NCBI GenBank assembly: GCA_963730935.1
Contig: CAVSTP010000003.1
Coordinates: 1 to 64,000 of the forward strand
DNA: 64,000 nucleotides
Source of the DNA: an uncultured Nitrospiraceae bacterium
GTDB lineage: Bacteria > Nitrospirota > Nitrospiria > Nitrospirales > Nitrospiraceae
Direction: 5' to 3'
Position numbers and translations under genes: made by a program. The first letter of the stretch is position 1. Each line of letters starts with the position of its first letter. Below the pieces are notes generated by a model that was given only the letters and a program-made list of their open reading frames with translations, had not been told where the DNA came from and searched no databases. Shown here one piece after another: positions 1 through 64,000 of this stretch.

Positions 1-2066
1 TCGCATCCAACACAAGGTCTGGGCCGTTCTCCTCCTACTCTGCATCCCCCTAATCGCAGGTCTCTCCGCTCATCTCTATCTCGTTCAACAACTCCTCAAC
101 CTCCAGGAACAGCGCCAGGATCTGATTCTCGCGCATGAACAGGTCAATTTACTGCGTCGATTGGCTGTCGACATCGAAGACGGCTTTCGTGGATATCTTC
201 TCACACAGCATCCGGCATTCCTCGTACCCTTGAATGAGGCAGAGTCGAAGATCGATCAGGCCCTGACGGTAAAGACGCAAAGAGAGCATTAGCGGCTGCT
301 TCAGGTGCAGTCGACGTCCTCACTCCGATCGAGCAGCAGTTAAAAGAATTCTTGCACTCGAAAAAAGAGCTCATCGCAGAAGTTACAGCATGGAGATGCT
401 GAACATGCTCTCGCATACGTACGGTCAGGTGAAGGTCTTAGGCTGTCCGATCGTTTTCGTCAGGAATTACGAACGATCGAAGATGGCTTAGAAGCATCAA
501 CGAGAATCATTGAATGAACAGGCTATCGCGCTTTCCAAACTCACGTTCATCGGATTATGGATTGCCTTGGCCGGCGTCGTGGTTCTAGGATGGACGAGCT
601 CCCGTATGTTGGCCCGCTCGTTAACAGGCCCCATTACCAGATTGCATTCGGCCACGGCTAAAATCGAAGCAGGAGCGAGTGTGGCGGAGATCACCCAACT
701 TCTTTCCGCAGGCCGATATCGCACGATGAGCTCGGGCAATTTGGAGCAAGCCTACCTTCGCATGGCACGGCAGATCGGAGAGCACGTGCATGAATTGGAG
801 GTGCTCAATACAATCGGCCATGAAATCAATACGATTGGACCAGACGGACTGGATGGCGTACTTCGTCGAATCACGGACAGGGCCGTCGAGCTCGTGGAAG
901 CCGATGCCTGCCTGGTGGTCCTCCGAGACGAACGGATGGGCTGCTGGGTCGTGGAAGCGGCTTCCGGAGAATGGAACGAGCGCTTGAAAAAATCGGTCAT
1001 GCTCTGGGAGGAATTGCCCGTCTGCGTAGAGGCGTTCGACACGCGAGCCGCGGCCACAGGCAATTATTTCCATTCGGATGAGCGCCCGCAAGTCCTGCGG
1101 CGCAATCTGCTCGGAGACAGCATGCTCGCCATTCCGCTTCTCTCACAGGGGAGCCCATTCGGGGTCTTGTCATTATCGACCCGGTCGCCACGCGCCGCGC
1201 ATGAATGGAACCAGCGGCTGGCCAAGGGACTCACTCAGGAAGCGGCGTTGGCCATCTCAAACGCCAGGCTCTATGAAGCCGCACAACAGAAACAAAAACG
1301 GTTGCTCGCTCGGTTGAGGCAGCTCGAGCACCTGGCCGAAACGTTGGCGCACGACCTCAAAGGTCCGGGTGCGCGCATGGAAGAGTTGGCCAAGTTACTG
1401 GCGCAGAAGTTTTCAGGACAGGTCGACGAGCGAAGTGCGAAATGGTTCAGGCTGCTGCAGGAGAACGGCAAGGACATCGTCGAGCGAGTTGAAGGAATTC
1501 TGGAGGTCGCCCGGGTGGGCACTGGACAGGGAAATGTCACGGCCGTCGATCCCAGGTTGGTTCTAGAAGACGTCCTCAAAACCTATGCCGGTGAAATCGA
1601 GCGCCTTCGAGCCACAATACATGTCGAGGCCGGGTTTCCGTTGGTAGCCTGCCATGGCGCCTACCTCCGACAGGTTCTCGATAACTTGGTTTCAAACGCC
1701 TTGAAATATCCTCGACTGGGAGAGCCGCCGGCCTTGCGGATCACCTCGACAACCGATCGACACATGGTGTGCATTGCCATACAGGATCATGGCATTGGAA
1801 TCCCAATTGAACAGCGGGTGCGTGTCTTCCAGCCGTTTGTCAGGTTGCGGCCCACCGATACGCCGGGAAGTGGCATTGGCCTCGCCATCGTTCAGCGAAT
1901 CGTCACACTCTACGGCGGAGAAGTATGGATCGAAGAGCAGGAAGGCGAGGGGTGCACGGTCAAGTTCACACTGCCATGGCTCCGAAACGGTCTCGAAGAG
2001 GAGCCGGCGCAATCCTCGCAAGTCGAAGTAGTGGATCTCTCAAAAAAAAGGTCGCCTCTGAGGTGA
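1..2066 (+). pseudogene. CHASE3-HAMP-GAF histidine kinase, 5' end beyond window; about 3 frameshifts in the first 500 nt (intact ORF 510-2066)
   Basis: Frame from nt 2 reads a TM helix plus CHASE3-like 'LAVDIEDGFRGYLLTQHPAFLVP'. Coding continues by frame switches near 268, 385 and 493 into ORF 510-2066, which has a TM helix, GAF, H-box 'LAHDLKGP', N-box 'NLVSNALKY' and G-boxes 'DHGIGI', 'GSGIGL'. Confidence 0.8.
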
Positions 2067-2069
2067 AAC

Positions 2070-3615
2070 ATGATGGGCGGCGATGTCCTGAGTATGCCGA
2101 CGTCTGATAAGCGGTCCAAACTGCCATTTACGATTTTGGTCGTCGAAGATAATCCGACGGACATCGAGTTGATGCTCCACACCCTCGAACAGGCCGATCT
2201 GAAGCCGTTAGGGGGTGACTTTGAGATGGAGGTTCGCGCCAACGCCGAGGGCGCCCTGCAGTTGCTCAGCGAGCGTTCGGTAGATTTGGTACTGACGGAC
2301 TTAATGCTGCCGGCAATGAGCGGACTGGATCTGGTCAGCCGGATCCAGACGCTCGATCCTAATTTGCCGGTGCTGGTCGTGACGAGAGTTAATTCCGTGT
2401 CGCAGGCTGTCGATGCCATCCGTAGAGGTGCGTTTGATTATGTGCTCAAGCCGGTCAACCCGGAAGATCTGGGCGTTCGACTCCATCGCGCCATCCGTAT
2501 TTCCGAGATCCTGCGACGCCATGCCGTGTACGAGCAACATGACCGGAAGGAGTATGAAGCCCAAAGTCTGGTGGGAGTGAGTCCGGCTTTTGAAAATGTG
2601 ATCCGAGGAATCCGGACGGCGGCTCAGACGCGTTCCACCGTCCTGATTACCGGAGAAACCGGAACGGGGAAAGGTCTGATTGCCAGGGCAATCCATCAAC
2701 AAAGCCAGGAGCAAGATCAACTATTTCAAGTGATCGATTGCACGACGATACCAGAAGGCATGATGGAAAGCGAACTCTTTGGCCACGTGCGAGGCGCCTT
2801 CACAGGCGCCGTGTCCCACAAGCCCGGCCTGATCGAGCTTGCAAATGGCGGCACTGTATTCTTCGACGAAATCGGAGAGTTGCCCTTGCTTCTGCAGGCC
2901 AAGTTGTTACGCGTGCTCGAAGAGAATGAAGTGCGTGCTGTAGGCGGCACGCGCGTCCGGCGTGTCGATATGCGATTCATCGCGGCAACGAATCGAAATT
3001 TAGTGGAAAGGGTCCGTGAAGGTTCATTCCGAAAGGATCTCTATTACCGGTTAGCTGTCGTACAAATCGCGGTGCCTCCGCTGAGAGAACGCCGAGAGGA
3101 TATCCCAGTTCTCGCTCGTCATCTCCTGGGGAAATTAAGTCGCGAGCTCGGGAAGGTGCGCTGCCATTTCGATGAAGAGGCCTTAGCCTTTCTCACAGCG
3201 TATGACTGGCCAGGAAACGGACGAGAGCTACGTAATGTCATCGAGCGTGCCCTAATGTTGGTGACAAGCGATACGCTTAACGCAGCAGATCTTCGGGCCC
3301 TGCTCCCGACGCCAGCTGGACCATTATCTGCGTGTTGATACCACGCTCATATCGCTCCCCTACATGGAAGCCAAGGAACGTGCGATTGAGCAATTTACAA
3401 AGGCCTATCTTCAAGCGAAACTAGCCCAATACGAGGGCGTGATCACCAAAGCTGCCGAAAGCAGCGGCATTCCCAGACAGCATTTCTCCTTGCTCATGAA
3501 GCGATTTCTCGACGCTGAAGGTCCGGGGCGAAGAGTGAGTGAGTCCTGCCGCGTTCTCGTAACCGGTCGCCACATGCGCCTTTCCTCCCTGCTGCCTAGA
3601 TCATCAAGTCTGTAG
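2070..3615 (+). pseudogene. NtrC-like sigma-54-dependent response regulator (REC-AAA+ 2070-3338); Fis-type HTH separated by a frameshift near 3330 (continues in ORF 3364-3615)
   Basis: REC domain, Walker A 'GETGTGK', 'GAFTGA', 'FFDEIGE', 'WPGNGREL'. The HTH-like 'VITKAAESSGIPRQHFSLLMKR' lies in another frame, open upstream as VDTTLISLPY-M. Confidence 0.8.
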
Positions 3616-3895
3616 CCTCCGCGTAACGTCTCTGCTCTCGCTGCGACGCATCCATTCGCAATTCGCCACACGATAAAGGCACCGTAGGTGACCGCGTATC
3701 CCGATATGCGCATGAATACGCTGCGTTTTCATAAACTTGGGCAGCGTTCTCCGTTAACGCATATTGGGTTATTCCTTTTTACATCTCCTCGAATCGACTG
3801 CAAGGTCGAATCTCTCATCTTCGGTTTCTAAATTCTGAAATAAAATCGGGCACTTACAGCAGAGGGGTCAAATGGTTATGACCAGCAATGATCGC

Positions 3896-3911
3896 TGGCA
3901 ATTTCCTTGCT
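3896..3911 (+). promoter_or_regulatory. sigma-54 (-24/-12) promoter of nxrAB
   Basis: TGGCAATTTCCTTGCT fits TGGCAC-N5-TTGCW with correct GG/GC spacing. It is ~115 nt upstream of nxrA and next to a sigma-54 activator gene. Confidence 0.8.
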
Positions 3912-4026
3912 GTGTTGGGTGCCATCAACGCTCGATTCTATCACAGAGGGGAGGTGAGAGACGGGCGATGGTGCTTGGGTGAAGAACGTGGGGCTCGCTG
4001 AGCCCCCAACTTAGGAGGTGTTACCA

Positions 4027-7000
4027 ATGTTTGTGTCACGCAGACAGTTTTTAAAAGTCACGGCCGGGACGGTTGCCGCAGTGGCGGTGGCCGATAAGGT
4101 CCTGGCGTTGACGGCTCTGCAGCCGGTCATCGAGGTGGGCAACCCCCTCGGCGAATATCCGGACCGGTCGTGGGAGCGGGTCTATCACGACCAGTACCGG
4201 TATGATTCGTCGTTTACGTGGTGTTGTTCCCCCAACGACACGCACGGCTGCCGCGTGCGGGCCTTCGTCCGTAACGGCGTCGTCATGCGCGTCGAGCAGA
4301 ACTACGATCACCAGACGTACGAAGACCTCTACGGCAACCGCGGGACGTTCGCGCATAACCCGCGCATGTGCTTGAAGGGCTATACCTTCCATCGCCGCGT
4401 GTACGGCCCCTATCGCTTGAAGGGACCGTTGATGCGCAAAGGGTGGAAGGAGTGGATGGATGCCGGAGGGCCGGAACTGACCCCGGATGTGAAGCGCAAA
4501 TACAAATTCGACGCCCGGTTCCTGGACGACATGATGCGGGTGTCTTGGGATACGGCGGCGACCTATGCGGCCAAGGGCTGCATTCTGATCGCGACCCGCT
4601 ACAGCGGGGAAGCCGGAGCCCGGCGGTTGCGGGAACAGGGCTATGCGCCGGAAATGATCGAGATGATGAAGGGCGCCGGGGTGCGCTGCTTCAAGCATCG
4701 CGCCGGCATGCCGGTCCTGGGCATCATCGGCAAGATGATGAACACCCGGTTTAACGGTGGCGTGCTGCCGTTGTTGGACTCCTGGATCCGTAAAGTGGAT
4801 TCCGACCGCGCACAGGGCGGCAAGTACTATTCGAACTACACCTGGCACGGCGACCAGGACCCGTCACATCCGTGGTGGAACGGCACGCAGAACTGCGACC
4901 TCGACCTCTCCGACATGCGCTTCTCCAAGCTGAACACCAGCTGGGGCAAGAACTTCGTCGAGAACAAGATGCCGGAAGCGCACTGGAAGCTCGAGTCGAT
5001 CGAGCGCGGCGCCCGCATCGTCGTGATTACGCCGGAGTACAACCCCACGGCCTATCGGGCGGACTACTGGATTCCGGTCCGGCCGCAAACCGATGGCGCA
5101 TTGTTCCTGGGCGCCTGCAAACTGATTATCGACGAGAATTTGCAGGACATCGATTACATCAAGGGCTTCACCGACCTGCCGCTGCTCGTCCGCACGGACA
5201 CGCTGCAGTATCTGGACCCGCGCGATGTGATCACCGATTTCAAGTTCCCGGATTTCTCCAAGAGCTACTCGGGCCGCATTCAGTCCCTCAAGCCGGACCA
5301 GATTGAACGCCTGGGCGGCATAATGGTGTGGGACCTCAACAAGAAACAGGCGGTGCCGCTGCATCGGGAACAAGTGGGCTACCACTTCGTCCAGAGCGGG
5401 ATCGATCCCGCCTTGACGGGGACCTTCCGGGTCAAGCTGTTGAATGGCCGCGAAGTCGACGTCTCGCCGATCTATCAGATGTACCTCGTGCACCTGCAGG
5501 ACTACGATCTGGACACGGTGGCGCAGATCACCCGCGCGCCGAAGGACCTGATCGTCCGGTACGGCCGGGATTCGGGCACGATCAAGCCCGCGGCGATGCA
5601 CAACGGCGAAGGCGTCTGCCACTATTTCCATATGACGGAAATGGGACGGGCCGCCGCGCTGATATCAACCCTTACTGGGAACATCGGGAAGTTCGGCACC
5701 GGCTGTCACACCTGGTCGGGCAACTACAAGGCGGGCATCTGGAATGCCACGCCCTGGTCCGGCGCAGGCTTGGCCGTGCACACGGGCGAGGATCCGTTCA
5801 ATCAGACCCTCGATCCGAATGCGCACGGAAAAGAAATCAAGACGAAGAGCTACTACTACGGCGAGGAAGTGGGCTACTGGAACCACGGGGACACGGCCCT
5901 CATCGTCAACACGCCGAAGTACGGCCGCAAGGTGTTCACGGGCAAAACCCACATGCCGAGCCCCAGCAAAGTCCGCTGGGTGACCAACGTGAACATTTTG
6001 AACAACGCCAAGCACCACTATGACATGGTGCGCAACGTGGATCCGAACATCGAGATGATCGTGACGCAAGACATCGAGATGACCTCGGACGTGAACCATG
6101 CCGACATCGCCTTTGCCTGCAATTCCTGGATGGAATTCACCTATCCGGAAATGACGGCGACGGTGTCGAATCCCTGGGTGCAGATTTGGAAGGGCGGGAT
6201 CCGGCCGTTGTACGACACGCGTAACGACGCCGACACGTTCGGAGCCGTCGCGGTGAAGTTGACGGAAATGACGGGTGACGTCCGTATCCGTCAGGTCTTC
6301 CACTTCGTCTACATGAACCGCGTCGACGTCTACGTCCAGCGTACGCTGGATGCCAGCGCTACCTGCTACGGCTACAGCGCGGACGTCATGTTGAAGTCGG
6401 AGAAGGGCTGGATGGTCATGGGACGTACCTATCCGCGCCATCCACTCTGGGAAGAAACGAACGAGTCCAAGCCACAATGGACGCGGTCCGGCCGGATCGA
6501 GACCTACCGGATCGAGCCGGAAGCGATCGAATACGGAGAAAACTTCGTCGTGCATCGCGAAGGGCCGGAGGCGACGCCTTACCTGCCGAACGCGATCATG
6601 ACGAGCAACCCGTACGTCCGACCGGACGACTACGGGATTCCCATCACGGCGCAGCACCACGACGACAAGCACGTCCGCAACATCAAGCTACCATGGGGCG
6701 AGATCAAGCGGAATCAGAACCCGTTGTGGGAGAAGGGGTACCAGTTCTACTGCGTCACCCCGAAGACGCGGCACCGGGTGCACAGCCAGTGGTCGGTGAA
6801 CGACTGGGTGCAGATTTACGAGTCGAACTTCGGCGATCCGTATCGGATGGACAAACGGACACCGGGCGTCGGCGAGCACCAGTTGCACATCAATCCGCAG
6901 GCCGCCAAGGACCGCGGCATCAACGACGGCGACTACATCTATGTGGACGGCAACCCGGTGGACCGGCCGTATCGCGGCTGGAAGCCCTCGGATCCGTTCT

Positions 7001-7464
7001 ACAAGGTCGCCCGGTTGATGATCCGTTGTAAGTACAACCCGGCCTTCCCGTACCACGTGACGATGGCGAAGCACGCCCCGTACGTGTCCACGGCGAAATC
7101 GGTGAAAGGCCACGAGACCCGGCCGGACGGACGGGCCATCGCGGTGGACACCGGTTATCAATCCAACTTCCGGTACGGGGCCCAACAGTCCTTTACCCGG
7201 TCGTGGCTGATGCCGATGCACCAAACCGACTCGCTCCCCGGCAAGCACGCGATTGCCTGGAAGTTCAAGTGGGGCTACGCGATCGACCACCATGCGGTCA
7301 ATACGACGCCGAAAGAATGCTTGATCCGCATCACCAAGGCGGAAGACGGCGGCATCGGCGCTCGCGGTCCATGGGAACCGGTCCGGACCGGCTTCACTCC
7401 GGGTCAGGAGAACGAGTTCATGATCAAGTGGCTCAAAGGCGAACACATCAAGATCAAGGTGTAA
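4027..7464 (+). CDS. nxrA: nitrite oxidoreductase alpha subunit (Nitrospira-type, Tat-exported molybdopterin protein)
   Basis: RBS AGGAGG before ATG 4027, Tat motif SRRQFLK, Fe-S motif 'CSPNDTHGC...RMCLKG', C-terminus 'KWLKGEHIKIKV'. Recognisably Nitrospira NxrA. Confidence 0.97.
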   Translation: MFVSRRQFLKVTAGTVAAVAVADKVLALTALQPVIEVGNPLGEYPDRSWERVYHDQYRYDSSFTWCCSPNDTHGCRVRAFVRNGVVMRVEQNYDHQTYEDLYGNRGTFAHNPRMCLKGYTFHRRVYGPYRLKGPLMRKGWKEWMDAGGPELTPDVKRKYKFDARFLDDMMRVSWDTAATYAAKGCILIATRYSGEAGARRLREQGYAPEMIEMMKGAGVRCFKHRAGMPVLGIIGKMMNTRFNGGVLPLLDSWIRKVDSDRAQGGKYYSNYTWHGDQDPSHPWWNGTQNCDLDLSDMRFSKLNTSWGKNFVENKMPEAHWKLESIERGARIVVITPEYNPTAYRADYWIPVRPQTDGALFLGACKLIIDENLQDIDYIKGFTDLPLLVRTDTLQYLDPRDVITDFKFPDFSKSYSGRIQSLKPDQIERLGGIMVWDLNKKQAVPLHREQVGYHFVQSGIDPALTGTFRVKLLNGREVDVSPIYQMYLVHLQDYDLDTVAQITRAPKDLIVRYGRDSGTIKPAAMHNGEGVCHYFHMTEMGRAAALISTLTGNIGKFGTGCHTWSGNYKAGIWNATPWSGAGLAVHTGEDPFNQTLDPNAHGKEIKTKSYYYGEEVGYWNHGDTALIVNTPKYGRKVFTGKTHMPSPSKVRWVTNVNILNNAKHHYDMVRNVDPNIEMIVTQDIEMTSDVNHADIAFACNSWMEFTYPEMTATVSNPWVQIWKGGIRPLYDTRNDADTFGAVAVKLTEMTGDVRIRQVFHFVYMNRVDVYVQRTLDASATCYGYSADVMLKSEKGWMVMGRTYPRHPLWEETNESKPQWTRSGRIETYRIEPEAIEYGENFVVHREGPEATPYLPNAIMTSNPYVRPDDYGIPITAQHHDDKHVRNIKLPWGEIKRNQNPLWEKGYQFYCVTPKTRHRVHSQWSVNDWVQIYESNFGDPYRMDKRTPGVGEHQLHINPQAAKDRGINDGDYIYVDGNPVDRPYRGWKPSDPFYKVARLMIRCKYNPAFPYHVTMAKHAPYVSTAKSVKGHETRPDGRAIAVDTGYQSNFRYGAQQSFTRSWLMPMHQTDSLPGKHAIAWKFKWGYAIDHHAVNTTPKECLIRITKAEDGGIGARGPWEPVRTGFTPGQENEFMIKWLKGEHIKIKV

Positions 7465-7547
7465 GGCCAGAGTCATGCAACTTGACCAAGATGTCACCAA
7501 TGAGAGTCTTATTCACCATTTGATCATGACCAGAAGGAGGATTCACA

Positions 7548-8837
7548 ATGCCAGAAGTCTATAACTGGCAACTGGGACGGAAGATGCTGTATCCCTACGA
7601 GGAGCGGCATCCGAAGTGGCAGTTTGCCTTTGTGTTCAACATCAATCGGTGCTTGGCCTGTCAGACCTGCAGCATGGCTGACAAGTCGACCTGGCTCTTC
7701 TCGAAGGGGCAGGAGTACATGTGGTGGAACAACGTGGAGACCAAGCCCTACGGCGGGTATCCGCAGTTCTACGACGTGAAGATCACGCAGTTGGTCGAGC
7801 AGGTGAACCCGGGCGGGCAGGTGTGGAACGTGCGGGTCGGCCGCAAGCACCATGCGCCCTACGGGGTGTTCGAAGGGATGACCATTTTCGACGCCGGCGC
7901 CAAGGTGGGCCAGGCGGCGATCGGCTATATCCCGACGGACCAGGAATGGCGGTTCGTCAACATCTACGAGGACACCGCGACCTCGATGCGCTCCCTGGTG
8001 GAGGGCATCGATAAGTCCGGCTTCTCGCGGGATGAACCGTGGCGCCTCACCGGCAGCAGCCTGCCGGAGCATGAGACGTTCTTCTTCTACCTGCAGCGGA
8101 TCTGTAACCACTGTACGTACCCGGGCTGCCTCGCGGCCTGTCCGCGCAAGGCGATCTACAAGCGGCCGGAAGACGGCATCGTGCTGATCGACCAGAACCG
8201 CTGCCGCGGGTACAAGAAGTGTGTGGAGCAATGTCCGTTCAAGAAGCCGATGTACCGGGGCACGACCCGGGTGTCGGAGAAGTGCATTGCGTGCTATCCG
8301 CGGATCGAGGGCAAGGATCCGCTGACGGGCGGCGAGCCGATGGAAACGCGCTGTATGGCGGCCTGCGTGGGGAAGATCCGCATGCAGAGCCTGGTGCGCA
8401 TCGGCGAGGACGGCCTGTGGGCGGAGGATCGGTGGCACCCCCTGTACTACACCATTCGGGTGGAGCAGGTGGCGCTGCCCCTGTATCCGCAGTGGGGCAC
8501 CGAGCCCAACGGCTTCTACATTCCGCCTCGGCACAGCCCGCGCGGCTATGCCCGGCAGATGTTTGGCCCGGGCGTCGACAATGCGATCGAGAAGTACCTC
8601 GTGCCCAGCCGCGAACTGTTGGCGGTCCTCCAGCTGTGGAGAGCCAGCCAGCAGATCGTCTTCCGGTACGACGTCATTCCGGGCCCGAAAGTGTTCGAAA
8701 CCCAGATCCACGGGAAGCGGTTCGAGATGTACAACGACACCGTGCTGGGCTTCAACAAGTCGGGCAAGGAAGTGGCGCGTATCCAGGTCGAAGAGCCGAT
8801 CTATGTCAGACCCGCAGAACGGGTCAACTGGCTCTAA
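7548..8837 (+). CDS. nxrB: nitrite oxidoreductase beta subunit
   Basis: Starts 'MPEVYNWQLGR', has four Fe-S Cys motifs (CLACQTC, CNHCTYPGC, CRGYKKC, CIAC...C), 429 aa. Confidence 0.97.
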   Translation: MPEVYNWQLGRKMLYPYEERHPKWQFAFVFNINRCLACQTCSMADKSTWLFSKGQEYMWWNNVETKPYGGYPQFYDVKITQLVEQVNPGGQVWNVRVGRKHHAPYGVFEGMTIFDAGAKVGQAAIGYIPTDQEWRFVNIYEDTATSMRSLVEGIDKSGFSRDEPWRLTGSSLPEHETFFFYLQRICNHCTYPGCLAACPRKAIYKRPEDGIVLIDQNRCRGYKKCVEQCPFKKPMYRGTTRVSEKCIACYPRIEGKDPLTGGEPMETRCMAACVGKIRMQSLVRIGEDGLWAEDRWHPLYYTIRVEQVALPLYPQWGTEPNGFYIPPRHSPRGYARQMFGPGVDNAIEKYLVPSRELLAVLQLWRASQQIVFRYDVIPGPKVFETQIHGKRFEMYNDTVLGFNKSGKEVARIQVEEPIYVRPAERVNWL

Positions 8838-8855
8838 GATCGCGTCAGGTGACCG

Positions 8856-8881
8856 TGGGGAGAGACGAAAGTCTCTCCCCA
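8856..8881 (+). terminator. stem-loop after nxrB
   Basis: TGGGGAGAGAC-GAAA-GTCTCTCCCCA perfect hairpin with GNRA loop; weak U-tail. Confidence 0.65.
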
Positions 8882-9048
8882 TAATCACGAGCGCTACAAA
8901 CGAGGAAGGTCGGCTTGGGCGCCAGCATGAGCGACTAAGGGCTGAGGATGGCCCTCCTCTCAGAACACCGATTTCTCATGCGTCGCCAGGGACGGGCGGG
9001 GTCTTATTGTATAGAGCCCCGCCCGTTCTCTATTAATGCGAACTCATC

Positions 9049-9702
9049 ATGCGAATTCGATGGATTTCAGTCTTAATCAGCCTATTAATCGTGGCAAGTG
9101 GGTGGGCCGGTTCACAAACCTTGATGCGCGTCGACCAAGACTTGCGCGTCATTTATACCGAATATACGCTGGCCGCAACCGACTTGGGACATCTGAATGG
9201 GGAATTGATCCGGTATAGAACGTCGGTGATCCGAGCGGTCGAAACGGATAGCAAGGAAGAGTTTCACCGTATCCTGGCTTCCCTGCCTGAAAAGCGAGCC
9301 CGCATTGATAAAGCGATCGAGCGCTTTGTTGCGGCCACAGATGACGCATCAACTCGCAGAAGCCTTGATGCGCGCGAGCTGTCCGAGGTGAAGGCGGTCC
9401 AAGAACGGATTGTTTCCTACATGGATTCATCGCATCACGCCCTTCAGATGATGGAGCAACGATGGGATCTCGAGCCGGTCTTAAACGCACAACGGCTTCA
9501 GAATGAAGCAAGAGAGTATCTGGCCAACGATGTCGGGAGTAACTACATGAACGTCACGGTGGAACTCGATCGTTTGCTAGAGGTTGTAGCGACGATTGCC
9601 GGCGACGTAAAAAAAGAAGCGGATGTGACGCTACGGAGTGTCACTGTCGTTCTCATTCTCGTGAGTTTGACCCTAAGTGTCTTGGTGCTTGCTATCAGCT
9701 AG
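9049..9702 (+). CDS. membrane protein with MCP-type four-helix-bundle sensor domain and no signalling domain
   Basis: N- and C-terminal TM helices around a helical periplasmic region ('VDQDLRVIYTEYT'); stops right after TM2. Confidence 0.65.
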   Translation: MRIRWISVLISLLIVASGWAGSQTLMRVDQDLRVIYTEYTLAATDLGHLNGELIRYRTSVIRAVETDSKEEFHRILASLPEKRARIDKAIERFVAATDDASTRRSLDARELSEVKAVQERIVSYMDSSHHALQMMEQRWDLEPVLNAQRLQNEAREYLANDVGSNYMNVTVELDRLLEVVATIAGDVKKEADVTLRSVTVVLILVSLTLSVLVLAIS

Positions 9703-10057
9703 TAAACCCGTCCCTGTCACCTGTTGGTGATCATCGGTTGGTGTCCAGAAGAACGCATCGCAACGGTGCCATTGGGCGAGAGGGACAACGATGACGAGAA
9801 CTTGTAGCCAGAGGGCTGTAGCTGAGATAGCCGTGGGGAGCGAGGCGTCTCATTACTTGCTAACTCAGGAAATTCCAGTCAGACAGTAGCTAACACGTCG
9901 CAGGTTATTTCTAAACCAAGCCTTGCACCAGGCCAAGCTAACCCATGCCAATTTGACAGCGCATAGTCCTTAGGGTATTAAGGACAGCTTCATCTGTCCG
10001 ACCCTTCTGCCACTAAATTCCCTTCGTTTCCGGTACTAGTCTTCGGAGTTTTCTCGA

Positions 10058-10342
10058 ATGACTGCAATTGCGAAAAGACATATTACATCTATTTCATGGT
10101 GTGGAATTGTAATTCTATGTCTCGCAATCTGCTGCCAGCTACTGGGTGCACCTGGCACGTTGTTCACCTTCGCCGATTCTGAGGATGACTTCCAAGCATC
10201 AGTCATCTTGGGTTATACGATTACATCAGGCACTGCCTCTTTCTTGCCTTGGCTGACATCCTTCTCTGCTTTCACTGAGATGACCTCCCTTCGTGTCTTT
10301 CTCGAGTCATACACGTTGTTCCATCCGCCCATTTTCGTCTAG
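10058..10342 (+). CDS. hypothetical membrane protein
   Basis: 94-aa ORF with hydrophobic segment and C-terminal 'FHPP'. Confidence 0.45.
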   Translation: MTAIAKRHITSISWCGIVILCLAICCQLLGAPGTLFTFADSEDDFQASVILGYTITSGTASFLPWLTSFSAFTEMTSLRVFLESYTLFHPPIFV

Positions 10343-10431
10343 CTCGGTCATCTTCAAATCCTACGGTTGCTGGCTGCGCTCGTCGAGCTTCGCTCGCCGC
10401 AGGAGTTACCCCATAACGCTCAGAGGCTGAT

Positions 10432-10620
10432 ATGCCAAAAAGAAACAAGGTTTTGACCGATTTGCGAGAGGAGATACTAGACCTAAAGAAATGGATGGAG
10501 AAAGATCCTCCATTAGACACAATGGATCAAATGCTTATCGAAAATAACATCCAAATGCTGCAGATGACCTATACATCTTGGAAAGCTCGAAACAGTCTCC
10601 GAAGGGTGGGAGAGAAGTGA
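10432..10620 (+). CDS. small helical hypothetical protein
   Basis: 62-aa ORF, GAGG RBS, amphipathic helices. Confidence 0.55.
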   Translation: MPKRNKVLTDLREEILDLKKWMEKDPPLDTMDQMLIENNIQMLQMTYTSWKARNSLRRVGEK

Positions 10621-10998
10621 TTCCGAGGTCTGGATAAAGCCCATGATTATCCGTACCAACGTCGAACAGAGGCCACCAGCCAGGAGACCCTTCTGAAGCA
10701 CATATTAGGTGTTTCGGAGATTTGTATTTGCTTTTTGCGTTGCTGCTTATTGGCGCCGCAGTAATGAGTTTTACGCGAGAGCCCTGTGCATCTTTTGACG
10801 AAAACGAGTAAATGTTATGAAAGTGTCAGCTGCTAGGCAAATCGACGGACTCTGGTCAAATTAGTTATGGAAAAATGTCGTATGGGTATACCGGTATGGG
10901 CAAGTGGCCTGGAGTAAGCGATCCACAGTTCAAAAACCTTTAGGAGTTTTGAACGGATAAAACAGGGTCAAAAAACGAATGTTATTGGAGGTTTAACT

Positions 10999-11466
10999 AT
11001 GAGAAAAGTTATCTTCGTCTTCTTGATCCTGTTCTTTGTCCAGGCGACCGTCTCAGTGGTTGCAGAGCAAGACATAACAATCACCGAAGTGATGAAAGGC
11101 TCAACAACGATCACCGGCCAGGCAATTGTATATCCCAAAGCCGATAAGGCAGAAATGTCCTCGGCTCTGATCCAAATCCACCCTGGGAAGGAAAGCGGGC
11201 GCCACATGCATCCAGTCCCCACCTACGTCCACGTCCTTGAGGGAACATTGACGGTGGAAGTCGAGGATGGCTCTCGACAAGCATTCAAAGCCGGGAGCGG
11301 CTTTTTAGAGGCTATGAACATTTGGCATAACGTAAAGAATTTAGGAGAAACACCGTTGAAATTCCTGGTGGTCTTTGCAGGCGAGGAGGGAAAACCAAAT
11401 CTAATCCGACCCGAAAAACATAAAACATCGGCCACGGTAAACTCAAAACCAGCGCCTAATGAGTAA
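10999..11466 (+). CDS. secreted cupin-domain protein
   Basis: RBS GGAGG, signal peptide, cupin motifs 'HMHPVP...VLEG' and 'WHNVKN'. Confidence 0.85.
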   Translation: MRKVIFVFLILFFVQATVSVVAEQDITITEVMKGSTTITGQAIVYPKADKAEMSSALIQIHPGKESGRHMHPVPTYVHVLEGTLTVEVEDGSRQAFKAGSGFLEAMNIWHNVKNLGETPLKFLVVFAGEEGKPNLIRPEKHKTSATVNSKPAPNE

Positions 11467-11556
11467 GATTAGGGGACAACAGCTAGCAGGAATGTCTAAC
11501 TGCTTGTCGAGTGAGTAGATCACTGAAGAGGCCTGCGCCGCGAAATGGATCCGTTG

Positions 11557-12078
11557 TCAATGTCTCTCCGGTTGAATCCGGTGATGCGAGACACTGATCT
11601 CCGGTGAGTGATGCAGCGTTTGGTAGACGACACAGTAACGTTCTGTGAGGCGGAGTAGTGTAGCAAGCTGGTCTTCCGTCGCGTCTGTGGCAAGATCAAA
11701 TTGCAGTCGGATGCGTTGAAACCCCACCGGGGTATCTTTGGAAATCCCGAGCGTGCCTCGAAAGTCCAAATCACCTTCCGCCCGAACCGTTCCCTCACGA
11801 ATCTCAATGCCTATGGCGGTCGCGACGGCTCCCAAGGTCACGCCAGCACAGGCGACAAGCGCCTCCAAGAGCATATCGCCCGAGCAAGCCATGAGTCCGT
11901 TGCCGCCGGTGGCAGGATGCAGCCCCGCCTCAACAAGCGTCTTACCTGTTTCAACCCTACATGAGATTCCGGCCCCCATGCGTCCTTCGGCCCTGAGAGT
12001 CAGGCGCGCAGTGTCCGGACTTTCGCGATAGCGCTCCTTGAGTGGCGCCTGTAGTGAACGGAGTTCTTCCGTCTTCAT
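11557..12078 (-). CDS. OsmC family protein
   Basis: 'GLHPATGG...CSGDMLLEALVACAGVT', 'GDLDFRGTLG', 'TERYCVVYQTL'. Confidence 0.9.
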   Translation of the reverse strand: MKTEELRSLQAPLKERYRESPDTARLTLRAEGRMGAGISCRVETGKTLVEAGLHPATGGNGLMACSGDMLLEALVACAGVTLGAVATAIGIEIREGTVRAEGDLDFRGTLGISKDTPVGFQRIRLQFDLATDATEDQLATLLRLTERYCVVYQTLHHSPEISVSHHRIQPERH

Positions 12079-12363
12079 CACGCACCTCGCTTCTCCAAAG
12101 GTGTTCCTCAAGTATGATCTACTTGGCGAAGTTTACTGCAAAGTCGGAGGTGTATCCATTACTCCGGAGGTGATAGAAAAAGAGGGAGGGGTGGGTAAGG
12201 TGGTCAAGACCCGGCCCGCCACCTGCCGCTCATGTCTTGAAGCGCTGAGTCGCTTCAACGGGAAGCCTTCGGTCCTCCGGAGGCTTCCCAAGCTTCAAAT
12301 TGGTAGCAGAGGCGTAGCGGGAGTTTTTAACACGTTATCGGGCGAGGGAGATTCTAAAAATAC

Positions 12364-12403
12364 AGCAAACTAACAAACCGCAGGTCTGGTTTGTCAGAAT
12401 GCT
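12364..12403 (+). repeat. degenerate att-like core (AAACCGCAGGTC) inside an inverted repeat; left part shared with 31902-31923
   Basis: CAGCAAACTAACAAACCGCAGGTC vs CAGCGAACTAACAAACCGCAAGT at 31902. Also folds as ACAAACC-8nt-GGTTTGT. Confidence 0.5.
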
Positions 12404-12407
12404 GGTG

Positions 12408-13217
12408 TCAGCCATCGCTGTCTAGATATGCCCCTATGCCGTACCGCTCAAACAAGCCAGTCAGCAGGGCCAGTGAGTCACTCAAGATCATTAGGCCAAC
12501 AACAACGAGAAACATCCCGCTGACGATGGAAACCACTCCCATATATGCGCGGACTCGCCTGAATTGAACGAGAAAGCGGTCCACACTCATCGCTGCCGCA
12601 AACAATGGCATTCCCAAGCCGAGGGAATAAAACGCCAGTAAGGTCACACCGTCTGCTAGCGTGTCGGTCGTGCTTGCATATAAAAGCATGGTCCCGAGCA
12701 CCGGACCGACACAAGGAGTCCAACCCGTGGCAAAGGCTGCGCCGACTAGCAATGAGCCAGCATAGCCTGCCGGACGGGTTCGCAAGTGAACACGCTTCTC
12801 CGTCATAAGCAGTCTAAGTTTCAGTAGCCCCATGAGATACAGTCCGAACAGAATAATGAAGGTCCCGCCGACTTTCCGAATGAGGTCTTGATAGTCGGTG
12901 AGCATCCGACCGATCAAGCTGGCCGAGGCCCCGAAGGCGATGAACACGAGCGAGAACCCCGCGATGAAGAGAAGGGCATTCGCAATGATCGTTTTGCGCA
13001 CCCCGTGCCACTCATCAGAATCGACCAGTTGGTCTAATGATAGACTAGTGATGTATATGAGATAGGAAGGGACCAACGGCAACACGCAAGGTGAGACGAA
13101 AGAAAGGAAGCCCGCGAAGAAGGCAGCCATAAGAGACGTCTGTGAAAAACATTCGAGCATGATCACCCACGCAGCGGCAGGAGAGGGCAGTTGCCCTCTC
13201 CCTGCTGCTGTCATCAT
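12408..13217 (-). CDS. ccdA: cytochrome c biogenesis CcdA / DsbD transmembrane protein
   Basis: 'GFLSFVSPCVLPLVPSY' and 'GWTPCVGPVLG'; multiple TM helices; start may be 13160. Confidence 0.9.
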   Translation of the reverse strand: MMTAAGRGQLPSPAAAWVIMLECFSQTSLMAAFFAGFLSFVSPCVLPLVPSYLIYITSLSLDQLVDSDEWHGVRKTIIANALLFIAGFSLVFIAFGASASLIGRMLTDYQDLIRKVGGTFIILFGLYLMGLLKLRLLMTEKRVHLRTRPAGYAGSLLVGAAFATGWTPCVGPVLGTMLLYASTTDTLADGVTLLAFYSLGLGMPLFAAAMSVDRFLVQFRRVRAYMGVVSIVSGMFLVVVGLMILSDSLALLTGLFERYGIGAYLDSDG

Positions 13218-13714
13218 CCTTTCAGAGTGGACAGAAACTCACGAAATTGAAGGTTCTGGAGGACGCCTCCTCCACGATGGACGAGCGCGACGCTTCCCTG
13301 TGCATCCAACAACACGTACGTCGGTGTCGCGTTGACCTTGAAGGCCTGCGCCATCCAACGGTCTTCGTCATACGCGCTCGGAAAGGGGAATGTCCCGGCT
13401 CGCTCTTTCACGAACCGTTCGACATTCGTTCTCGTGTCGGCGAATCCGATCGAGAGGATACCCAGCTGCACCGGCTTGTCGCGCCGGTAGAATTCGCTCA
13501 AGAGAGGCAAATCTCGCTGACAGACCTTGCACCAGGGTGCCCAGAAGACCAGCAATGTTGGTCGACCCTTCAGAGATTCTTTGCTGTAGGTCTCGCCTCC
13601 GAACGTAACCAATTCGAACGACGGCGCTGTCGAACCGGCAGGTTCCGCCTTTAGCTCTGCCGGGCCGGGCAGCGCGATGAGGCACACGAGAATGCTTGCA
13701 CTGAACCAACGCAT
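13214..13714 (-). CDS. TlpA-like periplasmic thioredoxin
   Basis: Signal peptide, 'FWAPWCKVC', cis-Pro motif 'ATPT'. Confidence 0.88.
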   Translation of the reverse strand: MRWFSASILVCLIALPGPAELKAEPAGSTAPSFELVTFGGETYSKESLKGRPTLLVFWAPWCKVCQRDLPLLSEFYRRDKPVQLGILSIGFADTRTNVERFVKERAGTFPFPSAYDEDRWMAQAFKVNATPTYVLLDAQGSVALVHRGGGVLQNLQFREFLSTLKG

Positions 13715-13729
13715 TGACGTCCTCCCTCC

Positions 13730-14200
13730 TTAGGGCTTGATGTACAAATAGCCTTCCTTCTGCAGATCAGCGATGCGTTTCACGGCCACCGGATGCAAAG
13801 TGGCAACAAATCCCTTCGCCAGATTTTCGATCGTCTTGCCGTAAGCTTTCATGGACACCTGGCACATCTCCGCCTTGACGCCTTTCTCGATAATTTGGTC
13901 GAACCGCTTCGTCATCTCCGGATCCATCCTGTCCTTCTCGAATAGTTCGAGCGCCGGTCCGTGCACAACAAGCTCGATATCGATCTTGTCCGGCCCACCT
14001 TCTGCGTCGATGTGCTTGTTGATGAGCGCAAGGGCGTATTTCGCCACATCCGGATCCTTCCCATCGACGTGGTACAAAACCTTGACTTTCCCCTGTCCTT
14101 CCGCCGCCTGAACCTGATCCCGGCTCACAGGCAAAGCCAATATGGCGAGGGCAGTCAGCAGAACCAATAGCATGTGAATGCGTAATGATAACCCAATCAT
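13730..14200 (-). CDS. secreted DsrE family protein
   Basis: RBS GGAGGA, signal peptide, 'IELVVHGPAL', 'EMCQVSM', 'LQKEGYLYIKP'. Confidence 0.8.
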   Translation of the reverse strand: MIGLSLRIHMLLVLLTALAILALPVSRDQVQAAEGQGKVKVLYHVDGKDPDVAKYALALINKHIDAEGGPDKIDIELVVHGPALELFEKDRMDPEMTKRFDQIIEKGVKAEMCQVSMKAYGKTIENLAKGFVATLHPVAVKRIADLQKEGYLYIKP

Positions 14201-14340
14201 GGCATCCTCCTTGGTGTGATGAACGTGCAGACGCATAAACTCCATGCGCACATCGTACGGGTTGTCGAGGAGAGCCGGTAGGGGAGATCGCACTAAACAA
14301 GAGAGCAATAGTTCCCCTGTAGTGATAGGGGAGGTTGCCC

Positions 14341-15003
14341 CTAGTGTTTTGAATGCTGTTGGGTGAAATAGACAGCCGCTTGCGCGCGGCGAGAGACTTG
14401 AAGCTTCTGGAAGATATTCTCGAGGTAGTGTCCGACTGTTTTGTCGCTCAAGTTCAAAGATACGGCGATTTCTTTGTTGGTTTTCCCTTCCGCGACCAGT
14501 GCCAGGACACGTTCCTCCTGAGGAGACAAGGGCTCACGCTTCTCTTGCGTTGCCTGAGCCGAGAGAGATTTCACTTTGGCGAGCACACGCTGTGTGACTG
14601 CCGGGTCCAGGATCGATTGTCCTGATGACACTGCCTTAACCGCGTCGATCAACTGGTCGCTACTCACTTCCTTCAGGAGAAATCCGTCGGCTCCAGCCAA
14701 AATGGTGGCGAGCACCGAGTCATCGTCAGCGAACGAGGTCAAGAAGAGTACCCTTGTGTCTGGGTTTGCGGTGCGAATCGCACGGCAAGCGTCGACTCCG
14801 CTCCCATCCGGAAGCCTGACATCCATTAGCACGACCCTTGGCTTCAGTCTCGAAGCATCCGCAACAGCAGTGGCCATGGTGCCGGCCTCACCGACGACCT
14901 GGAATCCTCCGGCTTCGGTGAACAACGTCCGCAGGCCGATGCGAAGGACTTCGTGATCGTCCACCAACAAGAGTCGGATGGGTTTCGTCTCAGCTCGGGG
15001 CAT
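14341..15003 (-). CDS. NarL/LuxR family response regulator
   Basis: REC 'VDDHEVLRIG' plus LuxR HTH 'LSPQEERVL...GKTNKEIA'. Confidence 0.92.
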   Translation of the reverse strand: MPRAETKPIRLLLVDDHEVLRIGLRTLFTEAGGFQVVGEAGTMATAVADASRLKPRVVLMDVRLPDGSGVDACRAIRTANPDTRVLFLTSFADDDSVLATILAGADGFLLKEVSSDQLIDAVKAVSSGQSILDPAVTQRVLAKVKSLSAQATQEKREPLSPQEERVLALVAEGKTNKEIAVSLNLSDKTVGHYLENIFQKLQVSRRAQAAVYFTQQHSKH

Positions 15004-16420
15004 CACTCTTCTCTCGGAGTAAGTCACAGACAATCTGTGTTCCACGACCTGGTTCCGACATGACTTCGAGACGGCCACCCAGCTTTCTGACACGTGTCTG
15101 CATATTGTTCAGTCCCTGTCCATGCCCCCGGACCGTCCTGGGATTGAACCCGACCCCATCGTCTTCCACTGTCAGACGGACGTATCCGTCGTGCACGTCA
15201 AGAGTGAGGGTGCCTGTACGGGCTGCGGAGTGCCGCAGACTATTGCTCATCGCTTCTCGCGCGATTGGAAGAAGTTGTTCCGCCTGTTCAGGGGTTAACC
15301 AGTCTGCAGCCACAGGATTGATTTCTAGACGAAAATAAACCTGTCGTGAATTGTTCATGTCATCGACCAGCGAGGCCAGCGCCGCTTCGAGTGATCGTCC
15401 CTTCAAGACCGCGGGCTCCAAACCTAGAATATATCCTCGCAACTCTCGAATGACTGCCTTGAGGCCAGCCACAGCCGTGCTCAACTGCGCGCCGACATCG
15501 ATCGGGTTGGTTGAAACGAGACGCTGGCATCGTTCGAGGTTAAGGCCGATCGCGAAGAGAGATTGGATGGTGCTATCGTGCAGATCCTGGGACATGCGTT
15601 CGCGCTCGTCTAGCGCCTGACGGAGCCGTCCCTCGCTTCGGGAGAGCGTCTCTTTGGCATGGAGGGTTTGTGAGAGAGACGCTTTTAAGTCGGCGATGAC
15701 CTGAAAATAGCTTCGAGTAATATATCCCAACGCAATCACGCTAGCCATAAGGCGTAAAGCATGCCAGAACCACCAGCGATTGTCCCATGGAATCGAGTAC
15801 ATGAATACCAACTCGGCCATACCGAAGAGGAGGGCAAGGCTCGCGAATAACGCATCCTCTAACCGGCCCGAGCGCCGGTAGTTCAACAAAAAGCGCCCCA
15901 TCGCCGCCAGAAAAAGCAGGCAGGCTAGGCTTTGTGGTGCCACGGCCGTTGGAGTAAATTCACCGTTCCGGACCATCTCAGGGATTTGTTCGGGAAAAAT
16001 TAGGAACCATGTACCGGCCAATAATGCGCCGGTCCCAATCAGCCACGGGAGCCAACGCGGTTCCGATTCACTGTTTGGGGCATGCGACCTCCACACCAGC
16101 ACAAACCCGATGCCTCCAGCCAAGCTAGCAAGGTTTCGGAACAGGACGAAGCCATTGCCTGGCGGTGCGATAGCATGAAACTCTTCCAGGAGCCCCATGC
16201 CTACAAACCCCGCGGCGAGTGCGCGGTGCTTCCCTGCTCGAGACGCGTCGGGTGTGTACAGTAAGACCATAGCCATCGCAATGCCCACGAGGCCTCCCAC
16301 CGCCTCTATCGTCGAATGGAGCGGCTCATGGTGCCAACGCCACTCGGGCCACAACGAATGCATGACGGTGCCGACCAGCAGCGCCCCAATGCTGAACCCT
16401 GTCAAAAGGACGTATAACAC
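14990..16420 (-). CDS. membrane-bound HisKA_3 sensor histidine kinase
   Basis: Multi-TM N-terminus, 'ERERMSQDLHD', 'EAMSNSLRHS', 'DDGVGF', 'GQGL'. Confidence 0.9.
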   Translation of the reverse strand: MLYVLLTGFSIGALLVGTVMHSLWPEWRWHHEPLHSTIEAVGGLVGIAMAMVLLYTPDASRAGKHRALAAGFVGMGLLEEFHAIAPPGNGFVLFRNLASLAGGIGFVLVWRSHAPNSESEPRWLPWLIGTGALLAGTWFLIFPEQIPEMVRNGEFTPTAVAPQSLACLLFLAAMGRFLLNYRRSGRLEDALFASLALLFGMAELVFMYSIPWDNRWWFWHALRLMASVIALGYITRSYFQVIADLKASLSQTLHAKETLSRSEGRLRQALDERERMSQDLHDSTIQSLFAIGLNLERCQRLVSTNPIDVGAQLSTAVAGLKAVIRELRGYILGLEPAVLKGRSLEAALASLVDDMNNSRQVYFRLEINPVAADWLTPEQAEQLLPIAREAMSNSLRHSAARTGTLTLDVHDGYVRLTVEDDGVGFNPRTVRGHGQGLNNMQTRVRKLGGRLEVMSEPGRGTQIVCDLLREKSDAPS

Positions 16421-16565
16421 CGACAGTCGCCTTCTCCCTTGATCTACCGTCTCATAATCCCGCTAGCTGTCATTCAGGACACAAGTTCCCACAAAAGATC
16501 AAGGACGGCGATATCTGATTGGCCATCACTACCGATGAAGGGGCCTACCGCTCATTATGACGTTC

Positions 16566-16612
16566 TGCTACCGCGCTGCTAGCAGGGCAGGACAAACCAG
16601 TCCTATCTGGCC
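16566..16612 (+). repeat. end block type B, partial copy (TGCTAC pair plus GGACAAACCAG)
   Basis: Aligns with 28343, 35740 and 40362 copies; followed by a TGTGCTAGA direct-repeat pair at about 16622-16641. Confidence 0.75.
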
Positions 16613-16770
16613 GTCCGACGCTGTGCTAGATTTGTGCTAGAAAATATTGCAAGCAGCCGCAATGGCCAGAATGAATAGAAACAGTAGAATCGCCAAAACA
16701 TCAATGCTGACGAGTTAAAACGGGGAAACCACTTGTATCACCGAGCGTTACAAAAATCTGCCCATCTCCA

Positions 16771-16815
16771 TTCGTAAACCGCAGGTCGCCCGTTCAATCC
16801 GGGTCGCCGGCTCCA
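16771..16815 (+). repeat. 3' half of tRNA-Thr(CGT), att-like copy
   Basis: TTCGTAA anticodon loop, ACCGC, AGGTC variable loop, T arm GCCCG-TTCAATC-CGGGT, CGCCGGC-T-CCA; no D arm or 5' acceptor strand upstream. Confidence 0.92.
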
Positions 16816-16956
16816 TACTTTCAAGCAGTTAAAGAACCCGCCATTTCAGGATAGGGCGCAGGTGTTAATACAGTGTTAGTTTGAAGGTAGGTGGTGGGCT
16901 TACTTGCCCGGTTTATGCAAACCGGGAGGCAGTGATCCCAACGTGAAACCGGCTCT

Positions 16957-17178
16957 CCTGGGGAGGGGTAGTGAACTACCTTCAGACGTCCAACATAGAT
17001 TGGCGTGGTGTTAATCCGGTGTTAGAAAGCCATACTAAAACAGACGAACGCAGCCCGGTAAGGGAGAACAGAGCAGAAAGGGTGGATCAGCGTTTCGGCA
17101 AGGGAGAGAAGGGGATTGCCTGGTTTTCTTTGACCTTGGGCAATCCCCCTATCACCGATTCGTAAACCGCAGGTCGCC
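16957..17178 (+). repeat. end block type A (~215 bp) ending in a truncated tRNA-Thr core (17159-17178)
   Basis: Highly similar direct repeat of 25471-25691; contains GGTGTTAATCCGGTGTTAG paired repeat. Confidence 0.9.
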
Positions 17179-17220
17179 TCTAGCTTCCATGTGCAATGAC
17201 TGACCGGTCATTGCACACCA
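17179..17220 (+). repeat. left-end block C with palindrome GTGCAATGAC-N6-GTCATTGCAC
   Basis: Follows the truncated core; a close copy follows the truncated core at 28489-28530. Confidence 0.8.
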
Positions 17221-17352
17221 GACGAGTCGTGGCCAGGCGAATACTATCTCGCGTCAAACCGTCCTGAGCACTTTGACCAGCTATGGTGTTTCGTAAACAC
17301 TCAGATGAGGAAATTGCTAGCATTCAAAATTGATGCTTGACTAAGAATCCTT

Positions 17353-17553
17353 TCAATCCAGGACGAATGTGACCTTCAGGTCCACTCGGTACACAATAAT
17401 CTTGCTATTCTCAATCACCACTTGCTGTTCCTTGACCCAGGCGCCTTTGATGTTGTGGATGGTCTTAGAAGCTCTGGCGATTCCACTCTGAACGGCATCC
17501 TCAAAGCTCTTTGGCGATTCACAGCTAATCTCTATAATCTTGGCGACGGACAT
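17353..17553 (-). CDS. dodecin family protein
   Basis: 'SVAKIIEI...SPKSFEDAVQSGIARASKT...YRVDLKVTF', 66 aa, RBS AGGAGG. Confidence 0.9.
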   Translation of the reverse strand: MSVAKIIEISCESPKSFEDAVQSGIARASKTIHNIKGAWVKEQQVVIENSKIIVYRVDLKVTFVLD

Positions 17554-18069
17554 AGCAATTCCTCCTTGTTATGAGCCCCTAATCTAAACGGAACATCTGT
17601 CTCCTCCTAAAGAATCGGCGTGCGCAATCTTACATAATTTTTCCGCCTTTGTCTGTGACCCGGAACAGCCGGACACGGGACTGAGAATTAGCTGTAAAAC
17701 TCTTGGGATTCTCCTTGGGTGCTCGACGAGATGTTCACTCAACTTGATCGCCGTTTGATTAATCTTCATTATTTATTAGGTCATCCGTGACCGGTTACTG
17801 GTTGGGGCTGCTCCGGGTTCTTGCTCGCAACTACAGCCCGTTTTCAGTCTGTTAGCAGGCGCGCCTTTACCGACCAATTGAGTATGCTGCAAAGTCTCGG
17901 GTGTCCCTGGCACTTTACCCCCCCCCTTGCGGATTATAGCGGGAGTGAAGTACGTGCCTGGAAATCGATGATGAGAGCGGCGTCGTGAAGATGGAACAAG
18001 ATATGGCTGTTGACAAGCCCGCGACGATGGGCGCGATGATAGCCAAACACCTAAACCAAGGACGCGACC

Positions 18070-18402
18070 ATGAGACAGTTATCCGCGTTCGTAGCGACGA
18101 CATTCTGCTTCATCCTGTTGCTGATGTTCCCGCTGACAAGCGAGGCTCAGACGTACTGCAATTGCATCAGCTCATCGGTCTACTGTGACGGCTACGATAA
18201 CAACCAGACGACGATCACGCCGCTCGGGGGCACTGGCGGGGTCATCACCCAGGATGACTACCGTGGCCACTCCAGCATGACACGTATAACGTCCTGGCCG
18301 CGCCCTCGCGCGGGGTTGAAGCCACATGATCCCCGTGCGTTCTATACGCTCGAAGGCAATCAGTATACTCTTCGGGCATCCCCATCGTTACCTCGACGTT
18401 GA
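18070..18402 (+). CDS. small secreted hypothetical protein, possibly decayed at the 3' end
   Basis: Signal peptide ending 'SEA', 'YCNC...VYC'. Confidence 0.45.
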   Translation: MRQLSAFVATTFCFILLLMFPLTSEAQTYCNCISSSVYCDGYDNNQTTITPLGGTGGVITQDDYRGHSSMTRITSWPRPRAGLKPHDPRAFYTLEGNQYTLRASPSLPRR

Positions 18403-18926
18403 CTGGCTTTTTATCGTTTCCCGGCACAATTTGAGCTAGTCGGGGATGTACATAGGGCGTAGCATCTTTGGCGATACGCGCATCCCAGATCAGTTTGATC
18501 CAGATGCCTTGGAATCCCGAGGTTTGCTTCTTTTTGAAAGCACAAAGCAGATATGGTCGTGAAGATATAGTCGACAGAGCTTCGACGACAAAACAACGAT
18601 ACGCCGCGATTCACGTTCGATCCAAGGTTATCGCCACCAAATCCCCCTTCTGCCTTTTTCGCTCCTTTGTAGTCCAGAGTCTGCGCGCTTACCTGGCGTG
18701 TCTTTTGAACTCGCAAAAAATTGATGCGCCAGACGGATGACTTCCCACCGGCTCGCTTTACCGGGTTTCTGGTTCGGTCGGATGTAAGAGCACATTTATC
18801 ACTGTTTGTGCAGGACTATCTTGAGTAAATGGAAACCCAAAACGCTAATGTAGTTCCTCCGCGCTGAGCGGCAAAGAGACTTTAAGCGATTACAAGCAGT
18901 TTCTACCAGATGGGAGCGCACAGCTA

Positions 18927-19772
18927 TCAATGCATGACCTCAAGTTGGATCAGCATATCTTCCATGAACAATCCTTTTTCCGACATGTTGAGGTCTGGTA
19001 ACAGTCGTGTTGTGAGATCAGCACTTCCCTCCAGATGGTCAAGTTGATATCCCATTTCTTTGTGGAAAACATTCAGTTCCTCTCTTTCCCCTCCCAATCT
19101 AAACAATCTCGGGGTTCGACCATCTCGCCACGTTTCATCGAAACCGCGAAGCTTGAAATCGTAGGCAATACGACTTTCCCTCGACAAATGCTTTCCGAGG
19201 AATCTCAAAACTTTTGTAAACGTTTCAACCTTGATATAAGGGGCGACGCCTTCCATGAATACCAATGCCCTTGGCATCTTATTATGAGCTAACCATGACT
19301 CGAAGTCCGGCCATGCTTCGTCATTTAAGTCTATCGACACATATGTGACATGGTCATTGTCCCAAAGTCGCTTTGACACATCCTGCTTGATCTCAATTGC
19401 TTTCGGTTGGTCACACTCTAAAACCTTAATGCCCTTTTGTTTCAAGGCCTGTTCGAATCGATATGCCCGTGTGTCAGTGCCGCATCCAATATTGACGATG
19501 TACTGCACATTCGACGTAATCGCATTCAGGAATACCGAATCGTAGTATCGGGTTCGCGCAAGGAGGTAGTAATAGAGGGGATCAGCTTGCAGAGTAGCAA
19601 CGCTGCTTTGACTCAGCCATTGGCAACGCCACCTTCTAAGAGGTGGTAGGAAGTGCCCAACTAGCCTATCTGGATTCAGAAGTTCGGTAGGTTCATGAAT
19701 AGATTGGATATACCGTCGTTCTGCCACCGCCAATGAATTGCTGAATGCTAGCCTCCGCATCTCGTCCTCCAC
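18927..19772 (-). CDS. class I SAM-dependent methyltransferase (leucine carboxyl methyltransferase-like)
   Basis: 'ARTRYYD', 'VNIGCGTDTRAYR', 'ECDQP', 'FMEGV'. Confidence 0.85.
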   Translation of the reverse strand: MEDEMRRLAFSNSLAVAERRYIQSIHEPTELLNPDRLVGHFLPPLRRWRCQWLSQSSVATLQADPLYYYLLARTRYYDSVFLNAITSNVQYIVNIGCGTDTRAYRFEQALKQKGIKVLECDQPKAIEIKQDVSKRLWDNDHVTYVSIDLNDEAWPDFESWLAHNKMPRALVFMEGVAPYIKVETFTKVLRFLGKHLSRESRIAYDFKLRGFDETWRDGRTPRLFRLGGEREELNVFHKEMGYQLDHLEGSADLTTRLLPDLNMSEKGLFMEDMLIQLEVMH

Positions 19773-19811
19773 TAATCGCGGGAACCAGTCTGAGATGAAA
19801 CCGGTAAAACG

Positions 19812-20000
19812 CTAGCCGCTCCTTTTATGTGTGGGCATAGCCTTATAATGCAGCTTCGCCCGTTCGGCGGCCGAATACGTCCGTACGTGATATTCTCGCT
19901 CTAACTCTTCTTTCGCCGCAGCCTTACCTTTACGTGCCTCTATAAGCAGTTGGCGGCGATATTCCTGCTCTGCGTCATCTACACCCTTGAATGCTTCCAC
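19812..20000 (-). CDS. small hypothetical protein, paralog of 30368-30568
   Basis: GTG start with AGGAGG RBS; 'EAFKGVDDAEQEYRRQLLIEARKGKAAAKEELEREYHVR'. Confidence 0.7.
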   Translation of the reverse strand: MEAFKGVDDAEQEYRRQLLIEARKGKAAAKEELEREYHVRTYSAAERAKLHYKAMPTHKRSG

Positions 20001-20246
20001 AACACGCCTCCTGGTTAGCGCAACAGCTGACACAGTGTGCTGGCTGGATGCTGTCCAAAGTGTAGAAGCGGCAGTGCGATCACGACAGACCAGAAGGAGG
20101 TACTTCGGAAGAGGGGGCCATCCATGGAACTGAGGTCTGTCGGCAGGCCAGTCAGGCAAAGGTAGGTTCATGGCTGCCGCAAATCAGAAAAGCGCAAAAA
20201 AAGCATTGTCAATAACCTGGACATGACGCGACTAAGCAGCATTCCG
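19855..20246 (-). repeat. ~390-bp inverted duplicate of 30120-30513
   Basis: Reverse complement aligns along its length with scattered substitutions. Confidence 0.93.
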
Positions 20247-20561
20247 CTTTTAGGTCTGCTTTGCCAGCGGGGTAACTACCACTCGAAGGCGCTTTTTGCA
20301 AAATTTTGCGCAACCCTCTGCTATCGAAATTCCTCAAAATCCATTTCCGCACAGGTCCACTCCGTGGGGGGTCGTGGCCGTTGATTTGGCTCAAAGCCCC
20401 CCTAGGTGGCCTTGTTCCCCAGAGCCGTTTTCGCTGGAAGAATCTCACTCGATCTCGGGGTTGCAACTGGGTTGCGGCGGGTGCGGAATCTTGATGCATT
20501 TTGACGGATGGCGGGCAGGGGATCTCTGCTATTCGTGCGCCAAAGAGAAATCTTCAGCTAA

Positions 20562-20606
20562 TTCGTAAACCGCAGGTCGCCCGTTCAATCCGGGTCGCCG
20601 GCTCCA
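20562..20606 (+). repeat. 3' half of tRNA-Thr(CGT), att-like copy
   Basis: Identical 45 nt to 16771-16815. Confidence 0.92.
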
Positions 20607-21602
20607 GTCTTTCAACAACATGCCCAGCTGTGTCAATGTCGTAATCTGCATGGAAAACAAAAGAACATTGAAAAATTCCACCTTTCGCGGCGCGTGGCGG
20701 GGCCATACCCAAGCGGATAGCGCCCCATAGTCTCTAAGGGTGAAGCGTTTTCAAATCTCGCCCTGTATCTGTCTTTATCGGACTGGAGGTCGTCTGCGCG
20801 GCTGACACCCCTTCCCAAGAGTGGCGTCATGGGGTCGGCGGTTATTGTTGCAATGTTGTATTTTTTGATCGCTCCGATACGCTTGCAGCGCCGCTTGCAC
20901 CGCACATCGCAGAAAGAGAGTTTCGGTCGCAGTTCGTGGAATCCTCAACGTTATGACCTCTATCTCTCTCACTATAGCCTCCTATTGGTGTGTAACACGT
21001 GCGGAAGGTACGGTCAGCTAACAGGAGCCCTGATCTAACGATGTAGCGAGTATCTGTCGGGTGCTGCTGTTTCCAAGATCTTGATCGCAATATGGAAAAT
21101 GGATGTTTATCCGACTGCATACGATCTGGGCCGCGAGAGGTAAGGCCAATCGCAGAGGGATGGAGAGGGCAATAGAGATGATCAACAGCAAATCATGGAG
21201 ACCAACCGTTCCGCGCATTTGCCTCATAAAATCCATCATTGTCGCCTCTAACTTCCTGCGTCTGACTGAATGAGGTCCCACTGCCTTTATCTCCTGCACC
21301 CTATGTTCTGTGCGCTCACTCAGTACGTCGACGGCATGCAGAAAAGGTTCATGTCAAAGATGAATCGTACATTTGCTTGGGGAGAGACGATAGGCAGCGC
21401 TACATTACGATGCGGAAATCCAAGGGGAGTTTGGGGAAAGCAGCTGAACTCTTGTGTGGGTGAATTACCGAGTCAAGGCGTTTGAACCTGGCAGTCGGCC
21501 ACGCAGCTACCTCCTGGCGCAAGGGTGATGCGGTCGCTTCATTTCCCCCATCTTTCTAGATCAAACACTCAAAGCTTGCTATTCTCTCGAAGGAGGAATC
21601 GC

Positions 21603-22010
21603 ATGACAAAAGAGCATTCGAAAAAGGCTCATATGACCAAGATTCTCGTCATAGATGACGATGCCCGAGACCGGGACCTATTAGCTGCTGTCTTGGACGA
21701 AAGAGGGTATGAAGTTATATTGGCAGAGAATGGTGGAACAGGGCTCATGTTATGTCACCGGCAACCTCCTGATGCTGTCGTGTTGGACCTCCGCATGCCT
21801 GAAATGGACGGTCGCAGCGTACTGCAGCAATTGCGGAGACTATACCCATCCCTACCAGTCGTAGTTTTCAGTGGACAGGGCACAGGAGAGGTTGAGCAAG
21901 AGGTGCTGGACCAGGGCGCCACAGCCTTTATTCAAAAGGAATTTTCGCTGCATCAACTCGGGTTGGCGTTGCAGGAGGTTCTGCCGTCTCCCAGTAAAGC
22001 CGCCGAGTGA
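21603..22010 (+). CDS. single-domain response regulator (CheY-like)
   Basis: RBS AGGAGG, 'ILVIDDD', 'LDLRMPEMDG', 'FIQK'. Confidence 0.88.
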   Translation: MTKEHSKKAHMTKILVIDDDARDRDLLAAVLDERGYEVILAENGGTGLMLCHRQPPDAVVLDLRMPEMDGRSVLQQLRRLYPSLPVVVFSGQGTGEVEQEVLDQGATAFIQKEFSLHQLGLALQEVLPSPSKAAE

Positions 22011-22272
22011 ACATGCTAAGGCCAGCGCTCCGTATGAGGACCTACCCGCCTAGCCCCTGAATGGTTTCAAATTTTGACAGCGCAGCTGTTGTTTCCTTCT
22101 GCCTCGTATGCGCGTTCACCTGACTGGCCGACGGCGTGGCAGCTGACACCCCTTCCCAATGGTGGCCTCTGCCCCCTAAAGACCCTCATTTTTGACTTGG
22201 GTAAAAAGCGGGCAGCTTTAGAGAGCGCAGGAAATCATAAACAATCCTATTATCCACTGCGTGACCTGAAGT

Positions 22273-22304
22273 AAGGCTCGACTCCGAGAGGTGCCGAGCC
22301 TTTT
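22273..22304 (+). terminator. rho-independent terminator
   Basis: AAGGCTCG...CGAGCCTT stem followed by T-run. Confidence 0.6.
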
Positions 22305-22493
22305 ATTGCCTCTCAGCCAGTAGTGTCCGAGTACACAGGCGTCATCTCTGTACCCTTGGTGCAGCTACCCTTAAGTATGTTCTTCCCTAAGTGAGGGACC
22401 TGAACCCCCACAAGAGGAATATCTTCCCGGCCCGCAACGCGCTACAGTCATGGAAGCAATATATTGATTCGTCACCGTGAGGGGTGATATTTC

Positions 22494-22673
22494 ATGAAAC
22501 AGGCCGAAGAATTTCAAAGCTTCTCCAATGCCTGTGAACGGATGATCTTCTCAATAATGAAGAATAGACGACTCACCGAGAAGGAAGCTCTGATTGTCGA
22601 GCACTACTGCAAGGAAATCCTGGCCAAGGTTGCACCCTTCTTGCCAAATCGACCGCCACAGACCCCTACCTGA
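22494..22673 (+). CDS. 59-aa member of small 'CE-x-L' paralog family (not in ORF track)
   Basis: MKQAEEFQSFSNACERMIFSIMKNRRLTEKEALIVEHYCKEILAKV...; RBS GAGGGGTG. Confidence 0.7.
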   Translation: MKQAEEFQSFSNACERMIFSIMKNRRLTEKEALIVEHYCKEILAKVAPFLPNRPPQTPT

Positions 22674-23246
22674 CCGGCCCAGTTCTCTGTGCTACAGGCT
22701 GCGGTCATACCGTAGCCTAGCCACATTTCAGTCCCTGATTTGACGGGCTCTCACCACCAATGGTAGCGTCCATTCTCTTATGACTACCGCCGATTCCTGC
22801 CACTGTACAGGCTGCGCAAAGTGTCAACGAGAGGGCAACCACTGTCGGCGCTCAGTCGTATTCGACGTTGACCATCTGTGCGAAGAGTGCCACGAGCAAG
22901 CGGCTCACATGTCCCAAGGTTCCAAGGTCAACATGAGTGGTGAAAGTGGACATTGATGTCTTAAGTGTCGCAAGGGTGGACTCCCATATCCCGTATGGCA
23001 ACCAAGATCGATTATTGGCTACTGATAACAACGACTTACCGAATATATCTCCTTGAATAAAGCCACACAGCATCGGTAACCCTGCCGCCAACGCGCTTCT
23101 TGAATACGTGCAATTGCGGGAGTCCGTGAGAGGTGTTCTCTATTGACCCTACTGCGAAAGAGTAGGGTGCTATCCTCGCCACACTTTTTCATCTTTTTCT
23201 CTATTCACTCTGCGAATCGCCGTCACTTGAGGAAAGGTGGTGCCAC

Positions 23247-23450
23247 ATGCAACCACTCTGCAAAGAAATTCGTACGTTTGCCTCTGCCTGCGAGCATCTC
23301 ATTTCACGTGAGCCTACAACGGTCCTGACCGATGATGAGTACAGTGTCCTGACCTATTACATCGCAGAGCTTCAAGCAATATTGAATGTACGGCGAAACG
23401 CGAGAGAACGCGTTACTGATATCGCTCAACAGCCTGTCAACGTTGCGTAA
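23247..23450 (+). CDS. 67-aa member of small 'CE-x-L' paralog family
   Basis: KEIRTFASACEHLI...LTDDEYSVLTYYIAEL; RBS AAAGGTGG. Confidence 0.72.
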   Translation: MQPLCKEIRTFASACEHLISREPTTVLTDDEYSVLTYYIAELQAILNVRRNARERVTDIAQQPVNVA

Positions 23451-23545
23451 CGGCTGAGCCCATCGTTTTCCCTACACACCACACCTGCCGACGGCCTCCT
23501 GGAAGGCCCGACCGCCGACACCTTTGTGAGAAAGGCGGTTGCCCT

Positions 23546-23710
23546 ATGTCGGACTCTGCTTATCTACCCAAGTCTGTGAAGCACACCTGCATCTACGAGC
23601 TAGAACGGAGAGGCACCATCTTCACAGGAGAGGTGGTTTGAGCTACCTGCGGGGTCTACCTCTCCTCTCAGCAGGATCCGCCACCAGTCACAAGACAAGG
23701 CCGCACGTAA
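23546..23710 (+). pseudogene. small zinc-ribbon-like ORF with in-frame TGA at 23639
   Basis: MSDSAYLPKSVKHTCIYELERRGTIFTGEVV*ATCGVYL...; the stop sits at the first position of a would-be CxxC. Confidence 0.45.
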
Positions 23711-23905
23711 CGAACCCGGCAATGAGAAAAGCTACCATTGTTCCCTCCCCAACATAGAAAGCTCAGAGCGTTTCTCTAGGTGCTTGAGGGACCTTTGCGA
23801 ATCTCCCACCGCTCCGCTTGCTGAATGAGCTGCGACACCACCAGAGCGCCCTCGCAACCGTGGGGGGCGTGGAGACCTCACGTTCCGGATCATCCGCTTG
23901 GGTTC

Positions 23906-24169
23906 TTACTGGAAGGGGGGTTCGTTTGGGAGTGTGCTGCGACTAGGCGGTTCTGCCGCGATTGTGGTACTTCCACCCGCTGACCATGCGGATAAAAGAT
24001 ATTCAAGATTGGAAGCTTCTGCATCGAGTACTTTTAATTGTGCTCGAAGAACGTGCAAGTCCATAGCGTTCAGCTTCATCCTGTCAGAGAGGAGCATACG
24101 TTCACACAAGCCCTTCGCCTCGGCCACGAAGTCGCTGAGCGCCCTTCTTATGTCACTATGGGCTGCCAT
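23906..24169 (-). CDS. small helical protein, paralog of 30959-31189
   Basis: Shared pattern 'DF....K.L' ... 'LR.QL..LD.EASN'. Confidence 0.65.
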   Translation of the reverse strand: MAAHSDIRRALSDFVAEAKGLCERMLLSDRMKLNAMDLHVLRAQLKVLDAEASNLEYLLSAWSAGGSTTIAAEPPSRSTLPNEPPFQ

Positions 24170-24255
24170 TGGGTAGACTCTACATAGGTTTCAAAAAAAA
24201 CCCACTAGGACATGCCCTTAATAAGTGTAGACTTGTTTGTCTTCAAGGCATTCGT

Positions 24256-24474
24256 CTAGCCTATGGCGCCCATCACTCGTTCGTATCCCTGCCGTTCATA
24301 GTTCTCGATGCACCCTCGCTTTAGTAACCTGGCCGAATGATCTGAGGCAGGGTCTTCAAAATAGGGCCCACATGTAACGGTCTTGCCCGTTTCGGGATGA
24401 CTAAGGTAGACCGGCGCACACCCACCGAGGAGAGCGAATCCCATTACGATGACCAAACAAATGGAAATGACCAT
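24256..24474 (-). CDS. small lipoprotein
   Basis: Lipobox 'LGGC', 'HPETGKTVTCGP', 'CIENYERQGYER'. Confidence 0.65.
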   Translation of the reverse strand: MVISICLVIVMGFALLGGCAPVYLSHPETGKTVTCGPYFEDPASDHSARLLKRGCIENYERQGYERVMGAIG

Positions 24475-24664
24475 GAGACATTCTATCACCCACTGTGGTC
24501 TGTCTGCTAGGCGCCGTAGCCGCAAAACGGCTCCCCAGAGCCATTTCCTTTCGCCTTGACGCGGTCCTCTAGTCCCGTCAACCTGTCATTATACTTCCCT
24601 ACACAACTGCCGACGGCCTGCTGGAAGGCCCGACCGCCGACAAATGTGAGAAAGCGGTCGCTCG

Positions 24665-24838
24665 ATGTCGGAGAATCCTATTTTCGCCTACCGACCAGAA
24701 GTTCAGGATTACCTCCGATCTTGTGAGCATCTTTTGGTAGCCGCGACCGAACCGCCGTCACTCACTGTAGAGGAACTGGCGATGATCGGGTATTACGTGG
24801 CTCAACTACAAAAGCTCCTCCCTGTTTCCGAGAAGTAA
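24665..24838 (+). CDS. 57-aa member of small 'CE-x-L' paralog family (not in ORF track)
   Basis: MSENPIFAYRPEVQDYLRSCEHLLVAATEPPSLTVEELAMIGYYVAQLQKLL... Confidence 0.72.
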   Translation: MSENPIFAYRPEVQDYLRSCEHLLVAATEPPSLTVEELAMIGYYVAQLQKLLPVSEK

Positions 24839-24892
24839 AAGCGTCCATTCCCTTCCTGAACCTACCCTGTAACCCGCTCCGAGAGGAGCCGT

Positions 24893-25042
24893 ATGTCCAA
24901 TTTTCACCCAACTGTTCAGGAGTACATTCGTGCTTGCGAAGCCCTTCTAAGCATTGGTGAACTCTCCGACGCAGAGACTTTAGCCGTGGAGCAGATGATG
25001 GATCGGCTCTCCGATGAACTCCTCAACGATGGCAAGCCGTGA
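24893..25042 (+). CDS. 49-aa member of small 'CE-x-L' paralog family (not in ORF track)
   Basis: MSNFHPTVQEYIRACEALLSIGELSDAETLAVEQMMDRL...; RBS GAGGAG. Confidence 0.68.
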   Translation: MSNFHPTVQEYIRACEALLSIGELSDAETLAVEQMMDRLSDELLNDGKP

Positions 25043-25134
25043 CGAAGACGACGACTCCTCACCCGCTCGCATCAGTTGACTAGGCAGCATCCCAGTTACT
25101 CAATTTGGAGAAGAGCGTAGCCTAGGCCAAAGAA

Positions 25135-25374
25135 ATGACCGAGGGCATGATGGCGCGGAGAATGCTGTCAACCGAGAACAATCTTCGTAAGGAAGTGCTT
25201 CGTGTTGTGCGAAAGAAGAAGATGTGCGATCTGGATGAACTCATACAGAAATGCACTTCTTACACATGGACTCAGGTCTTTCTAGAAGTGGATCAACTTA
25301 GTCGCAGCGGCGAACTGTCTCTGGTCTGCAAGAAGGCGGGCGAGTATACCGTGACCCTTCCTCGGGCTGCATAA
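25135..25374 (+). CDS. small winged-helix-like protein, paralog of 30738-30953
   Basis: 'CDLDELIQKCTSYTWTQVFLEVDQLSRSGELSL'. Confidence 0.7.
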   Translation: MTEGMMARRMLSTENNLRKEVLRVVRKKKMCDLDELIQKCTSYTWTQVFLEVDQLSRSGELSLVCKKAGEYTVTLPRAA

Positions 25375-25470
25375 TCCCGTTATCATCTTCTGATTTTTCC
25401 AGGTCCGTGCATTTGCCTTTATCTGACTGGCAATCGCCCACATGGCAGACACCCCCTTCCCAAGGGTGGC

Positions 25471-25723
25471 CCTGGGGGAGGGGTAGTGAACTACCTTCAG
25501 GCGTCCAACATGGCATGGATTGGTGTGGTGTTAATCCGGTGTTAGAAAGCCATACGAAAACAGACGAACGCGGCCCGGTAGGGCAGAACACAGCAGAAAG
25601 GGTGGATCAGCGTTTCGGCAAGGCAGAGAAGGGGATTGCCTGGTTTTCTTTTACCTTGGGCAGTCCCCCTATTACTAATTCGTAAACCGCACGCCGCCCG
25701 TTCAATCCGGATCGCCGGCTCCA
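25471..25723 (+). repeat. end block type A plus tRNA-Thr(CGT) 3' half with 3 mismatches (25679-25723)
   Basis: Direct repeat of 16957-17171, then TTCGTAAACCGCAcGcCGCCCGTTCAATCCGGaTCGCCGGCTCCA. Confidence 0.9.
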
Positions 25724-25741
25724 TCGTAAGTGCTTGAAGAC

Positions 25742-25776
25742 ACGGCCCTTGCTCTAGCGGAGTGAGGGCCGTTTTT
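25742..25776 (+). terminator. terminator directly after the tRNA fragment
   Basis: ACGGCCCT...AGGGCCGT stem plus T-run; followed by TGCTACC-ACT-TGCTACC pair at 25794-25810. Confidence 0.7.
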
Positions 25777-25937
25777 GCTGCCAAACCGACGTTTGCTACC
25801 ACTTGCTACCTCAGCGGCGAAATCCAAGCGATCCAAAGCCCCCGGCGCCTTTTTCTTTAACCATCGTCCGTAGGTGGATACTGTCAGTTTCCTGCGTGTG
25901 GCAAGGATGAGTATCGCCTATTCAAATCGGGCGTAGG

Positions 25938-26150
25938 CTACTTCACTGTGTACCCTTTTCCTTCCATGCAGGCTCCAAACGCGCGTTGGCAACCTTCTAC
26001 GTTCGCTGCGTGCTGTTGCTCAGCTTGCTGTTCAGCTGCCTCCTGCTGCTTTTCCCCTTTGCGCTTCTTGAGCGCCCCGGCTGCCGCACCGACTCCAGCG
26101 CCGATCGCCGCGCCCTTTCCGGCATCTCCGCCAATGGACCAATCAGGAAG
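25938..26150 (-). pseudogene. glycine-zipper outer membrane protein remnant (N-terminus missing)
   Basis: 'IGGDAGKGAAIGAGVGAAAG...RAFGACMEGKGYTVK' without signal peptide. Confidence 0.65.
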
Positions 26151-26334
26151 GCTCCTCCCAAGCGGATGAGATGAGTTCGGCGCGCCAACATAAGCCTTAG
26201 TTCGAAGGCTGACCACTGTCAGAAGTGACAGGGGCTCCGAACAAGGGACGATAGCGTACCGCGGTGGTCAATTCTATACAGATTGGCTCCCGACAGTCCT
26301 TTCATAATCACTCACAAGACTATAGGAGGATCTC

Positions 26335-26730
26335 ATGCGCAAACAGCTGATCACAAAACATCTAATAACCGCGGCATTGATGCTCGGCGGACTGACGATA
26401 CTAGTCGCGGGCTGCTCCTCCGACCACTATTACCGGGTGACCCACCCGACGTCTGGAAATGAATATTACACGACGAAGGTCGAAGACGCCGGAAAAGGCG
26501 GAGCAGTCAAAATCAAGGATGATAAAACTGGAAGCATGGTGACGTTGCAGTCTTCTGACGTTAAGGAAATTTCAGAAAATGAATACCGAGCTGGGCTGAC
26601 GGCGCCTGCCAAGCCAGCTCCTGTGCAGCCAGCAGCGATTCAGCCGGCCACGCCTCAAGCAGCGCCTGTGCAGCCAGCAGCGGTTCAGCCGGAGCCGGCC
26701 GCGGTTCAAGCAGCGCCTGCTCAGCCTTAA
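26335..26730 (+). CDS. lipoprotein with Pro/Ala/Gln-rich repeat tail
   Basis: RBS AGGAGG, lipobox 'VAGC', repeated 'PVQPAA'. Confidence 0.8.
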   Translation: MRKQLITKHLITAALMLGGLTILVAGCSSDHYYRVTHPTSGNEYYTTKVEDAGKGGAVKIKDDKTGSMVTLQSSDVKEISENEYRAGLTAPAKPAPVQPAAIQPATPQAAPVQPAAVQPEPAAVQAAPAQP

Positions 26731-26842
26731 CACGGAGTGTGCTCCCGTTTTAGGATGTGTTCCTAAAATGGGAGTACTTTGTCCGACCCGCAAGAAACTT
26801 CACTTCGAATCGGGGCGTTGAGACCAGCTTTGCACGAAAGGA

Positions 26843-27433
26843 GTGATGGGCATGACCAGAACAATCGGTGACCAGTTGAGCGAAGTGCGTCTCGTAGTCG
26901 CACTTGCAGGGGCGATAGTCTTGTCGAGCGGGTGGCTGTCCGGCCCCGCCTTGGCGGCCTCGGCTAAAGAAATTGATGTCCGTGTGGACGAAGCGCTGGT
27001 GAATTTCGAGAGAGAAGTGAAAGGCGGCAAGAGTTTCCTCGAGAGCAGCAAAGGAGTGCTTGCGTTCCCGAGAGTCTTTAAAGGAGGGGCTGTTTACGGG
27101 GGAGAGTACGGAGAAGGGGCACTCCGGATCGGTGGCAAGACGGTGGATTACTACAGTACTCTCCAAGGTTCATTTGGATTCCAACTTGGGGGAGAGATCA
27201 AGACCGTCTTTGTGGTGTTTCTGGACGAGGGGGCGCTGAAACGGTTCCAGGAAAGCAAAGGGTGGAAAGCGGGGGTGGACGGCTCCGTCTCTCTGATCAC
27301 GTTGGGAACCGGGGGTGCCATCGATACGCAGAACATGAAAGACCCGATCGTCGCATTCGTCTTGAATCAGAAAGGGTTGATGTACAACCTGTCATTCGAA
27401 GGAACAAAATTCACGAAGTTGGATAAACACTAA
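26843..27433 (+). CDS. Ysc84/SYLF lipid-binding domain secreted protein
   Basis: 'KGVLAFPRVFKGG..YGGEYGEGAL', 'SFGFQLG', 'QKGLMYNLSFEGTKF'. Confidence 0.85.
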   Translation: MMGMTRTIGDQLSEVRLVVALAGAIVLSSGWLSGPALAASAKEIDVRVDEALVNFEREVKGGKSFLESSKGVLAFPRVFKGGAVYGGEYGEGALRIGGKTVDYYSTLQGSFGFQLGGEIKTVFVVFLDEGALKRFQESKGWKAGVDGSVSLITLGTGGAIDTQNMKDPIVAFVLNQKGLMYNLSFEGTKFTKLDKH

Positions 27434-27552
27434 GTTACTGTACGGGTTGGAAAACGCCGAGGGCCTCGGCGTAGAGGCCTAGCTCGCCTCTAGTAGCGTA
27501 TTGCCCATCCTTTCCGCCGTGTAGAAATAGTTCATCCTATCGAGGTCATAGC

Positions 27553-28335
27553 GTGAGCCCTATAGCCGCCAGTCTCACCGTATTCGCCTGTGTATTTGGG
27601 GGCGTACTCGTGGGCATGTGGCTACGTCCCACGTTGCCAAAGGACCACCTTGATGCCGAATCGAGAGATACAGTGAAAGTTGGTATCGGACTGATAGCCA
27701 CAATGACCGCGCTGGTTCTCGGCCTCGTCACAGCCGCTGCCAAAAGTTCCTTTGATTCAGGAAGTGCTGCGGTAAAACAAGCGGCCATGAACATCCTGGT
27801 GGTGGACCGTGCGCTCGCCCGTTACGGATCTGAGACCGGCGAGATTCGCGAGGGCATGAAGGACTTGCTCACCGCACGGATCGACGCAATTTGGTCACAT
27901 GGCCTATCGGAACCCAGCAATCAAAGCCCAATGAAAACCGGCTTTGCTTCGGTGGAGGAGGTGGCTGAGGCAATTCGAGCTCTCAAGCCTCACGATGATT
28001 CGCAACGGGCTGCCCAGTCCCGTGCTTCGGACCTGATTGAAACGGTGTTGCAGGCTAGATGGCTCGCGGCCCTCGGCGTCGTCCAATCATCTGTTCCTCT
28101 GCCATTCCTTTCTGTCCTCGTCTTCTGGCTCACGATTACATTCACGAGCTTTGGGGTGTTTGCCCCACGAAATGGCACAGTTCTCGCTGTCCTTTTCGTT
28201 TGCGCCGTTTCGGTTAGTAGCGCCCTATTTTTAGTATTGGAACTGGATGGGCCATTCGACGGTTTAATCAAGGTCTCCCCAGATCCATTGCGCTTCGCTC
28301 AATCCCACATCAATCAACTCCAACTTCATCGTTAG
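27553..28335 (+). CDS. DUF4239-like (bestrophin-like) membrane protein
   Basis: 'HLDAESRDTVKVGIGLIATMTALVLGL', 'LELDGPFDGLIKVS'. Confidence 0.75.
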   Translation: MSPIAASLTVFACVFGGVLVGMWLRPTLPKDHLDAESRDTVKVGIGLIATMTALVLGLVTAAAKSSFDSGSAAVKQAAMNILVVDRALARYGSETGEIREGMKDLLTARIDAIWSHGLSEPSNQSPMKTGFASVEEVAEAIRALKPHDDSQRAAQSRASDLIETVLQARWLAALGVVQSSVPLPFLSVLVFWLTITFTSFGVFAPRNGTVLAVLFVCAVSVSSALFLVLELDGPFDGLIKVSPDPLRFAQSHINQLQLHR

Positions 28336-28342
28336 GTTCTTT

Positions 28343-28530
28343 TGCTACCACGCTGCTACCAGGACAGGACAAACCAGCCCCATCTAGCCCAATGTCAGGA
28401 GCGTCCGTCTTTGTGGTTTCTTGTGGTTTCTTGTGGGTTTAGGTTGTCTGAGGTTGGACTTCTTGAAATTTATAAACCGCAGGTCGCCTCTAGCTCCTGT
28501 GTGCAATGACTGAGCGGTCATTGGACATCA
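28343..28530 (+). repeat. end block type B + truncated tRNA core (28469-28488, loop TTTATAA) + left-end block C
   Basis: TGCTACCACGCTGCTACC, GGACAGGACAAACCAG, three tandem TTGTGGTTTC-like units, then TTTATAAACCGCAGGTCGCC and TCTAGC...GTGCAATGAC as at 17179. Confidence 0.88.
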
Positions 28531-28679
28531 TTATTGGATTCATGCCTGATTTGCTAAACCTACGATAAACGACCCGCGCCTAGCTGTATTGTTCGTGACT
28601 CCTTCAAGTCTCACGCCCCCTCGCGATGTCGTTAATAAGAACTCTTAGTGTGGTAATTCCTTGGGTCAGAGCGGCAGAC

Positions 28680-29093
28680 CTATTTCCTCGCACGCGAGAG
28701 AAATTGCATGGTTGCGGCTGCCTTTTCAATTTCCAGAGATAAATCATCTAGGCTGTGCGTGCCCTTTGTCATCACTCGGAAGGCCCCTGCTTTCTCCATC
28801 GCAGATTTGTGATAGCTATCTTCCGTGACTGATAATCCCAGTACAGCTACGTTTGGATAATGTCTCCGCACCAGCTTGGTCGCCACTAAACCATCCATTT
28901 TCGGCATATTGATATCCATAACGACAACCTGGGGATTAAGCTTTCCAATACAAGCGATCGCCTCTGCACCATTATCGGCTTCACCTACGACATCGATAGT
29001 TTGAACACTTTTCAGCAAGCTACGAATGGCTTCTCGTACCATGCGGTGATCATCTACGAGCAAAACTCGGATTCCATCCGTCTCTATTGCCAT
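28680..29093 (-). CDS. single-domain NarL-type receiver protein
   Basis: 'LLVDDHRMVR', 'MDINMPKMDG'; no HTH. Confidence 0.85.
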   Translation of the reverse strand: MAIETDGIRVLLVDDHRMVREAIRSLLKSVQTIDVVGEADNGAEAIACIGKLNPQVVVMDINMPKMDGLVATKLVRRHYPNVAVLGLSVTEDSYHKSAMEKAGAFRVMTKGTHSLDDLSLEIEKAAATMQFLSRARK

Positions 29094-29290
29094 GAGTGGC
29101 CCCCTTTCGGTACATAAGTATATCTAGCTAGTAACCCTAATTGTAGCCAACTCTAGCGAAGGGATGCTGCCCTATCACCTAGGGATACCCCTAGCGACTT
29201 CACTGAGACTCCCTTGGGGAAGCCTCGGGACAGTTTCTTCCTGTGATAGCATTATTGGTCGTCCTTACACGTTGAAAACGGAGGAATACG

Positions 29291-29515
29291 ATGAACCTCA
29301 TACATAAAACTGTCGCCTATACAGCGCCAGCACTCTTTTTCATCGTTCTTCACTCTCCCGCCGAAGCAGCCAAGGGGCAGCACTATCCGGGAGAAAATTG
29401 CGTGTGTAAGGGATGTGACAATGGTAAAGACCTCTATGGCAAATGCGAAGTAGTTTGTTTTGACAAGGAGGTGTTTGCGAAGGGAAGCGAGTCACATGAC
29501 TACTGTAAAAAATAA
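29291..29515 (+). CDS. small Cys-rich secreted protein
   Basis: RBS GGAGG, signal peptide 'AEA', 6 Cys. Confidence 0.65.
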   Translation: MNLIHKTVAYTAPALFFIVLHSPAEAAKGQHYPGENCVCKGCDNGKDLYGKCEVVCFDKEVFAKGSESHDYCKK

Positions 29516-29598
29516 GAACGTGGGGCAGAAGGGCCGATATCAGATGAGAATCAGTATAGAAGCCCTTGGGCTGCAGGAACCGGCTGTCTCGACACGAT

Positions 29599-29862
29599 CT
29601 AGTCCCACCATTGCTCGCAACCACCTGTGCTAACTATATCGGTGGTGAAGTCAATCAGAGCACTAAGCCCTAGCTCAAATCGCAATCTATTTCCATCTGC
29701 AAATGCCCCATCCAGAACCGTCAGACAATCCTGAAAAATGGGCTGCTTTTCCACCAGGGCAGGAACACTCTCTATTCTCGTCATTGCCAAGCCCCATTCC
29801 CGTTCCCAGTCATCGGCAGTCCATCTGGATCGCTTTCTGACGACTATGCGCCTTTTTCTCAT
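29599..29862 (-). CDS. hypothetical protein
   Basis: 87-aa ORF, RBS GGAGGAGG. Confidence 0.55.
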   Translation of the reverse strand: MRKRRIVVRKRSRWTADDWEREWGLAMTRIESVPALVEKQPIFQDCLTVLDGAFADGNRLRFELGLSALIDFTTDIVSTGGCEQWWD

Positions 29863-30119
29863 TATGCCCCTCCTCCTCGATGGGGGACGGCATGGCGTAT
29901 TCTAGGTCCAGACGACTCGTTCTTGATTGAGGAGGTACTCAATCACCTCCATGCTGTCGCGCATTTGAGTTCGAGCGCCCTCGGACATAGGAATGACACA
30001 ACCATAAATTCTGCCAGGCTCCATATCGTCAAGTGGAGGTCCTCGGCGTTCACCCTCTTCTTTATGACTTGCCACGTCTTCATCTCCCTAGTTAAACCGT
30101 GTATTCCGAAGCATATGAC

Positions 30120-30513
30120 CGGAATGCTGCTTAGTCACGTCATATCCATGTTTTTGACAATGCTTTTTTTGTGCTTTTCTGATTTTCGCGGCAGCCATCT
30201 ATCTACCTTTACCTGACCGGCCTGCCGACAGACCTCAGTTCCAAAGGATGGCCCCCTCTTCCAAAGTACCTCCTCCTGGTCTGTCCTGATCGCACTGCCT
30301 CTTCTACACTTGGACAGCATCCAGTCAGCACACTGTCTCAGCTGTTGCGCTAACTAGGAGGCGTGTTATGGGAGCATTCAAGGGTGTAGATGGCGCAGAG
30401 CAGGAATATCGCCGCCAACTGCTTATAGAGGCACGTAAAGGTAAGGCTGCGGCGAAAGAAGAGTTAGAGCGAGAGTATCACGTACGGACGTATTCGGCCG
30501 CCGAACGGGCGAA
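30120..30513 (+). repeat. ~390-bp inverted duplicate of 19855-20246
   Basis: See partner copy. Confidence 0.93.
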
Positions 30514-30568
30514 ACGCCAATCAGCACGTCTTGTAAGTGCGGCCAGTGCTCATCTCTGGAGCGGTTGA
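30368..30568 (+). CDS. small hypothetical protein, paralog of 19812-20000 with a different C-terminus
   Basis: RBS AGGAGG; nearly identical up to 'AERAK'. Confidence 0.7.
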   Translation: MGAFKGVDGAEQEYRRQLLIEARKGKAAAKEELEREYHVRTYSAAERAKRQSARLVSAASAHLWSG

Positions 30569-30737
30569 TGGTTTGTTTCAGGGTTCCTCGTCGTGGCCTC
30601 CTTCAGATTTCGTCGTCAAAGACTACCTGATTCTACCTGATCACTTTTGAACAGTTATGGCCGTTCTCTACGCCTATGCTCTGCACGGTGAGGCGCGTTT
30701 TTCTGTGCCGTTGAGAGGCATCTGAAAGGCATCTGCC

Positions 30738-30953
30738 ATGAAACCCGAGCACACCCTTATCGATTGCATCCTCGACATCATAGTTCACCAACCGGGCTGT
30801 CGGATCCAGGACGTGGCCGACTTCCTGCCGGATCTGACATTGAATGAGATCCTTGACTCATTGCGTTACCTCAGCCGAAAGGGGCAGTTGGAGTTGATAG
30901 TAGACCGCCAGGGTAGATTCGCTGTTACCCCAACGTCGCGAGTGTTCAATTAG
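30738..30953 (+). CDS. small winged-helix-like protein
   Basis: 'CRIQDVADFLPDLTLNEILDSLRYLSRKGQLEL' parallels the 25135 ORF. Confidence 0.68.
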   Translation: MKPEHTLIDCILDIIVHQPGCRIQDVADFLPDLTLNEILDSLRYLSRKGQLELIVDRQGRFAVTPTSRVFN

Positions 30954-30958
30954 ACCTC

Positions 30959-31189
30959 ATGGTCAAAAAACTGCATTCGCAACCTTCGCAACTTCCTATC
31001 TCCAAAACTCCTACCCAGGGGGGAACTAGCCGTATCGCGAAGGATTTTATGAATCAGGGAAAAAAATTATTGAGATGCCTTCGCACAACTGAGGCGAACA
31101 CGCTGACAAAGGAGGAAATACGCATGCTGCGGCGGCAGCTCCATCTCTTAGACATCGAAGCCTCTAACAGAGCATGGGAACCTGAGTGA
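30959..31189 (+). CDS. small helical protein, paralog of 23906-24169
   Basis: 'KDFMNQGKKLL...LTKEEIRMLRRQLHLLDIEASN'. Confidence 0.65.
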   Translation: MVKKLHSQPSQLPISKTPTQGGTSRIAKDFMNQGKKLLRCLRTTEANTLTKEEIRMLRRQLHLLDIEASNRAWEPE

Positions 31190-31328
31190 ATCAGAACGGA
31201 AGCGTTTTCAGTCGAATGCCCGCTTGACTCAGTCTTCTAGAGCGCCTAAGGTAATGTCACTACGCTTTGTCCTGCGGCCTCCCTGGGAAGGCCCGACCGC
31301 CAGACACCTACGAAAGGCGGTCGTCCTC

Positions 31329-31541
31329 ATGATTCGCGTATCACCTCTCCCCATCCGCGAAGGTCTTCAGGAGTTTTTCCGTCACTGCGAGCGCCTGATA
31401 GGCAAGGCTCTGCAACCTGACCATGCGCCGTTCTCGCAGGATGAGCTGCAGATGATGTGTTATTACGCCAATGAAATCGCGAAGGTCGTCGATTCGCAGA
31501 GGCTTCACGAGCAGAGCAATGGGAAACCGTCAACGAGATAG
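31329..31541 (+). CDS. 70-aa member of small 'CE-x-L' paralog family
   Basis: LQEFFRHCERLI...FSQDELQMMCYYANEI; upstream sigma-70-like TTGACT-17-TAAGGT at 31224. Confidence 0.72.
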   Translation: MIRVSPLPIREGLQEFFRHCERLIGKALQPDHAPFSQDELQMMCYYANEIAKVVDSQRLHEQSNGKPSTR

Positions 31542-31548
31542 GATCACG

Positions 31549-31755
31549 ATGCAATTAGAAGAAAATTTACCGTGGATCACCCAAAAAGCGCGAACTCGTC
31601 AAGGCATTATCCGTCCACTGCCCAAGCCCACGTGTCGGTGCGTGTGGGAACGAGTGACCCGCCGCCGATGGTTGGATCTGCTGAGCTGGGTGGGATGGTA
31701 TCCATGGCAATGCAGGCACTGTCAGACCCGTTCCCATTTCCGTTCCCGATTCTAA
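31549..31755 (+). CDS. small zinc-ribbon-like protein
   Basis: 'CRC' ... 'YPWQCRHCQTR'. Confidence 0.5.
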   Translation: MQLEENLPWITQKARTRQGIIRPLPKPTCRCVWERVTRRRWLDLLSWVGWYPWQCRHCQTRSHFRSRF

Positions 31756-31901
31756 AGCCGAAAGACTCCCCCTAACGTGAATACCTTATTGCCCTGTCCT
31801 TAAAAAGCGCCCATACTCCCTACCTACAACTCCGACACCACCTTGCGACGGTTTTCTGGGGGCCACCCCGCCGAGCCAAGCGGCGACCAAGTATCTACTG
31901 G

Positions 31902-31923
31902 CAGCGAACTAACAAACCGCAAG
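31902..31923 (+). repeat. degenerate att-like core related to the 12364 copy
   Basis: CAGCGAACTAACAAACCGCAAG. Confidence 0.45.
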
Positions 31924-32056
31924 TACAACTCTCCTTATGGCCATTGCTGTCAGCCACACTTCAGGGGGTCGGAGATTCTGCAATTCTCAGATTGCTCCGT
32001 GTTGTGCTCTACCTCGACGGATTGAAATACCCGAGGCGCTGCGAATGGTGTGAGGC

Positions 32057-33826
32057 TTAATCTGCCGGAATGTGGGTCATAGGCGATGCAGGTTGCTCTT
32101 CGCGAATCGTGACCTTCGGTTGGTTAGAAAGCAGCACATATCCGTATCGTTTCAGCACCGGAACGAGTCGTTCCGCCTCAGGAGGCAAGGTTGAGCGGTA
32201 GGGTTCCGGGAACAACACCATCGTCTTGCCCGGTTGCTTCAACAAAGTCGTGATCGTGTTTTCCTCTCCCGAATCAACGAATATGACTTTACGTTGCGCA
32301 TAAAACACCGTGGATGGTCTCGTGGCACCATAGACGATGAAGTGATCGTTAGGAGCAAGGCTCGCACCTGCGGTATAGGCCAATTCCTGCGGTGGAGCAA
32401 TAAAATATCGGTTCAGCAGCGGAAAGGTCAACCCAATGGCGATCAAGGCTACTAACCCAAGTGCCACACCAGCAGCCCAAAACACTCCAGCACGACGTCC
32501 TTCATGCCGTCCGAAGTACCCCACGACTGCCATGCCGACCAGCAGGACCATCGCAGCCATATAAGGTCCCGCATTCCAGGCGCTCGGGTCTAGCAGGTTT
32601 GCTGCCGGAAACTGTTTCAGCATCTTGCTAAGAAATCGGTTGTAGGTCCACGGGATCATCGAAAAACCCAACGCTAATAAGAATCCAAGTCCCATCATCA
32701 CATGGATGGAAGTCCGCACGCCTTTCCGGACCGGCTCCAGTAGCGCTCGCTGCCAGTACATCGCCGTCAACAGAGCTGCCGCGGGAAAGAGCGGGGCAAT
32801 GTAATGTTGGAGCCTCGTGGCCGAAAGTGTAAAAAACGCAAATGCGCCGATGATCCAGACAGTTGCAAACAGCTGTAACTCATCGGATGCAGCTTCGATG
32901 TCCTGTCTGTGAGGTGACGATGCATCGAATCTCCTGCGCAAACTTCGCCAGGCCTGCACGGCCTCATACATCGCCATAGGCAGCAGACCGCTCCAAGGGA
33001 AAAATCCTAAAAGGAGGACTGGAAAGTAGAAAAACAGTCCGAAGCCATGTCCTTCCATGGGCGCCATGAAGCGGCCGACTGTGTGGGCTTTCGCAACCGT
33101 CACATACGCGAGCCCGTGAATCCACAACATGGTCGCGTACCAGGGGAGCGTCAGAGCGATAAAGACTACTAGTCCAAGCAGAGGGAATCCGCGGTGCCAG
33201 TAGCCAGTCCACCGGCGGGTGAGGGACAAATACAGACTCATCGTAAGAAGAGGGATGATGAATCCGACGGGTCCCTTAGTTAGCGTGGCGAATGCCATGC
33301 CGGCATAAAACACCCAGAACCAATGGCGACCTCGCCCGGTACTGTGAAGGCCTGCCCAGAGTCCCCATTGTGCCGCAGTCGTGAAAAAGACCAATACACT
33401 ATCGGTCAACGCCAGGCGATTGAGAAAAATGATTTCGCAATTGAGAAGCAACATGAGCGAACTCAACAACGCAACCTGCTGATTCTGCCAGCGAGCCGTG
33501 AACCAGTACTGAAGAAGGATCAGCGCCATTCCGAACAGTGCCGAGTGGAATCTGGCAGCAAACTCGTTCGTGCCAAACATGTGATAGGAGGCCGTCATCA
33601 ACCAATATACGAACGCCGGTTTATAAAAACGCGGTTCATAATTGAACGTCGGTGTGATCCAATCGCCGGTTTCAAACATTTCACGACCCGCTTCCGCATT
33701 TCGTCCTTCGTCGCGGTCCGTCAAACCAACGGACCCCAATCCCCCAAATAACAGAATGCCGGCTAACGCAATGAGAATGGCGAGGCTCGAGAGATGTCGG
33801 ACGGGGGGCGTGGGGAGAGAATCCAT
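32057..33826 (-). CDS. ArnT/GT39 family membrane glycosyltransferase
   Basis: 'TDRDEGRNAEAGREM', 'KP..YW', 'LTKGPVG', many TM helices. Confidence 0.9.
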   Translation of the reverse strand: MDSLPTPPVRHLSSLAILIALAGILLFGGLGSVGLTDRDEGRNAEAGREMFETGDWITPTFNYEPRFYKPAFVYWLMTASYHMFGTNEFAARFHSALFGMALILLQYWFTARWQNQQVALLSSLMLLLNCEIIFLNRLALTDSVLVFFTTAAQWGLWAGLHSTGRGRHWFWVFYAGMAFATLTKGPVGFIIPLLTMSLYLSLTRRWTGYWHRGFPLLGLVVFIALTLPWYATMLWIHGLAYVTVAKAHTVGRFMAPMEGHGFGLFFYFPVLLLGFFPWSGLLPMAMYEAVQAWRSLRRRFDASSPHRQDIEAASDELQLFATVWIIGAFAFFTLSATRLQHYIAPLFPAAALLTAMYWQRALLEPVRKGVRTSIHVMMGLGFLLALGFSMIPWTYNRFLSKMLKQFPAANLLDPSAWNAGPYMAAMVLLVGMAVVGYFGRHEGRRAGVFWAAGVALGLVALIAIGLTFPLLNRYFIAPPQELAYTAGASLAPNDHFIVYGATRPSTVFYAQRKVIFVDSGEENTITTLLKQPGKTMVLFPEPYRSTLPPEAERLVPVLKRYGYVLLSNQPKVTIREEQPASPMTHIPAD

Positions 33827-33829
33827 GCT

Positions 33830-34020
33830 TACTATCAGCTATGCCAGGTGGAGAGAATGGTTCTCCGAGCCGACTGATGACCTGAGCGACAAATCAGCAC
33901 CGATGGCTATCTGGCTCTTGGCGCTCCGTTCCAAACCGATCACCTATAAGCCCCGCGTCTGAAGAAAAGCGCCTGCCCCAAGCATCCAATTGTGATCCAC
34001 ATTATTGCAGTTTGCGACAT
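33830..34020 (-). pseudogene. lipid A biosynthesis N-terminal domain (LAB_N) protein remnant
   Basis: 'WITIGCLGQALFF' then frameshifted 'IGLERSAKSQIA'; truncated. Confidence 0.6.
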
Positions 34021-34028
34021 CAGGCCGT

Positions 34029-34790
34029 CTATTTCCGGAGCGCGCCGCGAGCAGATAAGGGATTCCGGTATTTGTACGTGAGCACCCGTCGGCTCATCCA
34101 GCGAACGGCAATTAGATCGTACAGGCCTTTGAAGAGGCGGTTCCCCACACCAAATTTGGCCACTCCATGGATACGCGAATAATGACGGACAGGGACTTCT
34201 TTGACCGTAAACCCACACATGAGGGCCAGTGCCGGGAAGAACCGGTGCAAGCCCTCGAAGAGCTGCAATCGCTCCATGACGGGCCGACGAAAAATCTTTA
34301 AGGGACACGCCGTGTCATGGACACCGTCATGTGTGAAGATATTTCTGATGAAATTGCCCACCAAGGACGACATCCTGCGGACGAGGTTGTCTTGTCGATC
34401 TTTTCGCCAGCCACAGACCAGGTCATAGGTTTCGGTATAGGGCAACAGCTTCAAAATGTCGCCGCTGTCCTGTTGAAGATCTCCGTCAGTGTGGATAATG
34501 AGCTCGCCGTCGCTGTTATTGAACCCGGCATCGAGCGCAGCGGTCTTCCCGTAGTTACGTTCAAAGTGGAGGGCTCTCACTTCGTGATACTGAGCAGCTA
34601 ATCCATCCATGACTTCACTGCTCCCGTCGGTACTGCCGTCGTCGACGAGAATGATTTCAAATGGCCGAGTCTGTGAGGAGGGATGCGCACGCATGACCGA
34701 GAGCAAACTCTCGATCAGCGGAGGAAGATTCTCTCGCTCATCCTTTATCGGGACAATGACAGAAGCCCATGGGTGTGACGCATCGGTCAT
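34029..34790 (-). CDS. GT2 polyprenol-phosphate glycosyltransferase (ArnC/DPM1-like)
   Basis: 'VDDGSTDGS', 'NYGKTAALDAG', 'DGDLQQD', 'GLHRFFP'. Confidence 0.9.
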   Translation of the reverse strand: MTDASHPWASVIVPIKDERENLPPLIESLLSVMRAHPSSQTRPFEIILVDDGSTDGSSEVMDGLAAQYHEVRALHFERNYGKTAALDAGFNNSDGELIIHTDGDLQQDSGDILKLLPYTETYDLVCGWRKDRQDNLVRRMSSLVGNFIRNIFTHDGVHDTACPLKIFRRPVMERLQLFEGLHRFFPALALMCGFTVKEVPVRHYSRIHGVAKFGVGNRLFKGLYDLIAVRWMSRRVLTYKYRNPLSARGALRK

Positions 34791-35116
34791 GAAAAGCCGA
34801 CTCGCTCGATGTCAGCGGTCCAAGAAGAGCTCGCGGCAGCATTCTATCGAAGGCCTTGACGACGGTCAATCGCGGCGTGATACGGCAGTCCAAAGCGAAA
34901 TTGTAAAGTGGCCTCTGAAGGGTTACACGACCGCATACCTGGGATTTCAGCAGCAAGATTTGCGATCTGTTCCTTCACTTATTCACCGAGCTTAAATTAC
35001 CCACGTCTTTTTGCCGTGCAGAGATTAACCAAATCGCGGGTCAGGTCGTTCGCCTCGCATTCGCCTCCTTGACAGTCGAACCCCACTTCAAGGATGTTGG
35101 CGTTGAGGAGACCGCA

Positions 35117-35674
35117 ATGAAGTCCCTTCTCCAGGCTCTCTTGTTCAGTCTTGTATGCGGTGGATGCTCTTATCAGGTCTTTCCCTCTGAAGCCTTGGAG
35201 GGCGTCGAGCATAATTTTGATTTTGCTCGTTGGCGCATGGTTTCAAGCCAAATTGAGCCTACAAAAGTTGAATTGGGTGGTCGCATCCTTGAGACACAAA
35301 CCATAGGCGAGATAATTACCATCGTCACGACTGAACTTCCCGTCGTCAATTATCCCGCCTACGGTCCCAAGCAGGGAAAGAAAAAGAGCAAAGGAGAGTT
35401 TGTGATTACCTATCAGGGCATGATAGATAAGCCATTCCTTCAACCCGGAAATCGAATCATGGTCGTCGGCATCACCCGTGGCGCGAAGCTGGTTGCGGTC
35501 GATGACGTGATGCGAAGCCTTCCCGCACTCGAAGGCCGGTGTGTCCACATCTGGAAAACGGGAGATACGGATATTGCCGATTATGCATCCAGCGGAGCCG
35601 GTTACGGCGTTCTGGAAGAGGAAACCTTCTGTACTTCCACTTCCCCTGACAGCAGAAAAAAGATTCCTGCCTGA
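35117..35674 (+). CDS. Slp family outer membrane lipoprotein
   Basis: RBS GAGGAG, lipobox 'CGGC', 'VELGGRI', 'GNRIMVVG', 'HIW'. Confidence 0.75.
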   Translation: MKSLLQALLFSLVCGGCSYQVFPSEALEGVEHNFDFARWRMVSSQIEPTKVELGGRILETQTIGEIITIVTTELPVVNYPAYGPKQGKKKSKGEFVITYQGMIDKPFLQPGNRIMVVGITRGAKLVAVDDVMRSLPALEGRCVHIWKTGDTDIADYASSGAGYGVLEEETFCTSTSPDSRKKIPA

Positions 35675-35739
35675 ATCCACTGAGCGTCTAGTGCCAATCC
35701 GTTACAACGAAATCCCACTTTGAGCTTCAATCTTCAATC

Positions 35740-35842
35740 TGCTACCTCGCTGCTACCAGGACAGGACAAACCAGTCCCATCAGGCCCCATGTCAGGAGCG
35801 TCCGTCCTTGTGGTTTCTTGTGGGTTTAGGTTGTCTGAGGTT
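35740..35842 (+). repeat. end block type B, ending before the core
   Basis: Near-identical to 28343-28455 minus one 10-bp unit. Confidence 0.88.
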
Positions 35843-36083
35843 ACATTCAGTTTTTATCGAGTTGGGTGCAACGGCAATATGGGAACCCACGCTAAGAGCG
35901 ATGGGAGGGTGCGCCTTTCAACATAGAATGCCTGGCCACACAGTTAGCCTTTGGAGTATAGACACCAGAGAGTGCGTCTGGGGTACGGGCGGAGCGGACA
36001 GGTGACCCTTGTTGGTCTAGTCCTGTCCACCCAATCCCCTTTATTTCGTGATTTCCAGTATTCTTTTGCCGCGCCCGAGACAA

Positions 36084-36102
36084 CTCATAAACCGCAGGTC
36101 GC
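36084..36102 (+). repeat. truncated tRNA-like core (loop CTCATAA + ACCGCAGGTCGC)
   Basis: Same core as the other copies; lies 5' of the likely true start of the next gene. Confidence 0.7.
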
Positions 36103-36155
36103 TTGGTACCATGGCAGCCGGGCTGATCGGGTTGAAAGTAGAAGGATCGTCCCTC

Positions 36156-37190
36156 GTGAATTGGATTACACACACCGCCTTTCTTTTTGGATGTCTTGTC
36201 CTCGAAGTGGCCTGTAATCAGGAAAACCGTTCAGCCGGGCTCGGCAGGATCCTCCAGGCAGACCCCGCCTTAAGCCACGTTGTCCCTACAGATGCGAGTC
36301 TCGAAAAGCTGGTAGGTGGGTTTACGCTTCTCGAGGGGCCGGTTTGGAGTGTTAGTGGTGCCCTTTTGTTCAGCGACATGGTGGGCCATTTGATTTACAC
36401 ATGGAGTCCTCAATCTGGCCTATCCGTGTTTCCAGCGAAAATGGAATATGCTGCAGTGAAGCATACAAAGGGTTCATCAGGACCTAACGGCCTGGCATTC
36501 GACAAAAAAGGTAGACTTACGATCTGTGAGCATGGGAATCGGCGGGTGACCCGTCTTGAAAAGGACGGTAGCCTCACGGTCTTGGCTGAGCGCTATGAAA
36601 GCAAGCGGCTCAACAGTCCGAATGACCTGGTTTATCGATCGGACGGACTCTTGTACTTCACCGACCCGCCACTTGGCTTGCGGGGAAAAGATGCCGATCC
36701 ACGCAAGGAGCTTCTATACAACGGTGTCTTTATTTTCTCCGAAGGCAAGCTCGAGTTGGTGAGTGACGAACTACACAGCCCCAACGGTTTGGCTTTCTCT
36801 CCTGACGAAAAATATCTGTATGTGGGGAATGACGACCGTAAGAAGCTAGTTATTATGCGGTATGAAGTTAATCCTAATGGGACTTTTTCAAACGGTGAGG
36901 TATTCTTCAACGTGGCGTCCGTGACGAAAGCAGAAGGGATTGACGGAATGAAAGTGGATGTAGAGGGTAACGTCTATGTCACCGCTCTGAGCGGCGTGGT
37001 CATTATTGACGGGAAGGGCAAACATCTGGGGACTATAGAAGCACCTGAAGAGCTAACCAACCTCGCATGGGGTGATGATGATCGAAAATCACTCTATATT
37101 ACCGCATTAAAAGGGCTCTACCGGATCCGCCTAAACATCCCAGGGACCCAACCTTTCCTCCGTCAACCGAATGATGGAGCGAAAAGCTAG
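36156..37190 (+). CDS. SMP-30/gluconolactonase family protein
   Basis: 'EGPVW', 'PNGL', 'NSPNDL', 'FTDPP', 'DGMKVD'; GTG start after GAAGGA chosen. Confidence 0.9.
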   Translation: MNWITHTAFLFGCLVLEVACNQENRSAGLGRILQADPALSHVVPTDASLEKLVGGFTLLEGPVWSVSGALLFSDMVGHLIYTWSPQSGLSVFPAKMEYAAVKHTKGSSGPNGLAFDKKGRLTICEHGNRRVTRLEKDGSLTVLAERYESKRLNSPNDLVYRSDGLLYFTDPPLGLRGKDADPRKELLYNGVFIFSEGKLELVSDELHSPNGLAFSPDEKYLYVGNDDRKKLVIMRYEVNPNGTFSNGEVFFNVASVTKAEGIDGMKVDVEGNVYVTALSGVVIIDGKGKHLGTIEAPEELTNLAWGDDDRKSLYITALKGLYRIRLNIPGTQPFLRQPNDGAKS

Positions 37191-37323
37191 ATGTGCTTCA
37201 GTGATGAAAGTTGTCGCGCGTAGTGAGAGAAGTCATCGAGCCAGTATCCGACCCGCTTAATCAAGTCCCCTTGGCCTTCCTGCAGTCCAGTAAATGCTCG
37301 CCCCGGCTTGCGCATCCGCTGGG

Positions 37324-38817
37324 CTATCTATTGACTCCGACGCTGCTCCAGGTGACGATGCTGCCTACAAGAATTCCTTTTACCCAGACCGGCCGCCCTA
37401 TCACCACCTTCTCAAAAAATGCCATGCGGCCAATCGCCCCATAAAGTCCGACAAATTCATTGTCCGGTATCCCGGACGTATCAATGCTGGTATTGGCCAG
37501 CAGGACCTGGGGATCAGCCGCCAATTGTAGAGGTGCTTGCATGACAATGCTGGTGGAGGGAATGGTTCGTTCCAGTTCTGTGGCCACCACGTGCTGCCCG
37601 TGAAGCAGTCTCGCGTGAACTTTCACGTGGTCGCCAATCCGGATGTCCTCAAAGCGACTAGGAGTGCCTTCGTCTTCCGTCACCGTTCGAGCGTCCCGTG
37701 CGATGGGAAGTCCCGGGAGACCGGCTAGGGTGAGAGTGCCGGATTGAAGGTCGATCGATTCGACGTTCGATTCCGCTACGACGTTCTCTTTGAAGGCCAC
37801 CTCGTGGGCTTCCAACACGCCTTGTACCAGCGCCCCATGAATCAACAGGTGGGCGCCAAGCGTGAGCTCGCTCACCGTACCTCCTTCAAATCTAGTGTCG
37901 GCTGAGACTTCTATCGGATGGTTACTAATCGCAAACCTGCCAGGATGCGTGACCTGAGTGATAAAGCCTTCGATTTTTGTGTCGGGGCTGTGCTCCACAG
38001 TCAGGCCTAATCGCTTCACCCTGGTAGCCGTAAGTCTGGCGCCATACGGCACTTCACTACGCGGTTGCCACTCGTCTCCTCGCACGTGGGCGAGGCGACC
38101 GTTCCAATCCGTCGTGTCGCCAGTCGCGATGTCACTGATGTCTGCAGATGAGTACTCCACCATGAGTTGGCCGATCTCGAACCGTTTATCCCGCGCATCG
38201 TGGTTCTTGATGATGCCCTGAACCTCATAGTGCGGCTTGCCGGTGCGCTTCATAATCAACGTAGCCAAAATGTGGCCATCGCTCGTGACCAAACCGCTTA
38301 CCTCGATGACATCTAGTCCTGGCGCGAGGTTACGAATAGATCGGCCTGGGATGTTGGCATCGATCACGGTTTTTGGATTCAGCGCGATAAATTGTCCAAG
38401 AACGATTAGGCTTGAGCCATCCTGGGCGACATACTGTACGACCCCCTCCACGGTTTCTTCGAAGGTAATTGTGTCGGCGACACGGGTCACTACAGTCTGG
38501 TCTGACGACTGCGCCGTTCCCTTGACGAGTACAACCATACCAAGCTTCAGGCTGTTCTCCGTGCTGCAGGGCTCACTATCAATGCAATACACAGCATTGG
38601 AATTGTCATATTCCGTCCCAGAGATAGACACGCTGCTCAGCTTGGTCACCGGCCCTGAGGCGACGCTGGAGACGCGGGAGGCGGATCCGGTCCCGCCAAC
38701 GCCACCGCCTGCCTGAGGGCTAGGACCGCACGAGGCTAGAACCAAGAAGGACAACGCCAGGGCAATCGCCATGTGGGCTGAATGGGATGAAAATCGTTTG
38801 AAGTAACGAAGATACAT
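37324..38817 (-). CDS. lipoprotein with repeated DUF5666-like domains
   Basis: Lipobox 'LASC', 'GGGVGGTG', repeated small beta domains ('LKLGMVVLVKG'). Confidence 0.75.
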   Translation of the reverse strand: MYLRYFKRFSSHSAHMAIALALSFLVLASCGPSPQAGGGVGGTGSASRVSSVASGPVTKLSSVSISGTEYDNSNAVYCIDSEPCSTENSLKLGMVVLVKGTAQSSDQTVVTRVADTITFEETVEGVVQYVAQDGSSLIVLGQFIALNPKTVIDANIPGRSIRNLAPGLDVIEVSGLVTSDGHILATLIMKRTGKPHYEVQGIIKNHDARDKRFEIGQLMVEYSSADISDIATGDTTDWNGRLAHVRGDEWQPRSEVPYGARLTATRVKRLGLTVEHSPDTKIEGFITQVTHPGRFAISNHPIEVSADTRFEGGTVSELTLGAHLLIHGALVQGVLEAHEVAFKENVVAESNVESIDLQSGTLTLAGLPGLPIARDARTVTEDEGTPSRFEDIRIGDHVKVHARLLHGQHVVATELERTIPSTSIVMQAPLQLAADPQVLLANTSIDTSGIPDNEFVGLYGAIGRMAFFEKVVIGRPVWVKGILVGSIVTWSSVGVNR

Positions 38818-39654
38818 CTATTTGTCCTGATCGAACCGTTCTTCAAAATGGTAGACACCCAGGCCCACCCGGACCCGACCCTTGCCTTTGACAGTCGGAT
38901 TGACATCGCGGTCGCGATGAGACAGCCATCGATCCAGCGCCTCAAGCATTTCTTGAGCACGCGCCTGGGCGACCGCCTGGAATGCCTGGGCCGATTCCAG
39001 CGGGACGTTGTCGTACATCACTTTTCGTTGCATTCTGGGAGAGGACGAGTTTCCGTACACGTTGTGGTCGATTGTCGCGATGAGGTCGGCCGTGTCCTGT
39101 CCGAGTATGGCCAACTTTTGGTCCGTGCCCTTCTGAGGGATGTTCCCTCTCACCGCTAGGCCGATCCGACCATCCTTTAACTGCGTAACAGCTCCCACTC
39201 GCACGAGTTCATCGAGCATGGCTCGGACAGGGATGTCCCCGCTATAGCGTTTGACCAGCGCGCTGAAGGACTGTCGTTTCCCAACCATGCGGAGCGGAAG
39301 CGGATGGCCATTGCCATCTCCGAAATCCGGATCGCGGAGCCATCCGGTAAGCACGCGAGCCGCGCGATTGTATTCGTCTTCATACTGATTCTCTCTCTGA
39401 ACAGGCATGTCGAGGAGCGCTTGTACTTCCTTGCGTGTTAGTCCAGTGAGGATGGCAATGCGCGAAATCGTAGCCTTCTTCTCGCCGATGCCGAATTCAT
39501 CACGCGCCACCGCCACATACGTTTCCTTCGCTATTTCATAGAACGACCTGGCGGCCATCCCATTGCGAAGCAGGATGCGGATCAGCGGCGGAAGTAACTT
39601 GCGGATTGCCGTCTGCAGCCCCTTGGCGCCCATTGTGCGGGAAGTTATTCCCAC
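38818..39654 (-). CDS. DUF6502 family protein
   Basis: 'PLIRILLRNG', 'SRIAILTGLTRKEV', 'ARVLTGWLRDPDF', 'SFSALVKRYSGDIP'. Confidence 0.8.
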   Translation of the reverse strand: MGITSRTMGAKGLQTAIRKLLPPLIRILLRNGMAARSFYEIAKETYVAVARDEFGIGEKKATISRIAILTGLTRKEVQALLDMPVQRENQYEDEYNRAARVLTGWLRDPDFGDGNGHPLPLRMVGKRQSFSALVKRYSGDIPVRAMLDELVRVGAVTQLKDGRIGLAVRGNIPQKGTDQKLAILGQDTADLIATIDHNVYGNSSSPRMQRKVMYDNVPLESAQAFQAVAQARAQEMLEALDRWLSHRDRDVNPTVKGKGRVRVGLGVYHFEERFDQDK

Positions 39655-39790
39655 ACGTACTAGATGTCAAGGGATACTTACCGGATGTCAAGTATGAGAG
39701 GGTGGCCCAGGCCGGAGGGGGGATTGAACCTTAGTATGGTTTCCTTTAGTATTGGGAAAAGTTTCCCACAGCAACGGTGGGAGAGGATGC

Positions 39791-40366
39791 GTGGGCTTTA
39801 AGACTCAAAAAATTACTGTGCCCCTGGAGCAATCCGTCGGCGAAGTACTTCGGCGTTTGCGACACAGAGAGCGGGTTTCTGTTCGGACACTGGCCAGTAA
39901 GTGTGGATGCTCACCCAGTTTCATTTCGCAAGTTGAATTGAATCAGGCATCGCCCTCGCTCGCTTCGTTAGAGCGCATTGCTGCGGGAATTGGTGTGACA
40001 TTAGGCGATTTCTTTCATGCTGCCGAGCACTCGGGACCGAGATTGGTTAGATCATCTCAGCGCCCTATGCTTCAGAATGGTTGGTCCCGTTCACAAATTG
40101 AATCGCTAGGAAATCCTGGCATCGCAAGCAGATTAGAGCCCCTATTGGTGACAATGCGCTGCGAAGGAACCAGCAGCTCGCGGCTCCAGACAAGTAACAG
40201 CGAGCAGTTTGCAATGGTCATTTCCGGTTCCGTGATGCTTGAACTAGCGGACGGCACTCACGTGCTTCGACGAGGTGATGCAATAACAATCCCGGCGGGT
40301 ACGCCACACCGATGGGAAAACAAAGGAACCAAGGACGCACAATTACTTAAGATTACGCCGCGCTAG
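39791..40366 (+). CDS. XRE HTH + cupin transcriptional regulator
   Basis: 'SVRTLASKCGCSPSFISQVE...PSL' plus cupin 'GDAITIPAGTPHRWEN'. Confidence 0.88.
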   Translation: MGFKTQKITVPLEQSVGEVLRRLRHRERVSVRTLASKCGCSPSFISQVELNQASPSLASLERIAAGIGVTLGDFFHAAEHSGPRLVRSSQRPMLQNGWSRSQIESLGNPGIASRLEPLLVTMRCEGTSSSRLQTSNSEQFAMVISGSVMLELADGTHVLRRGDAITIPAGTPHRWENKGTKDAQLLKITPR

Positions 40367-40518
40367 CTGCTGCTCCCAGGACAAGACAAACCAGCCAGAT
40401 CTGGCTCCGTGTCAGTACTATCCTCGTGTGTGGTTTCTTGTGGGTTAGTTGTCTGAGGTTGGACTATCTGAAATTCATAAACCGCAGGTCGCCCGTTCAA
40501 TCCGGGTCGCCGGCTCCA
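40362..40518 (+). repeat. end block type B + tRNA-Thr 3' half (40474-40518, loop TTCATAA)
   Basis: Block aligns with the 28343 copy; tRNA half identical to 16771 except G>A in the anticodon. Confidence 0.9.
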
Positions 40519-40766
40519 GTCTTTTCAAGTGTTTCGAGCTGAAACCGCTACTCTCCCACGTGACCTGCCAGTGCCTGGTTGCAGATAGTTGCGGATTGGC
40601 CCTCCATTTTCGGATTTTCCACAGATCGAGTCTGTCCACGGCTTGCCGGTTTGATCCTGGAATCCAGGTGGAAGTGTCGAAGCGAGTGAGGGGGTAGCGA
40701 GCCCAGCCGTTGCCGCTTGTGGAGTAGAGTTGTTGCGCCATACTGCTACACTTTTCCACCCCCGCC

Positions 40767-41738
40767 TTGCGATTTCCTCAGTCCCCTTCTTACAATACGC
40801 CTCCCTACGAGGCTCCCTTGCCCTTCTTGATTCATTTCTATCGTCGCGCTACCGGAAAGATCACAAGCATTATACGCGAATGTTTTCACCGATTGGCGTT
40901 CAAGCTGTACCACATGAGGGCTCCCTCTCTACCGTTTGAAACCGTCCTGTATGTAGGGCATCTTTTCAAGTTCTTAGCGAATCACAAGAGACTTCCTATA
41001 AGACCAAACACATTATTTAACGACTTTCTGTTCAAGCTGTCATCCAGCCCTGAATTTGGGAGCCCCTTACGAACATTCATTACCGATAAAGAATTCGGAA
41101 AACTCTATATAGAAAAGAAGCTTGGCGCCGGCACCACTCCAGCCACTCTCTGTATTTTGCGGACGCCTGAGCAAGTTGACACTTACCTCCCGCCCACATA
41201 TCCGATCGTGATCAAACCCACACATAGCTTCGGCAGGATTGCCTTGGTGTTTGCGGAATCTGACTCTCATAAGGCAAAAACACAAATTAAAGATTGGCTT
41301 ATTCACGACTATTTCCTGGAATCCCTGGAGAGGAACTACGCGAAACTTGAAAAGAAAATCATCGTTGAACAATATATCGACGACACTTTCGCAATTGAAG
41401 GTTCAGTTCATTGCCTGAGGGGAGAACCGAGAATTATCAGCTTGATCGATCGAAAGACTAAAGAGCGCCAATCATTCGATGCAAACAAATCTCCATTAGG
41501 AGTGAGTTTGCAATATCCGTTGAAAGAATTCGAGCCAAAAGACTGGGGTTTCTTAAACAGCCTTTTGAAAAGCTCCAGAATTCTCTCAGGAGAATTCAGT
41601 TACATCAGAATAGACTTTTACACCGATGGTGAACGGGTTCTTTTTGGCGAATTGACTAACTTGCCCGCAGGCGGGATGGGAAAGTTTTTCCCCGCTGGCG
41701 GGGAAAAGAAATTTTCAAAAGTGTTTTTTAATTCTTAG
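40767..41738 (+). CDS. ATP-grasp TupA-like protein
   Basis: 'TDK', 'IKPTHSFG', 'KIIVEQYI', 'YIRIDFY', 'FGELT..P.GG'; AT-rich; start uncertain. Confidence 0.8.
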   Translation: MRFPQSPSYNTPPYEAPLPFLIHFYRRATGKITSIIRECFHRLAFKLYHMRAPSLPFETVLYVGHLFKFLANHKRLPIRPNTLFNDFLFKLSSSPEFGSPLRTFITDKEFGKLYIEKKLGAGTTPATLCILRTPEQVDTYLPPTYPIVIKPTHSFGRIALVFAESDSHKAKTQIKDWLIHDYFLESLERNYAKLEKKIIVEQYIDDTFAIEGSVHCLRGEPRIISLIDRKTKERQSFDANKSPLGVSLQYPLKEFEPKDWGFLNSLLKSSRILSGEFSYIRIDFYTDGERVLFGELTNLPAGGMGKFFPAGGEKKFSKVFFNS

Positions 41739-42477
41739 CAAAAACAAAATCTAACTCCCAATTGACTGTTAAAGTCTCAGTCTCCTTATTCAGTCCGAGA
41801 ATGTCCTCCACTTGAGACAATAAATTCTGCTTCGAAATGTTCGATAAGCCAAAAAACTTGCTCATCCAATTGAAGAGAACGTCTTCGTTCGCAAATACCC
41901 AAGGGCAAACTATCGTTTCTCGCTTGATGGTTGTGTATCCGGCAAGAGCGGCTACGCTGACAAAGTCTTCTTTTAAATAGTTTCCGGTGTGACCGGTTCC
42001 CGTATAATTGCCGACGAATTGATCGAGAAAGCGACTTGTGCGAGAGTTCTCTTTTACCTCGGACATGAGCAACCGCCCATGTGTTTTCAGTACTCTCCTT
42101 GTTGCGACAAGAAATTGTAGTTGTTCTGCATTGTCAAGATGATGAATGCCTGCAATGGTCAGAACTATATCAAAATACGCACTGGGAATATTTTTGAGAT
42201 TGTAGTCTGTCTTTACGATATTCCAGTTTTTCAAAGATTCTGGAACAACGAAATCAGCCAGCGTTATCTCCATGTTCGGGACAGATTGAATTTGCGTAAG
42301 CAAATTGCCTTCGAATGGTACGTTTAAAACTGTTTGGGTGCCCTGGAGATTCATCACATCGAATAAAGGCTTAATTTCCGTTGCGCGCGGGGAATTATCG
42401 TCCGCATACGCGTGAAGGAGCGCGCTGCCTTTACCAAAGCGATCTATGTAACTCGTGGGCATGCTAGGTTCTCCCAC
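41728..42477 (-). CDS. class I SAM-methyltransferase-like protein
   Basis: 'FDIVLTIAGIHHL', 'RRVLKTHGRL'; AT-rich. Confidence 0.65.
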   Translation of the reverse strand: MGEPSMPTSYIDRFGKGSALLHAYADDNSPRATEIKPLFDVMNLQGTQTVLNVPFEGNLLTQIQSVPNMEITLADFVVPESLKNWNIVKTDYNLKNIPSAYFDIVLTIAGIHHLDNAEQLQFLVATRRVLKTHGRLLMSEVKENSRTSRFLDQFVGNYTGTGHTGNYLKEDFVSVAALAGYTTIKRETIVCPWVFANEDVLFNWMSKFFGLSNISKQNLLSQVEDILGLNKETETLTVNWELDFVFAKN

Positions 42478-42834
42478 TGGCCTCTGGCTCTGAAGCTGTC
42501 ACATCCCAAAAACTCGCCCAAGGACAGGCGTTACCGTGTTGGTAGCCATATTGGATCCAGACCCATATTCGAGACAACACCCTAGAAGTGGGGTAGTGAG
42601 AGCACGCTCCTATGACCAATCGGCTTCGGCAAAGCCGTCGCAGATACCTTATCGCATTGTTTCGCCGCCAATAGTGCCCTACAGAAGAGGGGATAGCTGA
42701 ACCTGCGGGTTGACGTTGCAAATCGAGAGGATGTCCATACGGCTGCCAGGTGAGGGAAGATGCTGTATGCCGGTGCTCTGTCCGAGCGAGGCTGGCACGG
42801 ATACCATGTCTGAAAACTTATAAGAGGAGGAATC

Positions 42835-43260
42835 CATGCATCGGAGTTGCGATACATGGCACTATCGACGCTGGTCGGCACACTTCTCATCGGCACGACT
42901 GTCGCTAGCGCGGCAGGCGAAACAGAGGATCTTCCTACAGGACATTCGAAGTTCACCAGTGTGGTCACGAAGAAAGCGGGTGCGCTCGTGGTGACGACAC
43001 CGAACGGTGCGACGCATCAGCTCAACGAGAACATGGCGCGACGTCACGGGCAGAAGCCGTTCAAGGCGGGGGATGAAGTGGTCGTGGTGTTGGATGAGAA
43101 CAACTACATCGTCGATATGCATCTCAAAGGGAAGCAAGGAACACATCAACTGGTGACCGGCAAACTCATCCACGTCGGCATGCTAAAAAGGAGATCAAGC
43201 TCCAAACCGATGATGGCGAGAAAGATGTCCACCGAGCCGGCACCGGCAGTGGGAAGCACT
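42835..43260 (+). pseudogene. secreted beta-domain protein remnant, read through into the next gene in the ORF track
   Basis: Signal peptide and 'KAGDEVVVVLDENNYIVD'; sequence loses protein-like character after about 43190. Confidence 0.5.
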
Positions 43261-43293
43261 AATCAGAGGTCCGGTACAGAGCGAGAGGTTAAC

Positions 43294-43935
43294 ATGAAGA
43301 TTGCATTGATCGGAGCCACCGGGTTTGTCGGCTCGGCGATTTTGAAAGAAGCCTTGCATCGCGGCCATGAGGTCACGGCCATCGTCCGGCATCCGGAGAA
43401 GGTACAACCTTATCAGAAGCTGCGCCCTGTGAAAGGGGATGTGTATAACGCGGATGACGTGGCCCGGTTGATCACGGGCCATGATGCCGTTATCAGTGCC
43501 TTCAATCCTGGCTGGAGCAACACGGACATTTACAATCTTCAAGTCAAGGGTACCCAGGCCATCATCAGCGGGGTGAAGAAGGCCGGAATCACACGATTGT
43601 TGTTCGTGGGAGGCGCCGGCAGTCTGGAAGTGAAGCTGGGCGTTCAGGCCTTGGACCTGCCGGGATTTCCCGTCGAGTATAAACAAGGGGCGCTCGCAAC
43701 GCGGGAGGCTCTGAACATGCTGCGCAAAGAGTCCAGCCTGGATTGGTCTTTCCTCTCTCCTTCAGCCGACCTTTTCCCCGGCCAGCGCACTGGGAATTTC
43801 CGGCTCGGTACGGACCAACTGTTGAAAGATGAGAACGGCCAAAGCCGCATCTCGACACAGGACTATGCCATGGCCATGATCGATGAAGTCGAGCGGCCCG
43901 CGCATGTCCGTCAACGTTTTACCGTGGGGTATTGA
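43294..43935 (+). CDS. NAD(P)H-binding oxidoreductase (flavin reductase-like)
   Basis: Own RBS GAGAGG; 'MKIALIGATGFVG', 'VGGAGSL', 'RQRFTVGY'. Confidence 0.9.
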   Translation: MKIALIGATGFVGSAILKEALHRGHEVTAIVRHPEKVQPYQKLRPVKGDVYNADDVARLITGHDAVISAFNPGWSNTDIYNLQVKGTQAIISGVKKAGITRLLFVGGAGSLEVKLGVQALDLPGFPVEYKQGALATREALNMLRKESSLDWSFLSPSADLFPGQRTGNFRLGTDQLLKDENGQSRISTQDYAMAMIDEVERPAHVRQRFTVGY

Positions 43936-44062
43936 TCGATTCCTGCAGGGCAGGACACAGTCGATAGGCGTGAGATACCAAAAGGAGGGAGGAACGAGAG
44001 ATCGAATTGAGCTGGGTTATTGTGATGGAGAAGTTGACGTTCAAGAGGCTAAATAACAAGCG

Positions 44063-44347
44063 CTAAGACTTTGGGCTCTCCTCCTCTGGTCCAGACGGAC
44101 CCCAGAGATCGCCTAAGCCTAGGGATTCCCATAAGTCTTTTTCAGACTGAGGAGGGGCGCCCTCAAGAAAGCTGGCTAAGATCTTCGATTTGTAGGCTGC
44201 GGCGTGGGGCCTGCACTTCTTTACCGCATCTGCATATTCCTGTTTCGATATACGCAAGCGTTGAAGGAGAACCCCCTGAGCCAATAAGAGAGCGTGATGA
44301 ACCGAAAGCGTATGGGCCAGCCTCTCAATGAGCTTGCGATTTGTCAT
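44063..44347 (-). CDS. hypothetical protein
   Basis: 94-aa ORF with AGGAGG RBS. Confidence 0.5.
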   Translation of the reverse strand: MTNRKLIERLAHTLSVHHALLLAQGVLLQRLRISKQEYADAVKKCRPHAAAYKSKILASFLEGAPPQSEKDLWESLGLGDLWGPSGPEEESPKS

Positions 44348-44564
44348 GAGTGAACCTCCTTCGGAAATGATGTTCCCAAATCCCCATGAATCAGACAGAA
44401 ATTATAGGTCCAAAATTACAGGGCAACAGCGGCCGAACCAAACTAGCCAATTCAATACCTGCGTTCTCCGCTTGCACCTTAATCCTTACGGGGCTTAGAA
44501 TACACTATCTGCGAATAAGTGCGTAAATGGCTATTGTTGTAGAGATGATAAGGAGTCGAGGATT

Positions 44565-44912
44565 ATGGCTTTACTAATTACAGCTGAATGTATCAACTGC
44601 GGAGCCTGCCTGCCAGAATGCCCGAATGAGGCAATCTTCGAAAAGCGCAGTGACGCGGAGGAAAAAGGAAACCATGTGGGCGACGGCCAGGGCCCGGGAG
44701 ACGATATTTACGTCATTACGCATGACCGGTGCACAGAGTGTGTCGGACATTTTGACGAGCCTCAATGTACAGCGGTTTGCCCGGTCGATAATTGTTGTAT
44801 CTCTGATCCAGCCTATCCGGAGCCGACCGATGTTTTGCTAGAGAAAGCAAAGAAGCTCAATCCTGACAAGACCATCGACCCGGCAAAAGTTTGGAGCGGT
44901 GTACGGAACTAA
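44565..44912 (+). CDS. YfhL-type 2x[4Fe-4S] ferredoxin
   Basis: 'CINCGACLPECP', 'CTECVGHFDEPQCTAVCP'. Confidence 0.92.
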   Translation: MALLITAECINCGACLPECPNEAIFEKRSDAEEKGNHVGDGQGPGDDIYVITHDRCTECVGHFDEPQCTAVCPVDNCCISDPAYPEPTDVLLEKAKKLNPDKTIDPAKVWSGVRN

Positions 44913-44988
44913 TCGGTTCACCTTTGAAGAACTGCGAAACATCTTAACACGCCTACCTAGGGGTCTAATTCGTTAAGCTGTTGAAAGG

Positions 44989-45024
44989 AAACCGCAGCTC
45001 GTCCTTCTATCCGCTCGCTGGCTC
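44989..45024 (+). repeat. highly degenerate tRNA-Thr 3' half
   Basis: AAACCGCAGcTCGtCC-TTCtATCCG-cTCGCtGGCTC aligns to AAACCGCAGGTCGCCCGTTCAATCCGGGTCGCCGGCTC. Confidence 0.65.
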
Positions 45025-45066
45025 GCCACACTTGTTGCTCACCCGTCCTGAAAGGAAACTCGAGAG

Positions 45067-45789
45067 ATGATTTCAGAACTCAGAACGATGGGGGTGCGAG
45101 CCCATTTACAGCAAAGTGCCGGGTTGGCGCTAACGAGGAGAACGCAGCGCCTAATTCGCCGCGCATGCCTTGCGACGGTGTTGTTAATGTCGATCGCCAC
45201 CGTGGCTCAGCCGGTTCACGCAGCAAGCGGAGGTCAAACGAAGTTCCAGCGCGTGTCGACGCAGTTCATCGCGGCGTTGGGCGATCCAGGGGCGACCTCC
45301 GGGAGCGGCGCGCAATCCTGGGGTCTGTGGCCTCTGGACCCGGGTCCTCGGGGGGTCGAGTTGAACAGCTATAAACGGTTGAAGGATGCAGGTGGCGTCG
45401 CCCCGGCGCGATGGAAATTCGACGGCACGGATTGGTGGCTGGAGGAACATGGCTTGATCATGGAGCAGCCGACCTTTCCACTCCCTCCCGGCAAATACTT
45501 GGTCACGGGCGCCCGCGACGTGACGGCTGTACTGACCATTCATCCCCCCGACAAGAATGGCGCCAGGCGCTGGGAACTCGATAAGGGCGCGACGCTCTAC
45601 GACGTGACGCACCTGGCCTGCCGCTCCGCGCGCTATACACCGGCTGCGGTTGGTGGTTTGTGCTCTCCGGCAAACGCGCAGAAGACTGCGTTTCCAGTTG
45701 CGCCAGGGGGAACGATGCCTCCGGTCGAAGGCTGCACGAAGCAGGACTATGCGGTCCTAATCGTGATCGGCGTGGGCGTGGAAGACTGA
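45067..45789 (+). CDS. secreted hypothetical protein
   Basis: Signal-like segment ending 'VHA', Trp-rich 'WGLWPLDPGPRGV', 'WWLEEHGLIME'. Confidence 0.75.
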   Translation: MISELRTMGVRAHLQQSAGLALTRRTQRLIRRACLATVLLMSIATVAQPVHAASGGQTKFQRVSTQFIAALGDPGATSGSGAQSWGLWPLDPGPRGVELNSYKRLKDAGGVAPARWKFDGTDWWLEEHGLIMEQPTFPLPPGKYLVTGARDVTAVLTIHPPDKNGARRWELDKGATLYDVTHLACRSARYTPAAVGGLCSPANAQKTAFPVAPGGTMPPVEGCTKQDYAVLIVIGVGVED

Positions 45790-46214
45790 ACGCCGGTGAG
45801 GACGGACTACAAGGAACGCGACAAGGCCCTCACGGACAACACGACCAGATTAAACACATGGGCAGGGGATCTCTCTGAAACGTCGCTTGCTGTGTTGTTT
45901 CCACCTGAGGCGTGGTCTTTTTACGACTGCATTCGTGGCAAGAACGACATACACAGCTTCGAAAATTGTGTAGTCCCGCCCTTCGTAAGCCCGTCTATAT
46001 GACATTTTCCGTTTCAGACCATTCGTGGTACTGCGTTTGCTAAGTAATTATCTTAGTTTCCTTATTCTTATATCCAGAGAGGCTCTGATGTATCAGTTCC
46101 GAAGACAGGATACCGCATTGCAGGCAGCAAGACTTCTGGCGGTGTACGAGAGAGCACCAGTTCTAGTGATGGCTCGCGGTATTATAGCGCTGTATACCAT
46201 CGGTCCTTTAAATA

Positions 46215-46838
46215 ATGCGGCCGTTCATAAGGCCGGTCAACATATGGCTACGGTCTATCGTTCTGGGCGTGTCGACTATATGGGGTAACGTGATGTCCGT
46301 TCCCTTGTTGCTCTCACAAGTCAAAGAGCGAAAAACTCAAGGACGAACTCGGGTCGCTGCGCTGGTGAGCATGGCTCTTCTCACCTCCATGTTCTGGTTC
46401 CCTGCACCAACAGTAACTGCTTCCGAACCGCAAGATGTTTCACGTCATTTGTATGATCGTGTGATGGTCGAATTCAAGCAGGGCGACTATGAAGCGGCAT
46501 TGGCTGGCTTCAGGTTGTTTATCGAATTACATCGGAGATCCGCCTTGGCAGCGAACGCACAGTATTGGATTGGCGAATGCGAATACAGGCTGGGTCGCTA
46601 TAAAGCTGCCCTCAATTCTTTTTCCAATGTGAGCTCATATGACGCCCTGAGTCCCAAACTGGCTGCTTCGGCGTTTAAGATTGGGCAGATGTATTCTATG
46701 CTCGGCGATTACTATAGGGCACGCCTGACGTTCGATGAGGTTCTCGATCATTACCCTGGAGGCGCGGAAGCTGAGCTCGCTCGGAAGGCGATTCATAGCA
46801 TGAGCCTCCAGAGTGATTCCAAGCCTCGACGTTTTTGA
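46215..46838 (+). CDS. TPR protein, CpoB/YbgF C-terminal-like
   Basis: 'GDYEAALAGF..FI', 'LAANAQYWIGEC', 'YPGGAEA'. Confidence 0.8.
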   Translation: MRPFIRPVNIWLRSIVLGVSTIWGNVMSVPLLLSQVKERKTQGRTRVAALVSMALLTSMFWFPAPTVTASEPQDVSRHLYDRVMVEFKQGDYEAALAGFRLFIELHRRSALAANAQYWIGECEYRLGRYKAALNSFSNVSSYDALSPKLAASAFKIGQMYSMLGDYYRARLTFDEVLDHYPGGAEAELARKAIHSMSLQSDSKPRRF

Positions 46839-47004
46839 AAAACGTCACGCAGCACAAAGATCATCCTCCCTGCAGCCCTCCATCGGGAAGGATGGGCTGA
46901 AGGATGCAACCTATTTTGACTACTTCGTCACAGCCGGTTGGACCGACGTGGGCTGCACGGGCGCGGCCGAGCCTCTGCATGGTCCGTTGCCGTTCGTCCT
47001 CTTC

Positions 47005-47241
47005 TCAGAGGTCGGCGTTGATGTCGAAGAACGCGTCGACGCTTTCGAGCAGTCGCGCTTTGATTTCGTCCGGCGTGCCGTTAATGACGTGTAACGTCAT
47101 GTTTCCTTCCGATCCATCCGGCAGTGTCACGGACACATGCGGATGCGCCAGTTCGGGAGCGGTACCCTTATCCAGCCGCATGCCATAGCCCAGCGTATAT
47201 TGCGAATTGACGGGCGTAAGAGGTTCTGTGTGATTGGCCAT
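47005..47241 (-). CDS. small hypothetical protein downstream of iscU
   Basis: 78-aa ORF, RBS AAGGAG. Confidence 0.7.
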   Translation of the reverse strand: MANHTEPLTPVNSQYTLGYGMRLDKGTAPELAHPHVSVTLPDGSEGNMTLHVINGTPDEIKARLLESVDAFFDINADL

Positions 47242-47268
47242 GATGCTCCTTTTGCAATGGCATTGTGT

Positions 47269-47655
47269 TCAGACGGGTAACAACACGTTCTTTTCATAGT
47301 TTGCCAAGGCCATTTTGATCGCATCCTCGGCCAGTACCGAGCAATGAATCTTGACGGGCGGCAGATTCAGTTCCTGCACGATGTCGGTGTTCTTGATCTT
47401 GCCCGCTTCCTGGATTGTTTTCCCTTTCAGCCATTCCGTGGAGAGGCTCGAACTGGCGATGGCGGAGCCGCACCCGAAGGTTTTGAACTTCGCATCTACG
47501 ATCGTGCCGTTCTCCACTTTGATCTGCAGCTTCATGACGTCGCCGCACTCGGGCGCGCCGACGATACCCGTCCCCACTCCAGCCTCGTCCTTCTTAAAAC
47601 TTCCCATGTTGCGTGGGTTGTTGAAATGGTCCACCACTTTGTCGCTGTATGCCAT
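47269..47655 (-). CDS. iscU: Fe-S cluster scaffold protein
   Basis: 'MAYSDKVVDHFNNPRN', 'GAPECGDVM', 'FGCGSAIASSS', 'LPPVKIHC'. Confidence 0.95.
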   Translation of the reverse strand: MAYSDKVVDHFNNPRNMGSFKKDEAGVGTGIVGAPECGDVMKLQIKVENGTIVDAKFKTFGCGSAIASSSLSTEWLKGKTIQEAGKIKNTDIVQELNLPPVKIHCSVLAEDAIKMALANYEKNVLLPV

Positions 47656-47860
47656 GTTCCGACCCTCCTCCAATCTAAACCGTGGAAGTGAGAAAGTGAG
47701 TCGCTGGTGGATCGGGTCCGGCTCATGCCGTTCCGATCACCGCCAGCGCTGCGTCGCTCATGCACGCGGCGAGCTTGTATCGACCGTCTTCGGCGGTCTT
47801 GTCGTCCGCCCATCCGACGCCTTGCTTTCTGCTCTGTTAGCCGCAATCGCGACGGTGAAC

Positions 47861-48766
47861 CTACGCCTCTTGCAACACCGCCGCCTTCGCGGCTGCCTTC
47901 TTTTCTTTCGCTTTGGCGGCGAGGTCCGCCAACAGCGCCTTCGCGGGCTCGCTCACGTATTCCTTAAACGCAAACCGCTCGTTCGGTTTTTCGGAATCCC
48001 GCATTTCCTGCAGGCCTTCCATGCTGTCCTTACCGATCTCGAGGATGCATGGCGTATAGAGCTGGACGTAGGTCGGGCCGATTTCCCTTGCGATCAAGAC
48101 CGCATTGCGGATGACTTTCTCGACGACCGAGGGCTTGCTCACCGTACAATTCACGATGTAGTGACACCCGGACTCCCGCGCGATCTCAGGGAGGCGGACT
48201 TTATCGAAAAGTTTTCCGACGGGGGCCATTTTGGCTACGAATCCCTTCTGCATCAGGCCGCTTTCCTGCCCACCGGTGTTGGCGTACAACTCGTTGTCGA
48301 AGCAAATGGTCGTAAACTTTTCCTGGCGGAACCAGGCTTGGAGCGTCATGTCCAGGCCGATGTCCACGGTCGCGCCGTCTCCCGCCAGCACGACCACATC
48401 CTTGATGCGATTCGGAAAACGGACCGTCAAGGCCCGCTTCAGTCCGGAGGCCACCGCGTTCTGGTTGCCGAACAATGAATGGATATTGTGGATGGCGACA
48501 TGCGGAAAGACCAGGCTGGTGCAGCCCGTCGACCCGACCATGACCGTGTCTTCCGGGTTGGGAAGCGCGGCGAGGACATAGCGAAACGCCATGGACTCGG
48601 GACATCCGGCACAGAGCGAGTGCTGTTCAATGAGTTCCTTCGAGGTGCCGATATCTTTCCATCCCCGCTCTTCCTTGCCGTAGGTGGCATGGTTGACGAG
48701 GTCTTGATAATCCAACGGCATGATGTCGTAAAGATCCGGCGATATGGCAATGCGTTCCTTGCTCAT
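47861..48766 (-). CDS. porB: 2-oxoacid:ferredoxin oxidoreductase beta (TPP-binding) subunit, Nitrospira PorB-like
   Basis: 'CAGC', 'TGC', 'GDGATVDIG', 'DNELYANTGGQ', 'TPC'; por vs for assignment from recall. Confidence 0.8.
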   Translation of the reverse strand: MSKERIAISPDLYDIMPLDYQDLVNHATYGKEERGWKDIGTSKELIEQHSLCAGCPESMAFRYVLAALPNPEDTVMVGSTGCTSLVFPHVAIHNIHSLFGNQNAVASGLKRALTVRFPNRIKDVVVLAGDGATVDIGLDMTLQAWFRQEKFTTICFDNELYANTGGQESGLMQKGFVAKMAPVGKLFDKVRLPEIARESGCHYIVNCTVSKPSVVEKVIRNAVLIAREIGPTYVQLYTPCILEIGKDSMEGLQEMRDSEKPNERFAFKEYVSEPAKALLADLAAKAKEKKAAAKAAVLQEA

Positions 48767-49485
48767 GTTGTCTTCTCCTTCTAGTAGTCCGACTGCGCCA
48801 TTGCTGTGGCGATTGTACGAATGTGCTCTACCGCGACAGCATGTATGCCGCCACAAGTGCTCCTGACATGCACGCCATGAAGGCTGCCAGCCAGAGTTCC
48901 GGTGCCATGTGACGAAAAAAATCCATCTGCGACAACCTCGATCGACTCGCGTGCCGAAGGCACCTGTCCTCGCCAGAGGATGGCATGCGCCTCCTCCTCA
49001 GGCGAAAGAACAGCACGCGTCTTGAAACAATTCGGCGTAGAAGCGGCGGAGACCAGGAAATCAGTCGCGCAGGAGGGAAGATAAACGCGCGAGGGATAGG
49101 ACAGTCGGCGTGGCTCAATACGTCATAGGTTCACGCTAAGCGCTATAGACACAGGAGTCAAGCGCTATAAAGGGTAACTTGGAATAGGAGAATTCAACGA
49201 TTCTATGGGTCGACTATCCTGGGCCTCTATTATATAGCGCTTGACTCCCTGGCCCATTGCGCCCAAGGTTGTGCTGACGTGTAAGCTCCGTTGACTGTCC
49301 TATCCTCCCGCTTCCTCCTGCTTCCCAGCGAGACCGATTCCCCAGTCTCCGCCGTCTTTGCACACCGGTGCCCTGACTCGTTTGCCTGTCCGGTGTTCTG
49401 ATCCGCTGATGGAGGCGGTAAGGCTCCGGCCACTGCGTCAGAGGCTGTGCGATTTACGCTCGCATTCCATAGAGAGGAGTGAACC

Positions 49486-49653
49486 ATGCTCTACTATGCA
49501 CTGATCTTTCTGACAGTCGGTCTGATCACCGGCTCCTTGAATTACACCGGAATGGTTTCGTTAGCGGTCGAGATTCCGTTGGTGCTGTCATTGATCGGGA
49601 TCGTGTTGGTTGCGACATATCTGTTCAACGGACGCACCGCGCGGATTGCGTGA
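49486..49653 (+). CDS. DUF1328 (YtjA-like) small membrane protein (not in ORF track)
   Basis: MLYYALIFLTVGLITGSLNYTG...; RBS GAGGAG. Confidence 0.75.
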   Translation: MLYYALIFLTVGLITGSLNYTGMVSLAVEIPLVLSLIGIVLVATYLFNGRTARIA

Positions 49654-49732
49654 TGGGAAGTGTTTCTCAGGTCAATACTTGCACAGCAGTCCATTACACC
49701 ATGAACCACATGGCAACGTGAGGAGGTGCACG

Positions 49733-49969
49733 ATGGTTAGGGAAAAGGTTTCGAACCCAACAACGCCGGGATCGGCCGGCACATCCAGAGGCGGTCAGGA
49801 GGAGGAACAGTCGGGTCCGCCTTTCCAGATATCGAAGGCCGGATGGGATTACGAGCGCATTGCGCGGCGGGCCTACGAACTGTACCTGCAGAGAGGGCAG
49901 CAGGAAGGCGGGGAATTGGAAGATTGGGTGAAGGCAGAGCAGCAACTGGCCGGCGAAGCCGGCAAGTAA
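49733..49969 (+). CDS. DUF2934 protein
   Basis: 'ERIARRAYELYLQRG...EDWVKAE'; RBS AGGAGG. Confidence 0.85.
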   Translation: MVREKVSNPTTPGSAGTSRGGQEEEQSGPPFQISKAGWDYERIARRAYELYLQRGQQEGGELEDWVKAEQQLAGEAGK

Positions 49970-50024
49970 TCATATGAAGCGGTGATCGAATGGGAACTCC
50001 ATTCGACCCTAAAGGAGACGAGCC

Positions 50025-50504
50025 ATGAACACATTATTACGGTGGGACCCTACTAGAACTCGATGGAACCTTTTCAAAGATCACGATCGAGATGAATTGG
50101 AAAGCCGGTTGGCGGCGCTGCTTGCGACCAGGGAGCCGACGGGAAACGGGGCGAAAGAGGCCCTCACGGTTGCCCAGTGGTCGCCGCTGGTGGACATCAC
50201 GGAGGATGACAAGGAATACCTCATCAAAGCCGAGTTGCCGGACATGAAGAAAGAGGACGTGCGGCTCACAGTGGAAAATGGCGTCCTAGCGATCTCCGGC
50301 GAGCGGAAATTCGAGAAGGAAGAAAACGGCAGGAAATATCACCGCATCGAACGCGCCTACGGGAGCTTCGTGCGCAGCTTTTCCCTTTCGGAGGATGCGG
50401 ATGGGAGCAACGTGACCGCCAATTTCAAGGACGGCGTGCTCCAGGTGCATCTTCCCAAATCAGTCAAGGCGAAGCAGAAAACTGTGGAGATCAAGATTGG
50501 CTAG
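50025..50504 (+). CDS. Hsp20/alpha-crystallin small heat shock protein
   Basis: 'PLVDITE', 'AELP', 'ERAYGSFVRSF', 'FKDGVL.VHLPK'. Confidence 0.95.
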   Translation: MNTLLRWDPTRTRWNLFKDHDRDELESRLAALLATREPTGNGAKEALTVAQWSPLVDITEDDKEYLIKAELPDMKKEDVRLTVENGVLAISGERKFEKEENGRKYHRIERAYGSFVRSFSLSEDADGSNVTANFKDGVLQVHLPKSVKAKQKTVEIKIG

Positions 50505-50640
50505 TATTGCTGATTGGGGGCGTCGGAGAAGGCTTCGTACGCACATGCGACGATGGAGTCTTGCTGACGCTCCGCGCAGGGCCGACTGATGGATATTCAG
50601 AAGAACTGAGGCGTGGTAGTCGCCTCCGGAGGTCTTTTTC

Positions 50641-51171
50641 ATGATCATGCTTCTTACGCATCAAGAAGAACTCAGACGTCAACTTGCACATGCCTTGCAT
50701 GTGAGGGGCCATGAAGTGGCCATTCCGCGGCATCGAGAGGACATGCTCACGGTCCTGAAGGATTCACAGCCCGAACTGGTAATTTTGGACCTGTATTTAT
50801 CGGATCGCAGTGGTGCGGAAAATTTGAGACTCATACATGACCACGAGTATGCCGGGGCCATGCTGGTATTGTCGGGGCCCTCTATGATGCCTATTGTGAA
50901 GGTCGTGTATGCCAGCGGCCTCCGAGTGACCCGCGTGGTCCAGACGCCAGACAATATAAACGGACAATATGATTTAGGGAATCTAGAATCCAACATCCAG
51001 ACGCTGTTAGACGAAGTGGGAAACCGGAAGAGGTGCCATGCGTCAATTGCACAGCGGGCGTATGAGCTTTATGAGACTGAGGGGCGTCAGGAAGGCCGCA
51101 ACTTCCAGAACTGGCTGCGAGCGGAGCAAGAGCTTTCGGGAAGTCTCGGTACGAGAACAAGTGTGCGGTAG
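50641..51171 (+). CDS. atypical receiver domain fused to DUF2934
   Basis: 'PELVILDL' plus 'IAQRAYELYETEG...NWLRAE'. Confidence 0.75.
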   Translation: MIMLLTHQEELRRQLAHALHVRGHEVAIPRHREDMLTVLKDSQPELVILDLYLSDRSGAENLRLIHDHEYAGAMLVLSGPSMMPIVKVVYASGLRVTRVVQTPDNINGQYDLGNLESNIQTLLDEVGNRKRCHASIAQRAYELYETEGRQEGRNFQNWLRAEQELSGSLGTRTSVR

Positions 51172-51217
51172 ACGATACCGGCACGAACGTGTGATCAAAT
51201 ACAGAGTAAAGGACCCC

Positions 51218-51562
51218 ATGGATCTTGTCCTCTTCACCAGAAACCGGCTGAAGCAGCTCCGTCTGAGTCCGCGAGATCGCGCGCGTGCGTCTAGCATGGC
51301 AGAATCGTATATGGCAGACTTGTGGGAACCGAAGGGTCTTCAAACGGCATCGACGCGAACTCACGTCCATGATCAGCTTGAACGAGTCCTGCAATTGCCG
51401 CATGGACAATTGGCAAAGCTCGCCGACCTGCAGCGTCGGGAACACCTCAAAAAGCGGTTGGAGCACCCCTCTGGTCCATTATTGCATCGACGGCTGGGAT
51501 CTGATGCTCTTCCAACTAAATCAGACGATACATGCGATGTACAAGGATTATCAGGGAAATAG
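51218..51562 (+). pseudogene. degenerate XRE-like HTH protein
   Basis: 'RNRLKQLRL...AESY', 'LQLPHGQLAKLADLQR'; appears truncated. Confidence 0.4.
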
Positions 51563-51745
51563 TGCTGACGGGTCGGCAATTCGAGGACGGAGCGTCTGCA
51601 TGCCACGATGGACACTCCCTCCATTTTCGTATCCTCGTCTGCGTTAATTCTTGCAACTTGAGCATTTCTGACCAGCCGCCACTTGCCCATCGGCTTAGCC
51701 TTCTATGTAGCGTACAGGTTGCATAACACACAAAGGAGTCGAACC

Positions 51746-52390
51746 ATGAAGAAGATAGCACTGGGTTTCATCGGAATAGGATTGGCGAGCCTCCCATTCG
51801 CTCCGCCTTCTTATGCGGAAGAGAAGTGAACAATCGCGCCGGCCGCGGGAGAAGCCGGGTCACCGAAGCCCCGGGAAGCGACCAAGGCGGGCGAAACGGA
51901 TATGACCAACACCAAGAGCGAACCAGGTGCTGTCCCCAGTAAGTACACGATCATGCCCGTTGCCAGAGGGAAGAAGGTGGAAGTCGCGAGTGAAATGATC
52001 GGCGACACGGTTAGGAATTCAAAAGGTGAGGATATTGGCAAGTTAGAGCAACTCATCATGGATTCTGAGACCAAGAGGGTTGAGTATGCAATGATTTCAA
52101 TCGGCGATACCGGCCAACTGAAGGCCTATCCCTGGAGCTCCTTCAAAGTTAACAAGGAACAAGGAAACGTTGTTCTCGATGTGACGCCGGAACAGCTTCA
52201 GGCGAAGGCGACGGATCTCTCTCCGGGCATTCAGGAGATCGAGCAGCAGTTACAGGCCTTGCAAAAAAGTGAGGCACGTATAGGAACACGTGACGGACAG
52301 AATATGGGAAATCGCGGTAGTGGTGGCCCCATGGGCGAAACTACAAAGGGTGGGGGTGGCGCGGAAAGAGCGCCAGTCGACAAGAAGTAG
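51746..52390 (+). pseudogene. secreted PRC-barrel protein with in-frame TGA at 51827
   Basis: RBS AAGGAG + signal peptide MKKIALG...SYAEEK, TGA, then same frame into 'ASEMIGDTVRNSKGEDIGKLEQLIMD...VEYA...PW'. Confidence 0.75.
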
Positions 52391-52784
52391 ATTCAGCGCT
52401 CAATGGCAGGCGCTCCTTTGAACGAGGGAAGGGGCGCTGTACCTTGTGACGACGTGACGGTAGTCATTAAGCAGATGTATCGCTGCGCTATTACACAGCT
52501 GCAGCCTGGTCGGTCTCGCCCACCAAATGCTTTGGCTCATCATTGACTTAATTAGGACAGCGGTATACAGAGGCCAAAATCCGGGCAGGCGGTTCTGTGC
52601 CGGGTTCTTGCAACCCAACACGAGAATCCCTTGTTACCGCCCCGTCACGGAGCATTGGCACCATCAAAGAGCAGCAAGGCCCCGCCTGCCCCTCGGACGT
52701 ACAGATTACTCGGTCTACCGGCTGGGTTTCGGCAGTGTGACGAGTCCCCGGGGACAACGGCGGTGAAAGAGTGGAGGAGAGATT

Positions 52785-53087
52785 ATGACAACGAAACGTG
52801 CCTTTGTCGGGAAGGGTGCGATGGTGTGGTGGTGCGCCGTCTTGGGGATGTCAGGATGTATTTCCGTGGAACCTGTCCCTAGTTCCGCAACGTATTGGGA
52901 AGCCAAGGAGGTGCCCCATTCGCAGGCGCTCACGGATTACAATGCCTGTAAGATGTGGTCCACCGTGAAGTATGCAGAATCCGAGAAGAGAGAGGAAATC
53001 ATCACGGACAATTTGGGCTACTGGATTCACGTCCCCCTTCTGAAATCGTGCATGGAGCGTAAGGGCTACAAATACGTCGGTCCGTAG
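52785..53087 (+). CDS. small lipoprotein
   Basis: Lipobox 'MSGC', 'DYNAC', 'CMERKGY'. Confidence 0.65.
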   Translation: MTTKRAFVGKGAMVWWCAVLGMSGCISVEPVPSSATYWEAKEVPHSQALTDYNACKMWSTVKYAESEKREEIITDNLGYWIHVPLLKSCMERKGYKYVGP

Positions 53088-53157
53088 GTTGGACGCCGGC
53101 TCCAACTTCAGTAGTCACGGTCGCGAGAAGCCAGCCGGCACACAAATGCCGGTAGAT

Positions 53158-53859
53158 CTACCTCCCAAAATGCCACATCAGCCCCACGACAAAATTTTGA
53201 GAGTCGTAATTTCCTTTGATCCCGCTAAACCTGATGTTTGTGTTGTTGTACTTGAATTCGCCGAACAACGCCCATTCCTGTGTCAACACATACCGGGCAC
53301 CTGCAACGAACTGAAATCCAGGATTCGCTTGGGTGTTCGACTGTCCACCCTGTGAGCCGGTAGCAAAGAACAATCCGTACCCGATGCCGCCATAGGGTTG
53401 AAAGACATCACTCATGGACGGCGAGCGGATGATCAAGTTCATAGTCCAGACAGTAAGCCGAAGTGAGGTGGTCGGCATGTTAGCGGCAAACACACTGCCT
53501 GAGCTCGTCCCTCCCACAACCGTCTGTTGCTTCACGTCTGGCTTCTGAGTGTAGAGATCCGTTTCTATTCCCAGCCAAGGACGCGACAGAAAAAAATAGC
53601 CTCCCTTGACACCCCCAAGGAGACCAGACTTGAGTTCGAGATCATTGATGCGGGCGTTAGTAACGCCGCCTCCCAGAGTCGCATTGGAGACGGTGACATT
53701 CGACAGCGAGCCAGGAGCGGAAATGCCTCCATACCCACCGACATACCACTCAGCCTGAGCCGTGGTGGTGAGTAGGCCACTTCCCGTGACCGTCCACACC
53801 ACGAGCAGTGCACCAGGGATCCAAGACCTTACGACGGAACTCCACCGGACGGCGTTCAT
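53158..53859 (-). CDS. outer membrane beta-barrel protein
   Basis: Signal 'AQA', alternating strands, 'QPYGGIG', C-terminal aromatic. Confidence 0.85.
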   Translation of the reverse strand: MNAVRWSSVVRSWIPGALLVVWTVTGSGLLTTTAQAEWYVGGYGGISAPGSLSNVTVSNATLGGGVTNARINDLELKSGLLGGVKGGYFFLSRPWLGIETDLYTQKPDVKQQTVVGGTSSGSVFAANMPTTSLRLTVWTMNLIIRSPSMSDVFQPYGGIGYGLFFATGSQGGQSNTQANPGFQFVAGARYVLTQEWALFGEFKYNNTNIRFSGIKGNYDSQNFVVGLMWHFGR

Positions 53860-54097
53860 AATGCCCCGTCGGTGTGCGGATAATTATGGGCATCAAGGCT
53901 TTTTGTAGAGTTTAGCGTAGCGCTTTCATCCCATCAAGGAAGACCTAAGAAACCGTCCGCCACGAAGCTGAACAGGTCATACAGAGAGAGGGACCTTGAC
54001 CCTTCAATCGGATGTCACAGCACTATAGGAAGTTTTAGCCTTTCCCCATGTATTCCATTTGCCTATACCACGTTAAGTGTTGCAACTTGGTCGGTCA

Positions 54098-54430
54098 TCG
54101 GCGAAACCGGGTCAAAGAATCAAAGAACGTCGAGAAGCGATAAGCCGGGCGAAACGCAGATGGGGTCGCGAGTGAAATGGTCGGCGACACGGTCAAGAGG
54201 CGTTAATTGGCAGGTCAGCGCAGGAAATCGAGCAACGGGTACAGATCTTTCAAAACAGTGAGGCATGCATAGGAGCATGTGAGGGGCAAAATATGGGAAG
54301 TCGCGGTGCCGCTGGCCCAATGGGCGAGGCAACAAAGGGCGGAGGTGGCAGGGAAAGAAGTCGGCAACAAGCAAATTACGCACCCAGGGGTCGGTGCTCC
54401 TGCTGTTGGTTGAACGAGGGGAGGGGCGCT
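54098..54430 (+). pseudogene. internally deleted second copy of the PRC-barrel gene and its downstream flank
   Basis: GTCGCGAGTGAAAT.GTCGGCGACACGG-like block, 'NMG.RG..GPMGE.TKGGGG' coding and TTGAACGAGGGA flank resemble 51983-52438. Confidence 0.7.
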
Positions 54431-54594
54431 CAGGCCCATAACAGGGATCAGTTACCCTTCCCCGGCGTGTGGCGGTCCGGCTCCATCTTCATCTCGCGTT
54501 CCCCTTGCACAACTACAGACCGACCGGGCCTGCCCTGCCCCGCCCTTCTACCAGTGTCCTAGCCACCTTCTTCAATAGTTTTTCGATGTCGCAT

Positions 54595-55170
54595 TCACTT
54601 AGCTGGAGGCATCGTTGTCGTCGTCGTCGTGGTAGTGGTCGACCGTGAGCTTGTTGGATCACTTGTGTCGCTCGGTTTATCATCGGTTGCATCACTTGCT
54701 CGAGCACTGGTTTGACCGCTGCTTCGGCCGTGGTTTTGATCACTTGTTTGACCAACGGCCTGGCCGCCCTGCCCGCCAACCTTGATGACTCCAGAAACGT
54801 TTTGCTCACCAGCAGTCCTAGCTGATTCCATCCTGACGGTATACCGGAACGTGCCGGCATCTCTGAAACAGATGCTGGCAGTTTCGTTCGTGCTCAGTTG
54901 GGCTGTATCGCTGGATGTCATCCACCCACCGAAATTACTCTTGCATGACACCTGCTTGTCCGACACAGGGTCGATTAAGATGACTCGTACAGGTGCGTTC
55001 CTCTTGTTGACCCACCGAACTTCATCACCTGGATTGACAGTAATTTCCCCTGACGCCAGGCTATCCCCAATAATCACGTCTTTCACGTCACCAGTCCTCG
55101 TCACCGTGGGCATGCCCTGGCAGCCCAATACGAGAACGACCGCAATACTTAGATATCGGATCGCGTTCAT
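54595..55170 (-). CDS. cupredoxin-fold-like lipoprotein with Thr-rich tail
   Basis: Lipobox 'VLGC', 'VNPGDEVRWVN', 'F...GTFRY'. Confidence 0.7.
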   Translation of the reverse strand: MNAIRYLSIAVVLVLGCQGMPTVTRTGDVKDVIIGDSLASGEITVNPGDEVRWVNKRNAPVRVILIDPVSDKQVSCKSNFGGWMTSSDTAQLSTNETASICFRDAGTFRYTVRMESARTAGEQNVSGVIKVGGQGGQAVGQTSDQNHGRSSGQTSARASDATDDKPSDTSDPTSSRSTTTTTTTTTMPPAK

Positions 55171-55298
55171 AGGAAGTACCTCCTTTGCAATAACGTCACG
55201 ACATTCACTCACAACACCGTGATAATCGGCGATGAGTTGCTGACACCTGAATAATTCTACGCCTTTCAAGGATGGCAACTGATCAAAACTGCTCAGCT

Positions 55299-56444
55299 TT
55301 ATTTCAGGGCGGAATCGATTCGAGCGGCTGCTTCGGGTGTCACCAGTTGACTAGTCGGGGCCTGATAGTTCTCACGGTAGATCTTGAACATGGCGATGGC
55401 GATTCCCAGCAAAATCGGACCCAGGAACAAGCCGATAAATCCAAAGTAGGCAAGGCCGCCCACGGAAGCAAAGAAGAGAAAGAGCACCGGTAAGCCCGCC
55501 TCGGAACCGACCAGCAGCGGCTGCAGGACGTTGTCCATCAGCCCCACGAGTCCTACGCCCACGACGATCATCACGATCATTTTCCACAGCGAAGCCGTCC
55601 ACAAGAGGTATGCCGCGACCGGCACCCAGACCAGCGCCGTTCCTCCGAACGGCAACAAGGAGACAAGAGCGCTGATCGCGCCGAGAAAGACGGGGAAGGG
55701 GACATCAAGCGCCCAATAGGCGAGGCCGGCCACGACGCCTTGCGCCAGAGCCGTCAGCAAAGTACCGCGCACGACGCCATTCATCGTCTGAGTCAGGCGG
55801 TCGAAAATGACTACTTTATGACTCTCCTCGATGGGAACCGCATCGTAAAAGACATCGTAGAGGCGCTGACCGTCTCGAAAGAAAAAGAACAGCGTGAACA
55901 GCATAATCAAGAAATCCGTGACTAGATCGAAGGTATTCCTCGCGAACCCACTAACACCGGTCAGCAGGACCGCGCTAACGGCTTTCCCTCCTTCGAGGAG
56001 CGACCCCTGGAGATCTCCATAGGCCAATACAAAACTTCCCAGGAGTTCTTGTGAGATGTTGCCGATGAACGGTAACGCGGAAACCGTGGCTGGAAGTTGC
56101 TTCAGCCCGCCGTTCTGCAGCCACGTCATGGCCGCCTGATACGCATGAATGGTCTCCGTGATCGCCAAAAATGCGACGTACGCCACCGGTAAGACCGCAA
56201 GAAAGGTGACGGCAAGGGTACTGAGGAGGGCACAGACCGTTGGTTTTCCCTTAAATAGGTGAAACAGATATTGATATAGGGGGTAGAACAGACGCGCTAG
56301 GATGAGGGCCCACAAAATTGGCGTAAAAAAAGGCGCGAAGATCAACGCCAACTGATAGAGCAGCAGCGTGCACAGAATCAAGAAGGCGGTGGAAAGTACC
56401 TGAGGAGACATCTGTTCGTTTGAGACGGATGAGCGGGAGTTCAC
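55299..56444 (-). CDS. AI-2E family transporter
   Basis: 'FFFFRDG', 'LLPFGGTALVWVP', 'DNVLQP', 'GFIGLFLGP'. Confidence 0.9.
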   Translation of the reverse strand: MNSRSSVSNEQMSPQVLSTAFLILCTLLLYQLALIFAPFFTPILWALILARLFYPLYQYLFHLFKGKPTVCALLSTLAVTFLAVLPVAYVAFLAITETIHAYQAAMTWLQNGGLKQLPATVSALPFIGNISQELLGSFVLAYGDLQGSLLEGGKAVSAVLLTGVSGFARNTFDLVTDFLIMLFTLFFFFRDGQRLYDVFYDAVPIEESHKVVIFDRLTQTMNGVVRGTLLTALAQGVVAGLAYWALDVPFPVFLGAISALVSLLPFGGTALVWVPVAAYLLWTASLWKMIVMIVVGVGLVGLMDNVLQPLLVGSEAGLPVLFLFFASVGGLAYFGFIGLFLGPILLGIAIAMFKIYRENYQAPTSQLVTPEAAARIDSALK

Positions 56445-56505
56445 CGGCTGAGGTCCTCGGCCGCAGCCTCCCTCTTGCCGGTGATACTGGTGCGAGCGTC
56501 TCTGC

Positions 56506-57099
56506 TTACACCATCTGCTTCCGAGACTTCTTGGCTCGAGCAGCCGCCGCCGCCGTTTTCACATTCATCTCTTCTTCTGGAGGCGGAAGGACTGCTGCCA
56601 ATCCTAGCGACTCGATCCACAGTTCACGACTCCAGCCCATGCTATGGTACAAGTGTTCGTCTTCTTGGTCCTCGACTTGCTCACACGCGGCTTTCAGAGC
56701 CTTGCCTTCCGGCGCGGGCATTTGCTCGGCCGCCTGAGCCATGAGTTCCCAGTTCTGATGGTCCTTGGTCTCTGCCGTGACCACGCATTCTGCGGCGACG
56801 AGTTGAGCCGCCTTGGGGTTTCCGGCTTTCAGCGCCATGTTCATCGCTTCCACTAGCGCTTCGCCTTGATGCCTGACCACCCGTCGTCCTGGGGTCTCTT
56901 CCGCTGGATCTAAGCCCATCTCGGGCAGCAGATCGCGTAGGAGTTTTTCATGTGTACGGGTTTGATCGAGATACTTCTGCCATTCGTCTTTGAGGTCATC
57001 GTTGACCGCGCATTGGAGGGCGGCCTCATACACCTGGACCCCGCCCACCTCTGTTTCTAACGCTTGGAATAGGAGTTCATGCAATTGTTCTTTCTTCAT
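56506..57099 (-). CDS. ferritin-like (DUF892-like) protein
   Basis: 'QALETEVGG', 'QTRTH', 'ETKDHQNWE', 'EDEH' di-iron-type motifs. Confidence 0.8.
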   Translation of the reverse strand: MKKEQLHELLFQALETEVGGVQVYEAALQCAVNDDLKDEWQKYLDQTRTHEKLLRDLLPEMGLDPAEETPGRRVVRHQGEALVEAMNMALKAGNPKAAQLVAAECVVTAETKDHQNWELMAQAAEQMPAPEGKALKAACEQVEDQEDEHLYHSMGWSRELWIESLGLAAVLPPPEEEMNVKTAAAAARAKKSRKQMV

Positions 57100-57163
57100 G
57101 CGAATTATCCCTTTCTGATTCGGAATGGTTGCTAGGGTGACGACGGCACTCACAGCGGAGGGA

Positions 57164-59353
57164 TCATGCGGGGACCTGGCCTTTGGACTCGCGTTCCCAA
57201 TGTCGATGTTTGCCGATCGCGGTGACGAATTGTGCGGCCACCTGCGCGGTGGAGGCACCGTCGAGAATGATGCCCGGATCCGCATCTAGCGGTGTTCTCT
57301 TAGGCTGGGGTTTCACCATCTCATCCGCTCCGAGCAAGGCAGCGGTCACCAGTGCCGCGGCTTCGCCTGTGGCGGCAATTGTCTTGCAGTGCGTGTAGGC
57401 TTCCGTGATGAAATGGAGCGCTTTGCCGATTTTCATCAGGCTCGCCACACTCTGCTCCCCACCTGGCACATAGACAGCGTCAAATAATACAGACCCTGCG
57501 GTTAAAAAACTGAAGTCAACAGGAAGCTCAGTGCCTTTTGCTCCCGTTAACGTGCCAAGTCGCGGGCCAATGATTTTGGCTTGGCCTCCAGCGGCCGTCA
57601 CGGCCTTCTTGATGGTGGAGAGATCCGCATCGTCGAAGCCGTCGGCCGCAAGAACGGCCACTTTGCGCGTGGCAATGCCGTTCTTGGCCGAGGATGCCAT
57701 GCTCAGAGCCGGTGAGCGTTCCAGCGAGCCATTGCCGCGCACCGGTTGGAATTCATGTATATGGCCATCGGCGGGCACACTCATATTCATCGGCCCTTCC
57801 AGTTTGGCAATCTTCATCCCGAGACCTTGTGCGACCAGACCGGCCAGTGTCTTATCCACCTGAGCCAAGAGTCCGAGCATGCGTGCGCGGATTGCAGATA
57901 CTTCCACCTTGCCCAATTCAAATTGGAGCGCCTGCACGATATGGGCTTTTTCTGGCGGGGATTGGCTATTATAAAACAGTTTGGCCTGGCTGAAATGGTC
58001 AAAGAACTTCTCACTCCGCCCGCGGACCTTGGTCCCTTTCATCTCTTCGGCATAGCTGACAAATCCGCCTGCATTGGCTTGCGCCTGCATCGGGCATCCG
58101 CCGCCCAATGAATTCGGCTGGTAACTGACGCGACCTTGATTGATCGTTTGGCGCATATGACCGTCCCGTTGATTGTTGTGCACGGGAGCGATGGGGCGGT
58201 TGATGGGAATCTCATGAAAATTGGGTCCGCCTAAACGTATGAGTTGTGTGTCCGTGTAGGAGAACAGACGGCCTTGCAGCAGCGGATCGTTGGAAAAATC
58301 AATGCCTGACACGACGTGCCCTGGATGGAAGGCGACCTGCTCCGTTTCAGCAAAAAAATTCTCGGGATTGCGGTTCAAGGTCAATTTGCCGATTCGTCTC
58401 ACCGGGACGAGTTCCTCCGGAATAAGCTTCGTGGCGTCGAGGAGATCAAAATCAAACTTCTGTTCATCCTTTTCTTCGACGATCTGCACCCCGAACTCCC
58501 ATTCTGGAAAATCACCATTCTCGATCGCTTCCCACAGATCGCGCCGGTGGAAGTCAGGATCCAGACCGGAAATTTTCTGTGCTTCATCCCAGACGACCGA
58601 ATGCACGCCCAATACTGGCTTCCAGTGAAATTTCACGAACCGCGATTTCCCCTTCTCATTCACGAATCGAAAGGTATGGACGCCGAAGCCCTCCATCATG
58701 CGATAGCTTCGTGGAATAGCCCGGTCCGACATGACCCACATAATCATGTGCATCGATTCTGGCATCAACGAAATGAAGTCCCAGAATGTATCGTGGGCCG
58801 ACGCGGCCTGCGGGATTTCCCGGTGAGGCTCGGGCTTGATCGCATGGACGAGATCGGGAAACTTGAGGCCATCCTGGATGAAAAAGACCGGAATATTGTT
58901 GCCGACCAGATCAAAATTGCCTTCTTCGGTATAGAATTTCACAGCAAAGCCACGCACGTCTCTCGCCAAATCAGACGATCCGCGTGATCCCACCACCGTC
59001 GAGAAGCGGACGAACACGGGCGTCTTGTGGTCGGGATCTTGAAGAAATTTCGCCTTCGTGAGGGATGCCATCGGTTCGTACACTTGGAAAAATCCGTGCG
59101 CCGCCGCGCCTCGTGCATGCACCACGCGTTCGGGGATGCGCTCGTGATCAAAGTGGGTGATTTTCTCGCGAAGATGGAAGTCTTCTAAGAGGGAAGGTCC
59201 GCGCTCGCCGGCTTTGAGCGTATTTTGATCATCGTTAACGCGGAGTCCGTGATTGGTGGTGAGATACTGCTCATCTGGATTGTCCTGAAACGTGGCCAGG
59301 TCTTTAGCCTTGGCATTCTTGTCTTTCGGCGTTTTCCCCATTCGAGCTCCCAT
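57164..59353 (-). CDS. katE: large-subunit monofunctional catalase (HPII type)
   Basis: '[15 protein letters not shown]', 'RLFSYTDTQ', C-terminal DJ-1-like domain. Confidence 0.96.
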
Positions 59354-59568
59354 AAGTTAAGGAAAGATATTCTTACGGTCGCATGGATACACGCACGATA
59401 GGACCGGGTAGAGCCCTTGCTCATGAGATTGGGATGCCTAGCCGTTCCCGCTGCCGCCAGTGGACTGAAGCCCTAGATGAAGACACGGCGAATTGTCACA
59501 GGTGACACCAGGAGGGGTGACAGGGGGAAGGGTTTTTGGCTCGGTCGAACCACTCACTGAATCAGCCG

Positions 59569-60835
59569 TCATTCCTGGACCGTCGTCTTATGTTTTACTT
59601 GTCCTCTTGGCCTCTTCAATGATCGATCCGTGAGTGCGCGCGAGGAACGATTCGACAGAGTGTCACTCAGGGGCAGCACAAGCGTCGCCGTCGTGCCATT
59701 CCCTGGCGAAGACTCCAGCTCGAACCGGCCACCTAGCGACAACAGCCGCTCGCGTATAGTCGAGAGGCCAAATCCGGACGTTGGAGAATGTGCCTTCTTG
59801 CTCGCGTCCGCCAGATCAAAGCCTGCACCTTGGTCGGAAATCTGAATGCACAACGATCCATTGACCTGTTCGAGCGTAATTGTCGCCTCATGCGTCTTGG
59901 CATGCTTGACACAATTGAACAGTAGCTCACGGCTCGATTGAAACAGCAGCAACGCTTGCTCCTCCGGTATCGTCGTAATCTCCGTCTTGATTTGCAACGA
60001 GACGAACAGATTGTGCTGCTGCATCTGCTCCGCCAGCCAGTGGAGTGCCATCGGCAGGCCGGACTCGGATAAAGTGGGTGGACTGAGCTGTGACATCAAG
60101 GTCCGCGTGTAGGTCATCGCCTTGCGTGCGACCTCTTCCACCTCGGTAATAATCTTCGCGAGCGGAGGCTGCATGGGCTGCTGTTTTGCCAGGCCGAGTT
60201 TGATCCCGATCAGGGACAGGAGCTGGGCGAGATCGTCATGGAGATTCACCGCCAAGCGCTTGCGCTCACGCTATTCCGTTACGGTCAGTTCCGCGCTCAA
60301 GAGTCGCAGCCGCTTCCGCGATTCCGTCAATTCCTCCGTCCGTTGAGTCACCCGCGCTTCCAATGCGTCCTTTGATTGCCACAGCAGTTCTTCCATCCGT
60401 TTGCGTTCTGTAACATCGTAGAAGCAATTGATCGCGCCCCTGATTTCGCCTCGCTCATCCATCAACGGAGCAATATTTACGATGACGATCACCCGCGAGC
60501 CATCGGGCCGCTCGATATGCACTTCCGCGTCATGGACTCCGGGGATCTTGCCAGTCAGCACGTCGCCCATAGGACATTGCTCGTGTGGCACATAACTGCC
60601 GTCTGGGCGGTACAGCTTGAACGAGCCGCAGAACCGCTCATCGGTATCCCCTGGCGCGGGTTTGCGGCCCCACAGTTCCGATGCGCGGTGGTTGTATTCC
60701 TGGATGACACCCGAGCCATCACAGCAATAGACGGCGATGGGGGCCAAGTCGAACAAGGTGCGATAGTCCCCATGGCTTTCGCACAATGCTGAATCATCTA
60801 GTCTTGAATCCGTGCATTTGGTCTTGGCGGTGCAT
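59569..60835 (-). pseudogene. PAS-HisKA_3 histidine kinase split by in-frame TAG at 60271
   Basis: 'LTVTE*RERKRLAVNLHDDLAQ' in one frame; PAS upstream, HATPase downstream; the RBS-associated ATG near 60835 is out of frame. Confidence 0.8.
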
Positions 60836-60905
60836 GCAAGCCTCCCTACAAAAGGAACAGTTTGCCTACAGAGGACAAGTCGGCGCGGTGGAAACAAGAA
60901 GTGTT

Positions 60906-61331
60906 CTAGCGCTTCGATCTGACAGCAGCCACAGCGTTCTGAATCGCATTCTCCAAGTCCTGAGCCGTTGTGGCCTGTTTGACCAAGCACACCTGGGCGC
61001 CATTGTGTTTTGCCATCTCTAGCAAATTAGGCACCCGCAGATGAGTGAGGATGACCACCGCTATCTGTGGGCGTGTGCGATCACGAATCAAATTAAATAG
61101 GACATAGAAGCCGGATTCCGGCATGTCGAGATCTAAGACAATACAATCGACCAGTTGAGATCGGCAAAGATCGAGACCCGACTGTCCGTTCGAAGCTTCC
61201 AATACCGTATAGTTGTGGGCTGAATGTTTGAGCGCTTCACACCAATACTTCCGATCTCCGTCGTTATCGTCGATGACCAGAACCGTTGCAAGAGTGGTCG
61301 ATCGTTGTGGAGCATTGACAGCGAGCACCAT
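60906..61331 (-). CDS. single-domain response regulator
   Basis: 'VLVIDDN', 'LDLDMP', 'LVK'. Confidence 0.8.
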   Translation of the reverse strand: MVLAVNAPQRSTTLATVLVIDDNDGDRKYWCEALKHSAHNYTVLEASNGQSGLDLCRSQLVDCIVLDLDMPESGFYVLFNLIRDRTRPQIAVVILTHLRVPNLLEMAKHNGAQVCLVKQATTAQDLENAIQNAVAAVRSKR

Positions 61332-62157
61332 AAACTTCGCCTCCCGCCTTGGGTCGGCCCCAGAACTAGAACTCGCACCCGAGAACTGTCGCGCAATCTA
61401 TCCATTAGACCGATGGCAATCTGGTCAAAATTGCTCACTAGTGAAGAATTCATGGAAGAGGAGGTGGGGACCTACCCCTGCGCGAAGGCAGTCGTGCAGG
61501 GCGACATTAAGAAGCAAGAAGGGAACTGATAATGCGCAACCCACCGTTACATTGAATGAATCCCGGCTTGCGGAACTTATTCCCGCTCGCGTTTCTTGAA
61601 CTGACCGTCGCAATGAGCGGCTCCCGGCTTCCCTTCTTTCCCACAGTGGGCCAGCAGTAGAAGCACCCGTGCCAGCCGTTCTCGACTGAATAGGTTCCGC
61701 AGTGGGGCTGCAGACACTAAAAAATTTATAACGCTTCATAAACATCCGCTTACAGAGTATCGATGCTTTGGCCCTATAGCGGCCACGATGAGTTCGATGT
61801 AGTATGAAATCTCAAGCGATACTGAGCCACGCCGACTGTCCCATCTCTCGCGCTAACTCCGTTCCCACACCGCGCGTCTGATTCCCCTGGTCTACGCCGC
61901 TCGTTCGAGAAAACGCACCTCTGCCATCACTAGTGTCTTTCCTCGGATCTGTAGTCCTGTTGGGGGAGACCTTTGCACGGCGATGATGTTCGACATCACA
62001 AAGCCGCAATTGTTCCTGCAGCTCTTTTTGGGAAGGCGCGTGACGATGCGAGATGGACGGTGAAGGTGGTGCCAATCAAGTGATCGGTGCATTTACGGCG
62101 ACATTTTGCCCGTGAGCCGTCTGAGAAATGCTTACCCACGAGAAAGGATAGTCCCAC

Positions 62158-63285
62158 ATGAAAATCGCACAGATCGCCCCTCTTTGGGAAAGCGTCCCAC
62201 CCAAGCTATACGGAGGCACGGAACGAGTCGTCTCTTATATGACGGAAGAACTCGTTCGCCAGGGTCATGACGTCACTCTGTTTGCTAGCGGGGATTCTCA
62301 AACGATGGCCCGTCTCTGGGCAGCCTGTCCCCATTCGTTCCGGTTGGTCGGAGGGCTCATCAATCGTGATGCGCCGCTGATACTCATGCAGGAACATGCC
62401 TTAGGAGTCGAAGCCGAGAGGTTCGATATCATTCATTCCCATCTGGACTTTCTGAGCTTCCCGCTCAGTCGCCGCTGTGCGACACCGGTGCTAACGACCT
62501 TGCACGGACGATTAGATCTTCCCGAATTACAGCCCATTTACCGAGAGTATGCCGACATGCCAGTTGTGTCCATTTCGAATGCGCAGCGCATGCCGTTGCC
62601 CAATGCGAACTGGCAGGGCACGGTGTATCACGGGCTGCCGGACCTCTATGCCTTTCATCCCAATTCCGGATCAGGATCCTACCTGGCCTACCTTGGGCGC
62701 ATCTGTCCGGAAAAGCGTCCCGATCATGCGATTGAAATTGCCAAACGGGTGGGCATGCCGCTCCGAATTGCCGCCAAAGTGGATCCGGTCGATCAGGAGT
62801 ATTTTGAAACGCAGATCGCACCGGCGTTGGACCACCCGCTGGTGGAGTACCTTGGAGAGATCACCGATGCAGAAAAAGGTGATTTTCTCGGAAATGCGGC
62901 CGCGGTGCTCTGCCCCTACGACTGGCCGGAACCGTTTGGGATCGTGTTGATCGAGGCGTTAGCCTGCGGGACGCCGGTGTTGGCGTATCGTCGCGGATCA
63001 ATCCCCGAGATCATCGAAGACGGCGTCACGGGATTTATCTGTGAGAACCTGGATGAGATGGTGGCGGCGGTCGACCGTTTGCCGCTCATTCAACGCCAGC
63101 AATGCCGGGACGCGTTCGAGGCCCGCTTCACAGTGAAGCGGATGGTCCAAAACTATCTCGCCCTGTACGAACGGATGGCCGCGTCTGTCAAACCCCTGGC
63201 CTACGTCAATGGTCAATCATCCCTGCTGAGTCACAGGCGAATGCCATCGACCGAACTCGTCATTCCTCAGGTCGGCACCGCCTGA
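62158..63285 (+). CDS. GT4 glycosyltransferase
   Basis: 'PPKLYGGTERVV', 'EPFGIVLIEALACGTPV'. Confidence 0.93.
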   Translation: MKIAQIAPLWESVPPKLYGGTERVVSYMTEELVRQGHDVTLFASGDSQTMARLWAACPHSFRLVGGLINRDAPLILMQEHALGVEAERFDIIHSHLDFLSFPLSRRCATPVLTTLHGRLDLPELQPIYREYADMPVVSISNAQRMPLPNANWQGTVYHGLPDLYAFHPNSGSGSYLAYLGRICPEKRPDHAIEIAKRVGMPLRIAAKVDPVDQEYFETQIAPALDHPLVEYLGEITDAEKGDFLGNAAAVLCPYDWPEPFGIVLIEALACGTPVLAYRRGSIPEIIEDGVTGFICENLDEMVAAVDRLPLIQRQQCRDAFEARFTVKRMVQNYLALYERMAASVKPLAYVNGQSSLLSHRRMPSTELVIPQVGTA

Positions 63286-63952
63286 AACACGTACATGAGG
63301 AAAGGGAAACCGAGGCCGTCTGGTATTCATCCGGAAGGATGATCTTGGACAATAATCTCATTACATGGGTTGTTCTGTGGTTCGGCCAACATCCCTTCGG
63401 TGCGGCCACGATGGTGTATGCGGCAAGCGTGTTCGGAGTGTTGTTGTATGCGTATTTCGAGCCCCGGACCTGATCTAAGCAGAGCGCCGCTCCACCTGCT
63501 GCGCTCTACACCCTAGAATTATTGCCGACCGAGAGAGGCTCTGAGGCTCTATTGTGACCATTTGTGTGACCAGAATAGGTGGAAACGCCGTTGGCGGCGC
63601 GGCAGTCATTGTTGATGAACGGACGTGCAAGAAGAATTACTTCGTGGTTGTAGCACCCTCAACCACAAATCAATCAGAAAATAAATGCTTGTGTTAATCC
63701 ATAGCTTTGTGGGCGGTTGGTGTTCTGGTCGCATTGACTCACCGCTCTTCAGACTTATTAGGTACAGGCATGGTGTTGAGCCCCGCTGACCGTTCCATTC
63801 TCTCCCGAGTCACTTACTCTTCGTAGCGCGTCTGATTCATCAGTCTCAGCCGCGTCTCCGCGGTCTGCGGATCATGGACTGGAGCACCGCTTGAGCGGTC
63901 CGTCTTAAAGGCACCGGGGAAAGATCCATCCACCTTAACCAAGGAGCACGTG

Positions 63953-64000
63953 ATGAATCAGGAACAATTCGGGCAGTTTTGGGAACAACTCAGGACTCCG
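63953..64000 (+). CDS. CsbD-like protein, 5' part (runs off window)
   Basis: RBS AAGGAG; MNQEQFGQFWEQLRTP. Confidence 0.55.
   Translation, partial: MNQEQFGQFWEQLRTP

Follow-up and report, generated by a model that had tools for sequence, protein, structure and literature searches.

The 64-kb window, by which we mean the whole stretch of DNA analysed here, opens with 9 kb of syntenic HK-sigma54-nxrAB sequence, a block which the closed relative G001 has at a distance of 315 kb from tRNA-Thr. Between 12.4 and 45 kb follows an array of ten att-like sites, all co-oriented on the + strand, which had been predicted with correct positions and spacings. Four of the ten copy the full 3' part of tRNA-Thr(CGT) as encoded in this genome, the match beginning with the first anticodon-loop base. 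These 45-mers match the 3' 45 nt of the tRNA at 45/45 positions (16771-16815 and 20562-20606), 44/45 (40474-40518) and 42/45 (25679-25723), with 0 matches expected by chance (100 shuffles). The tRNA origin of the repeats was as predicted, but their description as tRNA-Thr 3' halves applies to these four only; the other six are short cores behind conserved arms, or degenerate. The core-only copies at 17159, 28469 and 36084 match over ~18-20 nt and diverge beyond. The degenerate copy at 12375 retains an exact 12-mer, AAACCGCAGGTC, with an arm of a different kind upstream, that at 31914 reads AAACCGCAAGTA, and that at 44989-45031 is a decayed tRNA-Thr 3' half (nhmmer E = 0.027). Many sites in the window have mutated loops (TTCAT, TTTAT, CTCAT) and therefore may no longer be active. 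ARAGORN detected no tRNA in the window.

Most sites are preceded by a conserved, non-coding, unstructured arm. The type-1 arm is ~125 nt long and carries two direct CTGCTACCA repeats, the type-2 arm is ~90 nt long and contains GGTAGC..GTAGC, and the arm of the sites at 17159 and 25679 resembles the attR of relative G009, giving at least three arm kinds in the window. Arm copies are mutually 73-88% identical, and those within the window's genome (G000) are as divergent from one another as from copies of other species. Folding revealed no RNA structure in the arm (z = -0.44), the alifold consensus of 16 copies reached -5.5 kcal/mol with 1/20 pairs covarying, and an Rfam search gave no match at the gathering threshold or at E <= 1. 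Indels in the arm are not multiples of three, and its conserved blocks include the two direct CTGCTACCA repeats. Together these features argue that the arm acts as DNA. Downstream of the 17159 core, at 17179-17220 (+), lies a conserved P'-side element, CTCTAGCTTCC..GTGCAATGACTGACCGGTCATTGCAC, a palindrome with a 10-bp stem, with further copies after 28488, C2:880862, C2:631193(-), C2:318787(-) and C1:176470. In alignments, the sequence 3' of GGTC varies between sites. The original prediction had missed the upstream arms, the conserved sequence downstream of some repeats and the genome-wide distribution of the family. One arm copy, at C1:176336, has no core at all.

The sites bound at least ten small modules of 0.4-5 kb without a recombinase, and Pfam confirmed that cargo is unrelated from interval to interval. 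The first array site (12286-12386, +) is a type-2 arm ending in the core AAACCGCAGGTC; its nhmmer E of 2.2e-18 is that of a copy which was itself in the training set. Module 1 (12387-16815) encodes DsbD_TM, thioredoxin/AhpC-TSA and DsrE-like proteins, a LuxR-type response regulator and a MASE3 histidine kinase (Pfam), and its right end combines a partial type-1 arm (16559-16612), the 17-mer GTGCTAGATTTGTGCTA (16623-16639) and the first perfect 45-mer. A mini-module of 363 bp (16816-17178, +) consists almost entirely of an arm (16960-17178) and its core (17159-17178), and a repeat search showed this arm to be 88-92% identical to 25475-25698. Module 3 (17179-20606), with a dodecin, small ORFs and an LCM-type methyltransferase, ends in the second perfect 45-mer. 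Module 4 (20607-25723) holds a small-ORF cluster and a stand-alone receiver-domain protein (21525-22010), and ends in the 17159-type arm 25475-25698 with the 45-mer that has three mismatches. Module 5 (25724-28488) encodes Gly-zipper, Ysc84-like and bestrophin-like proteins up to a type-1 arm and core (28340-28488). Module 6 (28489-31925) starts with the P' palindrome (28489-28530), followed by a receiver-domain protein (28680-29093, -) and small ORFs, and is closed by a type-2 arm remnant with degenerate core (31890-31925; nhmmer E = 0.0026).

Module 7 (31926-36103) encodes an ArnT/PMT-like glycosyltransferase, a GT2 protein and an Slp lipoprotein (Pfam). It has an inner breakpoint at ~35031-35042 with a degenerate core-like sequence, AAATCGCGGGTC, and its right part consists of a type-1 arm (35734-35846), an insertion of ~240 nt and the core (36084-36103). 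SMP-30/gluconolactonase-like, DUF5666 and DUF6502 proteins and an HTH-cupin regulator (Pfam) make up module 8 (36104-40518), which ends in a type-1 arm and the 45-mer with one mismatch (40355-40518). The interval 40519-45031, one or more modules, holds a TupA-like ATP-grasp protein, a methyltransferase and an NAD-binding protein, then a ferredoxin cassette (43987-45031) whose right end is the decayed tRNA-Thr 3' half. The probable last module or modules (45032-46967) contain an ORF of 240 aa that has no Pfam family, and a TPR protein. G+C content is 52.7% in the array versus 57.5% in the genome. The modules of the window are multi-gene, with genes in mixed orientation. The original statement that no confident gene lies over a repeat has one caveat: read from its first GTG, ORF 36048-37190 overlaps the 36084 core; its start is probably downstream of the core, because its Pfam match begins at residue 96. 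The predicted absence of integrases and transposases from the window also held: no such family was found among 83 + 21 ORFs, and PF00589 had no match anywhere on the window's contig (C3). Integrase remnants in the intervals, which the original prediction had named as speaking against its reading, were not found either, tblastn detecting no int, rep or xis remnant in the window (best E = 0.1).

Comparison with relatives, as the original prediction had suggested, showed that array cassette order is kept in none of those compared. There, window cargo is found in different surroundings, and homology breaks off at the sites. The 91% homology of G048 to module 5 ends exactly at 28485, where G048 has an Arg(CCT)-type core, and another break falls at 45031/45032. 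In G047 the segments 32032-34996 and 35026-35781 lie on different contigs, and 40741-42701 and 43987-45032 are separate from each other in relatives. Homology with G003 and G010 begins at 45032-45037, and that with G015 and G006 at ~46967-46985; in G015 an arm and tRNA-Thr 3' half stand 55 nt upstream of this start. The ferredoxin gene of the window is found again between a type-2 and a type-1 site in L082 and L090, after a type-1 arm in G006 and before a decayed 3' half in G047. Closed G001 has one type-1 arm only, directly upstream of a 45-mer that lies 43 kb downstream of the intact tRNA-Thr(CGT), and integrase genes follow both the tRNA and that 45-mer. This single arm is a textbook attR, and it serves as our canonical reference case.

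The intact tRNA-Thr(CGT) with adjoining tyrosine integrase that had been predicted for G000 was found in compatible orientation on contig C2 (6021-6096, -), 6 kb from the contig start and on a different contig from the array. The adjoining int-rep-xis element comprises a 383-aa integrase, a Rep_trans protein and an HTH_17 excisionase-like protein. The 17-mer GTGCTAGATTTGTGCTA has only two copies in the 4.05-Mb genome, and the second lies 47 nt past this tRNA; the shared 17-mer links the attL at C2 to the 16771 site. G000 contains no intact member of the integrase family that adjoins type-1 arms elsewhere (IntA of G001): there was no match at E <= 1e-20, only a 237-aa fragment (C2:881043-881753) being present, and no close IntA was found in the arm-rich G006, G015, G010 and G013. 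G000 has no intact cognate integrase for the type-1 arm. Broken integrases lie beside some of its sites (C2:881043, C4:982891, C1:176856), and it encodes two Xer-like recombinases (C4:1647142-1648152; C2:504092-505036).

The site family is Nitrospira-wide. G000 has 35 type-1 and ~17 type-2 arm matches in several co-oriented clusters, and relatives have 0-8 type-1 matches. Cores behind the same arm match tRNA-Thr(CGT), tRNA-Arg(CCT) or tRNA-Thr(TGT) and often continue through the full tRNA 3' end to CCA; behind the type-1 arm, two linked core differences follow tRNA-Thr(CGT) (TTCGTAAACCGCAGGTC) versus tRNA-Arg(CCT) (TTCCTAAACCGCGGGTC). Since the family is genome-wide and also uses tRNA-Arg(CCT) and tRNA-Thr(TGT) cores, the predicted single platform anchored at tRNA-Thr was not borne out. 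Three further site-bearing stretches of G000 had no integrase or transposase family among 101 ORFs, and one of them is located at an intact tRNA-Thr(TGT) and has two perfect copies of 45 nt. Loops behind 80 arm copies in other genomes read TTCGT (39), TTCCT (7), TTTGT (5) or otherwise (5), with no core found in 24. A tyrosine-recombinase match lay within 4 kb of the arm at 5/80 of these loci and an integrase match within 4 kb downstream at 2/80, and 28/29 adjacent arm pairs in other genomes were co-oriented. Cargo between type-2-to-type-1 pairs (n=9, 0.6-1.5 kb apart) was similar in 1/36 comparisons, and in many species intact arm pairs enclose modules of 0.3-2.3 kb with a single unrelated gene.

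We consider it somewhat more probable than the contrary that the repeats are tyrosine-integrase att sites bounding integrase-less modules, which were joined by site-specific accretion and are exchanged through integrases acting in trans. Lambda-type tyrosine integrases would target the anticodon loop of tRNA-Thr(CGT), and the repeats would be their att sites, each composed of an upstream P-arm with protein-binding repeats, a core copied from the tRNA from the anticodon loop on (either 12-20 nt or all 45 nt of the 3' part) and sometimes a conserved P' element. The array would have grown by successive site-specific recombination events at an att site already present, and modules may pass between arrays and genomes at the sites as integrase-less units. 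The element at the intact tRNA-Thr(CGT) on C2 could be a supplier of integrase. Several points count against the att-site reading: homologous recombination between dispersed repeats would equally end homology at a repeat, short-core sites could not integrate into a tRNA gene without destroying it, G000 has no intact IntA-family integrase, the block at the start of the window is 315 kb away from tRNA-Thr in G001, and the window modules, multi-gene and of mixed orientation, differ from integron cassettes. Because of the divergence of the arms and the several loop-mutated cores, much of the array may be fossil. Because sites of this kind flank unrelated genes genus-wide, this looks like a little-described way to shuffle accessory genes.

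An alternative, which we regard as rather unlikely but deserving serious weight, is that integrase-bearing islands integrated serially at tRNA-Thr(CGT) and then lost the integrase and most of the backbone, with rearrangement between att copies scattering the pieces, so that nothing moves now or ever moved without its own integrase. The several arm kinds in the window would fit visits by different elements; the loop mutations, the age of the arms and the broken integrases beside some sites are also consistent with this history, and formation of CIMEs by decay of integrated elements is an accepted route in the account of Guedon et al. (PMC5704250). However, integrase, rep and xis remnants are missing from the at least ten window modules, the 101 ORFs of the further stretches yielded none, single-gene modules stand between intact arm pairs in many species, and a downstream integrase is rare beside arms elsewhere.

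Far less probable is a dispersed repeat that spread otherwise (MITE-like, REP-like or by homologous recombination), whose end merely resembles tRNA anticodon arms and whose arrays arose by inter-repeat recombination. The surplus of arms in G000 over its relatives and the coreless copy at C1:176336 would suit such a repeat, and any repeat would give homology ending at its end, but the core follows three tRNAs with linked substitutions, often through to CCA, the sole arm of G001 has attR anatomy, and no transposase is nearby in the window or the three further stretches. Nor was there a recent burst of arms within G000, since its copies are as divergent mutually as from those of other species. 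Xer-dependent modules (IMEX; Acinetobacter pdif) are small, lack a recombinase and have short bounding sites, their recombinases being encoded elsewhere. Like them, the modules described here are small, without a recombinase and bounded by recombination sites; two Xer-like recombinases are available in G000, and TTTCGTAAAC loosely resembles Xer-binding arms. That the core mimics dif and is acted on by host XerC/XerD nevertheless seems highly improbable: there is no dif-like two-armed 28-bp site, the sequence after GGTC is not conserved and so offers no second Xer arm at the proper distance, the cores track tRNA sequences and no single dif, and the long arms are typical of lambda-type sites. 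Intergenic, co-oriented sites ending in a tRNA 3' half might also suggest a functional RNA, either a tRNA-like 3' element or a small RNA; the fold, covariation and Rfam results speak against this and make it the most improbable reading considered.

Among known systems, the accretion of integrase-less modules proposed here recalls the Dehalococcoides ssrA islands as described by McMurdie et al. 2011 (PMC3146451), many of which lie in tandem downstream of a single small-RNA gene, each delimited by the 3' end of ssrA as a direct repeat with extra conserved sequence adjoining, and with adaptive, strain-specific cargo. Fifteen islands without an integration module were proposed there to be cis-mobilizable elements joined by accretion. 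Shared features are tandem repeat-bounded units, adaptive cargo and units without an integration module. In contrast to that account, in which a serine integrase targets the tmRNA T-loop, 16 islands keep a six-gene integration module and no repeat is farther than 100 kb from ssrA, the Nitrospira sites have an anatomy suggestive of tyrosine integrases and of the tRNA anticodon loop as target, 0 of at least 10 window modules keep such a module, and the sites form several genome clusters, draw their cores from three tRNAs and bound modules as small as a single gene. The array is also comparable to CIMEs and site-specific accretion of ICEs and IMEs (Pavlovic 2004, Bellanger 2011, as cited in Guedon et al. 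2017, PMC5704250). In that account a CIME is an ICE or IME that has decayed, and a site usually has one or two of them, whereas G000 has at least 10 modules in a row and ~50 sites in its genome, decay remnants were not seen, and throughout the genus unrelated single genes lie between the same pairs of sites. In Islander, as reported by Hudson et al. 2015 (PMC4383910), 2083/3919 islands have anticodon-centred attP sites, and its tandem tDNA islands share with our array an intact tDNA, displaced direct 3' fragments and an anticodon-centred crossover. It lists 125 tandems of at least two members and 4 of at least three among the 3919 islands; because each tandem member must have its own integrase under its rule, an integrase-less array would be filtered out.

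The predicted likeness to integrons holds as a functional analogy only, in that co-oriented recombination sites separate unrelated, recombinase-less cargo. An integron proper was rejected: TIGR02249 (IntI) gave 0 matches over cut-off, and the sites are not structured attC palindromes. Unlike integron cassettes, the window modules are multi-gene, of mixed orientation and with their own regulators, and no attI-integrase platform was seen at an array end. Integron-like single-gene cassettes between conserved sites do occur in the relatives.

The window forms the first 64 kb of contig C3, in a genome of six contigs and 4.05 Mb. This genome carries nxrAB (window 4018-8837), and public records of its genus bear the title Nitrospira. 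The 3' 45 nt of tRNA-Thr(CGT), counted from the first base of the anticodon loop (the 45-mer), occur four times in the window, always on the + strand and against none expected by chance: exactly at 16771 and 20562, with one mismatch at 40474 and with three mismatches at 25679. Repeat finding and inspection placed further + strand copies at 17159, 28469 and 36084, where a core of ~18-20 nt matches before the sequences diverge, and degenerate copies at 12375, 31914 and 44989. This confirmed the original observation of ten co-oriented repeats (10 of 10 on the + strand) derived from the 3' part of tRNA-Thr(CGT). Identity was also correctly read as starting in the anticodon loop, a canonical crossover sublocation of tDNA islands: its onset is TTCGTAA at 16771, 17159, 20562 and 25679 and a mutated form of this at 28469, 36084 and 40474, and copies of tRNA-Thr(TGT) elsewhere in the genome likewise begin at the loop.

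As read from the sequence alone, the window held neither an intact tRNA gene (ARAGORN) nor any integrase or transposase family among the 83 + 21 ORFs scanned. None of the 13 matches to PF00589 and none of the four serine recombinases (PF00239) in the genome lies on contig C3. A tblastn search of the window with all integrases of the genome, and with the Rep and Xis proteins of the tRNA-Thr element, gave a best E of 0.1, so that the check for integrase fragments of an eroded island found no remnant there. The anticipated intact tRNA-Thr(CGT) with an adjacent tyrosine integrase was located at C2:6021-6096 (-), the sole copy found by ARAGORN. It adjoins a tyrosine integrase of 383 aa that includes an N-terminal integrase domain (C2:4864-6015), and near it on C2 are an excisionase-like HTH_17 protein (C2:3267-3575) and the only Rep_trans protein in the genome. 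Judged by its sequence, this trio looks like a small integrative mobilizable element, and it is a candidate helper for the modules, the gene packages between successive sites.

On whether the array is anchored at this tRNA gene, the evidence points both ways. The tRNA lies 6 kb into C2 and is directed off the contig, while the array begins 12 kb into C3 and is directed inward, which makes the two ends compatible. The 17-mer GTGCTAGATTTGTGCTA has only two copies in the genome, one 47 nt after tRNA-Thr(CGT), between the tRNA and the integrase gene, and the other 148 nt before the 45-mer at 16771; its presence at just these two places suggests an attL/attR pair. A join between C2 and C3 is possible, but three results tell against it: the two starts share no overlap; no bridging contig was found in the closest relatives (G010, G015, G006, G047 and G048); and the first 9 kb of the window (histidine kinase, sigma-54 regulator and nxrAB) are a syntenic non-island block, which in the closed relative G001 is 315 kb away from tRNA-Thr. 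The ORFs at the C2 and C3 ends are not complementary, and the first 3.9 kb of the window are absent from the same five closest relatives, save for paralogous sigma-54 domains. At the other end of C3, two perfect 3' halves of tRNA-Met(CAT) were seen at C3:876799 and C3:879250 (-); the intact tRNA-Met(CAT), adjoining a 602-aa serine recombinase, is at C4:14485-14560 (-), 14.5 kb from the start of C4. This arrangement suggests that the end of C3 abuts the start of C4.

The cores are preceded by conserved arms of three kinds. The type-1 arm (~125 nt) lies upstream of 28469 and 40474, upstream of 36084 at a distance of ~240 nt, and in partial form upstream of 16771; it starts with CTGCTACCACGCTGCTACCAGGACAGGAC and continues into cGGAAtTTCGTAAACCGCAGGTC, and a profile built from 13 copies had 35 matches in the genome, four of them in the window. 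The type-2 arm (~90 nt), found before 12375 and 31914, contains GGTAGC..GGTAGCA and ends with GCGAACTAAtAAACCGCAGGTC; 11 of its 17 matches in the genome at E < 0.01 are the training copies. Repeat finding revealed a third arm of ~220 nt common to 17159 and 25679, whose end is similar to the attR of another closed relative, G009. The arm repeats CTGCTACCA and GTGCTAGA are putative targets of integrase N-terminal domains. Conserved elements of at least three kinds follow some cores, and a palindrome on this P' side, CTCTAGCTTCC..GTGCAATGACTGACCGGTCATTGCAC, follows 17178 and 28488 and recurs at four further loci. At C1:176336-177686 a type-1 arm without a core runs directly into the P' palindrome; next come a dodecin gene that shares 96% identity with that of the window and then an open frame for a 277-aa integrase.

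Conservation of the arm takes the form of sequence blocks. Arm plus core folded no better than shuffled sequences (z = -0.44), 16 arm copies gave no consensus structure (-5.5 kcal/mol, 1 of 20 pairs covarying), and there was no Rfam match in the window at the gathering threshold or in 28200-28600 at E <= 1, which together ruled out an RNA element. A coding arm was excluded, as the copies differ by indels whose lengths are not divisible by three. No plasmid or phage counterpart of 28330-28540 was found in PLSDB or INPHARED (distant mode).

Behind type-1 arms the core occurs in three versions: TTCGTAAACCGCAGGTC matches tRNA-Thr(CGT), TTCCTAAACCGCGGGTC matches tRNA-Arg(CCT) at C3:456595 with two linked differences, and TTTGTAAACCACAGGTT matches tRNA-Thr(TGT). 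Many core copies extend across the entire 3' end to CCA. Since the core tracks tRNA identity, the sites behave as expected of att sites of tRNA-targeting integrases; the Islander study gives anticodon-centered attP sites for 2083 of 3919 islands (PMC4383910). Among 80 arm copies listed from other genomes, the loop reads TTCGT in 39, TTCCT in seven, TTTGT in five and otherwise in five, and in 24 no core was found. Remnants of GCTGGTTCGATTCCAGTC, the T-arm variant of tRNA-Thr(CGT) in relative G005, lie downstream of some cores of the source genome, a likeness that suggests transfer between species.

The idea of a single tRNA-Thr platform therefore does not hold, since the sites are genome-wide and also carry Arg(CCT) and Thr(TGT) cores. 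Further co-oriented clusters lie at C3:854-880 kb, C4:986-1002 kb, C4:1757-1801 kb, C2:880-892 kb and elsewhere, and no integrase or transposase family was detected among 101 ORFs in C4:523-542 kb, C3:852-887 kb and C4:1755-1806 kb. The type-1 arm was found in 14 of 24 further genomes from within the genus and in none of 16 from other genera of the order. A 19-mer from it occurs in at least 114 stretches of species-representative genomes; nearly all of the 80 matches listed carry Nitrospira, Nitrospiraceae or Nitrospirota in their titles, and the others are a Paenibacillus, two contigs from Pyrinomonadaceae MAGs, a 'delta proteobacterium' MAG and an entry without a title. Arms are 73-88% alike, and copies within the source genome diverge as much as they do from those of other species. 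In 20 soil or sediment sequencing runs, no more than half of the words sampled from 16000-25999 were present, in every case as contigs. At C4:524966-541328, an intact tRNA-Thr(TGT) (541254-541328) is followed by two perfect 45-nt 3' copies, the second behind a type-1-like arm, giving islands of 9.1 and 7.2 kb with the nearest PF00589 match more than 190 kb off; among the cargo are five receiver-domain proteins of the stand-alone kind, one AAA_22/Tll0287-like protein and one with an HD domain.

In G001, the intact tRNA-Thr(CGT) is followed at 43 kb by a 45-mer with the genome's single type-1 arm directly upstream of it, and after another 9 kb by a second 45-mer. One integrase, IntA (429 aa), comes right after the tRNA and another, 61% identical to the C2 integrase, immediately behind the first of these 45-mers; a similar island, of 10.6 kb, is present in G009. 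IntA-like matches lie near type-1 arms at two further loci (L061 and L112). However, co-occurrence with IntA as cognate integrase failed to explain the arms, because the family has no match in the source genome at E <= 1e-20 and is present in only 11 of 32 others. A tyrosine-recombinase match lies within 4 kb of only five of the 80 listed arm loci, downstream of the arm in two.

Cassette order, expected to vary, is kept by none of the relatives, in which pieces of the array lie on other contigs or far apart. Homology to G048 (bestrophin gene plus arm, 91%) ends precisely on the core's final base, 28485, where G048 has an Arg-type core and another continuation. Homology to G047 runs as far as 45031, where the decayed 3' half ends, and that to G003 and G010 starts there; 32032-34996 and 35026-35781 are on separate G047 contigs, with a degenerate core-like 12-mer at the joint. 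Among loci listed from other genomes, 25 of 77 have two or more arms within 8 kb, and 28 of 29 adjacent pairs are co-oriented, spaced 275-2288 nt apart. At nine loci a type-2 arm lies 0.6-1.5 kb upstream of a type-1 arm, with cargo similar in only one of 36 comparisons; it includes a ferredoxin, a protein with Sel1 repeats and proteins assigned to no family. The ferredoxin gene of the window (44565-44912) is 78-80% identical to the ferredoxin cargo of such pairs; it is also found in G006, behind a type-1 arm, and in G047, ahead of a decayed 3' half.

The analogy to integrons did not hold at the level of class. The best IntI match in the whole genome (TIGR02249) scored 86 bits against a cut-off of 265, and integron attC sites are structure-conserved imperfect palindromes, whereas the Nitrospira sites are conserved in sequence and unstructured. 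Integron cassettes mostly consist of one promoterless ORF each, all in one orientation; the modules of the window comprise 2-6 genes from both strands, regulators included, although single-gene units lie between site pairs in other genomes. IntI absence and unstructured sites thus ruled out an integron. In a dif-like site two conserved arms flank a spacer of 6-8 bp, and Xer/dif modules (IMEX/pdif) were rejected on finding no conserved second arm after the core in alignments. Tandem tDNA islands combine an intact tDNA with displaced, directly oriented 3' fragments; here the fragments are co-oriented on C3, and the intact tRNA-Thr(CGT), compatibly oriented, is on C2. Such islands each carry their own integrase, whereas the array has neither integrase gene nor remnant. 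CIME/accretion arrays are, like these modules, att-bounded and without integration or transfer genes. Accretion with cis-mobilizable elements is an idea already present in PMC5704250. The closest parallel described is the Dehalococcoides ssrA array, with 15 islands lacking an integration module (PMC3146451). From CIMEs and the ssrA array, the Nitrospira array differs in recombinase type and target sublocation, in being wholly without integrases, in the number and spread of sites, in having three tRNA cores behind one arm and in single-gene units between conserved site pairs.

On balance, we think it somewhat probable that these are att-site modules assembled and exchanged by integrases acting in trans. 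The sites would be att sites of lambda-type integrases, with a direct-repeat arm, an anticodon-arm core and sometimes a P' element, and the array would be the product of serial site-specific recombination of recombinase-less modules. An active system is made less credible by the type-1-linked IntA family being not intact in the source genome and missing from several arm-rich genomes, by arms so divergent within one genome, and by several mutated loops. It is an unlikely but serious alternative that the intervals are fossil islands, each having lost its own integrase; no ICE/IME backbone remnants were found in the window, which neither proves nor excludes such decay. Other repeat mechanisms are less likely still, and homologous recombination would also give breakpoints at repeat ends, which again weakens the case for activity. 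Beyond exchange in trans, it is conceivable, if doubtful, that the sites belong to a genus-wide, non-integron cassette system in which trans-acting tyrosine integrases move recombinase-less modules into several arrays per chromosome. Each module, from a single gene to ~5 kb, would then carry an attP-like site of ~150-200 bp (conserved arm, tRNA anticodon-arm core, sometimes a P' element); insertion, excision and reshuffling would occur at tRNA genes and at earlier sites, and the arrays would store much of the accessory genome.

Nitrospira are key nitrite oxidizers and comammox bacteria, and to our knowledge their acquisition of accessory genes is poorly described. If modules move in trans, they would form, alongside the integron, a second system for storing and shuffling genes that lack a recombinase, this one derived from tRNA. 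No published account of such Nitrospira arrays was found in the titles and abstract openings of the island, mobile-element and pangenome literature. The IntegronFinder 2.0 paper reports only two CALIN elements in the phylum, and island finders that demand one integrase for each island would systematically overlook such arrays. Even as fossils, the ~50 att-like repeats in a genome would be likely to promote rearrangement and assembly breaks.

Cargo in the window includes redox, envelope and two-component genes, and elsewhere arsenic-resistance-type and osmolyte genes, all of them relevant to niche adaptation. An ArsR-type regulator, an SBF/Acr3-type transporter and an ArsC-like low-molecular-weight phosphatase lie together at C4:1774400-1776300 (L055/L056), within the C4:1757-1801 kb site cluster, and a glycine-betaine ABC system and an EgtD-like methyltransferase are found in the C3:852-872 kb site cluster. 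Stand-alone receiver proteins are strikingly frequent near sites, with two in the window array (21525-22010 and 28680-29093), four in C2:872-892 kb, five in C4:523-542 kb and others, including the stretches L002 and L052-L057. Within the window, 19855-20246 (module 3) and 30120-30513 (module 6) are inverted duplicates (93% identical), and module 4 contains a 69-nt repeat in three copies (20760, 22101 and 25404) and a 50-nt repeat in two (23480 and 24602). A 240-aa ORF without a Pfam family (45067-45789), with its onset exactly at a module breakpoint, has 88-93% DNA identity in most genomes of the genus, compared with 66-80% for most neighboring genes. Ahead of the array, the nxrA/nxrB copy at 3984-8837 (1148 and 429 aa) has a second copy at C2:474304-479157, with 97.6% identity across 4855 nt. 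The histidine-kinase/sigma-54 pair upstream of it is absent from G010, G015, G006, G047 and G048 and present in the more distant G001, G009 and G013, and the sensor kinase appears split into an N-terminal membrane/sensor piece (2-292, with a stop at 292) and a GAF-HATPase part that restarts at 510 (510-2066).
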